Source: a virus
Reading direction: 5' to 3' (one strand)
IMG/VR virus record: IMGVR_UViG_3300025141_013863
Span: 26,333-90,332 of that record
DNA: 64,000 nt
Part shown: positions 1-64,000 of the stretch, piece by piece
How the letters are laid out: each line of letters starts with the position of its first letter
How positions within the stretch are numbered: position 1 is the first letter of the stretch
Made by a program: the position numbers and the translations under genes
Notes under the pieces: generated by a model
Seen by the model: only the letters and a program-made list of their open reading frames with translations
Database searches by the model: none
Told to the model about the DNA's origin: nothing

Positions 1-17
1 CCGTAATTTTTGTTCAA

Positions 18-779
18 GTGTTGGGTGTCCCTCACTATAAAGAAAGAATCCTGCAATTACAGAAGAAGTATGGCTTTGTGCTTTTAGAAGATTCGTGTGC
101 CGCTTTAGGGGCAGAATACTCCGATGGAACTATGATTGGTGCCCTGGGCGATATGTCTAGTTTTTCCTTTTATTTTGGACACCAGCTGTCATCTATTGAG
201 GGAGGCATGGTTAATACCGACAACAAAGAGCTTTATGATTTGATGTTGATGCTGCGCAGCCATGGCTGGGGAAAGGATCTTGATCAAGAGACATACGATG
301 GGCTGATTCAACAGCACGGTGTGGATGATTTTCATAAGCCGTTTACTTTCTTTGTCGCAGGATTTAACCTGCGCTCGACAGATCTACAGGCATTTTTGGG
401 ACTCAGACAGATGAAAAAAGCAGGCTGGGTTGCCCAAAGAAGGTATGAAAACCACAAACGATATGCAGAAAATTTAAAGGGCTATGTAGAATTTCAAAAT
501 TGGCGTGATCATAAACCAGTATCTATTTCATTTGGAGCCCTTGCAGACAGTACGGAACATCGACAAACTATTGTAGAAAGACTTGTTGAGAACAAGATAG
601 AGACAAGAATTTTTAGCGCCGGTAATCTAGGACTGCATCCTTTTTGGACGGAGCAGTATGGCGAATTTGATGACGAAATGAGCAATAAGATACATTCATG
701 TGGGTTCTTTGTACCAAATTACCCAGAACTCACTAACGAAGATATTGATTATATTTGTAGCGTTATAAAAGGTGAGTAA
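18..779 (+). CDS. DegT/DnrJ-family PLP-dependent sugar enzyme, ColD/RfbH-like 3-dehydratase type (probably 5'-truncated by the window edge)
   Basis: EDSCAALGA motif and SFYFGHQLSSIEGG, with His at the position of the Schiff-base Lys, as in NDP-4-keto-6-deoxyhexose 3-dehydratases. Confidence 0.8.
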   Translation: MLGVPHYKERILQLQKKYGFVLLEDSCAALGAEYSDGTMIGALGDMSSFSFYFGHQLSSIEGGMVNTDNKELYDLMLMLRSHGWGKDLDQETYDGLIQQHGVDDFHKPFTFFVAGFNLRSTDLQAFLGLRQMKKAGWVAQRRYENHKRYAENLKGYVEFQNWRDHKPVSISFGALADSTEHRQTIVERLVENKIETRIFSAGNLGLHPFWTEQYGEFDDEMSNKIHSCGFFVPNYPELTNEDIDYICSVIKGE

Positions 780-1516
780 TGAGAATTCTTGTTATTGGAG
801 ATAGTTGCAAAGACGTTTTTATTTATGGAGATTGTAGTAGATTAGCTCCAGCAGCGCCAGTTCCTGTATTTGTCGAAAAGTATAGAAAGACCAATAAAGG
901 CATGGCCGGCAATGTTTATGAAAATGTATTATCTCTAGGGGTAAAGTGCGATATAATTACTAATAAAGCCGAGATTATAAAGACTCGTTATGTTGAAAAA
1001 AAGACCAATCATATGATAGTGCGTGTTGATTCTGATGAAGAAAAGATCGATAGAATCAAAGATATTAACATAGAAGCTCTACAGCAATATGACGCAGTTA
1101 TAATTTCTGATTATAATAAGGGCTTTTTGCTTGAAGAAGATATACAATTTATTGCTGATAATCATGAGCTTGTTTTTTTGGATACAAAAAAACTTTTAGG
1201 CGATTGGGCAAGGAATATAAATTTTATTAAAATTAACGAACAAGAATATGAAAGAACTAGACACCTTTTGGTAGATAAAGAATGGCTTGACGAAAAGTTG
1301 ATTGTTACAATGGGCGCCCGCGGCTGTATATACAATGGTAATATTTATCGAGTTCTTCAAGTTGAAATTAAAGATTTGACAGGAGCCGGCGACTCGTTTT
1401 TGGCAGCCTTAGTTTATAAGTTTGTTAAAGAGGCAGATATAATATCTGCTATAAAATATGCCAATGAATGTGCTACAAGAGTTGTACAACAAAAAGGAGT
1501 TAATACAATTAAATGA
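779..1516 (+). CDS. PfkB-family sugar kinase, HldE/RfaE domain I-like (heptose-7-phosphate kinase-like)
   Basis: ILVIGD start, RLAPAAPVPV, ISDYNKG and the DLTGAGDSF PfkB signature. Confidence 0.8.
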   Translation: MRILVIGDSCKDVFIYGDCSRLAPAAPVPVFVEKYRKTNKGMAGNVYENVLSLGVKCDIITNKAEIIKTRYVEKKTNHMIVRVDSDEEKIDRIKDINIEALQQYDAVIISDYNKGFLLEEDIQFIADNHELVFLDTKKLLGDWARNINFIKINEQEYERTRHLLVDKEWLDEKLIVTMGARGCIYNGNIYRVLQVEIKDLTGAGDSFLAALVYKFVKEADIISAIKYANECATRVVQQKGVNTIK

Positions 1517-1800
1517 CATTTAAAGAATACTATCAATATTATTTGACTTTACATCAGAATCCTACAAATAGATATTTACACGTACTAGGCCAAATGGTGA
1601 CCATTAGTTATGTTGTATCAATGATCGCAGCCGGCTGGTGGTGGGCACTATTAGCAGCACCATTTGTGGTATATCCGTTTGCGTGGACCGGACACTTTTT
1701 CTTTGAGAAGAATACACCGGCCGCCTTTTCGCGCCCTATTTGGGCGAAAGCGTGCGATTGGGTTATGCTTAAAGATATTTTGACTGGAAAACTTAAGTGA
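1513..1800 (+). CDS. DUF962/Mpo1-like small membrane protein
   Basis: YYLTLHQNPTNRYLHVLG and AWTGHFFFEKNTPA His motifs with hydrophobic segments. Confidence 0.7.
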   Translation: MTFKEYYQYYLTLHQNPTNRYLHVLGQMVTISYVVSMIAAGWWWALLAAPFVVYPFAWTGHFFFEKNTPAAFSRPIWAKACDWVMLKDILTGKLK

Positions 1801-2189
1801 AACTAGTTTGGGTAAATGGGTGTTTTGATGTTTTACATCGTGGGCATCTTGAAATGTTGAAGTATGCTAAGTCTCTCGGTGATTATTTAATGGTAGGCAT
1901 TGATTCTGATCAAAAAGTAAAGAAAGATAAAGGTAGTAATCGTCCGTTTAATAATGCTGAAGATCGTAAGTTTGCTTTAGAATCAATAAGATATGTTGAC
2001 AAGGTGCTGGTTTTTAATTCTCGTGCAGGATTAGAACACTTAATAAAACTATTAGAACCAGATTATATGGTTATTGGTTCGGACTGGAAAGGAAAAGAAG
2101 TTGTAGGTGAGTCATATTGCACAGAATTAAAATTTTTTGATAGAATAAGTACATACTCAACAACAAAGATCCTGGAAAATAATAAATGA
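1797..2189 (+). CDS. Cytidylyltransferase-family nucleotidyltransferase, HldE/RfaE domain II-like
   Basis: NGCFDVLHRGH (HxGH) motif, KGxxRP, C-terminal YSTTKI. Confidence 0.85.
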   Translation: MKLVWVNGCFDVLHRGHLEMLKYAKSLGDYLMVGIDSDQKVKKDKGSNRPFNNAEDRKFALESIRYVDKVLVFNSRAGLEHLIKLLEPDYMVIGSDWKGKEVVGESYCTELKFFDRISTYSTTKILENNK

Positions 2190-2524
2190 CGTTTGTATTT
2201 GACATCGACGGAACAATCTGCACTACTACAGACGGTGATTATGATTATGCAGAGCCAATACGGGAACGTATAGAGCTTATAAATAATTTATATGATGAAG
2301 GCCACACAATAGTTTTTCAAACAGCCAGAGGTATGGGCAGAACAAACAACAACCAACTGGCGGCATATGTAATGTTTTATAATTATACTGCGGAACAGCT
2401 AGAAAGTTGGGAAGTTAAATATCATGCCTTATATTTAGGCAAGCCATCTGGAGATATCTATGTTGACGATAAAGCGATGCGAGATGTTGATTTTTTTGAA
2501 CAAATGGAGAAATCTTTACAATGA
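2186..2524 (+). CDS. HAD-superfamily phosphatase
   Basis: FDIDGT motif I, TARG motif II, GKP and YVDDK. Confidence 0.8.
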   Translation: MTFVFDIDGTICTTTDGDYDYAEPIRERIELINNLYDEGHTIVFQTARGMGRTNNNQLAAYVMFYNYTAEQLESWEVKYHALYLGKPSGDIYVDDKAMRDVDFFEQMEKSLQ

Positions 2525-2886
2525 GCAAAAAGAAGCCACTATCAATGAAGCACGTCCCTAAAGGCTGGGGCTGGGAACGATGGATTGTAAATTGTCCAGA
2601 ATATTGCGGCAAGCTTTTGTTTTTTAATAAAGGGAAGCGATGTTCGTGGCATTATCACAAGATTAAAGATGAAGTATTTTACCTACAGTCTGGTAAAATG
2701 ATGGTTTACTATTCTATGAACGATGATATAAGAGAAGCAAGTCAAATAATACTTAATCCTGGTGAAAAATTTCATGTAGCAACTGGCTTGCGACATCAAA
2801 TGGTTGCACTGGAAGATAGCGAATTATTTGAATTTTCTACAGAACACTTCGACAGTGATAGCCACAGGATCATTAAAGGAGATTAA
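2521..2886 (+). CDS. Cupin-fold sugar isomerase-like protein
   Basis: KGWGWE, SWHYHKIKDEVFY and HQM cupin metal-binding motifs. Confidence 0.7.
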   Translation: MSKKKPLSMKHVPKGWGWERWIVNCPEYCGKLLFFNKGKRCSWHYHKIKDEVFYLQSGKMMVYYSMNDDIREASQIILNPGEKFHVATGLRHQMVALEDSELFEFSTEHFDSDSHRIIKGD

Positions 2887-3846
2887 ATGAAATTAGTTGT
2901 TATAACTGGATGTTTAGGACTAATTGGTATGCATGTTACAAGGCACTGTCTTGAAAAAGGATGGAAAGTGCTGGGCATTGATAAGATTACGTATGCATCT
3001 AATCCTAAAGTTTTAGGCCAGTTTTCATATTATGAAAATTTTGATTTTAGAAAAGAAGACATATGTGAGCTGAAACAAATGCCAGATTGTGATTACGTGA
3101 TCAACATAGCGGCCGAATCTCATGTTGGAAACAGTATTGTTGATAGTGAAAGCTTTATTCAATCTAATATCTTTGGCGTTAAACATCTTTTAGACTTAAT
3201 TAAAAATAAGCAAGACAATGTTAGTGATCGTCCTGTGTTTTTTCATTTTAGTACAGATGAAGTATACGGTGATATTACCAAAGGGGAGCACACCGAATTT
3301 GATATTCTTAAGCCAAGCAATCCATATTCTGCATCAAAAGCTGCAGCAGATATGTTAGTTCTTGCGTGGGCAAGAACTTATGGAATTAAATATTTAATCT
3401 TGCGCCCCACAAACAATTATGGGATAGGACAGTATCCTGAAAAACTAATACCGCTAGCTGTCAAAAATCTTATGAGAAATAAAAAAATTAAACTTCACGA
3501 CAAAGGAGAACCAATTAGAAACTGGCTACATGCTGAAGACACAGCTTCTGCGGTCACTACTTTAATTGAATCGGGAGTTGTAAACGAAATTTACAATGTA
3601 GCTGGCGGGTTTGAACAAAAGAATATAGAAACTATTATTAAAATTTTAGAATCTTATTTTGATGAAATAAGAGAAGAGGGTGATTGGAGTGAATATCTTG
3701 ATCTTTCATATGATAGAGAAGGCCAGGATGTTCGTTATGCTCTTAATGACCAGAAACTTCGTGCGCTTGGTTGGCGCCCCGAAAAACAATTTGATCGAGA
3801 GATTAAAAATATAGTTAATTTTTATAAAGATAATTTTAAATGGTAA
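2887..3846 (+). CDS. rmlB: dTDP-glucose 4,6-dehydratase-like NAD-dependent epimerase/dehydratase
   Basis: TGCLGLIG Rossmann motif, AAESHV, STDEVYG, YSASKA, NNYG..QYPEKLIP. Confidence 0.85.
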   Translation: MKLVVITGCLGLIGMHVTRHCLEKGWKVLGIDKITYASNPKVLGQFSYYENFDFRKEDICELKQMPDCDYVINIAAESHVGNSIVDSESFIQSNIFGVKHLLDLIKNKQDNVSDRPVFFHFSTDEVYGDITKGEHTEFDILKPSNPYSASKAAADMLVLAWARTYGIKYLILRPTNNYGIGQYPEKLIPLAVKNLMRNKKIKLHDKGEPIRNWLHAEDTASAVTTLIESGVVNEIYNVAGGFEQKNIETIIKILESYFDEIREEGDWSEYLDLSYDREGQDVRYALNDQKLRALGWRPEKQFDREIKNIVNFYKDNFKW

Positions 3847-3855
3847 GGAGAAAAA

Positions 3856-4071
3856 ATGCAATTATCAAATCAAGCACTAGGTGCCATCATGATGGCGCTA
3901 CAAGAGTCGCTTTTAAATCAATTGGATATTGTTCCAATTCTTAAGGGCTTTGAGCTTACTGAGTCAGAGTCTGGCCTTGTAGTTACAAACCCACCAACAG
4001 TAAGGTTTACTGACAACAGTGAAATTACCGAGCAAGACTTGGTTAGTTTGGCGGCCCCCAAGGATGCCTAG
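3856..4071 (+). CDS. Small hypothetical protein
   Basis: 71-aa ORF preceded by an AAGGAG ribosome-binding site. Confidence 0.6.
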   Translation: MQLSNQALGAIMMALQESLLNQLDIVPILKGFELTESESGLVVTNPPTVRFTDNSEITEQDLVSLAAPKDA

Positions 4072-4330
4072 ATATAGGTATATGTGCGAAGAGTGCACGC
4101 TGACCTTTACAGTATTACACGGAATCAACGAAGTGTTGGTAAAATGTCAAGAATGTGGCGCTTCGCAAAGTATGCGAAAGCTTTTGTCAACGCCTATATT
4201 GATAAAAGATGATATCGTAATTAAAGAAAACAAAATAGGCGAACTAACGAAAGAATATATTGAAGCAAATCGTAAGATTTTAGAAAAGCAAAAAAAAGAA
4301 GCAAAAAGTAAAGATTATGAGCCGACTTGA
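4064..4330 (+). CDS. FmdB-like zinc-ribbon protein
   Basis: MPRYRYMCEEC...CQECG pattern; ATG 4064 preferred over the upstream GTG. Confidence 0.7.
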   Translation: MPRYRYMCEECTLTFTVLHGINEVLVKCQECGASQSMRKLLSTPILIKDDIVIKENKIGELTKEYIEANRKILEKQKKEAKSKDYEPT

Positions 4331-4655
4331 AATAATTTTATCTGCCATATCGACATTATCCTTGATTATTAATGTTGGCTTGTTCGTGTACGCGCGTTAT
4401 GCTATCGTACAGCTAATATCAGTTTCAGAAGAATTAGGAGATTTACAACAAATGGTAGATTCATTTACAGAACACTTAAAGTCGATCTCTGAGCTTGAGA
4501 TGTTTTATGGCGATGAAACAGTTAAAGGATTGTTAGAACACTCTCTTTCTTTTGGTGAACAGTTGACTACGTTTGAATATATCTATTCATTAACAGAAGA
4601 AGGAACTACTCTAATAGATGACGACACAGAAGAAGCAGACCCGCAAGAAACGTAA
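4317..4655 (+). CDS. Hypothetical protein with N-terminal transmembrane helix
   Basis: Hydrophobic residues ~5-27 followed by an acidic helical region. Confidence 0.55.
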   Translation: MSRLEIILSAISTLSLIINVGLFVYARYAIVQLISVSEELGDLQQMVDSFTEHLKSISELEMFYGDETVKGLLEHSLSFGEQLTTFEYIYSLTEEGTTLIDDDTEEADPQET

Positions 4656-5319
4656 AAATCATTATTTTACAAAAGACCATGAGAACGCTATAATTCAATA
4701 TAGCAACACCGATTGCATTAGAGAAAGAACAGAACTATATGTAAAATGGATCCAGCCAGCATTTAATGAAATGGTTGATAAGATTGTATTTACTTATAAA
4801 TTTACAAATTTACCAAATTGTGATGTTTTACGAGATGAATGTAAGATTTGGTTGATGACAATTCTTGATAAATATGATCCATCAAAAGGCTCCAAGGCCT
4901 TTTCTTATTTTTCAGTTATAACAAAAAACTGGTTTATTCATAAAGTCAAAAGGCAGCAAAAAAGAAATAAACGAGAAGTTGATTATGATAATATTTCTAA
5001 AAGATTCGAGGAAGAGTTTTTATCAACAAGTGAATCATACCTTTCTAACAGAGAAGAGAACGAATTTTGGAATTCTTTTTATGGGGAGCTAAAATCTTGG
5101 GATGCTTCAACGATGAAAGAAAATGATTTAAAAGTGTATAAGGCAATTAATATTCTTTTTGAATCAAAAGATGACATCGATATTTTTAATAAAAAAGCTA
5201 TTTACTTATACCTTCGCGAAATTACTGGCTTGAACACAAAACAGATTGTTAATTCATTAAAGAAATTTCGTAGAAAATATTATATTTTTAAACAAGATTG
5301 GGAAAATGGAGAGCTATGA
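4618..5319 (+). CDS. Sigma-factor-like protein, T4 gp55-type late transcription factor
   Basis: NHYFT N-terminus and region-2-like ILDKYDPSKGSKAFSYFSVITKNWF, resembling gp55 FDP.K..NPFAYFT. Confidence 0.65.
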   Translation: MTTQKKQTRKKRKNHYFTKDHENAIIQYSNTDCIRERTELYVKWIQPAFNEMVDKIVFTYKFTNLPNCDVLRDECKIWLMTILDKYDPSKGSKAFSYFSVITKNWFIHKVKRQQKRNKREVDYDNISKRFEEEFLSTSESYLSNREENEFWNSFYGELKSWDASTMKENDLKVYKAINILFESKDDIDIFNKKAIYLYLREITGLNTKQIVNSLKKFRRKYYIFKQDWENGEL

Positions 5320-5606
5320 ACAATAATGATTTAGAATCTCTGATTGACGAGGCGCTAGATAATATTCGTAACGACAGAAAAGCAGCTAGAGAGTTTCTTA
5401 ATGAGGTTGCAAATCAAATTGCAAATGATGCAGAACAAAATAAATATCTTAGCCCCGTAGCGGCCAAACACATTGAAACCCTTCAGAGATCTAATGAACA
5501 ATTAGTAAAGCTTATCGGCCTTCGACAAAAGGGCCGACCCCATTCGGTCTCTCTTTCTGACGAAGACAAGGATAGTATATTTGATATGATCCAGGGAGAG
5601 AACTAA
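5316..5606 (+). CDS. Hypothetical helical protein
   Basis: ORF overlapping the stop of the sigma-like gene (ATGA), preceded by GGAG. Confidence 0.55.
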   Translation: MNNNDLESLIDEALDNIRNDRKAAREFLNEVANQIANDAEQNKYLSPVAAKHIETLQRSNEQLVKLIGLRQKGRPHSVSLSDEDKDSIFDMIQGEN

Positions 5607-6832
5607 TGTCTAAAGATTTTGTAGATCCGACCTTGTTATCTGATCCAATAGGCGCCCTGGATATGTATGGTAATTCTCTTAGACAAGCTATACGTTTTGA
5701 TGTCTATGAAGGTAAAACTGTTTTTGAGGCAATCGTTTTGTCAAAGCCAATTTTCCTTGCTGACGCCCAATTGGGCTCGGAAGCCTCCACTTTTAGCCAA
5801 GCATCTGTAGCTGAAGGAAGATTACAAAAATTTTCTTTCAAAGGAAGAATAGTTGATTCCCCTTCGCCTCACGATTTTTTGCCAGATCCATGTGATTTAA
5901 ACGATGCTAGCGATGATAAAATTAAAAAGAAGGTCATAAGGAGAACAAACCTTCATACAACATTTATATCTTCTGATGATTATACGAGAACAAACTCAAC
6001 TTTGCCTAATATTGGCGATAAGGTTCGCGTAGAGCTAACTAAAAATGTACACTCTTATAATTTACAATATGGCAAATTCCTTGGGATTGTAAGTAACTTG
6101 GTGGGCCCCGATGTTCCCAAAACCGAGCAATGTATATCAGCCAGAGTTGCTTTCGGCACTGGCACTGCCGCCGGCGTTGCCACCGCTACCGGCGGCAATA
6201 TGCCCGAGACTGGTTGGAAAATTACTGGAGATGCTCCTTGCACCGGTGAAACTGTAGTTTCTCCATTACCCCCCGGCGGTCGAAATAACGGCAGTTTTGC
6301 GTCTAGCCGGAAAGGATCCATTCATGGTGCTGCAGACTTTTCCGGCAAGATAGGTACCCCAATATTCGCCATAGCTGACGGGACGATCTCGGTGGCCTAC
6401 GCCGGCGAACGAGGCGCACCATGTCCCGATGCCGGCAAGCCCACGTGCGGGCCCAATAAATGCGGAAACATGGTCTGGCCATGCCATTGCGGCGGTTGTA
6501 TGGGAAATTATATAATGATTACACACACTGGGACAGATGAGGGACGAAAAATTGTTTCTTATTATGCACATTTAAGCAGCTATACTGTCGCCAAAGGAGC
6601 CACGGTGACAGCCGGGCAACAAATTGGCACTATGGGAACTACAGGCAATAGTAGCGGCCCGCATCTTCATTTAGAGGTCCGCATCAAGGGTTCCCCAATC
6701 GGTCATGGCTCGAAAGGAAAAGTTGATCCTATAGCCTATATGAGCAAGAATGCAGGGGGCAAGTGTGGCGCCGCCGCGCCAGCCGCTGCACCGGCGCCGG
6801 CGGCCGGCGCCGCCGCATCCACTGGCACGTAA
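5606..6832 (+). CDS. Putative baseplate hub/tail-tip protein with C-terminal M23 metallopeptidase (virion-associated peptidoglycan hydrolase)
   Basis: HGAAD (HxxxD), YAHL and GPHLHLE (HxH) M23 motifs; PNIGDKVRV OB-fold-like motif; lies at the head of the baseplate module. Confidence 0.75.
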   Translation: MSKDFVDPTLLSDPIGALDMYGNSLRQAIRFDVYEGKTVFEAIVLSKPIFLADAQLGSEASTFSQASVAEGRLQKFSFKGRIVDSPSPHDFLPDPCDLNDASDDKIKKKVIRRTNLHTTFISSDDYTRTNSTLPNIGDKVRVELTKNVHSYNLQYGKFLGIVSNLVGPDVPKTEQCISARVAFGTGTAAGVATATGGNMPETGWKITGDAPCTGETVVSPLPPGGRNNGSFASSRKGSIHGAADFSGKIGTPIFAIADGTISVAYAGERGAPCPDAGKPTCGPNKCGNMVWPCHCGGCMGNYIMITHTGTDEGRKIVSYYAHLSSYTVAKGATVTAGQQIGTMGTTGNSSGPHLHLEVRIKGSPIGHGSKGKVDPIAYMSKNAGGKCGAAAPAAAPAPAAGAAASTGT

Positions 6833-6842
6833 AGGAAATATA

Positions 6843-7097
6843 ATGGGAAAAGATTTTTTAGATCCAGGTCTGTTTTCGGATGCAATATCTGCAATAGATC
6901 TGCACAACAACATGGTTAGACAGCGCTTACGCGGTTTTGATGCTTTTGGAGGGAGAACCGTTTTTGAGGCAATCGTTTTATCAAAACCTATTTTCCTTGC
7001 TGATGCACAGACAGGCGCCGAATCCTCCACCTTTAGCCAAGCATCTGTAGAAGAAGGAAGGCTGGCTTGCAAAAGAGCCATGGCATTGGAGCTATAG
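6843..7097 (+). pseudogene. Truncated paralog of the N-terminus of 5606..6832
   Basis: Shares TVFEAIVLSKPIFLADAQ and STFSQASVxEGRL; DNA 6960-7060 closely matches 5720-5820; stops after 84 aa. Confidence 0.6.
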
Positions 7098-7103
7098 CGG
7101 CGG

Positions 7104-8186
7104 ATGAGTAAAAAAATATTTAATGATGACTTTTTCGGAAAATTTCGAAGATCCGAAGATCCCAAGATGCCCGGTGCGGATCCGGAAAAGGATGAAGATG
7201 AGGTTCCTGTAGGTGCGGAGGATCCTCCCTCCCGACCTAGGTTTTCAACTTTACATAAACAAATTCAAGATGGAAAACGCTTCTTTCAAATTCCGGATCG
7301 CGCAGGGCCCATGCAGACCGATTCCGCGGAGCCGAAAATTTCCTTTCGGCCGGCCCCTAGCCAGAGAGTTATAAGCAAAAGAAGCTCATACATAGTCTTT
7401 GGTAAAGACAGGCCTTGCCAACTGCCTTCTGGATATGGCGGAAAGGGCGCCCTAGGTGCTGATGCAATTGATATTGTTGTTGGAAGAATGTCATCCTTGC
7501 CAAAAGTTAATACGAGAAAGCGGCCGAGAATTGTCAATAGTCATTTTGGAGCAGATGCCGCTAGAATATATATTAGTCAATTAACAGATATTGATACAAA
7601 CTTTGCCATTGCCGATGGGGTCATCGGCAACATTAAGGCCCGTTCCGGTATTGGTATAAAAGCAGACGTAGTAAGAATTGTTGGCAGAGAAGGAATCAAA
7701 ATTGTCACCGGTAAAGGGGAATTCCCCGGATTTGGATCATCTGGTGAGCCAAACTCTCTTGGAGGAAAAATAATACAGCCTTCCCCCACAATTGAGCTAA
7801 TAGCAGGAAATTACGACGGCCCTAGAACGGTGTTTGGAGGAATGTTTCTGCCACGAGAATCCATAAATAGCCTACAACCAGTTGTAGCCGGCGATAATTT
7901 AAATTCTGCGTTGAAAGATTTAAATGGAATTATTGAAAAAATAATGTCCGCTATATTTAATTTAGCAGTCATTCAGTCTGCTTTTAACGCTGCAATTGGA
8001 GTAAACCTTTGGCCGGCGAATAGTCCTCATTATGGTGCCGCCGGCGGTGCGTCTGCAACACAAATAATAGATATGGTAATTAATAATATATGGCAAACAA
8101 GAATAAATGCTAATTTATGGGAGAACAATTATTGTACTCCCTACGGATACAAATATATCTGCAGTAGAAATGTCTTTGCCACATAA
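7104..8186 (+). CDS. Putative baseplate spike / gp5 C-terminal-like protein
   Basis: Short beta-strand runs (IGIKADVVRIVGREGIKIVT), C-terminal helical region, baseplate context. Confidence 0.4.
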   Translation: MSKKIFNDDFFGKFRRSEDPKMPGADPEKDEDEVPVGAEDPPSRPRFSTLHKQIQDGKRFFQIPDRAGPMQTDSAEPKISFRPAPSQRVISKRSSYIVFGKDRPCQLPSGYGGKGALGADAIDIVVGRMSSLPKVNTRKRPRIVNSHFGADAARIYISQLTDIDTNFAIADGVIGNIKARSGIGIKADVVRIVGREGIKIVTGKGEFPGFGSSGEPNSLGGKIIQPSPTIELIAGNYDGPRTVFGGMFLPRESINSLQPVVAGDNLNSALKDLNGIIEKIMSAIFNLAVIQSAFNAAIGVNLWPANSPHYGAAGGASATQIIDMVINNIWQTRINANLWENNYCTPYGYKYICSRNVFAT

Positions 8187-8197
8187 GGAATTAAAAA

Positions 8198-11100
8198 ATG
8201 GCTGAATCAAAATTTTTAAAATATCAAGATAAAAACGGCGATGGCTTAATTGATGTTTGTGAAGACAAGGTAGATGTTAAAGAACCGTTTTATTGTCCTC
8301 CTTGTATTCCAAATCCTTACGCTGCAATCCCAAATTGGAAAGAATTGGATATTGACGAACCGTTCTTTAACGAAAGGGTGTGTAAATATCAGGTTGCAGT
8401 TGTAACAAAATACACCACAACAATGTCTGATGAGAGTTTGGAAAATTCCGATATGACAGGCGAAGAAGCCATCGAAGCTACGAATGAGCGCTTCGATGAA
8501 TATCTTGAAGAAGCGGTTGAATCTTTACTGGTTAATAACTCAAAAGACGATTCGGATCCTTCAAAAAGTGTTATCCGACAGACAATTGAATATACAGATT
8601 TTGACTTAGATGTGCGCCCTAATTCTCGATTAACGCTGCTTTACTCTGTTGAGCAAGAAGTATTGTCAGCCATTGCCGATGCTGATGATGAGGAAGACGA
8701 TGAAGAAGACGATGAAGAAGAAGGAACAGCCACTACTGTAGAGTTCCTTGCGGACGAAATAAGACCTAAAATTACTAAAATAAGAAAAGCCTTAAGGCTT
8801 TACTCAAAATATTTAAAAGTTTTTAGAGCAGTAGAGGGCGGCAACATTCTTAGAGTAAAAGACAATAGTGTATTTAACCTAGAAAATTATGGTGACTCAG
8901 GGCGCCTTAAAAAATCTACACTGGGCTCTATTCTTATAGACTTGGATGCTTTTTTAAACAGCAAAGGCTATAATCTTGCTGGTGTAGGCGGAGGATTTCT
9001 TCAAGAAAAAGTTACAAAAATAAGCTTTAGGTTTACTTCAAAATATAAACTAAAGAAAATGAAAGTTTATACTGCTGGCTGCGGAGATATACCCAAAATA
9101 TATGGAAAGAAAAAGCTTAAAGCTTTGAATGCAAAAAGTTCCTTTAAAGATCCAACAGCGCTAGCATATTTTGCCCAGCTAAACGAAATGGATTCCGTAC
9201 TTCAAGGCCGAGAATCGCCCGAGTGGATAGACGTTATCAAAGAATATACTTATCCAGAAGTTTATGATACTTTTCCATCAGTGGAACAAGATCTTAGAAC
9301 CGGAAGTTGTATAGCTGAACGCTTAAAAGAAGAAGGTAAACAGATTGGACAAGATTTGCTTGATGAAGCTTTTAGTATCGGAGATGCAATTCTCTATTCT
9401 TTTCGTAAAAATACATGCATAGATAGCATTGAAGATTTAGAAGAAGAAGATCGACAGCTTGGATTAACTTATAATCCAAAAGCTACGAGTACTCCCACAA
9501 CCATCAAAGGTATGGCTGCCGAACAAGCACTTAAATCAATTGAGGAAGATGATATATCTTTTAATTCTTTATGCATACAATTCCTTGCATCCTATGGAGA
9601 CTCTAAGCCGGGCGGCATGTCGCTGGAGGACTTATATAAGGGAAGTCTGGATAAAATAAAGGTTTGTGGATTATTTGAGCTGTCGCTTGAAGCCATAGGC
9701 TGCTTGCTTAAAGGTTTAACCCTGGAAGAGGCCGCGGGTCGTATGATTAAGTCTGCAATAAAAGGAATGTCTCTTGAGAATTTAGGAGATTTTTTCTTAG
9801 TAGCGCTTCCGCCACAGAAAGCAAAAGAGATTCAAGATTTAGTGCAGACTAAAATAGATGGTGGAAATGTTTTCCCAGACAAATCAAGATCTCAAGAAAT
9901 TTCAAATGCTATAGCAACTGGAGCCACCGTAGGTGAGCCGTGGACTGATAGCGGAAAAGTACAAGAAGAAAAAGAATCCATGGTAGAAGGAAATCAAGAA
10001 TCCATGGTTCCTTCTAGAAGTAGCGAAGGAGTAACACAAAGCAATGCTGGGTCCGCTCCCGGTACATTGGCCACCGCTAGCGCTTTCAAGGCGCTCAGTG
10101 ATTCTGTAATTATCGAGGCATACGCCGACGCCCTTATAGAGGTTTATGCAGGCGATATTTTATCTCCAATTGAGTTACTAAATAAATATCCAGGCGCCCA
10201 GATAATTGCTACTGCTTTGGCTATGTTTGACTGTCCGGAGGCGCCTGAAGATCCCCCAGTTCCGTCTTTTATGAAGACGGGCGAGTTCCCGTTTTGTAAT
10301 ACTCCGTGGGCAATTTCAATACCGAAATTTGAGAACCCATTTCAGTGGATCCCTGAAATTAAAGATTTTACAGCTGTTATTTTTAAAATACTCAAATTAC
10401 AAATTAAACAAATGATTGTAAGATTAATTGTTCAAATGATGCAGAAGATTTGTGCTCTAATAAGCAGCGCCGCTTGTAAGGGCCTAGGCGCCATCGGTGG
10501 AGCGATTACTGGAGAAGGAGAAACTAATGGCCCCGGCGCATTTAGAGACGCAATAAAAGGTGCAATTTGTGGTGATGATGCCGACGATGAACAAGTAGAT
10601 AATACGATCGCAGACTTATTTAAGAGTTTGGGTCTTGGTGCTGCAGCTTTAGCAAACCAAGAACGTGTAGATTCGTTTATGTCTGATTTGTCATCTTCGG
10701 TGACAAATAAAGAGCTTATGTCTGCATTCGTAGGCGATCCTTCGTCCGAACTACTGCAAATCGTTGATAGGCTGATAGAATACGAGTATACCGAATTCAG
10801 AGAAGGGCTGCCTAATCAGAATTCTGCAGCAGATTTTTTTGCAAACGTAGGGAACTTATTTCCAGCAGATCTTAAAGATGCCATCAGAGATCAATTAGAT
10901 GCTCCCGGCGATGAAGATGTGCTACCTGCTAATCCGTCGTTGTGTGCTACCCCCGAACAGATAGAAGATTTTTGCGAAAGACGCCAAGCACTCCTTGCCG
11001 GTCGCGCTACCCCATCACAGATTGCACAGATGTGTGAGAATACCAGAGATCAAGCAAAGAACGATCTTGAAGATTTAGGTGATTTATTGCAAGGTGGTTT

Positions 11101-14100
11101 GCCACAATATCTTGCAAACAATATGCCACCTTTGGTCTCGGATCCTGGTTGTGATAATGGTCTAATCCCCTATGAATCAGAAGAAGCTGTTGCGGCTGCA
11201 TCTATGGCAGCAAAAAACGAATTAAAGAGATTGGAAATAGCATTTACTGTAGACATGCTTGGGAATGGCCCCGGTGAAAGTAGGTGGGGACTAATCAATA
11301 TGATTATGTCTGATACAATGGGAAATCCACTAACTGCGCATCATAGAAAGGCCTACTTTAACCCATTCTACGTTGACTATTTTACCGAAGAGGACGAGGA
11401 CGATACCGATTGGAAAGATTTACTCGCAGGAAGATTTATACCTGTATCTGTTCAAAGAGGCGCCTTTCCCGCTAAAGTTGCCGAATGGCTAGAATATCAG
11501 CTGCTTGGTGATGAGTCCGTCGTAGCAGCCACAGATTTTCGAGATTCTTTGTCTTTTAGTTCTAACAATAATTATATAGGACCGCAAGTAACTACGGCTT
11601 CCTTTGAAGATTTGGGCCTGACACACAAGCCCCTCGCTGTTCAAGTTGCAGCGGGCGCTCTGACTGTTGCTGGTGCTGGCATAGCCGGCGCCATGGCCGC
11701 CGCAGCTGGTGCAGGGGAGTTATATGAAAAACCAGAAATCAAATTATATGAATTACCTGATTTGGGATATAATGTTGGGATTAAAGTTGATTTAGAAAAT
11801 GAGGGCATGAGGTTTATACGAAAAGGGAGGAAAGCCGATCCAGATACTACGCTCGTATTCAAAGACAATGCTAAAGGGTTGAGACTGGGAGACAATTCAA
11901 AAGACTCAGCATATTCATATGGATTTGATCTTGAAATGTATTTGTCGGATTTAGAGAACACAGCGCCAACGATGTATGCCAGCAACCTCGCCAGCAAGAC
12001 CCAGCCCGTGCCGGAAAAAACTATTCACAATATTTATAGTGATAATGTTAGGATATCAATTGTTGAGAAATATAATCCTGGTGCAAAATTTGAATCTCCG
12101 CTCAATAAAATTTCGTTTTTCCCAATCCCAGCTGTTGGTGACGATAACAACGAAGAGACAGTAATATCTGAGGTAAAGTATGAATTTAGTGCTTCAGATA
12201 ATGCTCTTGATGAACTAGATCTGTCAAATTATCCTAGCTTTGCTAAGAGCTTTTCGGGCGAAAAAGAATATTTGCCGCAAGTTGTGCTCTTGAAAGAGAT
12301 ACTCAATAATAGAGGAGCGAATTTTAGCAGCGCTGATATTAAAAATGCACATGATGAAATAATGACAACTTTCTTAGATAATTTTGCAACAATAATTGGA
12401 ACAGACAATCCTGCCTTTAATTATGGCGCCGAATTCGATCAGCTATCCGAAACTGACGTGGAATATGTTTTAGGCCCAGGCTATAGAGATTCTGGTATAT
12501 CATATGGCGAGGCAGAAATTGAAGGAGAGGACGAAGACGGCAATAAAGAATATCGTAAAATTTTGAATAATGATATGATTTTAGGCATGAGTCGCATGCA
12601 ATATCAGCTTGAGGAAGGAACATATGAGGGCTCTGCTACGATAAACAGAGTGCATTATTTAAACCCTAACCAGTTTGGAGGAACTTATATGAACCCTCCT
12701 GTATATATTGAGCCTATTAAAAATGAAGGTTGGATGGGCGTGTTAGATGCATTATTTCCTGAGTTAACACACTGTAAAAATGGTAAAAAAGATTTAGTTA
12801 ACTTTGGAGAACTTGAAGACTTAATTACAGATCGTAGACCAAACATACCTCACGATGAAAGACTTAAGAGTAGCGATCCTGAGTGCATTGAACAGCTTCC
12901 ATATAACAGAATTTTAGAAAGGGATTCGGCCGCATCCTTAGAGGGAATTATTACTGCAGCCATCAGAATTTTTATTGCCACACACGTTGTAAGATCCCTA
13001 GCAACATTTTCTAAATTTAAGATGGACTTTCCTGACATATTTAGTGATATATATGCTGCATATATTGTTGAGAGTATGGAGGAGGCGTTATCTGGCGCCG
13101 ACGATGATAAGGTGGAAAGGTTTAGCCTCTTTAAAGATTCTGAGTTTTGGATTGCGTTTTTAGAACAGTCTGTCCAAATGTATGCGCGGAGAATAGACGA
13201 CGGCTATGTAAGCGATCCGCCCCGACAAGCTCTCGATGCGTTGGCCAATTTAAACGACATGCAAGGAAGGCACCTGATCGCAAGCAAAGAATCCCTAAAG
13301 CGAGCCAAAGAGGCCAATACCGTTAAAAGAACAAAAACACTAAGAAATTATCGTGAAGAGAAAAATTTCAATGCTGTTTACCGCACGAGAGATGATGCAA
13401 AGAAAGTTCTCAAAGAATTGGTCTCAGAACAATTAAATATAATGGGCCCCCGACTTGTTGACGCTCTTAAATCTATTGGTGTAACCCCAGAAGTTAGAGA
13501 TATGTCTCACTATGTATTTGAAAATTTAGTACAGGGCGCCGAATTAGATTTGTCAGATGAAGCTATGGTAATGACAAGTACCGAGCTGCCTACAGAGGGA
13601 GGCCTTGAAGATCAATATACTTCTGGTGGTGAGTTTAGTGTTTATAAGGTAAATGATCCTGATGCTGGATATTCCCAAGGCGATGAATATGTTGGATATT
13701 ATCATACACATTTAGACGAAGAAGATAACTTAAACTATATGGCAGGAGAAGTTCATGTTGACGGTCCTCATAATTTATTAATGCCTTTCTCAACTAAAGT
13801 TAGTTTACCAATTGGCGATGTTGCCAATTATGGAGCTTCGGCATCGTCGGACAATAGTCAGCCTTTCTTGATTGAGAAATATATTAGTATTGATAATGTA
13901 AAATATTCATCATCTGATGCGGTAGATAAGATTCTAGCAAATGATGGAAATCTAAATATTTCAGATGTATATCCAGGCACTTTAGAGCTTATTTATGCTC
14001 CCGGCAATATTGAATTAGACTTTCACGGCACTGAGGATGAAGAAGCTGCCACGACCCGCGCAGCGCCAACTGATGTGGTAATAGGAATTAAGGGAAACAT

Positions 14101-14827
14101 TGGAGTAAGATATGGCTTGCGTCTTTCCGTTGTTATTGATGGACAAAGAGCCACTGTGACTACTGTAGAAATAGACGCATTAGATACCCCAATATCAGAA
14201 TTTCCTCCCTTTGAAGGAGACAGTAAAACGCTATTGTGTTTGTTAAATTTTCTCAGAGAAGATGTTGATTTTAGACTTTTAACTCGTTATATTTTTCCAT
14301 TAAATAAATTAACTTCTACTCTTGCAATTTATAACGACATGGCGTTTTTGGCCTCTATTGGAGAAGTGACTGTTGAAGATGATTCAACTCACGGTGTCGG
14401 TGTTGAATATGATCAGAAGCCCGGCATGAAGGCAACCATATCTACGGTGGAAGACGATGATGGGAATGAGATTGTAGACTCGATTACTGAAGATCCGTCT
14501 GCTGGCTGGGCTAGCGTGCTAGATAGAAGCCCTGGCTTGTTTGGTGGTCGAATTGTTAATGAGTGGGATAATTGGAACAGAACGCTTCTAACAAGATCAA
14601 AGGTAAAACTAAAAAGGATGTTCAGAAGACACTATCGTAATAGATGGCGCCGACCCGGAGATTTTGGGCTTGATCTCCCCAGCCCAGGCCGAATATTAAT
14701 GAACAATCTAAGAGAAAATTTAAGACCACCAGCCGGTCGAACCCTCTTGCCATGGTGGAAAAGAAGAAGAATACGCAGAAATCCGTATGACAAGAATGGA
14801 AATATTTGTGAAAAAGATGAGGGCTGA
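8198..14827 (+). CDS. 2209-aa acidic giant protein, probably virion-associated
   Basis: Long uninterrupted ORF with AAGGA RBS between the hub genes and the gp25-like gene; N-terminal DKNGDG Ca-binding-like loop. Confidence 0.55.
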   Translation: MAESKFLKYQDKNGDGLIDVCEDKVDVKEPFYCPPCIPNPYAAIPNWKELDIDEPFFNERVCKYQVAVVTKYTTTMSDESLENSDMTGEEAIEATNERFDEYLEEAVESLLVNNSKDDSDPSKSVIRQTIEYTDFDLDVRPNSRLTLLYSVEQEVLSAIADADDEEDDEEDDEEEGTATTVEFLADEIRPKITKIRKALRLYSKYLKVFRAVEGGNILRVKDNSVFNLENYGDSGRLKKSTLGSILIDLDAFLNSKGYNLAGVGGGFLQEKVTKISFRFTSKYKLKKMKVYTAGCGDIPKIYGKKKLKALNAKSSFKDPTALAYFAQLNEMDSVLQGRESPEWIDVIKEYTYPEVYDTFPSVEQDLRTGSCIAERLKEEGKQIGQDLLDEAFSIGDAILYSFRKNTCIDSIEDLEEEDRQLGLTYNPKATSTPTTIKGMAAEQALKSIEEDDISFNSLCIQFLASYGDSKPGGMSLEDLYKGSLDKIKVCGLFELSLEAIGCLLKGLTLEEAAGRMIKSAIKGMSLENLGDFFLVALPPQKAKEIQDLVQTKIDGGNVFPDKSRSQEISNAIATGATVGEPWTDSGKVQEEKESMVEGNQESMVPSRSSEGVTQSNAGSAPGTLATASAFKALSDSVIIEAYADALIEVYAGDILSPIELLNKYPGAQIIATALAMFDCPEAPEDPPVPSFMKTGEFPFCNTPWAISIPKFENPFQWIPEIKDFTAVIFKILKLQIKQMIVRLIVQMMQKICALISSAACKGLGAIGGAITGEGETNGPGAFRDAIKGAICGDDADDEQVDNTIADLFKSLGLGAAALANQERVDSFMSDLSSSVTNKELMSAFVGDPSSELLQIVDRLIEYEYTEFREGLPNQNSAADFFANVGNLFPADLKDAIRDQLDAPGDEDVLPANPSLCATPEQIEDFCERRQALLAGRATPSQIAQMCENTRDQAKNDLEDLGDLLQGGLPQYLANNMPPLVSDPGCDNGLIPYESEEAVAAASMAAKNELKRLEIAFTVDMLGNGPGESRWGLINMIMSDTMGNPLTAHHRKAYFNPFYVDYFTEEDEDDTDWKDLLAGRFIPVSVQRGAFPAKVAEWLEYQLLGDESVVAATDFRDSLSFSSNNNYIGPQVTTASFEDLGLTHKPLAVQVAAGALTVAGAGIAGAMAAAAGAGELYEKPEIKLYELPDLGYNVGIKVDLENEGMRFIRKGRKADPDTTLVFKDNAKGLRLGDNSKDSAYSYGFDLEMYLSDLENTAPTMYASNLASKTQPVPEKTIHNIYSDNVRISIVEKYNPGAKFESPLNKISFFPIPAVGDDNNEETVISEVKYEFSASDNALDELDLSNYPSFAKSFSGEKEYLPQVVLLKEILNNRGANFSSADIKNAHDEIMTTFLDNFATIIGTDNPAFNYGAEFDQLSETDVEYVLGPGYRDSGISYGEAEIEGEDEDGNKEYRKILNNDMILGMSRMQYQLEEGTYEGSATINRVHYLNPNQFGGTYMNPPVYIEPIKNEGWMGVLDALFPELTHCKNGKKDLVNFGELEDLITDRRPNIPHDERLKSSDPECIEQLPYNRILERDSAASLEGIITAAIRIFIATHVVRSLATFSKFKMDFPDIFSDIYAAYIVESMEEALSGADDDKVERFSLFKDSEFWIAFLEQSVQMYARRIDDGYVSDPPRQALDALANLNDMQGRHLIASKESLKRAKEANTVKRTKTLRNYREEKNFNAVYRTRDDAKKVLKELVSEQLNIMGPRLVDALKSIGVTPEVRDMSHYVFENLVQGAELDLSDEAMVMTSTELPTEGGLEDQYTSGGEFSVYKVNDPDAGYSQGDEYVGYYHTHLDEEDNLNYMAGEVHVDGPHNLLMPFSTKVSLPIGDVANYGASASSDNSQPFLIEKYISIDNVKYSSSDAVDKILANDGNLNISDVYPGTLELIYAPGNIELDFHGTEDEEAATTRAAPTDVVIGIKGNIGVRYGLRLSVVIDGQRATVTTVEIDALDTPISEFPPFEGDSKTLLCLLNFLREDVDFRLLTRYIFPLNKLTSTLAIYNDMAFLASIGEVTVEDDSTHGVGVEYDQKPGMKATISTVEDDDGNEIVDSITEDPSAGWASVLDRSPGLFGGRIVNEWDNWNRTLLTRSKVKLKRMFRRHYRNRWRRPGDFGLDLPSPGRILMNNLRENLRPPAGRTLLPWWKRRRIRRNPYDKNGNICEKDEG

Positions 14828-14849
14828 ATAATTATATTGAGGTAAAAAT

Positions 14850-15218
14850 ATGTCTTCTTTAGGTGTGGCCTTGCCACTGCGATTATCCGATGCTGATGGT
14901 TTTGTTATGATAAAGGGCTTTCGGCGCCTTGTCAGACAAAATTTAAAAATGTTAATTTTGACAATTCCTGGCGAAAGAGTTATGGAACCAGAGTATGGTG
15001 TTGGTATGAAAAAGTATCTATTTTCAAGCTTTCATCAAAATCTATATGGCGATCTAGAGAATAACATTAGGCGCCAAGTTAAGATATATATGCCGGCAGT
15101 CAAGATAGAAAATATAATTTTTAACTCGTCAGACCCGGATAATCAAACTTTGGGGATAACTATACGATATTCAATTCCACAAATATCGATAGATGATGCG
15201 CTGCAATTTACTATTTAA
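14850..15218 (+). CDS. Baseplate wedge protein, gp25/GpW-like
   Basis: QNLKMLILTIPGERVMEPEYGVG motif typical of the gp25 family. Confidence 0.85.
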   Translation: MSSLGVALPLRLSDADGFVMIKGFRRLVRQNLKMLILTIPGERVMEPEYGVGMKKYLFSSFHQNLYGDLENNIRRQVKIYMPAVKIENIIFNSSDPDNQTLGITIRYSIPQISIDDALQFTI

Positions 15219-15233
15219 AATGAGGATTCTTTA

Positions 15234-17030
15234 ATGGCCGACAATAGAAAAAAAATGGTACCCATAGATTATACTAATAGGGAATTTAATGGGATTAGAG
15301 ACGATTTAATGGAAATCGTAGAAAGGTTTTATCCCGATAAGTTTCGGGATTGGAGCGAGGGCTCTTTTGGTTCTTTGATGTTAGATGCGGTTGCATATGT
15401 CGGAGATCAGCTTTCGTTTTACTTGGATTACAACGTAAACGAGACCTTTTTAGATACAGCATATCAATATGGCAATATATTAAGACAAGGAAGAGTCCTT
15501 GGCTATAAAAGCACAGGAAGGCCCTCTACATATGGAATAGTTGCTATGTTTGTTTTGGTGCCCGCCTCCCCGACCGCTATAGGTCCAGATACAAGATATA
15601 TACCGATACTTAAAAGAGGTACTTCTTTTCTATCTCGCGCCGGCCTATCGTATATATTAACGCAAAATATTGATTTTTCTAACGTTACTTATCCTAGAGT
15701 GGTAGCAAGAGTAAACGATGATACAGGATCTCCAACACATTATGCCATTAAAGCATATGGGAACGTGGTCTCGGGCCAATTACAACAAGAAGAAATAGAT
15801 GTTGGACCTTATGAGAGATTTAAGAGGGTTGCGATTGCTGATCCAAATGTTTCCGAAGTTATTAAAGTGGTAGATACAGAGGGTAATGAATATTTTGAAG
15901 TAGATTATCTATCTCAAGATATGATATATAAGGAAATATCAAATAAAAACTTTTTAAATGATAATGTGCCCTCTATATTAAAGCCCACTTTGGTATCTAG
16001 AAAATTTGTTGTTGAGAGAGGCAGAGAATCTACCATTATACAATTTGGTAGCGGCAAAGAGGGCGAATCAAGCGTTGTTGCTTCACCGCAAGAAGTTGCG
16101 ATAGATTTATTTGGAAAAAATTATACCACTGATGTTACATTTGACCCTACTAGATTGTCTAAAAATGAGAATTTTGGAATTGTTCCCTCTAATACGACGT
16201 TAACGGTGGTGTATAGAAGCACGAATCCTGTAAACTCTAATGCTGGCGCCGGATCTATCAATAAAGTTACAAACGCTATAATGTCGTTTTCGGATAGACA
16301 AATATTATCAAATGATGAGGTAGTAGCGGTGAGAAACTCAATAGAGGTGTTTAATGAATCTCCAATAACTGGTGATGTCACGGCTATAAGTCCCTATGAA
16401 TTAAAGCAAAGAATTTACGATACATTTCCTACGCAGAATCGAGCAGTAACTCAATCAGACTATGAAAACATTGCCTTAAGAATGCCAGCAAAATTTGGCT
16501 CGGTATCGCGGGTTAGCGTCCAGAAGGATCCTAGCGCCAAGAAAAGAAATCTAAATATGTACATCGTATCGGAAGATTTAGCTGGCAAACTAACACTTAC
16601 GAACCAGACTATAAAAAATAATTTAAAAGTTTGGTTAAACAATTATAGAATGATAAATGATACTATAGATATTTTAGATCCTTATATTATTAATATTGGA
16701 ATATTCTTTGATATTAAAGCTTCAGCCGGTGCAGAAAAGTTTGACACACTCCAAGAGTGTATAGATGCTATAACAAAACAATATAGTTCAAAGTTTTTTA
16801 TTGGAGAATCTTTGTATGTAAGCGATATTTATAAAGCATTGAATGAAGTTCCGGGAGTCCTGGACGTAATCAGTGTTAAACTATTAAATAAAATAGGCTC
16901 TAATTATTCTGGGAATGTTCTTGATATTAAAAGAAACATGTCGCCAGATGGGGGTCATTTAGTGGCGCCAAAAAACGCTATATTAGAAATTAAGTTTCCT
17001 GAAGTTGACATAAAAGGAAAGGTTAGATAA
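15234..17030 (+). CDS. Baseplate wedge subunit, T4 gp6-like
   Basis: IDYTNREF, AYVGDQLSFYLD..VNETFLDTA, IQFGSG and QNRAVTQSDY motifs; follows gp25. Confidence 0.85.
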   Translation: MADNRKKMVPIDYTNREFNGIRDDLMEIVERFYPDKFRDWSEGSFGSLMLDAVAYVGDQLSFYLDYNVNETFLDTAYQYGNILRQGRVLGYKSTGRPSTYGIVAMFVLVPASPTAIGPDTRYIPILKRGTSFLSRAGLSYILTQNIDFSNVTYPRVVARVNDDTGSPTHYAIKAYGNVVSGQLQQEEIDVGPYERFKRVAIADPNVSEVIKVVDTEGNEYFEVDYLSQDMIYKEISNKNFLNDNVPSILKPTLVSRKFVVERGRESTIIQFGSGKEGESSVVASPQEVAIDLFGKNYTTDVTFDPTRLSKNENFGIVPSNTTLTVVYRSTNPVNSNAGAGSINKVTNAIMSFSDRQILSNDEVVAVRNSIEVFNESPITGDVTAISPYELKQRIYDTFPTQNRAVTQSDYENIALRMPAKFGSVSRVSVQKDPSAKKRNLNMYIVSEDLAGKLTLTNQTIKNNLKVWLNNYRMINDTIDILDPYIINIGIFFDIKASAGAEKFDTLQECIDAITKQYSSKFFIGESLYVSDIYKALNEVPGVLDVISVKLLNKIGSNYSGNVLDIKRNMSPDGGHLVAPKNAILEIKFPEVDIKGKVR

Positions 17031-18703
17031 TGGCCCTAAAGAGATACACAGCGAGCGCTGACACTACGATTGCGAACGCATACGAGCCTGGACTTATTAC
17101 TAGAGCCACCGGCGCAAATATGGGAGCATCTGATGTGTTAGATGTTTTTTCTGTCTATGCAAGACAATCAACTAGTTCCGCTGAGCTGTCTCGCGTGTTG
17201 GTTAAATTTCCCATAACTGATATATCAACAGACCGAACAAATTCTATAATACCAGCAAGTGGTAGTGTTAGCTTTTACTTGCACCTTTATAATGCTTCTC
17301 ATTCGCGAACAGTTCCGAAAGAGGCCAAATATACTTTTATGATGGTTTCTCAATCATGGCAGGAGGGCGCCGGCTTAGATATGGAAGGCTATACCGACTT
17401 GACACTTGGCAATGAGGGGGCCGATTGGATGTCTGCATCTAATAGTGCCTATTGGACAGATGCCTGCAGTACGTTGTTGGCCGGCGGTTCTTATCATACA
17501 CAATCTGGCGCGCCAAACGATCAGGTAGATACTGAAATTCACATCTTTGACCAAACTTTGTCCGATGGAACCGAAGATATAGAAGTTGATATTACGCCAT
17601 GGGTCGAGCAATGGATCGCGGGCACTTACTCAAATTATGGTGTTGGGGTAATGTTAACAGCTAGCCAGGAGGCCTCCAGTTCTGTTGATGCTCTAGCCGG
17701 CCTCCCAACAGGCAGAGCGGATGACGATGGGCTTATTCAAAACCCAAGCGGTTCTACTACATCATATTATATTAAAAGATTTTTTGGTAGAAAAAGTCAA
17801 TATTTTTTCAAGCGCCCTCACATAGAAGCTCGTTGGGATGATAGTTTAAGAGATGATCGGGGAGACTTTCATTATAGTAGCTCTTTGGCAGATGGTCCTG
17901 ATAACTTAAATACCATTTATTTATATAATTATGTTCGTGGTATATTGAAAGATATTCCCGGAATTGAGAAAACGGGCTCTATCATGGTTAGTTTATTTTC
18001 TGGCAACCTTGATGACACTAGACCAACGGGATCAAGTGGACAGCTGCACATTAATAGCTCTTCAAACCCCGGCAACGAGGGTAAGGTTGGGGGCGTTAAA
18101 CTTCATGTTACCGGCGGCTGGGTTTCGACTGGAATATATTCAGCCTCGTTAGCCATAACTGCTTCTAAAACAACAAGCGGATTTGATCCAATATTGACCT
18201 TATATGATGTTTGGTCCACAGGCAGTATCGTAGACGCTGATCATCTGCAAACACAATTTCATACTGGAACAATTAAGCCGATAATATTAGAATCAGATAA
18301 TAGAATGCAGAAGCATAGAAATTATTTAAGCATTACTAACCTGCGCAACAGCTATAGAGCCGACGAAACAGCTCGGTTCAATTTATTTGTGAGAGAGAAG
18401 AATTGGAGCCCCAATATTTACACAAAAGCCAGCTCTAATATTGAGACAAAGACAGTTCACAGTGCATCCTATAGAGTTTATAGAACTTTAGATGCTAATG
18501 ATTCGGTTACATATGGTACCGGAAGCGATAAACATACATATTTGTCATATGATGTATCTGGAAATTATTTTGATTTCGATATGAGCTTGCTGGAACCTGG
18601 ATACGAATATTCGTTTAAATTTTCTTTTTATGATAATTCGTTATCAACGTGGGTTGAACAAGAACAGGCTTTTAAGTTTCGAGTAGAAGATTATGAGTAT
18701 TAA
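17030..18703 (+). CDS. Putative baseplate/tail structural protein
   Basis: Coupled (TAATG) to the gp6-like gene; beta-rich and Ser/Thr/Gly-rich. Confidence 0.55.
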   Translation: MALKRYTASADTTIANAYEPGLITRATGANMGASDVLDVFSVYARQSTSSAELSRVLVKFPITDISTDRTNSIIPASGSVSFYLHLYNASHSRTVPKEAKYTFMMVSQSWQEGAGLDMEGYTDLTLGNEGADWMSASNSAYWTDACSTLLAGGSYHTQSGAPNDQVDTEIHIFDQTLSDGTEDIEVDITPWVEQWIAGTYSNYGVGVMLTASQEASSSVDALAGLPTGRADDDGLIQNPSGSTTSYYIKRFFGRKSQYFFKRPHIEARWDDSLRDDRGDFHYSSSLADGPDNLNTIYLYNYVRGILKDIPGIEKTGSIMVSLFSGNLDDTRPTGSSGQLHINSSSNPGNEGKVGGVKLHVTGGWVSTGIYSASLAITASKTTSGFDPILTLYDVWSTGSIVDADHLQTQFHTGTIKPIILESDNRMQKHRNYLSITNLRNSYRADETARFNLFVREKNWSPNIYTKASSNIETKTVHSASYRVYRTLDANDSVTYGTGSDKHTYLSYDVSGNYFDFDMSLLEPGYEYSFKFSFYDNSLSTWVEQEQAFKFRVEDYEY

Positions 18704-21700
18704 AAAGCTTTTTGATTCGCAAAGATCAAAAAATTATTTATCTGAGACCGACGAAAGAGAGGCTTTCGCCGATATAGAGTCGTCCAGAAACATGAAGGCG
18801 ATCTCAAAGAGGCAGAAGACTTTTGTTCCTCAAATAGATTATACAAAGCCTGAAAGATTTGCACGCTACGGATCGGCATATCTTTATTATAAATCTGCTA
18901 TTGAATGGATTCATGATTATTATCCATATGATGGTTCCGATGCAGAAATAAATGAATATAGAAATAAACTATTAGATATCGAAAGGTATATATTTGATAA
19001 TATCTATCCTCGTACAAACGGGTTTGTTACTTTTGCTAATCCTCATGATGGCGGCTGGGGCGGCACCACTAATGATCCAGATGATTCTGATGGTTATGGA
19101 ATTCCATCCACGCTAGAGTACATTACATTTAAAGGAGGGCCCGGCACTGGTTCCGCCGAAGATGGTGCATTGTCTTCTCTTGTGCCCAATCCTTATAATG
19201 AAAAGATAAAACACGCCAACATATATGATGAAGATATCTACACAAATGCTGGCTTACCAGCAACTTATGGATCGGGCTCTAGAGAGTCTAATCTTAAAGC
19301 TAATTTTAATACAGGCGTCACAGTTGAGTTTTGGTTAAAAACAGGCTCCGCTATTCCTCTAAGTACACTGAATAACGAAACAGAAAAGCAAGTTATCTTT
19401 GATATGTGGAACAACAATGCCGACACTACGCATGATTATGGACGCATAACGATTGAGTTAAATGGGACAGCTAGCAGCGGATCTCCATTTATAGTCACAG
19501 TCCAGTCTGGTAATGCTAACCCTGGAATTTTTCAACAATCAATCGGCGCCGACATAGATGTCGACACCCTTTCAAAATGGCATCATTATGCTTTTGTAAT
19601 GGAGAATACTGGCAGCGGCCATGCTATTAAATTCTATGTAGACGGCGATTATAATGATGTACTGGCCCATACTGGTTCTTTTGGAGAGTTGCCTCAAAAA
19701 GACATGATGGGGCGCCTTGGAGCACTCTTAACGACTCCTTCTGAAACAACCGCCACTGGCTCCCTTGCCGGCGCCGGAAAACTTTCTGGCTCTATGGATG
19801 AATTTCGATATTGGAAAGTCGCTAGAACTGCCAGAGAAATTGGTTTAAACTGGCTCGATCAAATTAGAGGCGGAGTAAACACAGATATTTCTAATACGAC
19901 CCTTGGTGTCTATTATAAATTTAATGAGGGTATAACAACTGTAGCGGCCACCGATAGCGTTGTTCTGGACTATGGAGGCCGCGTTTGCAATGGTGTTTGG
20001 ACAGGCTACGGAAGTAATTCCCGCGCCACTGGCTCTGCGATGGTCTTGGCCAGCGGCTCGGCAATTTCATCAGAATACAAAGATCCAATTATGTATTCAA
20101 ACCACCCAGATGTGTCTGCATTAAAAACAGCTTTATTAAATAGTGGCTCCTATCACGATAGACAAAACAACTCTTCTATGTTGAGCATGGCGCCTTCTTG
20201 GATTATCGAAGAAGACGAAGATCATGGTAGTGAATTTACTACAAATCTTCGATACGTATCTCATATTGTAGGAACATATTTCGATAAATTATACTTACAA
20301 ATTCAGTCTCTTCCAAAATTTAAGCAAGCCGGATATACAAGCGCTTCATATACGCCATTTCCCTTTGCACAGCATATGCCACAATCAATGGGGCTCGTCT
20401 CCCCGGAGCTGTTTATTGATGCATCTGTTATGGAGAAATTTCTCAATAGAAACCAGACCGGATCCTTTGAGGGCGACTTAGCAGAAACTAAGAATCTAAT
20501 TTATCTCAATCTTTATAATAATATAACAAATATTTTTAAGAGCAAAGGTACTGAAAAATCAATTAGAAATGTATTTAGGTGCTTTAATCTTGATGAGAGC
20601 TTGATCCGATTAAACGCATATGCCGATAATACAACATATTTGTTAAGAAACAATACCCTGCAGACTCTTATAAATAAAAATAGTATTAACTTTAATCAGA
20701 AGCAAAATACAAACGCCGTTATTTATCAGAAGCAATATACTGGCTCCGCGTATGAACCGGCCCCAAATGATGTAATTGCTGATGATACCATAGGACATAT
20801 TTCTGGTTCGTGGGGTATCGGCTATAATGCCACCAATGCTCCGGATGATAGGGGTATTGAAGATCCTTATGGATTTACAATGGAAGCTGATATTACGTTT
20901 CCAACATTCTATAGAACCCAAGATAGATTTGATAGAAATTTTTTAACAGGCTCTTTGTTTGGGCTATATACTGTTCCGTCCGGTGCTTCTGGTTATCCTC
21001 TTACTAGGATTAAAAACGGTACCGACACTACGTGGATAACAAGCCTTGGAAACAATGCAGCAGGAGATTCCGAAAAAGGCCCAGACGCAGCAAACTTTCA
21101 AGTTTTTGCAATTAGAGATAGCGAATATTCAAAAAATATTCGGTTTATGATTTCTTCCTCTAATGAGCCGACCCCGATTCCGCTATTAACAAGTAGCACC
21201 TTTTATGATGTCTACTCAGATAGTCGTTGGAACCTTTCCGTTAGAATTGTTCCGTCCCTAACAAGCTCTTATGGTGCTGCCGGCATTGTTAGCGGCTCCC
21301 GAGAATCAGAAAGCAATTATGATCTGATCTTTAATGGCTATCATAATGAAGTTGGTACAATTCAGAATAGTTTTAAGTTAACTGCATCGATAGACTATGA
21401 TACTGCGGTAAACTTTTTAAATGCGGCCAAAAGGGTTTATGCCGGCGCCCGCCGAACAAATATAACTGGTGCTATTTTAAATCAAACAGATGTTAATATA
21501 AACTCTATAAAATATTGGACAAAATATATTGAAGATGGAGTATTAGAACAACACGCGAATGATCTTACTAACGCCGGCATATCTGCATCGTACCAAAACA
21601 CCTCCCCAAGAGATTTAAATAGTTTTGGCCACGATATTTTAAATTTAAATACTTTGGCTCTCCATTGGAACTTTGAAAATATAACAGGCTCAGATAGTAA

Positions 21701-24700
21701 TGGTAATTTTTATATTACGGATATGAGTTCAGGCTCATCAGAGATAAGAGATAATTTTGGCTGGGCTGGCAACTGGGCAGGATATCAACATACTGGATAT
21801 GGATTTGGGTTTAGTACCTCGTCCACCAACGTTGTTGAAAAAAATGCGATCAACTACTTTAAGTTTATAGATCCAGAAAGAGTAGTTTCATCAGATATGG
21901 TCCAGATCTTGTCTAGTGATGATCGAGTTTTTGGCACAGATGATGTCGTTCCGGACTATTATTTCACAGTTGAAAAAAGCATGTATAATGCAATTTCAGA
22001 AGAAATTCTTGACTTCTTTGCTGGGGTTGTAGACTTTAATAATATTATTGGCGAGGCCGTTAATAGATATCGCCATAGATATAAATCACTAGAAAAACTC
22101 CGAGAGATTTTCTTCAGGAAAGTGTCGAACACCAAGGATGTAGAAAAGTTTGTTGATTATTATAAGTGGTTTGATGACTCTTTAACAACAATTATATCGC
22201 AATTGATCCCGGCATCGGCTGATTTTGAAAACGACATGATGAATATTATTGAAAGCCACGTGCTTGAAAGAAATAAGTATCAAACTAAATTTCCAACATT
22301 CGATTTTAAAGAGCCAGATTTAGATTTTGCCATGAAAGGGGCAAAAGAAAGCTCGTATTCGTGGAAAGATGGTAGCTCTACAATTCCGGCTTCTCCTCGT
22401 TCTACAAAAAAGAATAGACTATATTGGGATCGACGCGCTGAAAGATCCGCAACAGAGTTATCCTCCAGTCGCTCAACTAACTCTCCCACGGTTAATTCAA
22501 CTATTGACGGGCAGAGAGAAAAGTTTAAAACGATTATATATTCTAATCCACATATGAGCCAAAGTACGCGCCTTTCCTATACTAGCACTGGTACATCATA
22601 TGATATTGGAGCCCACCGAAGTCGTAGTTATGGAGGCCTCTATAATCTTCAATACGATAGTTATATAGGTTCCGGCAGTACCATTAAAGGCGGCACGAAC
22701 TTCACAGATAATAAAAATATTGATTTTACATATAATGCACTTCGTCCTGCAGGTCCAGTTAATAATGACGGCACCATATTTGTTCCTCAAAATGTTATTT
22801 TGGGATTTGCCAATGACTTGGTTGAACTGCATGAAACTCACCAATGGGAGACTGATAAGTATCCAAGAATATTAACTAAAAGATATCTAAAAACTCTCCA
22901 CGGAAGAAACTTTGAGTACGATGGAACCGGATATAGTAATGTTAAATCTTCCTTCGCATTTCCTTTTAATATTGTAAGTTCTTCAATAAAAAGTGGATAC
23001 AACAAAGTTGTAACCGATAGAGTTACCGGAGGTATTGAAATTGTTAACTTGCATCATGATACTTATGGAGATTCTTTTGAGATTCCAATGCAGGGCCCAT
23101 TTACCAATACTCATGTTGGGGGCCACCAATCACGCCACATTGCAATAAATACAGGTTCAGATCAGTGGTATAACCGTCCGGAAGCATGGAAGATACTTCT
23201 TGGAACTAGTGATCTTGGAACACATAATTTAACAGGCGCAATCGGCATGGTGGGCCCAGATTATCCGTGGCCCGAGGCCAACGAAAGAGGCGGCTCGTCT
23301 CCAGGCGCTTGGATCTCACCATACCCAATGACAGCTTCTCACAAGGCTTGGCTGTATAGAGGCATGGTCGCGAAGAGTCCAGTAAACATTAGGAACATAT
23401 TAACTACAACTGGATCCAGGGTACTTGGAAATTATCAGAGAAATTACGAAATAGTACAGTCGGTTGGTGCATATGAAAATGCTAGAGCATTTATTGAAGA
23501 ACAGCCCACCTTGCCATCTACGGTATACTTGAGCCATTCGGGCAGCACCACAAACGTAAGAACGTTATTAGATCTCCGTCGTGAGTCTGGAAGTCATTTC
23601 AAGTTTGTAGATGAATATAACGCTGGTTATTTAACGGGTACCGAAAACAAATCAATTATGCTATCTAGATTTGCTGCTCCTGGTGGCATAGAAGTGATGG
23701 GTCGAGGCTATTTAGATTTTAGAGCTTCAGAATATTCTGTTTATAATTCATTATTGAATAGAAACTTGACAGTTATCAAGCCCTCTCAGGGCCCAACTGG
23801 TTCGTATTCTGAACTTGTTGGCTCGGGTACTGCGGGAATTCGAGTATTCGATATTCATGGAAAAGATTTTGGATTGCGCTCACACTTGGCAAGACATAGT
23901 GCCAGATTTGGTAGAGATTCCATGTTTGTTACTTCTTCGAATGATATGCCCGGCGCCTCCTATGACCAGCTTCCATCTTTTCATAAGCTTAATAGAAATC
24001 GAAGAGCAGTAATAAAAATAACCAATGCCGGCGACATCTTTAGTCCAAAGACGATAACAACCGCGACGGCCTCGAAATACGATAACTATTATGTGTCCTA
24101 CCCCATCCCCAGATCGGACAGACAATATTCGTGGGTTACTGGCTCAATTACTGGCTCAGATATAAGATTTTATGGCCATGCCCGAATACATGGCGAGCAA
24201 GCAGGTTTGTTTTCTAGTTCTGCTAATGGTTATGTTGCTTATTTTGATTATGTGAGTGCCAGTTCTGTTGTGCCACAACTTACACAAAGTTTATACCAGC
24301 CGACAACAAGATTAAATATTTTAACACACGATCCTTTAACTGCCTCTGGCGACAACAACACGCTTGGACATGCAACAACAATTGATTACGATGAGTATTT
24401 TAATAAAACAATTGTAGATAGATTCCAGATCGAAAACTTCCTTACGACATCCGCGAATTACTTTAACTTGCTGATGACAAGGCGTGGTGGTACTTTTGGT
24501 TGGAACTGGAAGAGGTTAAGGATTCAAGATCACCCAATCTTAGTTGATCAATATTTAAGTAGTACTTTTACGCGTGCCGCCATTACTGATGATGATGTCA
24601 CAACGTATAGTCTCCCACCTGTGTCCATGAGAGGCCGTCCTCTCCTTATTAATTATAGCCAGGATGATTCAGATACAACACTCAAAATTACTCACAACAA

Positions 24701-27700
24701 TGAAAAGATTTATTTTAACAGCACGACTTTAAATGATGAGCTAGGCTTGCCTAATATGGAAACTGTTACTGCGTATGATCAAGTTTTATCGATTATACAG
24801 TCGGCCGATTATTCATTAAATTGGATTATGTATTGCGAAAATGTTTTCCCATCTTTAAGAAACGAATTTGTTTCCTCGTCTCGCGAAAGAATTGGTTTTG
24901 ATAATAAATTTTGGAGAGATGCATCAATAGATCGCTTGGCGGTTGGAAATGCTTTGAAAAATTCCTTTGGTGTAAGGTCTCCCGCTGTTTCACAAAGTTG
25001 TTGGCCCTTAGACGCGCCGGCTAATTTCTTGACGCGCTCAAAAGTGCCAAATGTTGGAACTGGCGGCGGCGATCATGATTTCTTTGAAGAGGGTCAAGCA
25101 GGAGAGCTTCAAAATACTTATTTTGCATATCACACAGGCGCCGCCAAGACCAGCGATGAAGTGTTTACTTTCATGGCCCCCGCCGCCCTTTACGCCAGAA
25201 AACACACTCTTAGTTCACCATTTTCGGTGGCATCTCCATCAGGAATGGATATTCCAGAAACAGGAAGTATTTCAATTGGAGTTCCATTTTGGAAAGGCAG
25301 CTCGCAGATTGATATTTATGCAGGCGAAGCAGTATGGGAAGCCGGCTCACAAGCTGGAATTGTTACAGTTTCTGGTTCTACCTCAATTTTTCAAGCGACC
25401 GCTTCTATTCCCTGGTTCAACGATTATGATGATTATAAAGAAGACTTATTATTGTTGGCTCGCGACTACTCCATTATTCCAGAATTTAGGATTAGTGAAC
25501 ATATCGAAGATTACATAAAGTATGGCTTGGCATCAAAAAATAAATCAAACACTTTCGAGATTCCAGGGACATCAATCAACAGCTCGACAAGTTCTTTTTA
25601 TGTAGATTATTCTAATTCTGAGTTTATGACAGAATTTCTCAACATTAAGCAAGATTCATTGCTTGATGCAACAGAAATTAGATTAGTATGTAGCGCTGCA
25701 ATTAGATTTAATCCGTATAAAGGGTTTTATCCCGCACAAAGAACTTTAGATCTAGTCTCACAGTTTTCTCGTTCTTATGGCGATGGATTGTTTGCGTCCA
25801 AGAAGGGCGACGGTACACAATTTTCAGTCGCCGGCGAAGAGCTTATCAAGAACAGGCCGGGCTTATTGAGGCCTTTGATGACGACACTATATTCTCCAGG
25901 TATTTTATTCAACAGTATTAAATCTGGACTGGCAGTTAATTATCCAGGAATAACTGATACTAGAAAATTAAGTGCATCATATTATGGTAAATCAAAATTA
26001 GAAAATACAGAAAATTGGATGATCACGCCGGCCCTCCCTCCCAATAGTACAAAAGTTGGATATCGCGGCGGAGAGTTCTGGGACATTAAAGTTCCTTTCG
26101 AGGCCATCTTAGCCCCAGAAAAATATATTGCAGGGATACAATTTTTGGATATAGAGCCCCACCCCTCTTGTTCTCTGAATGCAACTGCTTCTTTGGGAGC
26201 GGCAAGTGATGAAATTTATTCTATGATGGCCAGTAATTTTCTCGGAGAAGTTGGGTCTTTCTTCTTGAAAGATAATATGTTTACACAGCTTGCCTCTGAG
26301 CCAGTTACAGATGATCTAAGATTTACATCCGGTAGCGTTTATGGGGCTAGAATAAAGTTAAGAAGATCTGTGTCGGGCTCTAGAGGTTATCTTCTAGAAT
26401 CTGGCTCTGTTGGAGGAAGCGATCCATATGATCTAACAGGTGGTAGAATTTATGATTCAACTTTGGGGGCATATCAAAACGGTGCCTTTCCAATACCACA
26501 AGATCCAAGAGCAACTAACAAATCTTTTCAAGAAAGTTTTACAATGTATTCTCGCCCCTCCGCCTTCGGTCCTCCCGTTGCCGGCCAACCGGATTCAACA
26601 GGATCGAAAGACTCAGTTGTCTTAGCTTCAGATCCATTAGATAGTGTAAATGGGTATTATTGGTCATTCACCCCTCCATATTACAATGGTGAAGCTTGGT
26701 GCGATGTAATTTTTAGACCGGATAGTACGAAAAGCTATGATTTAGAACAAATATTAGCTGAGGCCTCTTTGGTATATTGGCGAGCTGATCCTGGGATTGG
26801 CACAGGTAGTGCTGGCTATTTGGGCTCTAATCCTGTTTTAATCTCCTCTTTTGGTTCTGCCTCATTTACAAATGCTGATAATTATATTTATTCTGGACAC
26901 AATGTTAATGCAAACGCTATGCAAATCAGCGCCAGCATTAATTTGCTTGGTGTTGAAAGGGTCTTGCAGCAAGAAGAAGATAAGTTTGGAAACAAGATCA
27001 AAGGCACAAATATTACCGCAGCAAAACGTTGGGTAATTCAGCCAAAATGGGAAACCCCAATGCTCAATTTTGGTAATCAAGGGGTGCACCCAATAACCGA
27101 AAATGATGGTAACTTAACATTGCCTGATTATGGAAAAGCATCAGTGCCAAGAGGGATGTGGCATCAATTTGGTATAATGCCAGAATCGCCAGATAAAGGA
27201 ATTTTCTTAGAAATTGGAGATATTCCAAAGGATTGGTTAAAAAATCATTACGATGTATTAACAAACGATACCGTTTATAATAATGATGATGCTGATACCG
27301 GCGACAAGGTATTTAAAGAAATGCAATCTTTAACAGATCTGGCAGGCTTTAAATCATCAACGTCAAAGCGCTTAGGAGAAATAGCAGAAAGTAAAATTAT
27401 CAGGGAAGCAGTTGTGGCGGTTCCTTATGTAATACAGAATGAAGCAGGCATATCTAACGAGGCTAGCGCACTTACATCGACCATGAAGTCTCTTATAAGC
27501 ATTCCAAAACAGAGATATGAAGCTGCCATGTCTAGTGCTAAGGGAACGGCGGAAGGTGATTCATTAGATGCCGCTGGAGAGTCAATAAGAAAGCTAGTTC
27601 AAAAAATGGAAAGGTACGTTTTGCCACCTCAGTTTGACTTCCTAACTAATCCAGATGTTGATCCGGTTGTTATGTATATTTTTGAATTTAAGTATATTTT

Positions 27701-28109
27701 AGATCAAAATGATCTATCGTATATATGGCAGAATTTAGCGCCAAGAGATTATAAAAAAATATCCTTTCAATATGAATCAGTTGCACATGAGCTTATGGAC
27801 ACTGAATTGCTGACGGAGGCAAACTTAGTAGATAATGAAAACTTAAGATGGATGGTCTTTAAAGTAAAACAGCGTTCCGGCACTCACTATTATGATCTAA
27901 CGACTGCTCAAGCAGGCCAAGCCTCAAAAGATGTATTTAGCTTTGATGATGATACTTCTGGATACAAGCTTGGATTCAATTGGCCTTATGATTATTTATC
28001 TTTTGTTGAGCTAATTAAGATGGATGCGGAAGTTCTTTTTAAATCATCTGACGATACAGATACCACAAATGGCTCAACTGATGTATATGGCGAACTGGAG
28101 AGCGAATAA
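18693..28109 (+). CDS. 3138-aa baseplate/tail protein with LamG/concanavalin-A-like domain(s)
   Basis: TVEFWLK...WHHYAFV...FYVDG...GSMDEFRYW LamG pattern; KSKGTEKSIRNVFRCF wedge-like motif. Confidence 0.7.
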   Translation: MSIKKLFDSQRSKNYLSETDEREAFADIESSRNMKAISKRQKTFVPQIDYTKPERFARYGSAYLYYKSAIEWIHDYYPYDGSDAEINEYRNKLLDIERYIFDNIYPRTNGFVTFANPHDGGWGGTTNDPDDSDGYGIPSTLEYITFKGGPGTGSAEDGALSSLVPNPYNEKIKHANIYDEDIYTNAGLPATYGSGSRESNLKANFNTGVTVEFWLKTGSAIPLSTLNNETEKQVIFDMWNNNADTTHDYGRITIELNGTASSGSPFIVTVQSGNANPGIFQQSIGADIDVDTLSKWHHYAFVMENTGSGHAIKFYVDGDYNDVLAHTGSFGELPQKDMMGRLGALLTTPSETTATGSLAGAGKLSGSMDEFRYWKVARTAREIGLNWLDQIRGGVNTDISNTTLGVYYKFNEGITTVAATDSVVLDYGGRVCNGVWTGYGSNSRATGSAMVLASGSAISSEYKDPIMYSNHPDVSALKTALLNSGSYHDRQNNSSMLSMAPSWIIEEDEDHGSEFTTNLRYVSHIVGTYFDKLYLQIQSLPKFKQAGYTSASYTPFPFAQHMPQSMGLVSPELFIDASVMEKFLNRNQTGSFEGDLAETKNLIYLNLYNNITNIFKSKGTEKSIRNVFRCFNLDESLIRLNAYADNTTYLLRNNTLQTLINKNSINFNQKQNTNAVIYQKQYTGSAYEPAPNDVIADDTIGHISGSWGIGYNATNAPDDRGIEDPYGFTMEADITFPTFYRTQDRFDRNFLTGSLFGLYTVPSGASGYPLTRIKNGTDTTWITSLGNNAAGDSEKGPDAANFQVFAIRDSEYSKNIRFMISSSNEPTPIPLLTSSTFYDVYSDSRWNLSVRIVPSLTSSYGAAGIVSGSRESESNYDLIFNGYHNEVGTIQNSFKLTASIDYDTAVNFLNAAKRVYAGARRTNITGAILNQTDVNINSIKYWTKYIEDGVLEQHANDLTNAGISASYQNTSPRDLNSFGHDILNLNTLALHWNFENITGSDSNGNFYITDMSSGSSEIRDNFGWAGNWAGYQHTGYGFGFSTSSTNVVEKNAINYFKFIDPERVVSSDMVQILSSDDRVFGTDDVVPDYYFTVEKSMYNAISEEILDFFAGVVDFNNIIGEAVNRYRHRYKSLEKLREIFFRKVSNTKDVEKFVDYYKWFDDSLTTIISQLIPASADFENDMMNIIESHVLERNKYQTKFPTFDFKEPDLDFAMKGAKESSYSWKDGSSTIPASPRSTKKNRLYWDRRAERSATELSSSRSTNSPTVNSTIDGQREKFKTIIYSNPHMSQSTRLSYTSTGTSYDIGAHRSRSYGGLYNLQYDSYIGSGSTIKGGTNFTDNKNIDFTYNALRPAGPVNNDGTIFVPQNVILGFANDLVELHETHQWETDKYPRILTKRYLKTLHGRNFEYDGTGYSNVKSSFAFPFNIVSSSIKSGYNKVVTDRVTGGIEIVNLHHDTYGDSFEIPMQGPFTNTHVGGHQSRHIAINTGSDQWYNRPEAWKILLGTSDLGTHNLTGAIGMVGPDYPWPEANERGGSSPGAWISPYPMTASHKAWLYRGMVAKSPVNIRNILTTTGSRVLGNYQRNYEIVQSVGAYENARAFIEEQPTLPSTVYLSHSGSTTNVRTLLDLRRESGSHFKFVDEYNAGYLTGTENKSIMLSRFAAPGGIEVMGRGYLDFRASEYSVYNSLLNRNLTVIKPSQGPTGSYSELVGSGTAGIRVFDIHGKDFGLRSHLARHSARFGRDSMFVTSSNDMPGASYDQLPSFHKLNRNRRAVIKITNAGDIFSPKTITTATASKYDNYYVSYPIPRSDRQYSWVTGSITGSDIRFYGHARIHGEQAGLFSSSANGYVAYFDYVSASSVVPQLTQSLYQPTTRLNILTHDPLTASGDNNTLGHATTIDYDEYFNKTIVDRFQIENFLTTSANYFNLLMTRRGGTFGWNWKRLRIQDHPILVDQYLSSTFTRAAITDDDVTTYSLPPVSMRGRPLLINYSQDDSDTTLKITHNNEKIYFNSTTLNDELGLPNMETVTAYDQVLSIIQSADYSLNWIMYCENVFPSLRNEFVSSSRERIGFDNKFWRDASIDRLAVGNALKNSFGVRSPAVSQSCWPLDAPANFLTRSKVPNVGTGGGDHDFFEEGQAGELQNTYFAYHTGAAKTSDEVFTFMAPAALYARKHTLSSPFSVASPSGMDIPETGSISIGVPFWKGSSQIDIYAGEAVWEAGSQAGIVTVSGSTSIFQATASIPWFNDYDDYKEDLLLLARDYSIIPEFRISEHIEDYIKYGLASKNKSNTFEIPGTSINSSTSSFYVDYSNSEFMTEFLNIKQDSLLDATEIRLVCSAAIRFNPYKGFYPAQRTLDLVSQFSRSYGDGLFASKKGDGTQFSVAGEELIKNRPGLLRPLMTTLYSPGILFNSIKSGLAVNYPGITDTRKLSASYYGKSKLENTENWMITPALPPNSTKVGYRGGEFWDIKVPFEAILAPEKYIAGIQFLDIEPHPSCSLNATASLGAASDEIYSMMASNFLGEVGSFFLKDNMFTQLASEPVTDDLRFTSGSVYGARIKLRRSVSGSRGYLLESGSVGGSDPYDLTGGRIYDSTLGAYQNGAFPIPQDPRATNKSFQESFTMYSRPSAFGPPVAGQPDSTGSKDSVVLASDPLDSVNGYYWSFTPPYYNGEAWCDVIFRPDSTKSYDLEQILAEASLVYWRADPGIGTGSAGYLGSNPVLISSFGSASFTNADNYIYSGHNVNANAMQISASINLLGVERVLQQEEDKFGNKIKGTNITAAKRWVIQPKWETPMLNFGNQGVHPITENDGNLTLPDYGKASVPRGMWHQFGIMPESPDKGIFLEIGDIPKDWLKNHYDVLTNDTVYNNDDADTGDKVFKEMQSLTDLAGFKSSTSKRLGEIAESKIIREAVVAVPYVIQNEAGISNEASALTSTMKSLISIPKQRYEAAMSSAKGTAEGDSLDAAGESIRKLVQKMERYVLPPQFDFLTNPDVDPVVMYIFEFKYILDQNDLSYIWQNLAPRDYKKISFQYESVAHELMDTELLTEANLVDNENLRWMVFKVKQRSGTHYYDLTTAQAGQASKDVFSFDDDTSGYKLGFNWPYDYLSFVELIKMDAEVLFKSSDDTDTTNGSTDVYGELESE

Positions 28110-29545
28110 TGGCTAAATTTTTAAATAAAAAAGAGCAAGTTTATGATTTAAAGCTTACCTCGTATGGCCACTATTTGATGTCGGTTGGTAAATTCAAGCC
28201 AGCATACTATAAATTTTTTGATGACAATATTCTATATGATGGTCGTTATGCTATGTATACCGGCTCAAGTGCCCCAGAGAAATCTAGTGTCGATTTAATG
28301 TTATATGAAAGTCAAAATCAAGTTCACAAAAGAATAAAAGAAGAGACTCAGTATTTAGAAAGCTTAGTCTTATTTGAAGATGTCGAAAATAACATAGGAA
28401 AACTATCTGATGACAATTTTGAAACAGACGTTACAGCGACCATGGTCGAGCCAAGGTTGGATGTGTTCAGGATTGATGAAGGCATAGGAGACGCATTTTT
28501 AGATGCCGGCACTCAAGCTGCCCCTGCTTGGAAAATAGTTGCTTTAAATGGAGAAATTTCCTCTTCCGCAACAAGTGATCCAGCAAATAATTCAAAAATC
28601 CCTCAAATAAATATCTCTTTAAATTATGAGAAAAAGTTGCTATCTGATATTGAACCCTTGATCGCCCCCGATTCCGTACCTGAAATGGCAGCTAGAACCG
28701 CAAAATTTTCAGACAATTACCAAATCGAACTAGTGTATGATGATGGTCTAATTTATGCTGAAGAAATGAACACCTTATTATTAACTGATAATTTTGATAT
28801 TGAAGTTTTCGAACAACAAACGGAAGATGCGGAAAATGCTGCAGCACAATTTTCCTTTAATGCATCTGGGCCCGGAATCCGAGATGAAACGTTTACAATA
28901 AACGATGGTACAACATCGGCGACGTTTACTTTCAAAGAGACAGCTGCCTCTTCTACACAAATAAAAGACGGTGCTCCACCCAGCACCGCTGCGGTTACAT
29001 TAGCAGAACGAGCCGTTAGAATAATAAACAATTATGTTGCACAGTCTAGCGTCGATCTTAAAGTTAGTGCCGCGTCTGATGAAACCACAGGAGTGATAAC
29101 GATAACCAACACTAATGGCACCGGTAAAAAAACAAATTCCGAAGGCACTACGGCTAGAATAACATCTTCAGATGAAGACAAGATTGCAACTGATGGTGGA
29201 TTTTTTACTGGCGGCACGGATGTAAAGACAAGCCTTATAAAGAAATTTTTTAAGCAAGGGGTACCTCAAGTAGTAGATGGTTTTATGGTTTCACCACAGC
29301 CAATAGAAACCCCACTAGAAGAGCTTCATACAGGTAGCGTAGAATATTACTTCAGCATTGTTGCGGATCAAGAAGTCGATCCAAAGCTAGCATGCCGTGC
29401 CACAGAACTTTTTAATAAAGAATCATATTATATTGATTTAGATTACGATTGCAGTCAATATACATCTTTAACTGAAGATGTATCGCCCAAATATTTTGAT
29501 ATTTATGGGCCAGTAACGGAGCCAGAGATATGCCAAGAGCCATAG
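28109..29545 (+). CDS. Putative tail/baseplate structural protein
   Basis: Coupled to the giant gene; N-terminus (LTSYGHYLMSVGKFKPAYYKFFDDNILY) resembles that of 36860..37855. Confidence 0.55.
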   Translation: MAKFLNKKEQVYDLKLTSYGHYLMSVGKFKPAYYKFFDDNILYDGRYAMYTGSSAPEKSSVDLMLYESQNQVHKRIKEETQYLESLVLFEDVENNIGKLSDDNFETDVTATMVEPRLDVFRIDEGIGDAFLDAGTQAAPAWKIVALNGEISSSATSDPANNSKIPQINISLNYEKKLLSDIEPLIAPDSVPEMAARTAKFSDNYQIELVYDDGLIYAEEMNTLLLTDNFDIEVFEQQTEDAENAAAQFSFNASGPGIRDETFTINDGTTSATFTFKETAASSTQIKDGAPPSTAAVTLAERAVRIINNYVAQSSVDLKVSAASDETTGVITITNTNGTGKKTNSEGTTARITSSDEDKIATDGGFFTGGTDVKTSLIKKFFKQGVPQVVDGFMVSPQPIETPLEELHTGSVEYYFSIVADQEVDPKLACRATELFNKESYYIDLDYDCSQYTSLTEDVSPKYFDIYGPVTEPEICQEP

Positions 29546-32016
29546 AAGATCTTATGTCGGGAAAATTCCCGACGCCCTTTATTGAAAGAGTGTACGTTCA
29601 AAGTCAGCAGACTAATGATTATGAAGATAATACTTCGGATGGCTTACAGGTTGACATAGCGATTTATCTACCCGAGATTGATGGCGCCGAACCAACAGAA
29701 CAAAGAGAAGCTATAAATGATCTGATTTTTTATGCTGTTTATATTGTTGGTGATCCATCAATTACTGCAATCAGCAGAAGAGAAGAGTCTATCTTCGAAC
29801 ATATGAAAAAAATGTATATGTCTGACGCATCTTTTGCCAATAATGCAATGTCAGATATTAAAGCAAACCCTAGCTATCACGATAATCTTATAGCTTATGG
29901 CTACGGAGTATCTACTGAGGCATCTTATACTAATGCAACCTATGCAGAAGATACCAATTCCTCGTCATTGCGCGCCTATTGCAAAACCAACTATAATGCA
30001 ATAACATTTGATGAGTTTAGTGACGAGGGAGAGCTAGTAATTGTTGAAGAGACAGAACGATTTTATAAATATATAGCCTCAATCAGTATCCCTATGATTG
30101 GTGATTATACCTTATTTGACGACTTGATGGATGCTGCTTATCAATCAGACGACAGAAAGGTTGATTATAAAAGCATCAATGTTTATGCATTTAGTTCAAC
30201 AATAGAACATGATTTGGAGAGTGTTGATGTCTTTTCTATTGTAAATGAAAATAAAAATCTCATCAATAAGAGGCACTCAGGTTTAGCATATGAGCAGGTT
30301 TTTGACGACGGCTCGATCACTTCCGAGCCGCGTCTGAGGTGGTTTTTGGCCGACACACTTTGGGACGGCATTCCAATGATCGCGACAGACGGCACGACAC
30401 GAGAGTACTCAGATTTCGATCGAGAACGAATTGTAGAGGCAATATATACGATTATGCCACAAGATCCGGTCACGGAAGAGGGGCAAGAAATTTTAGAGAA
30501 TTTGATGTATTTGGTTGAGGCTGACGCATATGAGCCTACTTTTTTAACAAGATTAAATGAGTATAGAAGAGCTTTCCCTTACAAAGAAGATGCTTTCTAT
30601 ACAAAGCTTACAGAATTAGTAGCTAATGAAAATAATGTTTTATCGGATTCCAGCCCACTACAAAAAAAATTAATTAGAAATTTTAAAGTAATCGACGCAA
30701 GACAGGTGGAGTTTGAAGTAAGTTATGATTATCCGGATGTAGAGGAGTTTGCGGCCGGCACTTATTTAGCTGGTGATGATGAAACTATGGATTCTGAAAG
30801 GATATATGAAAACTCTATAGAGTATTTTACTAGATACGCATATTCATCCGCCGTTGTCAGCGGTACTGATCTCCCTGATTATGAAGATGCAGAAGATATG
30901 TTTTTAAGTTATGGATTTATATTCTTTGATTTTGAAAAAGCGGTTAGATATGATACTGCCTTAGCTGGTGTTTTTAACATACAGTCCCTGGAAGCTTGGT
31001 TTGGCAAGTCTCTTATAAACGCATCATTAAGATTTGATTATACAAGATTGCGAAGATTTTATGATGGAGGTAAAATTCGAACAATAGAGACCCATTATGA
31101 TACACATTCTCCAAGTTATCCGTTTCCGCTTTATACAGCATATAGCACGACAATCGTCGGTGGCTACACTGGTGATCCTGGAGAAGTAGAAGTTTATCCT
31201 GGGGCGAATTCTGATGGTACCCAGGGCTTCGGAGACTATTCATATTGTATGTTGGCGCCATTTTCTGTGCCGGGAATGTCTCTCGGCGCCGCAACAACTG
31301 ACTATCGATTGGCGTGTTTTGCCTTCCAAGATTACTATGATTTAGATTCGACATCGGATGCAACAGTGACTGAATATTCAAATAGCGACACAATGACTAG
31401 CACTAGTGGTGACGATATGTCTATAGAGTCATATGACTTTCAAATAGTTACGGAAGATAAAAGTGCAGACGTTCTTATGGCTATTACTGGTTCGTACTAC
31501 ACAGCAGTTTATGAAGAGTTTCAAGCTTATTATGATTATGCTAATGAATATTGTAGCTATAACGATGTTGAAGGCTATTTTAATGAATTTTTTGTAAATG
31601 CTATGGATGAAATTTATCCTGACGATAGCGCAAAGCCGTGGATGCGGATGCCTGTAATTTATAATGTGCATCAAGATATTCTATATTCTGAATTTGGAGG
31701 AGATTCAGAGAAGCTGTTAGACACTGCCCAAAGCATTTCTGATAGAATCGGACCGTATACAGGAAATTTAGTACAGCTAGAGACGTTTAAAGATCAAATA
31801 GAGGCACTATGGACGCAATTTTATTCAGATGGTGGTCTTGTTGAAACAGCCATAGAGTCTATGATTGAGTCCAGAGGCGCCACTACTATATGGTATAATC
31901 AAGAATGGAAAAGTCTTCCAGAAATAATATATTCTGGCGATGGATCCACTTGGCTTCCTGAAACCGCCAAGGATTATGGCGCGGACACCGGCGATGACGG
32001 CGAGGAAAGTTCATAG
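29530..32016 (+). CDS. Acidic hypothetical protein, probably structural
   Basis: 828-aa D/E/Y-rich ORF within the tail operon. Confidence 0.5.
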   Translation: MPRAIEDLMSGKFPTPFIERVYVQSQQTNDYEDNTSDGLQVDIAIYLPEIDGAEPTEQREAINDLIFYAVYIVGDPSITAISRREESIFEHMKKMYMSDASFANNAMSDIKANPSYHDNLIAYGYGVSTEASYTNATYAEDTNSSSLRAYCKTNYNAITFDEFSDEGELVIVEETERFYKYIASISIPMIGDYTLFDDLMDAAYQSDDRKVDYKSINVYAFSSTIEHDLESVDVFSIVNENKNLINKRHSGLAYEQVFDDGSITSEPRLRWFLADTLWDGIPMIATDGTTREYSDFDRERIVEAIYTIMPQDPVTEEGQEILENLMYLVEADAYEPTFLTRLNEYRRAFPYKEDAFYTKLTELVANENNVLSDSSPLQKKLIRNFKVIDARQVEFEVSYDYPDVEEFAAGTYLAGDDETMDSERIYENSIEYFTRYAYSSAVVSGTDLPDYEDAEDMFLSYGFIFFDFEKAVRYDTALAGVFNIQSLEAWFGKSLINASLRFDYTRLRRFYDGGKIRTIETHYDTHSPSYPFPLYTAYSTTIVGGYTGDPGEVEVYPGANSDGTQGFGDYSYCMLAPFSVPGMSLGAATTDYRLACFAFQDYYDLDSTSDATVTEYSNSDTMTSTSGDDMSIESYDFQIVTEDKSADVLMAITGSYYTAVYEEFQAYYDYANEYCSYNDVEGYFNEFFVNAMDEIYPDDSAKPWMRMPVIYNVHQDILYSEFGGDSEKLLDTAQSISDRIGPYTGNLVQLETFKDQIEALWTQFYSDGGLVETAIESMIESRGATTIWYNQEWKSLPEIIYSGDGSTWLPETAKDYGADTGDDGEESS

Positions 32017-32058
32017 AATTTAACATGAAGATAAATAAAAACAAGGAGAACAAAATAA

Positions 32059-32610
32059 ATGCCATCATTTAAACTTAAAAAATCAAGCGCTTCAAGCATT
32101 GTTTCCGGTATATCGGCAGGAAGCAGTGTTGCGATTATAAGAGGTCAGCTGGTAACATCTGATAGCGCCGACGCTAGCAATTTGCTGGCGATACAAGGCG
32201 CCTATAAAAAAATGAATTCAAATGGAATAATTACCGTACAATCTCCAACTACTTCTGATAATGATAGCGCGCTAGGCGTGTTGGGGGCTTTAGGGTGCTC
32301 TGTGTGCTCCATGTCAACAGAAATGTCTCTCTTGCCCTCTCAAACTGATACAGACATTGTAGAAAATGAAAATATTTTTGACAAATCTGTTCTCAAGCTT
32401 ACTCCGGATAATGTTTCAGCAACTGATAAGTTTCCTAATTCCGATAGTGATCCGTTTTTTACATTGGACGATGCGCCACCCAGAACCCTTAGAGACAAGA
32501 TTAGTCGAACAACGTCCTATGAGACAACTTCCGATGTTATACAAATAACAGCAGATCTGGTATCATTAAATATATCCAGAGAAGATAGCACATTAAAACA
32601 ATTTGGATAA
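32059..32610 (+). CDS. Hypothetical protein
   Basis: AAGGAG RBS, 183 aa, Ser-rich. Confidence 0.5.
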   Translation: MPSFKLKKSSASSIVSGISAGSSVAIIRGQLVTSDSADASNLLAIQGAYKKMNSNGIITVQSPTTSDNDSALGVLGALGCSVCSMSTEMSLLPSQTDTDIVENENIFDKSVLKLTPDNVSATDKFPNSDSDPFFTLDDAPPRTLRDKISRTTSYETTSDVIQITADLVSLNISREDSTLKQFG

Positions 32611-32634
32611 TATTTATTAAATATGGAGTAAAAC

Positions 32635-33063
32635 ATGGCCACCGGCTTTCCTCAAACATATATGATCACACCAGTAACAGGATCGAGCGATTATGATTCA
32701 GATACTGAGCTATTAACATCTTTTTCTCCAGCTCACTTTGGCCCACTTGAAGAAGAAGAAGACGCCGGCGCCGAGGAGCTTGCAGATCTTCCGTCTTATT
32801 CATTTTGCCTTATACAGGCGGTCAACTATACTGATGCTGGTTTTTATGAATACATGAATTATGCCGCGTACACTGACGATGATATAATTGAGTCATTCAA
32901 ATTTGTGGAGTTGTCAGAGGCGCCATATAGTCCGTATGATCCAGAACTTCCAGGAGATGCGGAAGTTGACGAGGTAGACACTGAAGAAGATGAATCAGAA
33001 GAAATGGGAACAGAGGAAGAAGAGGAATATGCATCTGGGGGCGATGGCGAAGGCTACTCGTAG
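32635..33063 (+). CDS. Very acidic hypothetical protein
   Basis: GGAG RBS; poly-E/D C-terminus. Confidence 0.5.
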   Translation: MATGFPQTYMITPVTGSSDYDSDTELLTSFSPAHFGPLEEEEDAGAEELADLPSYSFCLIQAVNYTDAGFYEYMNYAAYTDDDIIESFKFVELSEAPYSPYDPELPGDAEVDEVDTEEDESEEMGTEEEEEYASGGDGEGYS

Positions 33064-33071
33064 GAATTCGT

Positions 33072-33698
33072 ATGAAGGCAAAAAAATTTGAATATGTTAA
33101 GGGAAACACCAAAACCAATATTCCGTGGTTTAGGCCGGATCCGCACCAGTTAAATCTCTGGAAAGAACAATTTTTCAAAATAGAGGGCGTCGAACACTAC
33201 AAATACTGGATCTGCGGAGGGGTTTTGGAAAACTGGAAAACATGGGATATAGATATTTTAGTAACAGGAAAAGTAAATTCATACAAAGAATTACAAAATA
33301 TTTTATCTAGTGCCACACAGATTGGTTTTGATTATAGACAACTTGTCGATATTAATTGGAACGATTCGTATGAGAAATTTTTAAGCAAAGGTCCGTGCCT
33401 TAGAAGAAGTATTTGTTGTGAACATTACTATGAAAACGATACTTGTGAATTGCAACATTGCCTCACGCCCCACACATTTGAATCAATAACTATAGCGTCG
33501 GAAATAATTAAAAATGAAAAAAAGGTTTCAAACAGGAAATTAGGATCTTCAAAAATATTTGATTCCCTGTGGAGAACTAAATTAACTCTTCCATCAAAAA
33601 AACAACACGAAAGAATTAAAAAAGGCATTATTTATAAGAGCAGGCCTGTTTTACTCACAAAAAATTTAGATTTTAAAGATATTATAGACTGGCCATAA
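33072..33698 (+). CDS. Putative Pol-beta-superfamily nucleotidyltransferase
   Basis: ICGGVLENWKTWDIDIL fits hG[GS]...DxD; Lys-rich, unlike its neighbours. Confidence 0.5.
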   Translation: MKAKKFEYVKGNTKTNIPWFRPDPHQLNLWKEQFFKIEGVEHYKYWICGGVLENWKTWDIDILVTGKVNSYKELQNILSSATQIGFDYRQLVDINWNDSYEKFLSKGPCLRRSICCEHYYENDTCELQHCLTPHTFESITIASEIIKNEKKVSNRKLGSSKIFDSLWRTKLTLPSKKQHERIKKGIIYKSRPVLLTKNLDFKDIIDWP

Positions 33699-33712
33699 AG
33701 GAGATTTAAAAA

Positions 33713-34147
33713 ATGTCATACGTATATTATTCACATTTTGGCGCCAAAGAATCCGGCACCGGTACTACCACTTTTACTTGGTACATTGGCGGCACCAAAG
33801 ATTACGGAACTACGGCAAACACCGACACCACCTATGCTCTTGGTCCAGACAGCCAGAGTGACACTTGGTCTAGCAAAAAATCAATGACACGAAAACTACA
33901 AAATCAATTTGGCAATCATTCAAGTTCTGAAAATGCATTCGAGGATATCCAATCTATAATTAGCGATGGTATTGACGACTTGGTAGGTCAAATGGAACCA
34001 AACACGCAGGAGGCCACTGACTATATGTCTGTTATCGATTTTGGAGGCACGCTTGAAACCTTTACTACCGCCTTTGAGACCACAGAAACACAAGTAGGCG
34101 TTGAACTAGAAACAACCACGGTAACCGTATCGGAGACATCCTACTAA
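33713..34147 (+). CDS. Thr-rich hypothetical protein
   Basis: AAGGAG RBS, 144 aa. Confidence 0.5.
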   Translation: MSYVYYSHFGAKESGTGTTTFTWYIGGTKDYGTTANTDTTYALGPDSQSDTWSSKKSMTRKLQNQFGNHSSSENAFEDIQSIISDGIDDLVGQMEPNTQEATDYMSVIDFGGTLETFTTAFETTETQVGVELETTTVTVSETSY

Positions 34148-36819
34148 TGGCATCAGTTTCTGTTGAATATGTTGATACCAATTTGATATCAGGTTCTGAA
34201 CCGTTGCGAACGCAACTGGAGCAATCTTGGGAATATGTAAGTTCTTCTGAGGGCGTTACTTTAAGTTTTAATGGAAATGTTGATTATGACGGCGGAATAA
34301 CCTATTACTTAAAAGAGGTTCTTACTGATTACGAACAAGTAGCCGAAATGTCAGAAGACGCCATAATACCAAATTACAAAATACCGGTTCGAATTCGCGG
34401 CAATGAAGATCTCATATTAAATGATAATATGTGGAAGTCTTATTTGCTGGGATACTCCTATGGAACAGCGTCTTTCGCTGCGGCTTATAATACCAACGTA
34501 AATGATGATTATTATATTTCATTTAATATGCCTTATGATAATTATGCGGCCAGAGTGTTATCTGAGCTTGACGGAGATAGCTATGAATCTATAAGAGTTC
34601 AGCCAGTTTATAATTATTATATAAAAGAATATCAAGAAGCTATCGCATCCGATGCTGACTATTTAATTCCAAATATATATCTTTATCAAATAGCAGCAGA
34701 TGCAGAGTCCACTGGCCAAAATTTCGATGAAGATATGATGGCTTACCTTACATTAGATGGCGAATTGGGTAATATTATGGGATATTCAACCGACTCCAAT
34801 GTGCTTAGTTCCCTACTTTCGCCAACTGCACACCAGATGCTGCCCCCAGCGGAATCGTTATATGAAGGTTCTGATCTTGATGGCGACTCCACCGATGATA
34901 TTATGCTTGATAGAAATTATGATCTTCGACGTTTTTTAAGCTCATCTTATCCAAACCGTACACTCTCTGCATCCTCAGCCGCTAGCGCTTTCGTTGCATC
35001 GCAACATCTTATTTTTGATCATGAGTCAGCCGGCACGCTATTGAACTCAACCTCTAAAGTTCATACTGACGCCGGCCTCTGGCCATATTATACTGAAATA
35101 GAAATGCCTTTGGGTCGTTCTGGGGGAACAACATTTAGAGATATACTTAAGACCCGAAAATATGTTGAAAGATTTATGTTAGATCTTCAATATTTTACAG
35201 ATGATCGCGTTTCGAAAGAAGGGCACAATATAGTAGCAAACTATTCGTACAATTCAGGCTCAGAGGCCTCCGATATAGTTTCATCTTTAAAAAACTCTGC
35301 AGTTGAAACACACCAATCAATAGATTTTTTGGATTTTTTATATTCATCATATAATAATATTGGCAACCGCAGCTTCGGACAGGGGGCCTTTTACGCAAAA
35401 CCTCTTACTTATGATTCGAAAGCCTCGCAGGCCATAGATGCTCCTTACATATACTATAACATTGGAAAGAATTTAAAAGTAGTTGATGATGTGATATCCT
35501 ATTTAGAGAGCAATCCACCATCAATTGAAAGCATTGAGGATTTATATGATCTGGCCTCATCGTCTAAATATTATGAAGTCTTAGCATATCGAATTGAAAA
35601 AGCTGCACCCAATGGTGAGAATATACAAAACTTTTGGATTTTTAATGCCACCGGCCTGGAAGATACAATAACACTTTATGATTCACAGCTGAGATACGGC
35701 GCCGATTATGTATATAATATTTATATGTATAAATTAATACACGGCATTAGATATAGTCTTTCTGATTTGGTATACACAAAACAAATAGCCCAGCCAGCCA
35801 CATTATCAGACGATACGACAGCCTATTGTTTGCAGTTTTTAAGTGCTGAAACTGGAGAGTTAGCTCAGCCGCTTTATGGTGTTACAGCTGAAGAAGAGAC
35901 GGAAGAAGAGGAAGAAGAGGAAACTTCAACGGATTTAGCAGATTATCTGGGTGATTCGATTTTTAGAGATGCATCAGATCCCTATTTGGCTGATTTTATG
36001 TTAAATTATGAACCGTCATTAAAACTAGTTGAAATTGCGCTGGGCTCAAAAACAATTAGAATTTTAGATCATCCAGCCCCCTCCTTAGACGTATCTTCAT
36101 ATCAGATGCTAGATGATTCTGGAGTAATTGGGTTTTCGATAAACGTAGAAGCATTCGCAAAAACGAAACTGCCAACTCCATTAACGACAGGCGATATGCA
36201 ATATAACAGTAATTACAGATACCATAATGATTTATTAGAAGACGAAAAAGTTACAATGCCCGCTCGATCGCCAACACGTACAATCGAAGTATTTAGACTA
36301 GCGACGAGACCAACCGCGATCGCAGACTTTGGCGAATCGCCATTTAAAACATACGATCTCACAATACAAAATGAAAAGGGCACAAGAGCGGTAGTACAGT
36401 GTCATGATAAAATCTCCACAAATACAAAATATTATTATATGTTTAGAGTATTAAATGAATTTGGTATAGCTGGCCCATTGACTGAAATTTATGAAGTTGA
36501 GCTGGTTAGCGATGGCGGTTATAATTATATGATAACAGAAATTCTTTTTGAAGAGGATCTGGACACAGCCACATATACTAACCCAACAAAATCATTTGGT
36601 AAAATTTTTCAAATTATGCCCCACGCGAGTCAGCTGACTTTAGTGGACTCAGATGTTGACTATGCCGAGCCGTCTTACACACAGATTGATAATTTAGAAG
36701 TAGGAAATGCAGATTTAGAAGATAAAATATGGGGCAAAACATTTAAACTTCGCCTTACATCAAAGAAAACTGGTAAAAAAATTGATTTAAATATTACTTA
36801 TAATGTAAGCAGCGGATAA
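34147..36819 (+). CDS. Acidic putative structural protein
   Basis: 890-aa ORF coupled by TAATG; beta-sandwich-like C-terminal half. Confidence 0.55.
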   Translation: MASVSVEYVDTNLISGSEPLRTQLEQSWEYVSSSEGVTLSFNGNVDYDGGITYYLKEVLTDYEQVAEMSEDAIIPNYKIPVRIRGNEDLILNDNMWKSYLLGYSYGTASFAAAYNTNVNDDYYISFNMPYDNYAARVLSELDGDSYESIRVQPVYNYYIKEYQEAIASDADYLIPNIYLYQIAADAESTGQNFDEDMMAYLTLDGELGNIMGYSTDSNVLSSLLSPTAHQMLPPAESLYEGSDLDGDSTDDIMLDRNYDLRRFLSSSYPNRTLSASSAASAFVASQHLIFDHESAGTLLNSTSKVHTDAGLWPYYTEIEMPLGRSGGTTFRDILKTRKYVERFMLDLQYFTDDRVSKEGHNIVANYSYNSGSEASDIVSSLKNSAVETHQSIDFLDFLYSSYNNIGNRSFGQGAFYAKPLTYDSKASQAIDAPYIYYNIGKNLKVVDDVISYLESNPPSIESIEDLYDLASSSKYYEVLAYRIEKAAPNGENIQNFWIFNATGLEDTITLYDSQLRYGADYVYNIYMYKLIHGIRYSLSDLVYTKQIAQPATLSDDTTAYCLQFLSAETGELAQPLYGVTAEEETEEEEEEETSTDLADYLGDSIFRDASDPYLADFMLNYEPSLKLVEIALGSKTIRILDHPAPSLDVSSYQMLDDSGVIGFSINVEAFAKTKLPTPLTTGDMQYNSNYRYHNDLLEDEKVTMPARSPTRTIEVFRLATRPTAIADFGESPFKTYDLTIQNEKGTRAVVQCHDKISTNTKYYYMFRVLNEFGIAGPLTEIYEVELVSDGGYNYMITEILFEEDLDTATYTNPTKSFGKIFQIMPHASQLTLVDSDVDYAEPSYTQIDNLEVGNADLEDKIWGKTFKLRLTSKKTGKKIDLNITYNVSSG

Positions 36820-36832
36820 ACCAAAATTACTA

Positions 36833-36842
36833 ACTATTTATA
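36833..36842 (+). promoter_or_regulatory. Candidate late promoter motif ACTATTTATA
   Basis: Intergenic, directly before AGGAG and ATG 36860; the identical decamer occurs at 60991. Confidence 0.5.
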
Positions 36843-36859
36843 GGAGAGAGAATAATTAA

Positions 36860-37855
36860 ATGGCATTTTTAGATAACTCTGGCGACATTATTTTAGACGC
36901 CGTATTAACAGATGTTGGAAGAAAGAGATTAGCGCAAGGAAACTTTAAGATTACTAAGTTTGCTTTAGGCGACGATGAGATCGATTATACTTTGTTTAAT
37001 AGAGATCATTCTAGTGGTTCCGCATATTTTGACTTGCAAATTATGCAAACACCGATCTTTGAGGCTTTCACCCAGACGAATGCAAATATTAATTATGGGC
37101 TTACGTCACACACAAGAACAGATTTGCTTTATCTGCCAATTTTAAAAGCAAATGAGCTGGTCAGCACAGCTGCAAAAGTAACTTCAAGCGTTTACTATGT
37201 TGCAGCTAATTCAGAAACAGCAACCAAATTAAAGACTGCGTTCAGCAGCTCTAATTATGTTCTAGAATCGAGTCAAGTTTCTGATACTGCGATTTATGTT
37301 GAATCCGGCCTTGATACTACAAACTTAACTAGCGATTCATCAAACCGATCTAGCTATATTGTTAATACAAACTTGCTTGATTCTGCTTATACAATATACG
37401 CTGATAGTCGATTTGTTGCAGGGCTGTTGACTGCGCCGAGAGCGGGTTATTTCCGAAATGGAACAGACGGAACATCAAAAATTAGTATGACGCCGCTGGG
37501 GACCACTACGGCTACCTCAGCGACAGCAGTTTTAGACAACTATAATACATATAGTGCCATTGGGGTTTCCAACGAGGTGACATATAATTCGCTCGTTGAT
37601 GCTACTACGATCTCTGCGATATCGGGCCCTAGAGGATCCGCAACTGCTTTAAATATTGTAGTTGATAGCGAGATGACATCAACTTCTACGGGCGCCCGAT
37701 CTATTAAGTACGATAAATACGGCACCTATGATCAAAAGATATTCGGCGGCAGCGATAAATTTGATTATCTTGATACGACTATATATGTTCAAGGATCGGT
37801 GACATCCGCTCGACTACAATTACCAGTCAGAATTATTAGATACGCAGGCACGTAG
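36860..37855 (+). CDS. Putative tail/collar structural protein
   Basis: DAVLTDVGRKRLAQGNFKITKFALGDDEIDY, reminiscent of tail-collar-fibre N-termini. Confidence 0.6.
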   Translation: MAFLDNSGDIILDAVLTDVGRKRLAQGNFKITKFALGDDEIDYTLFNRDHSSGSAYFDLQIMQTPIFEAFTQTNANINYGLTSHTRTDLLYLPILKANELVSTAAKVTSSVYYVAANSETATKLKTAFSSSNYVLESSQVSDTAIYVESGLDTTNLTSDSSNRSSYIVNTNLLDSAYTIYADSRFVAGLLTAPRAGYFRNGTDGTSKISMTPLGTTTATSATAVLDNYNTYSAIGVSNEVTYNSLVDATTISAISGPRGSATALNIVVDSEMTSTSTGARSIKYDKYGTYDQKIFGGSDKFDYLDTTIYVQGSVTSARLQLPVRIIRYAGT

Positions 37856-37872
37856 AATATCGGAGAAAATAA

Positions 37873-39027
37873 ATGCCAGTAATTAATTACGAAACATTAG
37901 ATACAAACACAGATGTAACTACCACGAGGACGCTTCTTCATGAATCGATCCCTCTTACGGGCGCAATCATAAGCGGTGGCGCCGGTGATGGAGCATTAGC
38001 AACTTATAACAATGAAAATATTAAAAACTATACTCATGGAATGTTCCAGAGTGTTTATGATTATCCTTATTTAAGTTCTTCTGCTAACCATATTTTTGAT
38101 ATTACTATCGGATATGATGAAAGCTCCGCCTTTTCTTCATCTGCCAATAGTCAAAATAGTAAAAAGATTAATCTTTATAACCAATTTTCCCAGGTTCTTT
38201 TGGGCTTCACTGGCTCAAATAATACTGTTAGATTGTTTGAAAGCGATTTGACGCTTGATCAAACAGGCTCTATGAAGTCTTGCTTCTTCTTAAGTTTTTC
38301 TCGACTGCTTGTAAAAGACCAGATTAAGAAAGGTTCTTTTACTATTAAGATTGGTACCGGATCTTGGGGCCAACCTTGGCCAACCGGATCCTCCAACGCC
38401 CCAAGCGGCATATTAACACTGCAGGATCTTTCTGCGTCTACAAACGGACAAGGAACAACTAGTGTTCCGGGTGGTGATTTTGGAATTTTATACGACACTA
38501 CGGCCAGTCTAACTACTCGCGGGCTTGGTGTGATCTTTTATCAGGCCGGCATAATTGTTCTTACTTCGTCTATCTTTGATGACATGGCAGCAGAGACAGA
38601 CAATCATCCAGGTATTTCTTCCGCCGGTACACATGGTCACTATTTCTTTAGTGGTTCTCCCGGAGACGGAGAGCCCCACGTAAGAAGCGTTTCTGGTGCA
38701 TTTACTGGTTCTGTTATTTCTGCATCGTGTGACGCATTAAGGCATAGAATTTATGATATCTCTTTTAATAATACCACAGAGATTAACTCAACAATTTATT
38801 TCTGCAGGGTGCCGCATAACAAGTATAACTATAGTTCTAACCCAACATACTTATCCGGAAGCCAGATTAGAGTTAAGTCTGTCGCATCTGATGAGCCGGT
38901 AGCTTATCTTACCACTATTGGGCTGTATAATTCTAGTAATGAATTATTGGCAACAGCTAAACTATCAGAGCCTCTGAAGAAAACTCCAACAAATGAGATT
39001 ACGTTACGTGTTAGATTAGATTTCTAA
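37873..39027 (+). CDS. Putative tail structural protein
   Basis: C-terminal YLTTIGLYNSSNELLATAKLSEPLKK...RVRLDF, paralogous to the next gene. Confidence 0.6.
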   Translation: MPVINYETLDTNTDVTTTRTLLHESIPLTGAIISGGAGDGALATYNNENIKNYTHGMFQSVYDYPYLSSSANHIFDITIGYDESSAFSSSANSQNSKKINLYNQFSQVLLGFTGSNNTVRLFESDLTLDQTGSMKSCFFLSFSRLLVKDQIKKGSFTIKIGTGSWGQPWPTGSSNAPSGILTLQDLSASTNGQGTTSVPGGDFGILYDTTASLTTRGLGVIFYQAGIIVLTSSIFDDMAAETDNHPGISSAGTHGHYFFSGSPGDGEPHVRSVSGAFTGSVISASCDALRHRIYDISFNNTTEINSTIYFCRVPHNKYNYSSNPTYLSGSQIRVKSVASDEPVAYLTTIGLYNSSNELLATAKLSEPLKKTPTNEITLRVRLDF

Positions 39028-39029
39028 AA

Positions 39030-40358
39030 ATGTCAATAAAAAAGTTCAAGCCTAAAGATATTCTTTTGAACACAATGAAAGCTCACCCTCGTTGTGAGTT
39101 TTTCATTTTTGATAGCAAGATATATTATAACAATATTCCTGAACAATCCGGAGCATTTAGTGCAAATGTTAGAAATGTACAACCAGGACATATTAGCCTA
39201 TATGAATATAACATAGATAAGATAACGGGGTCTAGTGATTCTGATTCCCCCTCTGGAGATAACCCATTTATCTATCCTTTTATTACAAAGGACACAGCAG
39301 GGGCTAGCTTCCGATCTGTAACCTCTTCGGGCGGCCTTAACGAGTGGACCACAGCAAGCGTTGGAGATATTTTATACGGCAGTTATCCGATGTCTGCCTC
39401 TATTAGTCGAGAATATATGAACAAAGCAGGCGATAGAAATATGGGAACAAAGCCCACCGGAGAAAGTTCGCCTTTTTCTCACGGCACTAAGAGGTGGGAA
39501 GATTCTCCAAAATATCGTCATTATTGGGCACTAAGAAATAGATTAAATTTTTATGGCATCAGGAGTAAACACTATGTTGTTTCTTCGTCCCTAGAGGATG
39601 GATTTAATGTAGATGATGCCATTGGGTGGGACAAAGATAATCAAAAAATAGGAATGATTTCAATCCCATCTATCTTTTTTGGATCAAAGATTAGGCCTGG
39701 AAGCTTATCTCTTAAGTGGTATTTTACTGGATCGTTGTGTGGAGAGCTGAGAGATACCAAAAGAAACGGGGAACTGATACAGGTTTCCGGCGGCGTGCAC
39801 GCCGATTCATATAATGATAAGGTCGCCGGCGTGGTGCTTTATGACGAAGGGTTTATTCTTCTCACGGGCTCCTGGCCCCTGCAGCCAGAAGCGATTAAGA
39901 TGAAAACAGACGGCCTCAACGCTAAACCGCAGTGGCAGTTTTTCGGCGCCGGCGCAGGCGACGGAGTTAATACAACCTCGGCAGGCTCCACTTTCGTATC
40001 CTGTTCGTTTAATTTATCTTTCGAAGGCACAACCGAAACACAGGTTATGACGATGTTTGCTCACGCCAGAAGAGGTGAAGCAAACTATTCTAACAATCCA
40101 ACATTCTTATTGTACGGACAAGAACAATTAAGAATCACTTCTTCGCAAATTTATGAAGAGAGTTCTGATAGATTATTGGCGAATGTGGTATCATCAAGTT
40201 TTATGAACCACTCCGCCTCTTTTAAACGCCAAGTGTATATTTCTAAGGTTGCTATATATGATGATAAGAAGAATTTAATTGGTATTGCCACTATGGCAAA
40301 CCCTGTATTAAAGCAAGAAGATCAAGATTATACATTTAAATTGCGGCTTGACATATAG
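39030..40358 (+). CDS. Putative tail structural protein (paralog of 37873..39027)
   Basis: NYSNNPT and YISKVAIYDDKKNLIGIATMANPVLK...KLRLDI. Confidence 0.6.
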   Translation: MSIKKFKPKDILLNTMKAHPRCEFFIFDSKIYYNNIPEQSGAFSANVRNVQPGHISLYEYNIDKITGSSDSDSPSGDNPFIYPFITKDTAGASFRSVTSSGGLNEWTTASVGDILYGSYPMSASISREYMNKAGDRNMGTKPTGESSPFSHGTKRWEDSPKYRHYWALRNRLNFYGIRSKHYVVSSSLEDGFNVDDAIGWDKDNQKIGMISIPSIFFGSKIRPGSLSLKWYFTGSLCGELRDTKRNGELIQVSGGVHADSYNDKVAGVVLYDEGFILLTGSWPLQPEAIKMKTDGLNAKPQWQFFGAGAGDGVNTTSAGSTFVSCSFNLSFEGTTETQVMTMFAHARRGEANYSNNPTFLLYGQEQLRITSSQIYEESSDRLLANVVSSSFMNHSASFKRQVYISKVAIYDDKKNLIGIATMANPVLKQEDQDYTFKLRLDI

Positions 40359-40370
40359 TATAATAATAAC

Positions 40371-40955
40371 ATGATACTTGGTATAGACGTTTCAACCAGC
40401 ATAACTGGCTTTGCGATTGTTGCAGAAGGCGAAATAGTTTTTTATGATTCTGTTGATCTGCGAAAATATAAGAATTTATTTGAGAAAGCAGAAAGAATAA
40501 AAGAGGCGCTATTCAACTTATTGGACAACTATCAATATGATAGAGAAGAGCATTGGCTAGCCGACGATCAAGATAAAGAGAATAAGATAAATCACATCTA
40601 TATCGAACAGTCGCTCCATATGTTTATGGGCGGCAAATCCTCGGCCAAAACTCTCTCAACTCTTACTCGTTTTAACGGTATTGTTTCGTGGCTCGCGTAT
40701 GAGATGTTTGAAATGGAGCCGAAATATATCGCAGCCACCTCCGCCCGCAAGCATGCTGGCATTAAAGTTCCGCGAGGACAAAAAGCAAAACAAGTTGTTT
40801 TACAATATCTGCTTGACAACGAGCCTGCTTTCAGGGTAGAATATACAAAGCACGGAAATCCGAAACCTGAATCGTATGATCGTGCTGATGCAATTGTTAT
40901 AGCAAAAGCAGGGTGGGCGATTGAACAAGCAAGCAGCGAAGAAGATACTGAATGA
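40371..40955 (+). CDS. RuvC-like Holliday junction resolvase
   Basis: ILGIDVST, IYIEQ and YDRADAIVIA catalytic acidic residues. Confidence 0.75.
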   Translation: MILGIDVSTSITGFAIVAEGEIVFYDSVDLRKYKNLFEKAERIKEALFNLLDNYQYDREEHWLADDQDKENKINHIYIEQSLHMFMGGKSSAKTLSTLTRFNGIVSWLAYEMFEMEPKYIAATSARKHAGIKVPRGQKAKQVVLQYLLDNEPAFRVEYTKHGNPKPESYDRADAIVIAKAGWAIEQASSEEDTE

Positions 40956-41859
40956 AGCACTTGGCCGCGGCCTGGATCGAGGCTCGGAAATTCTCTTTCA
41001 ATGTCCGAAGTGCAATCACCACAAATCTAAGCTTTCTGTTAACGTGTCTAAAAATGTATTTAAGTGTTGGATTTGTGATTATCGGGGCCGCTCTATTAGG
41101 CGTCTTATTAGGAGCTTTGGTTCCTATACACAATTACAGAAATGGGACGAAATATTCGGTCGGCAAGATCTGGAAAGATTTGATGATCTCTTTGCTGAGA
41201 GAAGCGTGGAGAGAAACGATCAGACAGTCGATCTACCGGAAGAATTCGTAAGTTTGTGTCACGACAACATACCCAAGACGGGTATATATGCTCGCAACTA
41301 TTTGAAATCACGTGGTATTACTGCCGCAGAGATTCTAAAATGGAAGATTGGATACTGCTTTAGCGGAGAATATCGCAATAGAATTGTGGTGCCTTCTTTC
41401 AATGATGACGGAAATGTTAGCTATTTTGTGGCGAGAAGTTATAATGGCGATACTTACAAATACAAGAATCCACGCTCGTCTAAGAACATCGTGTTTAACG
41501 AATTATATGTTAATTGGAATGAAGACCTGATTCTTGTGGAGGGGGTATTCGATGCAATCAACGCAGGAAATTCTGTCCCGATATTGGGCTCAACGTTACG
41601 CACAGATTCTTCGCTCATCAAAAAAATTGTTTTCAACGACACACCAGTCTACGTCGCCTTGGATCCTGATGCAGTAGAAAAAGAACGAAAAGTAATCAAG
41701 ACTTTGTTAAAGTATGATGTGGAATTATATAAGATAGACGTAACCGGATATGAAGATGTGGGCTCTATGCCGAAAGATGTGTTTGAGGAAAGAAAACAAA
41801 ACGCAACCTTTATCGACAGAGACAACTATTTATTGTTAGATTTACTGTCGGCAGTATAG
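40921..41859 (+). CDS. DNA primase (zinc finger + TOPRIM)
   Basis: CPKCNH...CWIC zinc-binding domain, YLKSRGI, LVEGVFDA, ALDPDA. Confidence 0.85.
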   Translation: MNKQAAKKILNEALGRGLDRGSEILFQCPKCNHHKSKLSVNVSKNVFKCWICDYRGRSIRRLIRSFGSYTQLQKWDEIFGRQDLERFDDLFAERSVERNDQTVDLPEEFVSLCHDNIPKTGIYARNYLKSRGITAAEILKWKIGYCFSGEYRNRIVVPSFNDDGNVSYFVARSYNGDTYKYKNPRSSKNIVFNELYVNWNEDLILVEGVFDAINAGNSVPILGSTLRTDSSLIKKIVFNDTPVYVALDPDAVEKERKVIKTLLKYDVELYKIDVTGYEDVGSMPKDVFEERKQNATFIDRDNYLLLDLLSAV

Positions 41860-41868
41860 GAGAACACC

Positions 41869-42123
41869 ATGGCTAGAAGAAAAAACACAAAATTTATTGA
41901 TCCTCGTTATTTTATGGACGAGAAGGAGGAGGCGCTGAGTGAGGCTACAGATCCCCACGATCAGCCCGCCGGCGGCGAATCGGGCCAAGATGATCCAGAC
42001 AAGATAGAGAAATGTAAAAGTGAAGGTGGAAAATGGAGATACGCCAAAGAGTCCAAAGGCCCCGAATCCAAAAGCTATGATCTCTCTAGAGGCTTGAAAG
42101 GCTATTGCGAAAAAAAGAAATGA
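41869..42123 (+). CDS. Small hypothetical protein
   Basis: AGGAG RBS; ACTATTTAT motif upstream at 41825. Confidence 0.55.
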   Translation: MARRKNTKFIDPRYFMDEKEEALSEATDPHDQPAGGESGQDDPDKIEKCKSEGGKWRYAKESKGPESKSYDLSRGLKGYCEKKK

Positions 42124-42440
42124 AAATCACAAAATCCCAACTTAAACAGATTATTAAGGAAGAGCTTGAAGAAGGCTTAGGGGATATGCTCAAGAAAATG
42201 CGCCGCCGCCATCATATTAATCGCGCTGGTCAAGAAGAAGAGTTCATGAATCAGTATTATATCGACGTTCGTGATGAAGATGGTAGCTTGATAAAAAGAC
42301 ATTCGTATCGAGATCATACTGATGAGTCAGCATGGGAACATGCTGAAAAGCTTAAACGAGAGCTACGTCTCGCCGGAGAAGAGCTTGAGATTATTAAAGA
42401 CACTGAAGACGGAGAGGTCAACTTGGGGTCAATCTTTTAA
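42120..42440 (+). CDS. Leader-family protein 1 (MKITKSQLKQIIKEELEE)
   Basis: ATG 42120 overlaps the upstream stop; carries the shared leader. Confidence 0.65.
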   Translation: MKITKSQLKQIIKEELEEGLGDMLKKMRRRHHINRAGQEEEFMNQYYIDVRDEDGSLIKRHSYRDHTDESAWEHAEKLKRELRLAGEELEIIKDTEDGEVNLGSIF

Positions 42441-42580
42441 TGCTAAGAAAACTTTCACGATATCTTTTTAAGAAAGGCATAAGCGATTTGGAGCTTTTAA
42501 AGATATTGGGAATTCTTGGAATGGCTACATTTGTTATGGGAATGATGCTCTATGGAGCGATCGGGGCACTATTATTATGA
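42440..42580 (+). CDS. 46-aa single-transmembrane protein
   Basis: MLRKLSRYLFKKGISDLELLKILGILGMATFVMGMMLYGAIGALLL; coupled at both ends; below the ORF-track cutoff. Confidence 0.5.
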   Translation: MLRKLSRYLFKKGISDLELLKILGILGMATFVMGMMLYGAIGALLL

Positions 42581-42924
42581 AAATCACAAAAACACAACTT
42601 AAGCAAATTATTAAGGAAGAGCTTGAAGAGGCTGCGGCTTCTTATCCTCTTAAAAACGTAGATCAAGATAGCGTGACTGCAGGCGCCCCCGGCGAGCAAG
42701 CCGTTATGCAAACAAAAAGAGCGCCAAACAAACAAGAAGAAGCATCGCAGCTTTTTGGAGATCGTATGAATATCGACGTATCTATGCATGCTTATCGCAT
42801 AGGTCAGCATTTAGGCGAAGAACACCTTGTTAAAAATGTAGCTAAAGCTTTGCAACTGTCTGCTCCCCATGCCGCCGCGGCAATGATCTTAGGCGCCCAA
42901 CATGGATTTGGGGACGACGATTAG
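42577..42924 (+). CDS. Leader-family protein 2 (MKITKTQLKQIIKEELEE)
   Basis: Shared leader, unrelated body. Confidence 0.65.
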   Translation: MKITKTQLKQIIKEELEEAAASYPLKNVDQDSVTAGAPGEQAVMQTKRAPNKQEEASQLFGDRMNIDVSMHAYRIGQHLGEEHLVKNVAKALQLSAPHAAAAMILGAQHGFGDDD

Positions 42925-42942
42925 TCGACAGTTAAAAAAGTC

Positions 42943-42971
42943 TTGACAACAGATCCCGCATAGGGTATTAT
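42943..42971 (+). promoter_or_regulatory. Sigma70-type early promoter
   Basis: TTGACA (42943-42948), 17-bp spacer, TATTAT (42966-42971), upstream A-tract; GGAGG RBS before TTG 43005. Confidence 0.65.
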
Positions 42972-43004
42972 AATACTAACGGCATAACTACGTCTGGAGG
43001 GAAC

Positions 43005-46000
43005 TTGAAGTTTGCACATATAAGCGATACTCATATCAAAAATCTGAAGTATCATTACGAGTATAGGATTGTCTTTGAACAATTATACGAAACATTACGA
43101 GAACAAGAAGTCGATTACATCGTTCACTGCGGCGACATCGCACACACGAAGACACAAATCTCACCAGAGTTTGTGGAAATGTGTTCTGGCTTCTTCCGCA
43201 ACTTAGCGGAGATTGCTCCCACATATATTATCTTGGGTAACCACGACGGCAACTTAAAGAACAGCAGCCGCCAGGATGCACTCACACCGATTGTGGATGC
43301 GTTAAACTTAGCCGGACTCAACTTGCTCAAAGATTCTGGCGAAACACACTTGGACGATAAGTTCTGCTTGAATGTGCTTTCGGTCTTCGATCGAGAGAAG
43401 TGGATAAAGCCAAGCAACCCAGACAAGATCAACATCGCGCTCTATCATGGCTCAATTAGCAATTGTAAAACCGATATGAATTGGACGATGGTTAATGGCG
43501 AAGACACAATCACAATCTTTGATGACCACGATTTCTCAATGCTTGGGGATATCCACAGGCGCCAGTTCTTGGACGAAGAAGGCCGCGTATGGTACGCAGG
43601 CTCTACCGTTCAACAGAATCACGGCGAGACTAACGATAAGGGAATTCTAATTTGGGATATTAAATCAAAGGATGATTGGGATATTGAGCCGATTGTGCTC
43701 AAGAATCCAAAGCCGTTCTTTACAATCCCTCTCACATTGAAGGGCAGGATGCCCCGCAAGATTGACGTGCCAACTGGCGCCAGACTTCGCCTTGTTAGCA
43801 CCAATAACTTGCCGCTTGATGTTATGCGCAGAGCAATGGATATTGCCAAGCACAGGTTTAAGCCAGAAAGCATTTCGTTTCTGAATCGTGCTAGTGGTGA
43901 GCGCGGGAATGTGCAAGACATTACTGATGGACTGAGAACAGAGAACCTACGAGATCCAAAGATTCAAGAAGAGCTGATGGATGAGTATCTTAAAGACTAT
44001 CAGGTCCCCGCTGAGACTATGGAAAAAGTTTGTGAGCTTAATCGTACTTATAATAAAATTATCGAAGAGAAAGAGGAAATAGCACGAAATGTAAACTGGA
44101 AGCTCAAGTCGTTCCAGTTCGATAATCTATTTAATTATGGAGAAAAGAATGCTGTCAATTTTGATAGGCTTAATGGTATTGTTGGTATTTTTGGAAAGAA
44201 CTTTAGTGGTAAAAGCAGTATTATCGACGCTGCTCTTTATACTCTTTTTAATACAACTTCAAAGAATGAGCGAAAAAACCTCAATGTCATCAACCAGAAT
44301 AAAGATAGCGGACGAGGAAGACTTAAGATTGAGGCCAACAACGCCACGTACACAATTGAACGAGAGTCCACAAAGTACGTAAAGAGATTAAAGGGGGTTG
44401 AAACTCAAGAAGCAAAGACTGATTTAAACTTTGAGATGCGAGATCACATCACTGATGAGGTAATTTCACTTAATGGCACAACACGTAACGAGACTGATGC
44501 AAACATTCGCAAGCATTTCGGAACTATCGATGACTTCATGGTATCGTCGTTGGCCTCCCAACACGGAGCGCTCGCGTTCATTGACGAAGGTTCAACGCGA
44601 CGAAAGGAAATCATTGCGAAGTTCTTAGATCTGGAGGTTTTTGAGAAGAAATTCCGAATGGCAAAGGAAGATTCTGTCGAAGCCAAGGTAATGCTTAAGA
44701 AGCATGAAGATAAGGATTATAATGAGGAGATCGACACCGTGAATGAAATGTTAGAAGATCATCGCGATAGTGTAGTAGCCAATAAATATTTTTGTACCGA
44801 ATTAAGGGAGGGGCTAGCCCTCTTGCAAGATAGTCTGGGCGCCCTAGATACACAAATCTCCGCAATTCCTAACGAGCTTATTGATATCGCCAAACTTCGC
44901 GAAGAACAAAAGGGTAAGACCGAGAAAGTTGCACTGCTTACAGAGAAGATCCGGGAGCAATCGCGAGAAATTACGAGAAAGAAGAGAGTAGTTGATGATT
45001 CTAAAAGTAAGACTAATAAAGTTGACATCGCCAAGTTCATGAAGCTTCAGATGCAGATTGATCAGTTGCGTGAAAAAGAAAAGGAACTCAGAGAAGAACT
45101 ATCCGAGATCAAGAAAAAGGAAAAGCTATTAGAAGAGCACGAATACGATCCGAATTGTAAGTTCTGCTGTGAAAATAAATTTGTTAGGGAAGCTCATATC
45201 GCTGTCGCCAGCAAAGATCTCGCAGAGCACGAACTTCGAAATGCGACAGTTGATTTGAACGCTCTTAATCCAGCCGACGTGTTCACTAAACTTATGGAAC
45301 ACAGCCGCCTCATTGAATTGATTAAGAAGATTGAAGCAGAAACAACGCAAACCGATCTTGAGCGAGAACGCAACAAAACTGTCAAATCAAAGATCGAACT
45401 CGCTCTTAAAGACATCTCTTCGAAGATTGCTGAGTATGAGGACAATAAGGAAGCAATCGAGAACCTTGAGAAGTTGCTCGGCGAAAAGCGTTCTTTAGAA
45501 AAGAGCATCGAGAGCAATAACAAGAAAATCATATCTTGCGAAGAAGAAACACTTGACCTCGTTAAACTTGTGGGCTCCTACGAGCAGCGTGTAGAAACGC
45601 TGCGAGAGCAAAAGCAAGAATATCACGATCTAAGATCTTCATTCGCAGCATACGATTTGTTTATGCGCTGTATGCATCCAAACGGAATTGCTTACGATGT
45701 TATCAAAAAGAAGATCCCAGTAATCAATCAAGAGATTGCCAAGGTTCTCGCCAACATTGTGGAGTTTGAGATTTTCTTTGAGAGTTCTGGCAATAAGTTT
45801 GACATCTTTATCAAGCACCCGCAATACGATGAGCGCCCGATTGAAATGGCTTCAGGTGCAGAGAAAACGATGGCTGCGATGGCTATTCGGTTGGCGCTTC
45901 TATCTGTGTCTTCACTGCCCAAGAGTGATTTATTCATTCTTGATGAGCCGGGAACAGCGCTAGACGAAGAAAATATGGAGGGTTTTATTCGAATCTTGGA

Positions 46001-46121
46001 ACTAATTAAAGTGTATTTTAAGAACGTTTTGCTTATCTCACACCTTGATTCGCTCAAAGACTGCGTTGATATGCAAATTGTTATAGACAAAAAGCGCGGA
46101 TACGCAAGAGTAAATCAATAA
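43005..46121 (+). CDS. Fused SbcD/Mre11 nuclease - SbcC/Rad50 ATPase (gp47-gp46-like)
   Basis: SDTH, GD, GNHD and GDIH phosphoesterase motifs; Walker A GKNFSGKS; coiled coil with CKFC zinc hook; ASGAE signature; Walker B FILDEP. Confidence 0.9.
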   Translation: MKFAHISDTHIKNLKYHYEYRIVFEQLYETLREQEVDYIVHCGDIAHTKTQISPEFVEMCSGFFRNLAEIAPTYIILGNHDGNLKNSSRQDALTPIVDALNLAGLNLLKDSGETHLDDKFCLNVLSVFDREKWIKPSNPDKINIALYHGSISNCKTDMNWTMVNGEDTITIFDDHDFSMLGDIHRRQFLDEEGRVWYAGSTVQQNHGETNDKGILIWDIKSKDDWDIEPIVLKNPKPFFTIPLTLKGRMPRKIDVPTGARLRLVSTNNLPLDVMRRAMDIAKHRFKPESISFLNRASGERGNVQDITDGLRTENLRDPKIQEELMDEYLKDYQVPAETMEKVCELNRTYNKIIEEKEEIARNVNWKLKSFQFDNLFNYGEKNAVNFDRLNGIVGIFGKNFSGKSSIIDAALYTLFNTTSKNERKNLNVINQNKDSGRGRLKIEANNATYTIERESTKYVKRLKGVETQEAKTDLNFEMRDHITDEVISLNGTTRNETDANIRKHFGTIDDFMVSSLASQHGALAFIDEGSTRRKEIIAKFLDLEVFEKKFRMAKEDSVEAKVMLKKHEDKDYNEEIDTVNEMLEDHRDSVVANKYFCTELREGLALLQDSLGALDTQISAIPNELIDIAKLREEQKGKTEKVALLTEKIREQSREITRKKRVVDDSKSKTNKVDIAKFMKLQMQIDQLREKEKELREELSEIKKKEKLLEEHEYDPNCKFCCENKFVREAHIAVASKDLAEHELRNATVDLNALNPADVFTKLMEHSRLIELIKKIEAETTQTDLERERNKTVKSKIELALKDISSKIAEYEDNKEAIENLEKLLGEKRSLEKSIESNNKKIISCEEETLDLVKLVGSYEQRVETLREQKQEYHDLRSSFAAYDLFMRCMHPNGIAYDVIKKKIPVINQEIAKVLANIVEFEIFFESSGNKFDIFIKHPQYDERPIEMASGAEKTMAAMAIRLALLSVSSLPKSDLFILDEPGTALDEENMEGFIRILELIKVYFKNVLLISHLDSLKDCVDMQIVIDKKRGYARVNQ

Positions 46122-46468
46122 TGAAAATCACCAAATCCCAACTTAAACAGATTATTAAGGAAGAGCTTGAGGAAGCCTTAAATGAAGGCCACCGCCTTCC
46201 CGGTTCTGTTTATGATCCGCAGGGCGAACCCGAGATTGCATCTCCTCACAGAAAGAAACCACAAAGAAGCTATGGAAGCGGGATGAGTGATGCCGATAGG
46301 GAAGCTCACGAAAAGCGACAAGCTGAGAGAGATCCCGATAGAGAATATATTGATATGGTAAAAGGCCTTATGCGGAGGATGCCGGGCACACGTGTCCTGG
46401 CCACTGATGAAAAAAATCGAGAACTTATCGCGACGGCCGAACAAGAATTTGAAATGGAGCAACAATGA
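46121..46468 (+). CDS. Leader-family protein 3 (MKITKSQLKQIIKEELEE)
   Basis: Shared leader; first ~50 nt nearly identical to the copy at 42120. Confidence 0.65.
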   Translation: MKITKSQLKQIIKEELEEALNEGHRLPGSVYDPQGEPEIASPHRKKPQRSYGSGMSDADREAHEKRQAERDPDREYIDMVKGLMRRMPGTRVLATDEKNRELIATAEQEFEMEQQ

Positions 46469-47604
46469 GCACAAAAGACAACGATAACGAATTTGATTTT
46501 CTGCCGCCAGCAGAGCCACCACCTTCGTTTAATCAAGAGAAAGATCACTATCATGAAGAAGTTGATGCACAAGATTTCGGAATGGTTGAGGACTTTGGAT
46601 TACAGATGGAATACTCTGATGAAGATCTCCTCCCAGAAAATACTGCTCCTTCCTCTATTAACGTTGGCTTCGTTGGTGTCGGCGGTGGCGGAAACAAGAT
46701 GGCTAACGCTTTCATCGAGCTTGGCTTCAATAAGACATTGCTTGTGAATACCACAGGCAAAGACATTCCGAAGAACGTGGAAGAAGACCACGTTGTTCTT
46801 ATTCCCGATAGCGATGGCATCGGTAAGAATACAGAATATGGAAAGGAAGTATTCACAATGAACGGCGCCGTTATTGAAGACGCGCTCCGCATTAAACTTG
46901 GAAAGGTGGACTGGCTGTTTGTTCTTGCTGGTGGAGGCGGCGGAACTGGAAGTTCTGTGACTGCACTTCACCCGGTATTCGAACGCTATATGAAATCCGT
47001 TCAGTCTTCTGGAAAAGTTGTTTATGTGGTTTCTTGGCCAACAGCGCAAGAAAACCTCAACCCCACAATCGCTCGTAATGCGTTGACGCTGGCAAATGAT
47101 GTTGCTCAGTATCCGCATATTGTTCTCGACAACGAGCGAGCCACTCGCTTGCTACGCGGCAGAATTGGTATGCTTGGTATGTATCCTGTTGCTAATACAC
47201 AATTTGCTAAGTCATTTGCGCAGGTGTTAAAGTTATCAACTGAAGACTCTCCAATCCAATCTTTCGACAGCAAAGATTTGGAAACATGCTTGGGCAATGA
47301 CGGGAGAGCTTTTCTCGGCTCAACCATGATAAAAGATCCAAATACTGGAAAGCTTGGATCGGTGATCCTACACAACTGTATGAATAGGTCTGCCTGCCCA
47401 CCACCTAAAGGAAAAGCTGCAGCCGGCTCCCTAATCTTAGTGGCGTCTGAGGAAATGGTGGCAGATCCAAGAGTTAGTAAAAACATTGAGTCGGCAATCG
47501 CTTATGTCGGCGGCCGATGCGAGACACTATTCTCTGGCGTTTACGTGCGCAAGAATGTGCCTGGATTGATTGCGATACTAAGTATGAATGGATTAACGAT
47601 ATGA
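46465..47604 (+). CDS. Tubulin/FtsZ-family GTPase
   Basis: GVGGGGNK, AGGGGGTGS tubulin signature, LDNE, and a T7-like SFDSKDL loop. Confidence 0.9.
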   Translation: MSTKDNDNEFDFLPPAEPPPSFNQEKDHYHEEVDAQDFGMVEDFGLQMEYSDEDLLPENTAPSSINVGFVGVGGGGNKMANAFIELGFNKTLLVNTTGKDIPKNVEEDHVVLIPDSDGIGKNTEYGKEVFTMNGAVIEDALRIKLGKVDWLFVLAGGGGGTGSSVTALHPVFERYMKSVQSSGKVVYVVSWPTAQENLNPTIARNALTLANDVAQYPHIVLDNERATRLLRGRIGMLGMYPVANTQFAKSFAQVLKLSTEDSPIQSFDSKDLETCLGNDGRAFLGSTMIKDPNTGKLGSVILHNCMNRSACPPPKGKAAAGSLILVASEEMVADPRVSKNIESAIAYVGGRCETLFSGVYVRKNVPGLIAILSMNGLTI

Positions 47605-47858
47605 AACCAGATATGTGGAAAATATTTACACTTGTATTAGGGGCAATTATTATGCCTCTTGCAGGCTGGGTGTGGTCTGTAAATGTAGAAGTATCTCAAT
47701 TAAGAAATGATATGGGAGACTTGGAGCGACAAGTTGCAGAACTTGAAGAGCAGGTTGATGAGCAAGAAGAAGCAACGAGAACACTAATTAGAGTTGAGAG
47801 CGATCTTGCTCACGTTAGAAGTATACTTGATAGAATTGAGGATATTGTAACGCGATGA
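47601..47858 (+). CDS. Membrane-anchored coiled-coil protein
   Basis: TM segment IFTLVLGAIIMPLAGWVWSV then heptad repeats; ATG overlaps the tubulin stop. Confidence 0.55.
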   Translation: MKPDMWKIFTLVLGAIIMPLAGWVWSVNVEVSQLRNDMGDLERQVAELEEQVDEQEEATRTLIRVESDLAHVRSILDRIEDIVTR

Positions 47859-48085
47859 AAACTATTCTTCTATGTCTCATGCTTGCAGCTATTACATTAC
47901 CAATTGATGTAGATAGATTAAAAGCTGATTTATCTGATATGGAGCGGGATGCTTTGGCACTAGAGTTATATTTACAAGACAAGCAAGATCACGAAGATTA
48001 TTGCCCGCATATCAGTTGGAATCAGCCACCACTAAGTACTTATAAAGAGACATTAATATCACATTTGCCAGAAGGATGTAAATAA
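47855..48085 (+). CDS. Small protein with signal-peptide-like N-terminus
   Basis: MKTILLCLMLAAITLP; coupled to both neighbours. Confidence 0.5.
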   Translation: MKTILLCLMLAAITLPIDVDRLKADLSDMERDALALELYLQDKQDHEDYCPHISWNQPPLSTYKETLISHLPEGCK

Positions 48086-48534
48086 TGAAAGTCACAAAAT
48101 CCCAACTTAAGCAGATTATCAAGGAAGAGATAGAAATTCTTTTAGATGAAGGAATCATGGATCGTATCCGCAAAGGATTTGATAAACATGCCCGTTCGGG
48201 ATTTTTTGGGACAGGACCAACAAGCAAAGAGCTAAAAGGAGCAGCCAGGGTTGGAAGGAAGCTTACACAAAGAAGCTCAACACAACAAAAAGCAAAAGAA
48301 TTTGCTAACGAACTTCTTAATCGCGAATACAATAAATTAGAAAATTTATGGCGCGATGATAAGCGAGAGCTTAAAGCTTTGCGGGCTTATGTCGCAAAAC
48401 AAATAGAAAGTTCTGGCCAGGATATATTGGAGACTTTCGTGACAAGCGTTATAGTTAATAGACTACAAGCCGATGAACTTGAAAGTCGTAAGACTGGCGC
48501 ACCCGAACCGGAACCAGAAGGAGAAGACAAATAA
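48085..48534 (+). CDS. Leader-family protein 4 (MKVTKSQLKQIIKEEIE)
   Basis: Shared leader at both DNA and protein level. Confidence 0.65.
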   Translation: MKVTKSQLKQIIKEEIEILLDEGIMDRIRKGFDKHARSGFFGTGPTSKELKGAARVGRKLTQRSSTQQKAKEFANELLNREYNKLENLWRDDKRELKALRAYVAKQIESSGQDILETFVTSVIVNRLQADELESRKTGAPEPEPEGEDK

Positions 48535-48535
48535 A

Positions 48536-49039
48536 ATGAAAATCACACTTGAAAGATTGCGACAAATTGTTACCGAGGAGGTTATCAAAGAAGAGATCGC
48601 GCCAGAAGATGCTCAACGCACTATTGTAGCGTTATTGCAGGGCATCCCACCAAATGTAACCGGCGATATTATGGGCGCCGTGTATGATGAAATGTATGAC
48701 GCCGATGTTTCAGAACCTCAGCCCGAGCCAGAAGAAGAAAGCTTTCCCACAGAGTATCAGCCCGGCGGCGCCGAAGGCGATCGCCCCACGATGGGATTTA
48801 AAGAAGACTTAGAAAAAATCATCCAAGAAGAGTTGGAACAACTTATGAGAGAAGAGACTCCGGTTGGTTCAGATCCTAAAGAAATCACTGCCGCTTTTAA
48901 AGCTGTCCCGGACGAAGCTTCGAAACTGGCCCAGCGAGTCCGCGCCGATATAGTAAAAATGACAGCAGAATCTCCTGCTGATCCAATGTCGGTTGCCACT
49001 ATGGTTGCTGGCCTCATAACAGCAGAGTATAGACAATAA
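48536..49039 (+). CDS. Leader-family protein 5 (MKITLERLRQIVTEE), with an internal LEKIIQEELEQ copy
   Basis: Divergent leader; ATG 48536 follows AAGGAG. Confidence 0.6.
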   Translation: MKITLERLRQIVTEEVIKEEIAPEDAQRTIVALLQGIPPNVTGDIMGAVYDEMYDADVSEPQPEPEEESFPTEYQPGGAEGDRPTMGFKEDLEKIIQEELEQLMREETPVGSDPKEITAAFKAVPDEASKLAQRVRADIVKMTAESPADPMSVATMVAGLITAEYRQ

Positions 49040-49057
49040 AGAAAAAGGAATGAAGTA

Positions 49058-49252
49058 ATGCAAAAGTATGTACAAGGAAAATTAGATAGATTAGTAGAGA
49101 AGGCAATTTCTCGTAAGTTTATGGTTTGGTTGACGGCTACTGGGCTGTTTGCCTTTTATGATTTGGCATCCAGCGACTGGGTTATGATCTCGGCAATTTA
49201 TATTGGCGGTCAGGCTATAATCGACGGTATTGCCAGAATGAAAGGTGTGTGA
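49058..49252 (+). CDS. Putative holin
   Basis: 64 aa, SRKF followed by two hydrophobic helices, YIGGQA..D. Confidence 0.5.
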   Translation: MQKYVQGKLDRLVEKAISRKFMVWLTATGLFAFYDLASSDWVMISAIYIGGQAIIDGIARMKGV

Positions 49253-49662
49253 TGATTAGAGTTGACTGGCTTAAAGTTCTTGCATTTGTGAAGAAAAATT
49301 GGAAAGAAATAACAATTATCGTCCTTTTACTTACAGTTATTGGAAAAATGCGTTATGATTATAAACAACTGCAAAATACGTATGAAACCAGCCAGCAATC
49401 TCTTCAGAACCAAATTGATGGTTTGCAAGAAATTCACGCTGAAGAATTAGAGAAAAAAGAACAAGCATTGCAACAATATCGCGATGCCCTAGATTTATTG
49501 GAGAGAGAATATGAAAAAGAAAGAGGAAAGATTGAACTGGTGGTTGAGGAGAGAGTTGTGGAAATTGAAACAACAATCGATAACCGGAAACAATTCACCG
49601 AAAACAAAGAAGAACTCGCAGAACAAGTAGAAGATACATTCGGATTTCAGTATGTTCCTTAA
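49249..49662 (+). CDS. Putative inner-membrane spanin-like protein
   Basis: N-terminal TM then a long coiled coil; follows the holin-like gene. Confidence 0.45.
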   Translation: MMIRVDWLKVLAFVKKNWKEITIIVLLLTVIGKMRYDYKQLQNTYETSQQSLQNQIDGLQEIHAEELEKKEQALQQYRDALDLLEREYEKERGKIELVVEERVVEIETTIDNRKQFTENKEELAEQVEDTFGFQYVP

Positions 49663-50065
49663 AGCACTATTATTTTCTATGGCGGCTCACGCAGAACCGC
49701 CACAGTTTACTATTGTTGGACAAGACGAGCCGGCCCCTTTTGAGGGTGTTTTGTTTAATAAGCGAGGCATTGCGGAGCTACTGGTGCTTCCAATGGAATA
49801 TCGTCTAGAGTGCGATCTAGAAGTAGAGTATCAGATAGATGTTCAGGCAACCGAGTTTCAGCTTGAGCGTCAAAATTTTCAAATTCGTTTAGATGCACTT
49901 ACTAAAGAATATGATCTGCGCATTGAACAGAAAGATATTGAAATTGTTGCGTTGCAAAAAGCAATGTTAAAACAGGCGCCCTCTAATAAGTGGTGGTGGT
50001 TCGCCGGCGGAATAGCCGCTGGTGTTGCAACAACTTATGGCGTATATAGAGTGTTTAATGAGTGA
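49652..50065 (+). CDS. Secreted coiled-coil protein with C-terminal membrane anchor (spanin-partner-like)
   Basis: Short signal-like N-terminus ending AHA, coiled coil, WWWFAGGIAAGVATTYGVY tail. Confidence 0.4.
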   Translation: MFLKALLFSMAAHAEPPQFTIVGQDEPAPFEGVLFNKRGIAELLVLPMEYRLECDLEVEYQIDVQATEFQLERQNFQIRLDALTKEYDLRIEQKDIEIVALQKAMLKQAPSNKWWWFAGGIAAGVATTYGVYRVFNE

Positions 50066-50447
50066 CGAACAGGCCAAGCTTGCCGCTATCGAAAAAGCCA
50101 TCGCAGAGAAGTATGGCAAAGAAGCGATCCAGAACCCAAAGGGAAACTGGAACGAAGCTAAAGAGAAGAGCTATCTTCAACAATCTCAAAAATTTTATAA
50201 GAAACAATATAAAAATGAGGAGTGGCAAGAAAAAATAGATGTTAATGGGATTAAGATCTCAAAAAAACTACTTAATAGAGAATCTTTAAAATGTTGTCCT
50301 GTTTGTGATCGCCTTTCTAAGGAATCTATGGATGATGTTTGTCTCATCAAGTTTGGTTGTTGCAACAGTTGTTACGTCCAGCATGTTGAGGGAAGGGAAG
50401 AAAGATGGATAAACGGATGGAGACCAGAACCAAATGAAACTAAGTAA
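50058..50447 (+). CDS. Hypothetical zinc-binding protein
   Basis: CPVC and CCNSC motifs. Confidence 0.55.
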   Translation: MSDEQAKLAAIEKAIAEKYGKEAIQNPKGNWNEAKEKSYLQQSQKFYKKQYKNEEWQEKIDVNGIKISKKLLNRESLKCCPVCDRLSKESMDDVCLIKFGCCNSCYVQHVEGREERWINGWRPEPNETK

Positions 50448-50694
50448 ACAAATTCTCAAGGAAGCAATCAGAGACGCCATGGACGAGGCTGTGAGTGCCC
50501 AGGAACTTACAAAGTCTGCCAAGTCCAAAGAGGCCCAAAAGGAAATGGGCGCCCTCACCCCGCGCGAGCGTAATATTTTGCAAACCCTCCAGCAAGTACA
50601 AAAAGCCATGTCAGGCAAGGGTGAGCAAGCTACCCCCAAGGTTACCAGACTGGTGCAGCTGATGGTAGACGAACTACAAAAAGGAGCAGAATAA
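50434..50694 (+). CDS. Small protein with divergent leader (MKLSKQILKEAIRDAMDE)
   Basis: Leader-like N-terminus. Confidence 0.5.
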   Translation: MKLSKQILKEAIRDAMDEAVSAQELTKSAKSKEAQKEMGALTPRERNILQTLQQVQKAMSGKGEQATPKVTRLVQLMVDELQKGAE

Positions 50695-51254
50695 TGGCCA
50701 AGAAAAAAGAACCAGTTTCAGTTTTAGATATTGTTCGTGGCTTGGCCCAGGCCGCCGCGAATGCTTATGACGGGGCGCTAACAGAAGATGGAGACGCGCT
50801 CAAGGCCGGCCTCCAAAGAGAAGAAGGAAACCCGCTGCTTGATAAGAGGGTTTTAGATGGCTTTGGTGTATCTTTTTATGGGCCCATGATGTGTATTAAA
50901 TATCATTCCGAAGTCCAACTAAAAGAAGTATACGCTAACGGATTTGAGGGCGACATGGATCAAAGAATAGCAGACATTTCTTCGTTTCTTAAGAAAGAGT
51001 ATCGTAAAGTTACCGGCAAATCTGTAAGCCTAACGAAAGAAGGCGAGATAGACATACATGTAGAGAGCACATCGAGAGTCCGCTCATGGGTCACAGCAAA
51101 ACAGCATTATAAAATTGGTGGTATGGAAGACGTTGTAGTGGTTGGAGAAGCTTCCGAGGACAGACTTGAGGCCGGCTGGCGCAGCTTTCTCGATCAGGGC
51201 GGTCTAGGTAAGCGACCCAAAAACGATACAAGACCAAAGCCAAAAAATGATTAA
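50694..51254 (+). CDS. Hypothetical protein upstream of the terminase
   Basis: AAGGAG RBS, coupled to terL. Confidence 0.55.
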   Translation: MAKKKEPVSVLDIVRGLAQAAANAYDGALTEDGDALKAGLQREEGNPLLDKRVLDGFGVSFYGPMMCIKYHSEVQLKEVYANGFEGDMDQRIADISSFLKKEYRKVTGKSVSLTKEGEIDIHVESTSRVRSWVTAKQHYKIGGMEDVVVVGEASEDRLEAGWRSFLDQGGLGKRPKNDTRPKPKND

Positions 51255-52840
51255 TGAGCTTTCAACTAGACAAGAAAGAAAGAGTAAAAGAGATTCTTAA
51301 GTGTGGAAAAGATCCCTCTTACTTCCTTAATAACTACGCAAGAATATCGCACCCATTACATGGACTTATTCTTTTTAACACTTTCGACTTCCAAGATGAC
51401 CTCTTGGAAAATTTTAATGATTATCGTTTTAATGTTATTCTAAAAGCGCGCCAGCTTGGAATCTCAACGATCACCGCAGGTTATATCGTATGGATGATGT
51501 TGTTTCATCGAGACAAGGCTATTCTCGTTATGGCTACCAAATTTGCGACAGCTGGAAACTTAGTTAAAAAAGTCAAGAGCATCATGCGCAATGTTCCAGA
51601 TTGGCTGAAGATTGCAAAGATTAGTGTCGACAACCGCACATCTTTTGAGCTTTCTAATGGTTCTTCGATTAAGGCCGCCTCGACTTCTGGCGATGCTGGT
51701 CGTTCAGAGGCATTGTCCCTTCTTGTTCTTGACGAGGCTGCCCATATCGAAAACCTTGAAGAGCTGTGGACTGGTCTATATCCTACGCTTTCTACTGGTG
51801 GTCGCTGCATTGCCCTATCAACGCCGAACGGTGTTGGTAACTGGTTTCATAAAACGTGCACGGACTCCGAAGCCGGCACGAACAACTTTAATCTTACAGT
51901 GTTGCAGTGGGATGTTCACCCCGAAAGAGATAAAGACTGGTACAAGAAAGAAACAAAAAACATGTCCAAGAGACAGATTGCACAAGAACTCGAATGTAAC
52001 TTTAACACTTCAGGTGAGACAGTCATCGATCCAGAATGTATGGAATACTTATTATCCACAATTTGCGAACCAAAGCATAGAACCGGCTTCGATCGCAATT
52101 TTTGGATATGGGAAGAATTTGATCCTACCTGCAATTATTTAATGGTTGCCGATGTTTCTCGCGGCGACGGTGCAGATTTTTCTACATTTCATATCGTTAA
52201 ACTTGAAACGCTAGAAATTGTGGGAGAGTATCAAGGCAAGCCAACAATTGATATGTTTGCGAATATGCTAAACAGCGTTGGGAGAGAATTTGGTGGCTGT
52301 ATGCTTGTGGTCGAGAATAACAATATTGGATATTCTGTATTGGATAAACTTATAAATGATTTTCGATATCCAAATGTTTATCATTCGATTAAGTCAACAC
52401 ACGAATATATTGAACAACATCAGGCTGAGATAAGAAATTCGGCAGTTCCAGGGTTTACCACTTCGATGAAGACGCGCCCTCTCATAATAGCCAAATTAGA
52501 GGAGTTTATCAGAAACAAACTAATTACGATATATTCTTCTCGCACAACTAATGAGATGAAAACTTTTATTTGGAGGAATGGTAGGCCGCAAGCAATGAAA
52601 GGCTACAATGATGATTTAATTATGGCGCTCGCAATTGCATGCTGGGTAAGAGACACAGCATTGCAGGCAAATGCAAGAGATTTAAATTATCAAAAGGCTT
52701 TTGTTAATGCGGTTTATACTACAAGAACCACCATGAATACTCAAATCAAAGGTCAACAAGGCTACAAAAGAAATGAAGTTTTTGATAAAATGACTGAAGC
52801 AGAGAAAATGTACACACAATATAAGTGGATCATAAAGTGA
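51254..52840 (+). CDS. terL: Terminase large subunit (T4 gp17-like)
   Basis: KARQLGIST Walker A, LLVLDEAAH Walker B, STPNG, ADVSRG and DDLIMA nuclease motifs. Confidence 0.95.
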   Translation: MSFQLDKKERVKEILKCGKDPSYFLNNYARISHPLHGLILFNTFDFQDDLLENFNDYRFNVILKARQLGISTITAGYIVWMMLFHRDKAILVMATKFATAGNLVKKVKSIMRNVPDWLKIAKISVDNRTSFELSNGSSIKAASTSGDAGRSEALSLLVLDEAAHIENLEELWTGLYPTLSTGGRCIALSTPNGVGNWFHKTCTDSEAGTNNFNLTVLQWDVHPERDKDWYKKETKNMSKRQIAQELECNFNTSGETVIDPECMEYLLSTICEPKHRTGFDRNFWIWEEFDPTCNYLMVADVSRGDGADFSTFHIVKLETLEIVGEYQGKPTIDMFANMLNSVGREFGGCMLVVENNNIGYSVLDKLINDFRYPNVYHSIKSTHEYIEQHQAEIRNSAVPGFTTSMKTRPLIIAKLEEFIRNKLITIYSSRTTNEMKTFIWRNGRPQAMKGYNDDLIMALAIACWVRDTALQANARDLNYQKAFVNAVYTTRTTMNTQIKGQQGYKRNEVFDKMTEAEKMYTQYKWIIK

Positions 52841-52847
52841 GGAATAG

Positions 52848-54860
52848 ATGGCACCAATAAACCCAAAACAAGGAAAAAACCCTGCAAATAGATCATCAAT
52901 GCTTTTTAAATCATTGACAAGATTGTTTTCGGGCCCAATTGTAAATTATAGATCTCAATCGGGTCGAAGAATTAGAAGACAGCATTTAGATAAATTCTCC
53001 TCAAGATTTAAATCTGCATCGGGACAACAGTTTAAAAAATCTTTATATAATCCCCTGGATCAAATTTCAACTAATGCAATCGCGAATCAACGTAGGGCTG
53101 AGCGTTATGTGGATTTTGATCAAATGGAATATATGCCAGAGATTGCATCTACGATGGACATTTATGCCGATGAAATGACGACCTATTCATCTCTTCGACC
53201 GATGTTAAACATTAAATGTCCTAATGAGGAGATTAGGGCGGTCCTTGATGTTCTTTATGAAAATATTTTAAATGTTCAATACAACTTATTTGGTTGGGCT
53301 CGCACGATGTGTAAGTATGGAGACTTCTTTTTATATTTAGATATAGATGAAAAGTTTGGTATTAAATCAGTAATTGTGCTGCCCCCTACGGAAGTTGAAA
53401 GATTAGAGGGATTAGATACAACTAATCCAAACTATGTCCAGTATCAATGGAACTCCGCTGGAATGACATTTGAAAATTGGCAAATTTCTCATTTTAGAAT
53501 TTTAGGTCACGATAAGTATGCCCCCTATGGCACATCTATTCTTGAGCCTGCACGCCGCATCTGGCGCCAGCTAACGCTTATGGAAGACGCAATGATGGCA
53601 TACCGTGTCATTCGTTCTTCTGAGAGAAGATTATTTAAAATTGATGTTGGCGCCATTCCTCCGCAAGAGGTAGAGCAGTACATGCAAAAGATTGTAACGC
53701 AACTTAAGCGTCATTCGGTTGTTGATTCTGCAACCGGCCGCATGGATTTACGCTATAATCCAATGTCTATTGAAGAAGACTATTTTATTCCCATCCGGCC
53801 TGGATCGGCGACAGACATAGTAAACCTTGCAGGAGGCTCAAACACTACGCAGATTGATGACGTTAAGTATCTTCGCGATAAGCTTTTTTCGGCATTGAAA
53901 ATTCCTCAGTCGTATCTTACAATGGGCGAGGGTGCCGAAGAAGACAAGACAACTTTGGCACAAAAAGACATTAGATTTGCAAGAACAATTCAAAGATTAC
54001 AGAGAGTTATAGTATCAGAGCTGGAAAAGATTGGAATTGTTCATCTTTATACGCTTGGGTTCAGAGGAGATGATTTGCTGTCGTTTAGTCTGGCTTTAAA
54101 TAATCCGTCAAAGATTGCAGAACTTCAAGAGATAGAGCATTGGAAGGCTAAATTCGATATTGCCGGCGGCGCCACCGAGGGATTCTTTTCTAGACGTTGG
54201 GTTACGGAGCATATTTTCGGCATGTCTCATGAGGAATTTATACGCAATCAGCGCGAAATGTATTATGACCGCAAGCAAGATGCAGCGCTTCAGGCCGTAG
54301 CCGAAGCCGCAGCTGCAGAAGGTGCAGCCGGCGGCGGCTTAGGTGCAGATGCCGGCGGGGGTCTCGGTGGTGATCTCGGTGGGGATCTCGGTGGGGATCT
54401 CGGCGGTGATCTTGGCGGCGGCGAAGAGATGCCAGCTGGAGAAGCCGGCGCCGAAGAAGCCGGCGGCGAAGATTCAGCTCTACTGGCAGTCCCTCCAGGA
54501 TCTAGAGATTCACCACGTTTAACTCCAAGATCAAAAGGCAAGGCTTATTATCCTGTTAAAAGGGATAAGAGGGCTAGCGGAGCAAGAACACGATCTTATG
54601 CATCGAAATATTCAAAAGAAAAGAGCAGTGCCGCCTTAAGAAATATTATGCCAGGAATACAGGATATTGGCTCTATTGCAAAAATGGGTGGCCTTGCTAC
54701 TGGTATTTATGAACAAGATGAGTCTATTTATAATTTGAGAGAGCAATCAGAGGAAAAGAAACTTTTTAAGGTTAATGAATCTATTCGTAATCTTTTGAAA
54801 GGTTTGGAAGATAATAAGAAAACAATAACGGAACAAAAAGATGAGAATAAAGCACAATAA
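52848..54860 (+). CDS. Portal protein (T4 gp20-like)
   Basis: LMEDAMMAYRVIRSSERRLFKIDVG, EEDYFIP, YLRDKLFSALKIP, DIRFARTIQRLQ. Confidence 0.92.
   Translation: MAPINPKQGKNPANRSSMLFKSLTRLFSGPIVNYRSQSGRRIRRQHLDKFSSRFKSASGQQFKKSLYNPLDQISTNAIANQRRAERYVDFDQMEYMPEIASTMDIYADEMTTYSSLRPMLNIKCPNEEIRAVLDVLYENILNVQYNLFGWARTMCKYGDFFLYLDIDEKFGIKSVIVLPPTEVERLEGLDTTNPNYVQYQWNSAGMTFENWQISHFRILGHDKYAPYGTSILEPARRIWRQLTLMEDAMMAYRVIRSSERRLFKIDVGAIPPQEVEQYMQKIVTQLKRHSVVDSATGRMDLRYNPMSIEEDYFIPIRPGSATDIVNLAGGSNTTQIDDVKYLRDKLFSALKIPQSYLTMGEGAEEDKTTLAQKDIRFARTIQRLQRVIVSELEKIGIVHLYTLGFRGDDLLSFSLALNNPSKIAELQEIEHWKAKFDIAGGATEGFFSRRWVTEHIFGMSHEEFIRNQREMYYDRKQDAALQAVAEAAAAEGAAGGGLGADAGGGLGGDLGGDLGGDLGGDLGGGEEMPAGEAGAEEAGGEDSALLAVPPGSRDSPRLTPRSKGKAYYPVKRDKRASGARTRSYASKYSKEKSSAALRNIMPGIQDIGSIAKMGGLATGIYEQDESIYNLREQSEEKKLFKVNESIRNLLKGLEDNKKTITEQKDENKAQ
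54366..54413 (+). repeat. 4 x 12-bp tandem repeat encoding GGDL in the portal C-terminal tail
   Basis: ggtggtgatctc ggtggggatctc ggtggggatctc ggcggtgatctt. Confidence 0.9.
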
Positions 54861-55671
54861 AAAGAGAAACACCGCTTTCGTTTACGAGGCACTAATTGTT
54901 GAGGCAACGGTTGCAGTTTTAAAGAAAGATGTGCACAGACAAAATAAAGTAATTAACATTATAAAGAAACACTTTAATTCTGACACTATTTTAAAAAAGG
55001 ACTTAAATTGTTATCGTTCTTTGTATGAGAGCCAAAATTTTAAAACCGATGCTTCAAAAAGAATCGTGAGAGAGGCAAGGCTGCAGCAAAAACTATTAGA
55101 CCCCAATGGTGTTTTTGAGGCGCAAACACAACTAATTCATGATATTAACAAGAATCTTAGCCCTTCTATTTTTAATAACTTTGTTCCAAACTACAAAACA
55201 CTAGCTTCTATCACACAGATGTTTTCAGATAAGACTTCTCCAAAAGATCAGATTATTTTAGAGAATCAAATAATCTTAGACATGACGAAGGCCAAACAGG
55301 CTACAGAAGAAGAGCTTGTAGATAAAACTGTTTATAAGACTTTCGTTGGAAAATTTAATGATAAATATGAAGCTGGATTGCTTTCTGAGCAAAAGGAACT
55401 GTTAACATATTATATTTCTTCTTTTACTGATAATGCGGTTTCATTAAAAATATTTCTTAATGAGGAAATCGCTCGTCTCAAAACGCAACTAAGAGGGGCA
55501 AGAAATACTGAAGAAATTAATACTGATCAAAATATGTTAAAAAAGACCGACGCTATCATTGAAAAACTAGAAAACTTTTCAAAAGAACCAATTAGCGATG
55601 AGCTTCTTCTAACAGTTCTTAAAACACAGGCGCTTGTAAAGGAAATTTATACCGATGGCAATAATAATTAA
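54841..55671 (+). CDS. Hypothetical head-assembly-region protein
   Basis: IKHNKKRNT start; sits between portal and protease. Confidence 0.55.
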   Translation: MRIKHNKKRNTAFVYEALIVEATVAVLKKDVHRQNKVINIIKKHFNSDTILKKDLNCYRSLYESQNFKTDASKRIVREARLQQKLLDPNGVFEAQTQLIHDINKNLSPSIFNNFVPNYKTLASITQMFSDKTSPKDQIILENQIILDMTKAKQATEEELVDKTVYKTFVGKFNDKYEAGLLSEQKELLTYYISSFTDNAVSLKIFLNEEIARLKTQLRGARNTEEINTDQNMLKKTDAIIEKLENFSKEPISDELLLTVLKTQALVKEIYTDGNNN

Positions 55672-56197
55672 GATTGGCCCCGGCGCGAACGATGCAAAAG
55701 TTCGCCTGGAGATGGACGTTCGTAAAAGTATGAACGGCGATTTAATGATTTTTGATCATGGCGATATTGATATTGTTCTTTCTACTGCTAAAAATAAGAT
55801 TATTGCATTTCCAAAAGACACAATGAACGATTTGGTTTATGGTGCGCAAAATAGATTATTTGCTCATCTTCGCAAAAAAGGATTAATTATTCCCGAATCA
55901 ATCCAGGGGGGCTCTTTTTACGGCTCTTTTGAGGCAACGATGGAACAGGCATCGTCAGAAGAATTAAGTACTCCTAAAATGTCGCTTATTAATATATCAA
56001 AATTCATTGATGAGGAGCGACCCTATTTTGAGTCAACAGAGGCAATTGTTTCTATAACAGATGATGAGCTATCGCACCCCGATAAAGAAGACTCTACTGA
56101 ACTTGGAGAAGTTCCCCAGAGAGCACAGCAGGGTTCCATTAGAAAGGGCTACGTTCGCGATCCATATTCTTTGAATTATTTATATACATTTGAGTAG
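55655..56197 (+). CDS. Hypothetical protein
   Basis: 180-aa ORF in the head operon. Confidence 0.55.
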   Translation: MAIIIKIGPGANDAKVRLEMDVRKSMNGDLMIFDHGDIDIVLSTAKNKIIAFPKDTMNDLVYGAQNRLFAHLRKKGLIIPESIQGGSFYGSFEATMEQASSEELSTPKMSLINISKFIDEERPYFESTEAIVSITDDELSHPDKEDSTELGEVPQRAQQGSIRKGYVRDPYSLNYLYTFE

Positions 56198-56208
56198 GAG
56201 ATTTTTAA

Positions 56209-56520
56209 ATGTCAGAACTCTTAACGTTTATACTGTGCGCCTATGGACTAACACAAATTCTTGTCTATGGTAAGATTTTTTCTAGACTAAGGCCCAAGAA
56301 AGGCAAACTCGGAGAATTAGCAAATTGTCCCATGTGTATGGGTTTTCACGTTGGGTGGATTTTAATGCTACTTTCTCCGTTTACGGAACTATTTAGTTTT
56401 GATGTAACTGTATTCAATTTCTTCCTTTTAGGGTCTTTGTCGTCAGGTACATCATACATACTCAATATGATTTTCGGAGACAATGGAGTTAAATATGAAT
56501 ACAAGAACATGGACGAATAA
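56209..56520 (+). CDS. Membrane protein with CxxC (DUF1360-like)
   Basis: Hydrophobic helices flanking LANCPMCMGFHVG; AGGAG RBS. Confidence 0.55.
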   Translation: MSELLTFILCAYGLTQILVYGKIFSRLRPKKGKLGELANCPMCMGFHVGWILMLLSPFTELFSFDVTVFNFFLLGSLSSGTSYILNMIFGDNGVKYEYKNMDE

Positions 56521-56565
56521 GTGGATGTTGCAGCCTGTACGGCGTTGCTGTAAAGGATCGTGACT

Positions 56566-56988
56566 ATGAAAATGACAAAAAAACAACTTAATAACATTAT
56601 TAATGAAGAGATCGAATCTATGATTCAGAATGGAGAGATCGATGAGGGTTTCCTTGGCCGCACAGCAACCCGCGCCCGAGCTGCCGCTGGCAAGTTAAAA
56701 GATAAAGTTGCCGGCACCTACAAGGGCGGCATGGCCGGCCTAAAAGGAGATGTCAAAGGCGTCGAGGCCGCCATGGCCCAGAAGAAAGGCGCCGAAAAGA
56801 AAGCCCTTGCAGTTAAGGCCGCCCGAACCGTCCGAGCCCACTCAGAGGCCATGCAAAAAGATCTCGATGCGCTAGGTGTGCTTGAGATATATCCCGAAGT
56901 GCGAAGGGCCATTGACGCACTGAACAAAGTTGTTCAAGGAGAGATTGGCCAAGCAGCTGGCATTGCAGATAAGCCTGGAGTTAAATAA
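56566..56988 (+). CDS. Leader-family protein (MKMTKKQLNNIINEEIE)
   Basis: Leader variant, then EIDEGFLG and an Ala/Lys-rich body; immediately before the protease. Confidence 0.6.
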   Translation: MKMTKKQLNNIINEEIESMIQNGEIDEGFLGRTATRARAAAGKLKDKVAGTYKGGMAGLKGDVKGVEAAMAQKKGAEKKALAVKAARTVRAHSEAMQKDLDALGVLEIYPEVRRAIDALNKVVQGEIGQAAGIADKPGVK

Positions 56989-57597
56989 GTGGGCAAAAAA
57001 CTTTTACGAGAATACTATGAACTCTGTGAAGGAGGCATCTGTCAAGATCTTCTAACTGAAGAAGAGAAAAGATATGTCGCCAATGGCGGCATGATTTTGT
57101 CTGGAAAGCTACAAGAGGCAGATATTCAAAATGGTAATGGTAGGATTTATCCCCATCGTGTTTTGATGCGCGAGATGAAAAACTACGAGAAGCTTGTAAA
57201 AGAAAAGAGGGCCCTCGGTGAATTAGATCACCCTGAAGACTCTGTTATTAATCTTAAAAATGCGTCTCACTTGGTAACAGACGTGTGGTGGGACAACAAG
57301 AATGTAATGGGAAAAGTAAAAGTTTTAGACACTCCCTCTGGTCAAGTTTTAAAAAGTTTAGTTAGTTCGGGCGTAAAGCTCGGCATCTCTTCTCGTGGAA
57401 TGGGCTCTGTACAAGAAAGCGCTGGCCAAACAATTGTTGAAGATGATTTCCAATTAATATGTTTTGATTTTGTTTCTGAGCCTTCTACTCCTAATGCGTT
57501 TATGATGCAAGAAGCAAAGGGCTTCAATAACAAGGTGTTCACAAAGGCAGACAGAATCAATAGACTATTAAATGAGGTTTTGGAAAATGACAAATAA
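56989..57597 (+). CDS. Prohead core protease (T4 gp21-like)
   Basis: NGNGRIYP, ALGELDHP, GISSRGMGS, FDFVSEPSTPNA. Confidence 0.92.
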   Translation: MGKKLLREYYELCEGGICQDLLTEEEKRYVANGGMILSGKLQEADIQNGNGRIYPHRVLMREMKNYEKLVKEKRALGELDHPEDSVINLKNASHLVTDVWWDNKNVMGKVKVLDTPSGQVLKSLVSSGVKLGISSRGMGSVQESAGQTIVEDDFQLICFDFVSEPSTPNAFMMQEAKGFNNKVFTKADRINRLLNEVLENDK

Positions 57598-60316
57598 ATG
57601 GTCAAGCTTCGGTACCGATCAGAAAATTATGAATGACTGGAGAGCCTATATGACGGGCGACAAGGTTGAGGGTTGGTATGGCTTAGTTAAGGAAGAGTAC
57701 AGCAAGTTATTGCTGGAAAGTGGCCGGCCCGATCTACTAGAAGAGGGCTTTTGGGAAAAAGCCAAGTATTATATGGGCAAATTCGGCTCTCTTGAAAAGG
57801 GGGGTAAAATATTTGGCCGCGGCAAGGCCGAGCGCGAGGCTAAGTTAAAATTAGCCAATGCAATAGATAATGCCTCTAATAAGCTTGTCAAAGATCTTAA
57901 CGCTAAGATGAAGGAAGAGTTCCCTGAATTCCCCAACATGGAGAAACAGGAAGACTGGGTAAAGGCCCTATTAAACATTGGAGCTGTATATGATTCTATT
58001 GTGGCTGCAACTGAAAAAGATCCGAAAGATCCTGAGTACTTGGATTCGCACTCCGCGAATTCAGTTATTGAATCCCTTAGACTATATACGCGACACCAGC
58101 TTGACTATAAGTTGTCAGATATTTATAAGCACTTCAAGGAAGGCCTCGACAGAGAAGCTAATAAGAAAATAAGCGTTCGCTTATACGAACAAGAGGGCCA
58201 AGCCCCAACGACCGCGAAAGATTGGCAGCAACGCAGTGCTCGCGGGAAAGAAGCTCCTTATACTAAGAGAGGCCGCGTTGGCGGCAGAACAGAAGACGAA
58301 TCAACAGTCATCAAGGGATTAGAAAGTAATGTTTTTCCTGCTCTTTTAGCGGCCGGCGGCGCCGTTGGTATTTTGGCTGGCCTAGTGCTTCAGACTGATT
58401 GGTTTAAGGGCCTTGTAACCAAAACAGTTGAACCAGAATACATTAAACAAACTGGCGAAGTCAACAAAGAAGCCCTTGATCAAATTGAAACAAATCTGTC
58501 CCCCCAGGAAGGCGAGGGAGTTACTCAGATGATGGGTCGAGTTATGGAGGGCGATCCAACGCACTTTGGTCCAGACACTCCAATTAGTGAACTGCAGTCT
58601 GCCATGACAGAGAAAGGTATTACTCCGGAAGACTTATCGAAACTTTCAAAAGACCCTGGTCAATTTATGGAAGCATGGGGCGAAGCAACTAGCGGAGCAG
58701 ATCCTAGCTCTAGTTTGTCAGATGTCTTTGGTGGAGGCGGCGATGTTACTACTGTTGTCAAAGATGTGGTAAAGCAGGCTCCGGATTTTTCTAATTTAAC
58801 TGTTGCCGGCGCAGCCGAGCAATTTCAAAACTTAAACCCAGCACAGATAGAAAAATTTAATGCTATTACTCAGCAGATCGGGTCAAACACCGGCATGCCC
58901 GCCTATGATGCATCAAATGTTGCTAAATTACTAAACGATCCGGCAACGCTACGGGCCCACGGCGCCGCCTCAATGTGGACAGGCAAAGCAGGCATCGGGG
59001 ACTCCAAGTCGATGCAGACCATTGGAGCTGCTTTGGCCGCAGTACAAGATACCGGCGCCGAACAAGTAGTAACGCAGGTCGCGGCCCCGGACACTAGACT
59101 ACACTTAATGCTTGGCAAGAAAGTTGTGAGCACGCTCACAACAAAAATCAAGTGGACTGCAACCAAAACCATTGTTACAAAAATTGGCGGCGGTAAAGCA
59201 ATGACCGCAGCCGGCTCTGCTGCAGTCGCGGCCGGCCCCCTGATAGCCACCATGGGTCTCGGTTTGTTTCTCAGCGGCGCCGCAGTTAAACTTATTCGAA
59301 TTAAGGGAATGAAGTCCTCAAGAGCACAAATGCTAAAAGATCTGTTGCAAGAGCTGGTTGATGTCACAGGGAAAGATGATCCAGACCCCGATGAGTGCGA
59401 GCCGCCGCGTGTTAAAAATGAAGCCGGCGAATGTGTGTGTGAGAATCCAGATGGCACTATTCCAGAATCTGAAGAAGAAGCACTAAAAGAATGGGATGAA
59501 AAATCTAAAGAATGTATCTGCAAGCCATTTGATTGTCCCGAGGATAAAGTTCCAGATCCGGAGACGTGTAAGTGTGTTGACAAGCCTGAGCCCGACCCCG
59601 ACCAAAAGACAAAGCCGGGTATCGCAGTGTTGGATGATGATGAGGTATCTATTTTCCGAATTCGCTGGAGAGACAAGGATAAAATTGATGCACAAGTCGA
59701 TATTTATAAGGCGGCCCAGGAGGCTCCAATCATCGGCCGCGGCACCGAACCCGAGTCGGATCAGGTCGCGAAGCCCAGTTCGGAATTCCGTCCGTTTCAG
59801 GCTGATAGAAAGACCTTCGCCCAGATTAAAAGAGCAGCCAAGGGCAAGACCGGCATGGAACCATTCTTTGCTATCGACGGAAGCGTTATCAAAGATTTGG
59901 CAAACAAAAGCGGCAAATCTGATGGTGCAAAGCTCTCCCGCGCAGGCCTAGGAAAGACAGCCGCCATTCGCATAGTTCGTAATCTGTTCAGGAACATGCT
60001 AAGGAACGAAAGGAAGGCTAGCGAAAAGATGGCCCGCTATCAGCTTCGCCGGGCGAAGATCACAGATGAAGAGCAGGTTGATAAAGCTCTTGCTCAGCTG
60101 CGAGCATATGGTTTAGTACAGCCGGCCGCTGGAGCCAAGAAGGCGAAGAAGCGCAGAGAGAAGGCAACCGGGAAAGTGAAGCGAGTAGCCGAGGGCACCC
60201 GCCGGCGCAAGCCATGTAAGAACTGCAAAAAGAAGAAGAAACTGCAAGAGTCTAAAAAGACAGATCCGTGGGATAGCATTCGTGCTCGTATGAAAGAACT
60301 TTCGGGAATCAAATGA
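57587..60316 (+). CDS. Large hypothetical protein with two hydrophobic segments and Cys-rich repeats (alternative start 57572)
   Basis: TM-like segments at ~58330-58390 and ~59210-59296; C-x-C repeats at 59390-59580; basic C-terminus. Confidence 0.55.
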   Translation: MTNKWSSFGTDQKIMNDWRAYMTGDKVEGWYGLVKEEYSKLLLESGRPDLLEEGFWEKAKYYMGKFGSLEKGGKIFGRGKAEREAKLKLANAIDNASNKLVKDLNAKMKEEFPEFPNMEKQEDWVKALLNIGAVYDSIVAATEKDPKDPEYLDSHSANSVIESLRLYTRHQLDYKLSDIYKHFKEGLDREANKKISVRLYEQEGQAPTTAKDWQQRSARGKEAPYTKRGRVGGRTEDESTVIKGLESNVFPALLAAGGAVGILAGLVLQTDWFKGLVTKTVEPEYIKQTGEVNKEALDQIETNLSPQEGEGVTQMMGRVMEGDPTHFGPDTPISELQSAMTEKGITPEDLSKLSKDPGQFMEAWGEATSGADPSSSLSDVFGGGGDVTTVVKDVVKQAPDFSNLTVAGAAEQFQNLNPAQIEKFNAITQQIGSNTGMPAYDASNVAKLLNDPATLRAHGAASMWTGKAGIGDSKSMQTIGAALAAVQDTGAEQVVTQVAAPDTRLHLMLGKKVVSTLTTKIKWTATKTIVTKIGGGKAMTAAGSAAVAAGPLIATMGLGLFLSGAAVKLIRIKGMKSSRAQMLKDLLQELVDVTGKDDPDPDECEPPRVKNEAGECVCENPDGTIPESEEEALKEWDEKSKECICKPFDCPEDKVPDPETCKCVDKPEPDPDQKTKPGIAVLDDDEVSIFRIRWRDKDKIDAQVDIYKAAQEAPIIGRGTEPESDQVAKPSSEFRPFQADRKTFAQIKRAAKGKTGMEPFFAIDGSVIKDLANKSGKSDGAKLSRAGLGKTAAIRIVRNLFRNMLRNERKASEKMARYQLRRAKITDEEQVDKALAQLRAYGLVQPAAGAKKAKKRREKATGKVKRVAEGTRRRKPCKNCKKKKKLQESKKTDPWDSIRARMKELSGIK

Positions 60317-60738
60317 AGAAAAATGATCTAAAGGCCTTAATTAAGCCTCTTGTCAAAGAGTGCATTCACGAGGTTCTTCTGGAAGAAGGGCTTCTCTCCA
60401 ACGTTGTAGCAGAAGTTGCAAAAGGGATGCAGGGAAATCTTGTTGTTGAAGCTCAACAAAAGTCGGCCAACCACATAGTCAATGAGGACTTGCAAGTTAA
60501 ACGCAGGTCGCAAGAAGCTAGAGCCAAGTTGAAAGCACATCGCGCAAAGTTAATGGATACGATTAATGCTGGGGCTTATAATGGTGTTGACTTGTTTGAG
60601 GGTACCGCTCCGATGAGTTCTTATGAGACCTCATCACCCAAGGGCGGCTCTGTTGATTTGGGCAGTCCGAAGGATGCAGGAGTCGACATCTCTTCATTGG
60701 TAGGCGGCGCCTCTCAAATTTGGAAAGCAATGAAATAG
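60313..60738 (+). CDS. Hypothetical protein with leader-like N-terminus (MKKNDLKALIKPLVKECIHEVLLEEG)
   Basis: Amphipathic K/E leader variant. Confidence 0.55.
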   Translation: MKKNDLKALIKPLVKECIHEVLLEEGLLSNVVAEVAKGMQGNLVVEAQQKSANHIVNEDLQVKRRSQEARAKLKAHRAKLMDTINAGAYNGVDLFEGTAPMSSYETSSPKGGSVDLGSPKDAGVDISSLVGGASQIWKAMK

Positions 60739-60745
60739 GATTAAA

Positions 60746-60988
60746 ATGAGTAGAAAAGCAAATGTGATTGTTACCGCTAAAGAGTGCAGAAACAACAACG
60801 ATCGATTAATTCGCAAGTTTAACAAAAAAGTTAAAAAAGAACGAATTATAGAACAAGTTAAAGACAGAAGAAGGTATAAAAAACCATCAGTTGTAAAGAA
60901 AGAAAAACGCCGGCGCGCCGCCAGAAACAGACAGAGAGAGCAATTAAAAAGACAAAGAGCGCAAGAAAGGCGCAATAGAAGAAATTAA
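60746..60988 (+). CDS. rpsU: Phage-encoded ribosomal protein bS21
   Basis: DRLIRKFNKKVKKERIIEQVKDRRRYKKPSVVKKEKRRRA aligns by eye with the bS21 core (ALRRFKR...EVRRREFYEKP...RK). Confidence 0.8.
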   Translation: MSRKANVIVTAKECRNNNDRLIRKFNKKVKKERIIEQVKDRRRYKKPSVVKKEKRRRAARNRQREQLKRQRAQERRNRRN

Positions 60989-60990
60989 TG

Positions 60991-61000
60991 ACTATTTATA
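60991..61000 (+). promoter_or_regulatory. Candidate late promoter motif ACTATTTATA
   Basis: Intergenic, ~30 nt before ATG 61030 with an AGGAG RBS; identical to 36833. Confidence 0.5.
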
Positions 61001-61029
61001 TTGAATAGCCATTTTTTAGGAGTTTTATA

Positions 61030-61527
61030 ATGGGAGCAAATTCGTGGAACTTATCGCCGGGGTTACAAAATGTCGGCTCGTATCAGGTTAGTGGCGCGCC
61101 TTATGTAACAGCATCGGTAGTTGTGCCAGCCAGCGCAAGCTTAAGCGGTGACGACGAAGGTTCTGCCGCGGCCACGATGTGTGTACGATTTCCGTATGTA
61201 ACACAATGGTTTGAGGTTAGGGTTTCAGGTTCTGGCCACGAGCAAACCGAGCGCGCCATTCGTGTCGGATTTAGCGCCGAAGGCCTATCAGATCCAATTG
61301 TCTCTAGCGGCGTGAAAACAAGAGGGGGCAACTATTTTCACTTGCCTTATGACGTTACTGGCTCCTACTCTCCCACTCGTTATGAGCTAAAGGTCACAGA
61401 ATTACATTTAATGTCCAATCATAATGTTGCAGCAAAAGTTGATATTGTTGCTGGATTAACAAATATTGCAGTCGGCCGAGCCGAAGGCTCTGCTGGCGCC
61501 AACTGGTCTGGTTCTTCTGGAGTATAA
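61030..61527 (+). CDS. Putative virion protein
   Basis: PGLQNVGSYQVSG start, SGS/TGS motifs, precedes the tail fibre. Confidence 0.55.
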   Translation: MGANSWNLSPGLQNVGSYQVSGAPYVTASVVVPASASLSGDDEGSAAATMCVRFPYVTQWFEVRVSGSGHEQTERAIRVGFSAEGLSDPIVSSGVKTRGGNYFHLPYDVTGSYSPTRYELKVTELHLMSNHNVAAKVDIVAGLTNIAVGRAEGSAGANWSGSSGV

Positions 61528-61532
61528 ACTAG

Positions 61533-61619
61533 ATGGCAAAGTTCGGCCGGGCACACGTTGACAGCACAGCAGTCACCGCAGGAAAGTTTGTGATTAAACT
61601 TTATGGCAACGCATTTTAA
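61533..61619 (+). pseudogene. 28-codon remnant resembling the tail-fibre start
   Basis: MAKFGRAHVD versus MAKFGWAYID at 61726. Confidence 0.45.
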
Positions 61620-61725
61620 TATTCTTAATGCCTCTTATCAATGCAGCCTCTATTTATAATGAAAGAGGAGAATTAAATGGTTCCAAGCAACATTTTAAGA
61701 TCTGACCCCGCGAGGCTTGCTTAGC

Positions 61726-64000
61726 ATGGCTAAGTTTGGATGGGCGTATATTGATTGTGACTCTGCTGAGTCTGGCTCTGCCGGCCCTAGCGGATCTTTG
61801 CAGTTTATGTATGCTGATACTGGCCAGACCACCGGTTCGGCATATTTAACATATTACACTGCTTCTGTTCTTGGGTATGATCCAAGTTCTTTAATTCTAT
61901 CTGGAAACTTCATCGCAACAGGTTCGGCTACTGTGGAGGCAGATCTTTCTGTTGGGGATAACCTAACTTTAACTAGTGACTCTTCTGTTATTAGTTTGGG
62001 CGACGGCGCTGACGCGACCTTGACCCATGATGGCACCACTGGTTTAACTATTGCTGCTACTCCAATTTCTATCAATTCAACAGGAGATTTAACATTAGAT
62101 TCTAGCACAGACATTGTGCTTTCTGGCTCTTCAGAGGTAAGAGTTGAAAACGATCTTCGCCTCGATAGCGATTCTTCAGTTCTTTCAATGGGTGCTGGCA
62201 ATGATGTTACCTTGACCCATGATGGCACCACTGGTTTAACTATTGCTGCTACTCCAATTTCAATTGATTCTACTGGAGAGCTGCACCTTAACTCAACAAC
62301 TGGTGATATCAAACTTCAAGATGGCGGCACGGACCAGATCGCATTTGATCTTGACGGAACAGCTGGCGAAGTTATCATGAAGCCGGCCGTCGATTCGGAT
62401 GATTTTGTTATTGCGCAATATGATGGTACAGAAGTTATCCGCATTGAAGACAACGGCGATTTTGATGTTGCCGGCGGAGCCGGATCTTCTGGAGTAACAA
62501 TTACTTCTGCTGGTGTATTGACTGCTGATGGCAGAATTATTACTGACGATACAACCGAAGCCACTTCTACTACTGATGGCTCTTTACAGACTGATGGTGG
62601 CTTAAGTGTTGCTAAGAGCGCTGTTATCGGTGATGACTTGGATCTGTTGTCAGATGGGGCTATCATTAATTTTGGTGCTAGCAAAGAGATTGTTTTAACT
62701 CACGTTGCTGATACTGGATTAACTCTTGAATCAAGCGCCGCAAGCACGCCAGTATTTGAGATCAAGAATACTCACAATGGTGCAACAGCCGGAATACTTA
62801 AATTTAATAACACCGAAGCCGGCAACGATGGCGCCGATGGTGATGATCTTGGAAGTATTACTTTCTGGGGAAATGACGATGGGACACCAAGCGTCCAACA
62901 GTATGCAGGAATCCTTGCAGAAATTTCAGACGCATCTTCTGGCGCCGAAGGTGGAAAGTTAAGCCTTCAGGTGGCAGAGCATGATGGTACCGTTACCACC
63001 GGCCTTTTGCTGCAAGACGGAAATGCTGATGGTGAAATTGATGTCACAATCGGCGCAGGCGCAGATTCTCTCACCACAATTGCAGGCGACTTAGACATAC
63101 CAAATGGCGGATTTGCTTTAGGATCCGACGCATCTGGCGATATGTATTATCGAAATGGTAGTGGTGTTCTAACTCGGATCGCAGTCGGCAGCGATAACCA
63201 TGTGCTTACTTTAGATGGTGCGGTACCCGGCTGGGAAGCTGCTAGCTCTGGCGGCGCAGTATCCGCAGTCGCAAACGGCTCCGATAATAGAATAGCAACA
63301 TTTAGCTCTTCTGACGCATTAAATGGTGAAGCTAATCTTACTTTTGATGGTACAGATTTGGCAGCTACACTAGATACAGCAACATTTACATCGGTTAACT
63401 CGACAGATCCTCTTATTGTTATCAAAAATACTACGAATGATGCTAATGGCGCCCGCCTTAGATTTGTTAAAGATAAGGGCGCCGCCGGCGCCGCTAATGA
63501 TGATGTGGGATTAATTGAATTCTATGGCGATGATGCAAACCAAGATCAGGTATTGTTTGGTCGCATTAGAACGCGTGTCGCAGTACACACAAATGGCCAG
63601 GAAGGCGGAAAGATGCATCTTTCAGTTGCCTCACACGATGGAGAATTAAATCACGGCCTTATTATTGGAGATGGAGATGCCGAAGATGAGGTTGATGTTA
63701 CGATCGGTAATGGTTCCGCATCTCTCACAACTGTTGCGGGACAACTTTCTGGTGCTGCTGGTATAAGCGGCCTAACAGGAACTTTTGAAGAAGGCTTGTC
63801 AGTTGGTAACTCTACAGTAATAAGCGCCGACAAGGCAGTCGCAAACGTGACAACTGTTTCTGGTTCTGGTGGAGTAAGTGGCTTAACAGGAACCTTTGAA
63901 GAAGGAGTGTCAGTTGGAAACGCAACTATAATTGATGCGGATAAAAACCTTACAAATGTTGCAAGCATTACTGCGGGTGGGGACCTAACCGTAACTGGTG
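61726..64000 (+). CDS. Tail fibre-like protein (3'-truncated by the window end)
   Basis: Frame from ATG 61726 (MAKFGWAYIDCDSAESGSAGPSGSLQF) appears open to the window end; G/S/T/D-rich with internal repeats; absent from the ORF track, consistent with having no stop. Confidence 0.75.
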   Translation, partial: MAKFGWAYIDCDSAESGSAGPSGSLQFMYADTGQTTGSAYLTYYTASVLGYDPSSLILSGNFIATGSATVEADLSVGDNLTLTSDSSVISLGDGADATLTHDGTTGLTIAATPISINSTGDLTLDSSTDIVLSGSSEVRVENDLRLDSDSSVLSMGAGNDVTLTHDGTTGLTIAATPISIDSTGELHLNSTTGDIKLQDGGTDQIAFDLDGTAGEVIMKPAVDSDDFVIAQYDGTEVIRIEDNGDFDVAGGAGSSGVTITSAGVLTADGRIITDDTTEATSTTDGSLQTDGGLSVAKSAVIGDDLDLLSDGAIINFGASKEIVLTHVADTGLTLESSAASTPVFEIKNTHNGATAGILKFNNTEAGNDGADGDDLGSITFWGNDDGTPSVQQYAGILAEISDASSGAEGGKLSLQVAEHDGTVTTGLLLQDGNADGEIDVTIGAGADSLTTIAGDLDIPNGGFALGSDASGDMYYRNGSGVLTRIAVGSDNHVLTLDGAVPGWEAASSGGAVSAVANGSDNRIATFSSSDALNGEANLTFDGTDLAATLDTATFTSVNSTDPLIVIKNTTNDANGARLRFVKDKGAAGAANDDVGLIEFYGDDANQDQVLFGRIRTRVAVHTNGQEGGKMHLSVASHDGELNHGLIIGDGDAEDEVDVTIGNGSASLTTVAGQLSGAAGISGLTGTFEEGLSVGNSTVISADKAVANVTTVSGSGGVSGLTGTFEEGVSVGNATIIDADKNLTNVASITAGGDLTVTG
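62017..62261 (+). repeat. Exact 53-bp direct repeat (62017-62069 and 62209-62261), 192-bp period
   Basis: accttgacccatgatggcaccactggtttaactattgctgctactccaatttc occurs twice (TLTHDGTTGLTIAATPI). Confidence 0.9.

Follow-up and report, generated by a model that had tools for sequence, protein, structure and literature searches.

The locus described here raises the question of why several small proteins of an uncultured marine T4-like phage, with unrelated bodies, begin with practically the same peptide. The window analysed is a stretch of 64,000 nucleotides from a phage contig of 90,332 bp (IMGVR_UViG_3300025141_013863) that is ~49% complete and contains no MCP gene. MK[IV]TK[ST]QLKQIIKEE opens four + strand ORFs (42120, 42577, 46121 and 48085), and on this the six-frame scans agree with the initial annotation. 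The N-terminus is MKITKSQLKQIIKEELEE in ORFs 42120 and 46121, where it is identical, MKITKTQLKQIIKEELEE in 42577 and MKVTKSQLKQIIKEEIE in 48085. The leader consensus can be written M-K-I-T-K-[ST]-Q-L-K-Q-I-I-K-E-E-[LIV]-x-x-h-h-x-E, with a length of 15-22 residues. Diverged leaders open ORFs 48536 (MKITLERLRQIVTEEV) and 56566 (MKMTKKQLNNIINEEIE), and a weak likeness is found at the start of ORFs 50434 (MKLSKQILKEAIRD) and 60313 (MKKNDLKALIKPLVKEC). Both the window and the entire contig were scanned in six frames; all copies lay on the + strand, none of them beyond the sites listed below. Judging from sequence comparisons, we think that this leader is probably a capsid-targeting propeptide of the T4 style. 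The features involved are the following.

41825..41834, + strand: motif resembling a late promoter, ACTATTTATT, 43 nt ahead of the run of genes 41869, 42120 and 42577
42120..42440, + strand: canonical-leader gene, 106 aa, acidic body (pI 5.1), without Pfam or PHROGs relatives
42577..42924, + strand: canonical-leader gene, 115 aa, body unrelated to the others
42943..42971, + strand: sigma-70-like promoter (TTGACA-17-TATTAT) in the gap before SbcCD, at the head of the run with 46121, 48085 and 48536
46121..46468, + strand: canonical-leader gene, 115 aa, with full-length orthologues in marine metagenomes
48085..48534, + strand: canonical-leader gene, 149 aa, MKVTKSQLKQIIKEEIE
48536..49039, + strand: diverged-leader gene, 167 aa, conserved family
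48800..48853, + strand: internal leader-like helix of the 48536 protein, KEDLEKIIQEELEQLMRE (also read KIIQEELEQLMRE, residues ~92-106), at the junction of conserved and variable parts
50434..50694, + strand: doubtful member, 86 aa, MKLSKQILKEAIRD, an accessory insertion not in the related genome G001
51254..54860, + strand: large terminase (51254-52840) and T4-type portal (52848-54860)
56566..56988, + strand: diverged-leader basic protein, 140 aa, pI 9.6, directly upstream of the protease
56989..57597, + strand: prohead protease, S77 (T4 gp21 type), 35% identity to T4 gp21, GELDHP and SSRG present
57572..60316, + strand: large post-protease protein, 914 aa, of a family poor in [LI]xE
60313..60738, + strand: conserved head-module protein, 141 aa, leader resemblance only, family 3.1x enriched in [LI]xE

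Only one base differs between ORFs 42120 and 46121 in the first 45 nt, bearing out the near-identical starts described before. Among the leader genes DNA similarity runs from the ATG to about +54, and no common sequence was found upstream of the ATG in those of the window. Their starts overlap or adjoin the stop codons of neighbouring genes (gaps of -4, -1 or +1), so the description of genes slotted in by stop-start overlap was correct. Diverged versions had been proposed at four sites. The proposal stands for 48536, internal copy included, and for 56566, fails for 60313 and probably fails also for 50434, where the likeness is weak. In the 48536 family an N-terminal module is followed by a second, internal leader-like helix and then by a C-terminal part that varies among members. 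ORF 56566 is a member of a conserved family whose genes adjoin that of the protease. It is 32% identical over 132 aa to its orthologues in G014/G017, which are found there directly downstream of the protease gene; some metagenome relatives are without it. The slot of 50434 is occupied by a canonical-leader gene in metagenome relatives. ORF 60313 was considered as leader-swapped cargo and rejected because its orthologues keep a fixed position in the head module of all relatives whose sequence covers that place; the match to the G001 copy has E 2e-23.

Chance is ruled out, as the 1,841 proteins of related loci contain 301 copies of the core motif [IL][IV]xEE[LIVMFY], and shuffles 5.35. All 15 leader positions are conserved, polar residues too. 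The leader is an amphipathic helix, and a flexible linker lies between it and the body; in the AF2 model of 46121 a helix at residues 5-21 covers the leader and is followed by a low-confidence linker and three helices. Signal-peptide and membrane-helix readings were dropped because the leader is highly charged. About 30 of the motif copies in the 1,841 proteins are internal or close to the C-terminus, so that the helix is no strictly N-terminal signal. Furthermore, there are polyproteins that carry 2-4 leader copies, some without Met, between payload-sized segments, and these, together with the internal copy of the 48536 family, fit a role as processing site.

Among ocean viruses in public data the leader stands at the head of 13,814 protein clusters (50% identity), and it was seen in viruses only. 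An exact match was absent from 185,579 prokaryote genomes, tblastn with the 115-aa protein and the 24-aa leader did not find the leader in 50,697 cultured-phage records, and no paper turned up when the literature was searched in full text for the peptide string.

The bodies behind the leader do not resemble each other. Pairwise BLASTP of the window bodies from residue 21 onward gave nothing better than E 0.35, the 204 leader proteins fall into 139 body clusters, and hhalign among the eight largest body families gave probabilities of at most 12%. Pfam on the 139 payload representatives produced a single match (FliG_C), Pfam and PHROGs gave nothing usable for the eight window proteins, and a Foldseek search of BFVD with the 46121 model returned nothing below E 0.4 except a 23-column match to the leader only. 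A few long database proteins match PF14083/PF19846 in Pfam. A portable tag on diverse payloads, as the initial annotation suggested, is what these data indicate, and the homology among bodies that it had named as refuting evidence was detected by neither BLASTP nor hhalign. The tagged genes come and go at fixed hot spots, the primase-SbcCD interval and the region upstream of the terminase cluster, and different tagged genes occupy these syntenic positions in relatives, in line with the predicted payload turnover. It is highly unlikely that we are seeing a single fast-evolving paralogue family in which the bodies diverged past recognition and the N-terminal helix alone was conserved. The bodies are indeed small, helical or disordered and alike in composition, and body families of 15-22 members exist, but comparisons between families are negative at sequence and profile level, body lengths range from 50 to 611 aa, the tag is found also on polyproteins and at internal junctions, and the number of clusters at 50% identity is that given above. 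That a modifying enzyme recognises the leader, as happens in RiPP systems, is exceedingly improbable; one leader with many cores is what RiPP precursors show too, but no modifying enzyme family recurs beside leader genes in 118 related loci, no maturase is found close to them by Pfam, and the bodies are proteins of 50-600 aa rather than short cores. The element could also work mainly at the level of nucleic acid or expression, as a translation-initiation cassette or recombination site with the peptide as a by-product, and some observations point in that direction. Codon choice inside the leader is biased, synonymous sites are more alike within genomes (0.69) than between them (0.60; reached in 0/500 permutations), metagenome contigs break precisely at leader borders, and leader-only mini-ORFs occur. 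Metagenome DNA contigs were used for these junctions only and are unsuited to ranking genes by depth. However, third codon positions of the leader vary (0.7-1.1 bit vs about 2) and the amino acids are nearly invariant family-wide, and therefore selection acts on the leader as a peptide. A Shine-Dalgarno signal stands before the ATG, and the ribosome-binding sites, which read GGAG, suggest a host with initiation of the Shine-Dalgarno type. A DNA-level repeat was dropped because synonymous sites vary. The peptide is moreover kept in internal copies without Met, conservation stops at the ATG, and recombination at the leader is compatible with a portable peptide tag and no substitute for it, which leaves this explanation very unlikely.

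The gene neighbourhood points to the phage head. The window contains a T4-type head module with portal (PF07230, E 9e-75), S77 protease (PF03420, E 2e-31) and TerL. Most often, leader genes in the 118 loci have as their neighbours TerL (68), three small membrane proteins (56-68), a TerS-like gene (62) and the portal (55), with SbcCD and tubulin also common. Small proteins with diverged leaders flank the protease gene in seven of 13 genomes, and S77 is present in all nine leader-bearing contigs estimated to be at least 52% complete. The presence of a gp21-like protease at 56989 was confirmed, with the GEL(D/N)HP and SSRG motifs aligned to T4 gp21 and the His and Ser motifs kept. The promoters are less telling. 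ORFs 46121, 48085 and 48536 belong to a run without gaps behind the sigma-70-like promoter. A late-like motif precedes the runs 41869-42924 and 56209-56988; across loci it is not enriched before leader genes relative to their neighbours (7.9% vs 8.9%). The T4 late promoter TATAAATA is absent from the coding strand near leader genes, and a lineage-specific motif, ACTATTTAT[AT], does not discriminate between leader genes and neighbours.

The leader also contains what a gp21-type protease may cut. I12-K13-E14 is invariant and agrees with the gp21 consensus (L/I)-x-E cited in the initial annotation; L-x-E at positions 16-18 and 20-22 is frequent, its Glu being residue 18 or 22 in the copies of the window, and position 22 is E in 43% of 219 leaders. 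The protease motif [LI]xE is specifically avoided in tagged bodies, where its observed/expected ratio is 0.91 vs 1.27 in small proteins without the tag from the same loci (0.71 as ratio of ratios, CI 0.59-0.84), with [LI]x[DQKN] at 1.4-1.5 in tagged bodies and [VM]xE, [FYW]xE and AxE without depletion. A second set of 218 database proteins gave 0.80 (CI 0.73-0.88) vs 1.09 in controls, the depletion being statistical and weaker in this replication set. MCPs are not depleted, which limits the argument to accessible, loosely folded proteins. In T4, the degraded core proteins gp22/67/68 have 2.33x the expected [LI]xE, the mature IPI-III 0 observed vs 2.8 expected and other proteins 1.20x; in the present lineage gp22-like scaffolds have 1.71x and the 60313 family 3.11x. 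Low in candidate cargo and high in scaffold, this is the same three-way pattern as in the proven T4 system. The avoidance of [LI]xE in tagged bodies is a new observation. The 57572 protein, from a family poor in [LI]xE as tagged bodies are, is by the same token a candidate internal head protein.

The idea of such a leader is not new in kind, since in T-even phages internal proteins of diverse kinds are already known to have one capsid-targeting leader in common (PMC3012670, PMC12373910). The T4 CTS of IPI, IPII, IPIII and Alt is likewise a short N-terminal peptide with (I/L)-x-E on otherwise unrelated small proteins (PMC3012670, PMC5694885), and gp21 cuts off these targeting propeptides of 10-20 residues (PMC5694885). 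The gp21-type S77 protease, T4-type portal and terminase of that system are also encoded here, and there too mature bodies are without the protease motif and core proteins rich in it, as [LI]xE is depleted in the tagged bodies. There is no sequence homology between the leader MKITKSQLKQIIKEE and the starts of T4 internal proteins (MKTYQEFIAE or MKTFKEF...ITE); only M-K and the amphipathic character are common. The present tag is of 15-22 residues vs 10-19 in the T4 CTS, is almost invariant across thousands of families, is found also internally and in polyproteins, unlike the T4 CTS, and precedes mostly acidic bodies vs the basic T4 IPs. Its scale is 13,814 clusters vs about ten known T-even Ips. 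As far as the work of Repoila et al. 1994 is relayed in PMC12373910, T-even ip loci are hot spots between conserved genes, with contents that differ by phage and only the packaging leader in common; the hot spots here likewise hold different genes sharing a leader, but are located at primase-SbcCD and upstream of the terminase cluster. T4 Ip1-3 each block one GmrSD nuclease (PMC12373910). The giant phages phiKZ, 201phi2-1 and SPN3US have many inner-head proteins with N-terminal propeptides cut at x-x-E by a T4-related prohead protease; several sites per propeptide are thought to aid clearance, and paralogues have identical N-termini (PMC5694885). Those propeptides are mostly longer than 100 residues, with the motif S/A/G-x-E and in paralogue families, whereas here the bodies are unrelated. 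Outside virions, encapsulin cargo-loading peptides are short and conserved and bring diverse cargo into an HK97-fold shell, which in that case is a cellular nanocompartment. They resemble the leader as a short conserved peptide on diverse proteins and differ in being usually C-terminal and uncleaved.

The reading as capsid-targeting propeptide is favoured by the encoded gp21-type protease with both catalytic motifs, by the invariant I-K-E plus L-x-E within the leader, by the adjoining terminase, portal and protease module, by the diverged-leader proteins on either side of the protease gene and by the [LI]xE pattern shared with T4. Against it we counted the absence of sequence homology to the T4 CTS, the ambiguous promoters, the copies that are internal or close to the C-terminus and the acidity of the bodies (66% acidic, median pI 5.1, vs pI 9.0-9.7 in mature T4 IPs), and for a simple address label the leader would seem too long and much too strictly conserved. 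The copies away from the N-terminus, the acidic bodies and the conservation agree with a general docking or oligomerisation module for another phage or host partner (chaperone, takeover hub, membrane complex), uncleaved and unrelated to packaging, with payloads that act in the infected cell. Conservation of 15/15 positions suggests an extended binding interface, and half of the window copies are in the sigma-70-like-promoter run with SbcCD and tubulin. But such a module leaves unexplained the avoidance of [LI]xE in tagged bodies with its enrichment in scaffolds, the placement by terminase, portal and protease, and the diverged-leader proteins flanking the protease gene, and we consider it unlikely.

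As a capsid-targeting propeptide, the leader would dock the protein to the assembling prohead core, the S77 protease would remove it at I12-K13-E14 or at an L-x-E ending at residue 18/22, and the body would remain in the head and exit with the DNA at infection. The tag itself is portable, being found in related phages on over 130 small bodies that are unrelated, with turnover of its genes at hot spots by head and packaging genes. We infer docking, cleavage, packaging and injection, as well as any anti-defence role of the payloads. A bolder and rather doubtful proposal is that one lineage of uncultured marine T4-like phages loads into its capsids, by a single near-invariant leader, a huge, fast-turning repertoire of unrelated proteins, ~13,800 clusters including polyproteins with repeated leaders that the prohead protease would divide into single cargoes, which would be the largest known pool of phage-injected effectors, findable by a 15-residue string.

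The [LI]xE test, with depleted cargo and enriched scaffold, offers a general experiment-free predictor of prohead-protease exposure. Should the leader indeed load proteins into capsids, thousands of candidate injected proteins could be collected from ocean phages by a simple sequence search, and a portable tag for packing foreign proteins into marine phage heads would be at hand. These candidates would be the first proteins to meet the host, where their T4 counterparts disarm restriction systems. Part of the viral "dark matter" would thus become a defined functional class, and T4's trick with three internal proteins would appear in the ocean enlarged by orders of magnitude, polyproteins included.

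The window, the 3' 64 kb of a viral contig (90,332 bp, 49% complete according to CheckV), has every gene on the + strand, and six-frame scans covering both it and the complete contig confined the leader motif to 42120-56566. The four canonical starts reported in the initial annotation were all recovered. Of its diverged copies, those of 48536 (with an internal copy) and 56566 stood, while 50434 and 60313 are no more than similar to the motif.

Leader and leader-like ORFs of the window (canonical start, MK[IV]TK[ST]QLKQIIKEE[LI]E)
42120, + strand, canonical leader
42577, + strand, canonical leader
46121, + strand, canonical leader
48085, + strand, canonical leader
48536, + strand, diverged leader, start MKITLERLRQIVTEEV, second, internal copy KIIQEELEQLMRE
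50434, + strand, resemblance to the motif
56566, + strand, diverged leader, start MKMTKKQLNNIINEEIE
60313, + strand, resemblance to the motif

The 5' ends of 42120 and 46121 are nearly identical, as had been claimed (1 base different across the first 45 nt), and the DNA likeness among leader genes begins at the ATG and is gone by ~+54. The tight insertion between core genes was also borne out, with spacings of -4, -1 or +1 nt to adjacent genes and a neighbourhood that includes a DnaG-type primase, an SbcCD fusion, a tubulin/FtsZ homologue, TerL, a T4-type portal (PF07230, E 9e-75) and an S77 prohead protease (E 2e-31). The bodies following the leader are unrelated, as proposed: BLASTP detected no similarity among them within the window (best E 0.35), 204 distinct leader proteins formed 139 body clusters and hhalign among the eight largest body families gave probabilities of at most 12%. 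Since the leader starts are there, the bodies are dissimilar and the genes are tightly packed among core genes, the shared leader is real; it is also large in scale.

Pfam recognised one of the 139 body representatives. The only recurrent domains met on payloads were PF14083, on a few long leader proteins (P0074, P0084, P0090), and PF19846, which sometimes accompanies it. The 46121 protein has full-length orthologues down to ~40% identity with a near-invariant leader throughout; in the AlphaFold2 model of this family (pLDDT 73.9, pTM 0.39) residues 5-21 form a helix and 22-56 a linker of low confidence, after which come three helices, and Foldseek found no relative of it. Most bodies are acidic (median pI 5.1; five of eight window proteins), in contrast to the mature internal proteins (IPs) of T4 with pI 9.0-9.7.

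A back-translated pattern of 15 leader residues matched at least 118 IMG/VR stretches and none of the genomes, one each, of 185,579 prokaryote species; nor was the leader found in cultured phages. Among the matches listed, 118 loci (1.05 Mb) contain 268 leader ORFs (median ~115 aa) with the logo M K I T K [ST] Q L K Q I I K E E [LIV] x x h h x E. Information at third codon positions is 0.7-1.1 bit vs ~2 at the first and second, and the ATG is preceded at -12 to -9 by a GGA Shine-Dalgarno signal, indicating that the peptide is the conserved element and the ATG a genuine start. A 30-position leader profile matched 13,814 clusters (E <= 0.001) among 1.84 billion 50%-identity representatives. Eighteen long contigs carry 1-9 copies each, all on the coding strand and mostly in arrays, and S77 was present in 9/9 leader contigs estimated to be at least 52% complete.

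At synonymous sites, copies of the leader from one locus resemble each other more (0.69) than copies from different loci do (0.60), a difference reached by 0 of 500 permutations. When marine metagenome contigs were aligned to the window, summed depth rose 5-8 fold in the bins holding leaders, and dozens of contigs matched the ~45-nt leader alone, their divergence starting precisely at its edges (before 42118/42120, 42577 and 46120; behind 42167, 42620 and 48129). Contig junctions revealed relatives with a leader gene directly 3' of tubulin, with the 50434 slot filled by a canonical-leader gene or without 56566, and also a leader-only mini-ORF. About 30 copies of the core helix, II[KQ]EE[LIV], are internal or near the C-terminus, which shows that the helix does not serve strictly as an N-terminal signal. 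Within the 48536 family, the internal copy falls exactly where a conserved N-terminal module gives way to C-terminal parts that vary among members. The strongest database matches were proteins with 2-4 leader copies separating payload-sized segments, some copies lacking Met (e.g. ...ENKITKSQLAQIVQEEL...). Both arrangements would fit a processing-site role.

Payload turnover in relatives, which the initial annotation suggested looking for, was apparent in the related genome G001 (157.7 kb, 87% complete), where the primase-SbcCD gap, the site of 42120 and 42577 in the window, contains four leader genes in tandem, each with a different body from those here. G001 lacks 50434 and the segment 46121-49039, an accessory block with the tubulin/FtsZ gene and flanking leader genes. 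The gap between genes upstream of its leader array (C1, ~80913-81238, minus strand) closes with a tRNA-/tmRNA-like 3' end, GGTTCGACTCCCGG...CCACCA; no tRNA was found within the window. Seven or eight tandem ~60-aa genes at C1 4397-5649, all starting MKVGDLV or MKTGDVV, are a separate small-paralogue family. We clustered all 1,220 proteins without the tag from the 118 loci among the matches listed; the most frequent neighbours were TerL (68 loci), three small membrane proteins (56-68), a TerS-like gene (62), portal (55), SbcCD (34), tubulin (30), protease (23) and primase (20).

Small diverged-leader proteins directly flank the protease gene in 7 of 13 head modules (the window, G001, G003, G006, G007, G014 and G017), and 56566 is orthologous to the G014/G017 copy. 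The 60313 family occupies a constant head-module position wherever the retrieved sequence extends that far, and 60313 is therefore a core head gene, not cargo. Nearby, 60746-60988 codes for an 80-aa, extremely Lys/Arg-rich protein, conserved in position in nearly all relatives examined, which is possibly a protein of the head interior that binds DNA. Another N-terminal motif that recurs, W-x-x-[FY]-[LM] (NDWRAYM, ENWRNFL, GWRGYL, NWKKFL), is carried by the large post-protease protein (N-terminus, 57572-57700) and several others, including sites in the L134 and L135-L137 head modules and G001 (9941-11422, 156470), and may be another leader class.

Late expression was approached through a lineage-specific + strand motif, ACTATTTAT[AT], found 25-120 nt upstream of structural genes and enriched 10-11 fold in intergenic gaps.

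Copies of ACTATTTAT[AT] in the window
15210-15219, +
33627-33636, +
36833-36842, +
41825-41834, +
54723-54732, +
56175-56184, +
60991-61000, +
61649-61658, +

ORFs 36860, 56209, 61030 and 61717 lie 25-50 nt downstream of copies, as do sheath-, tube-, scaffold- and baseplate-like genes in G001. The motif is probably the late promoter of the lineage, a variant of T4's TATAAATA; a gp55-like late sigma gave a weak match. The 41869-42120-42577 run is preceded, at a distance of 43 nt, by one copy, and the 56209-56566-protease run begins with another. ORFs 46121, 48085 and 48536 belong to a gap-free run from a sigma-70-like promoter upstream of SbcCD on into terminase and portal. Across loci, the motif was not commoner before leader genes than before their neighbours (7.9% vs 8.9%).

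The protease at 56989, annotated initially as gp21-like, is indeed 35% identical to T4 gp21, with the GEL(D/N)HP and SSRG motifs aligned. The cleavage consensus of gp21 is (I/L)-x-E, and the marine leader has an invariant I-K-E plus an L-x-E whose Glu is residue 18 or 22. In the T4 record the leaders read MKTYQEFIAE (IPII, IPIII) and MKTFKEF...ITE (IPI). The T4 core protein gp67 (L119, 38782-39024) contains DLIKEEK, fitting the marine core motif [IL][IV]xEE; for the eight T4 head proteins considered, the probability of a match like this arising by chance is roughly estimated at ~0.02. PMC5694885 describes gp21 stripping 10-20 residue N-terminal targeting propeptides off internal proteins and Alt, several cleavage sites per propeptide being common, and PMC3012670 and PMC12373910 describe T-even internal proteins as diverse anti-restriction proteins with the leader as sole common part.

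If tagged bodies are exposed to an (I/L)-x-E protease in the prohead and have to survive it, avoidance of the motif would be expected, and it was observed.

Observed/expected [LI]xE
Tagged bodies (139 representatives): 0.91
Untagged proteins, 70-300 aa, same loci: 1.27
Untagged proteins, >300 aa, same loci: 1.16
gp22-like scaffolds, marine lineage: 1.71
60313 family: 3.11
MCPs, marine lineage: 2.42
Large post-protease protein family: 0.92
T4 gp22 + gp67 + gp68: 2.33
T4 mature IPI-III: 0 observed vs 2.8 expected
T4 gp23*: 1.51
37 other T4 proteins: 1.20

Tagged bodies compared with untagged small proteins gave a ratio of ratios of 0.71 (bootstrap CI 0.59-0.84). In tagged bodies [LI]xD, [LI]xQ, [LI]xK and [LI]xN stood at 1.42-1.49, and [VM]xE, [FYW]xE and AxE were not depleted. 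In 218 independent leader-bearing database proteins, with leader segments masked, [LI]xE / [LI]x[DQK] was 0.80 (CI 0.73-0.88) vs 1.09 (CI 1.03-1.16) in controls. The avoidance, statistical and indirect as it is, is specific to the protease's motif. By the same indirect statistics, degraded core proteins are rich in [LI]xE, surviving cargo is poor and folded shell proteins are indifferent, an identical three-way pattern in the proven T4 system and the marine lineage.

The best-supported mechanism, and one we hold to be fairly probable, is that the leader acts as a T4-style capsid-targeting propeptide, which the S77 protease would cut off. Its main rival, in which the helix would stay uncleaved and dock to another partner, appears unlikely. 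A RiPP-like or radical-SAM leader was set aside because no modifying enzyme recurs beside leader genes in the 118 loci listed. The leader was not found described in the searchable literature. As a capsid-targeting propeptide it would be known in kind from the T4 targeting sequence and the polymorphic ip loci; what is new is the sequence of the tag, its scale and the architecture of polyproteins and internal copies.
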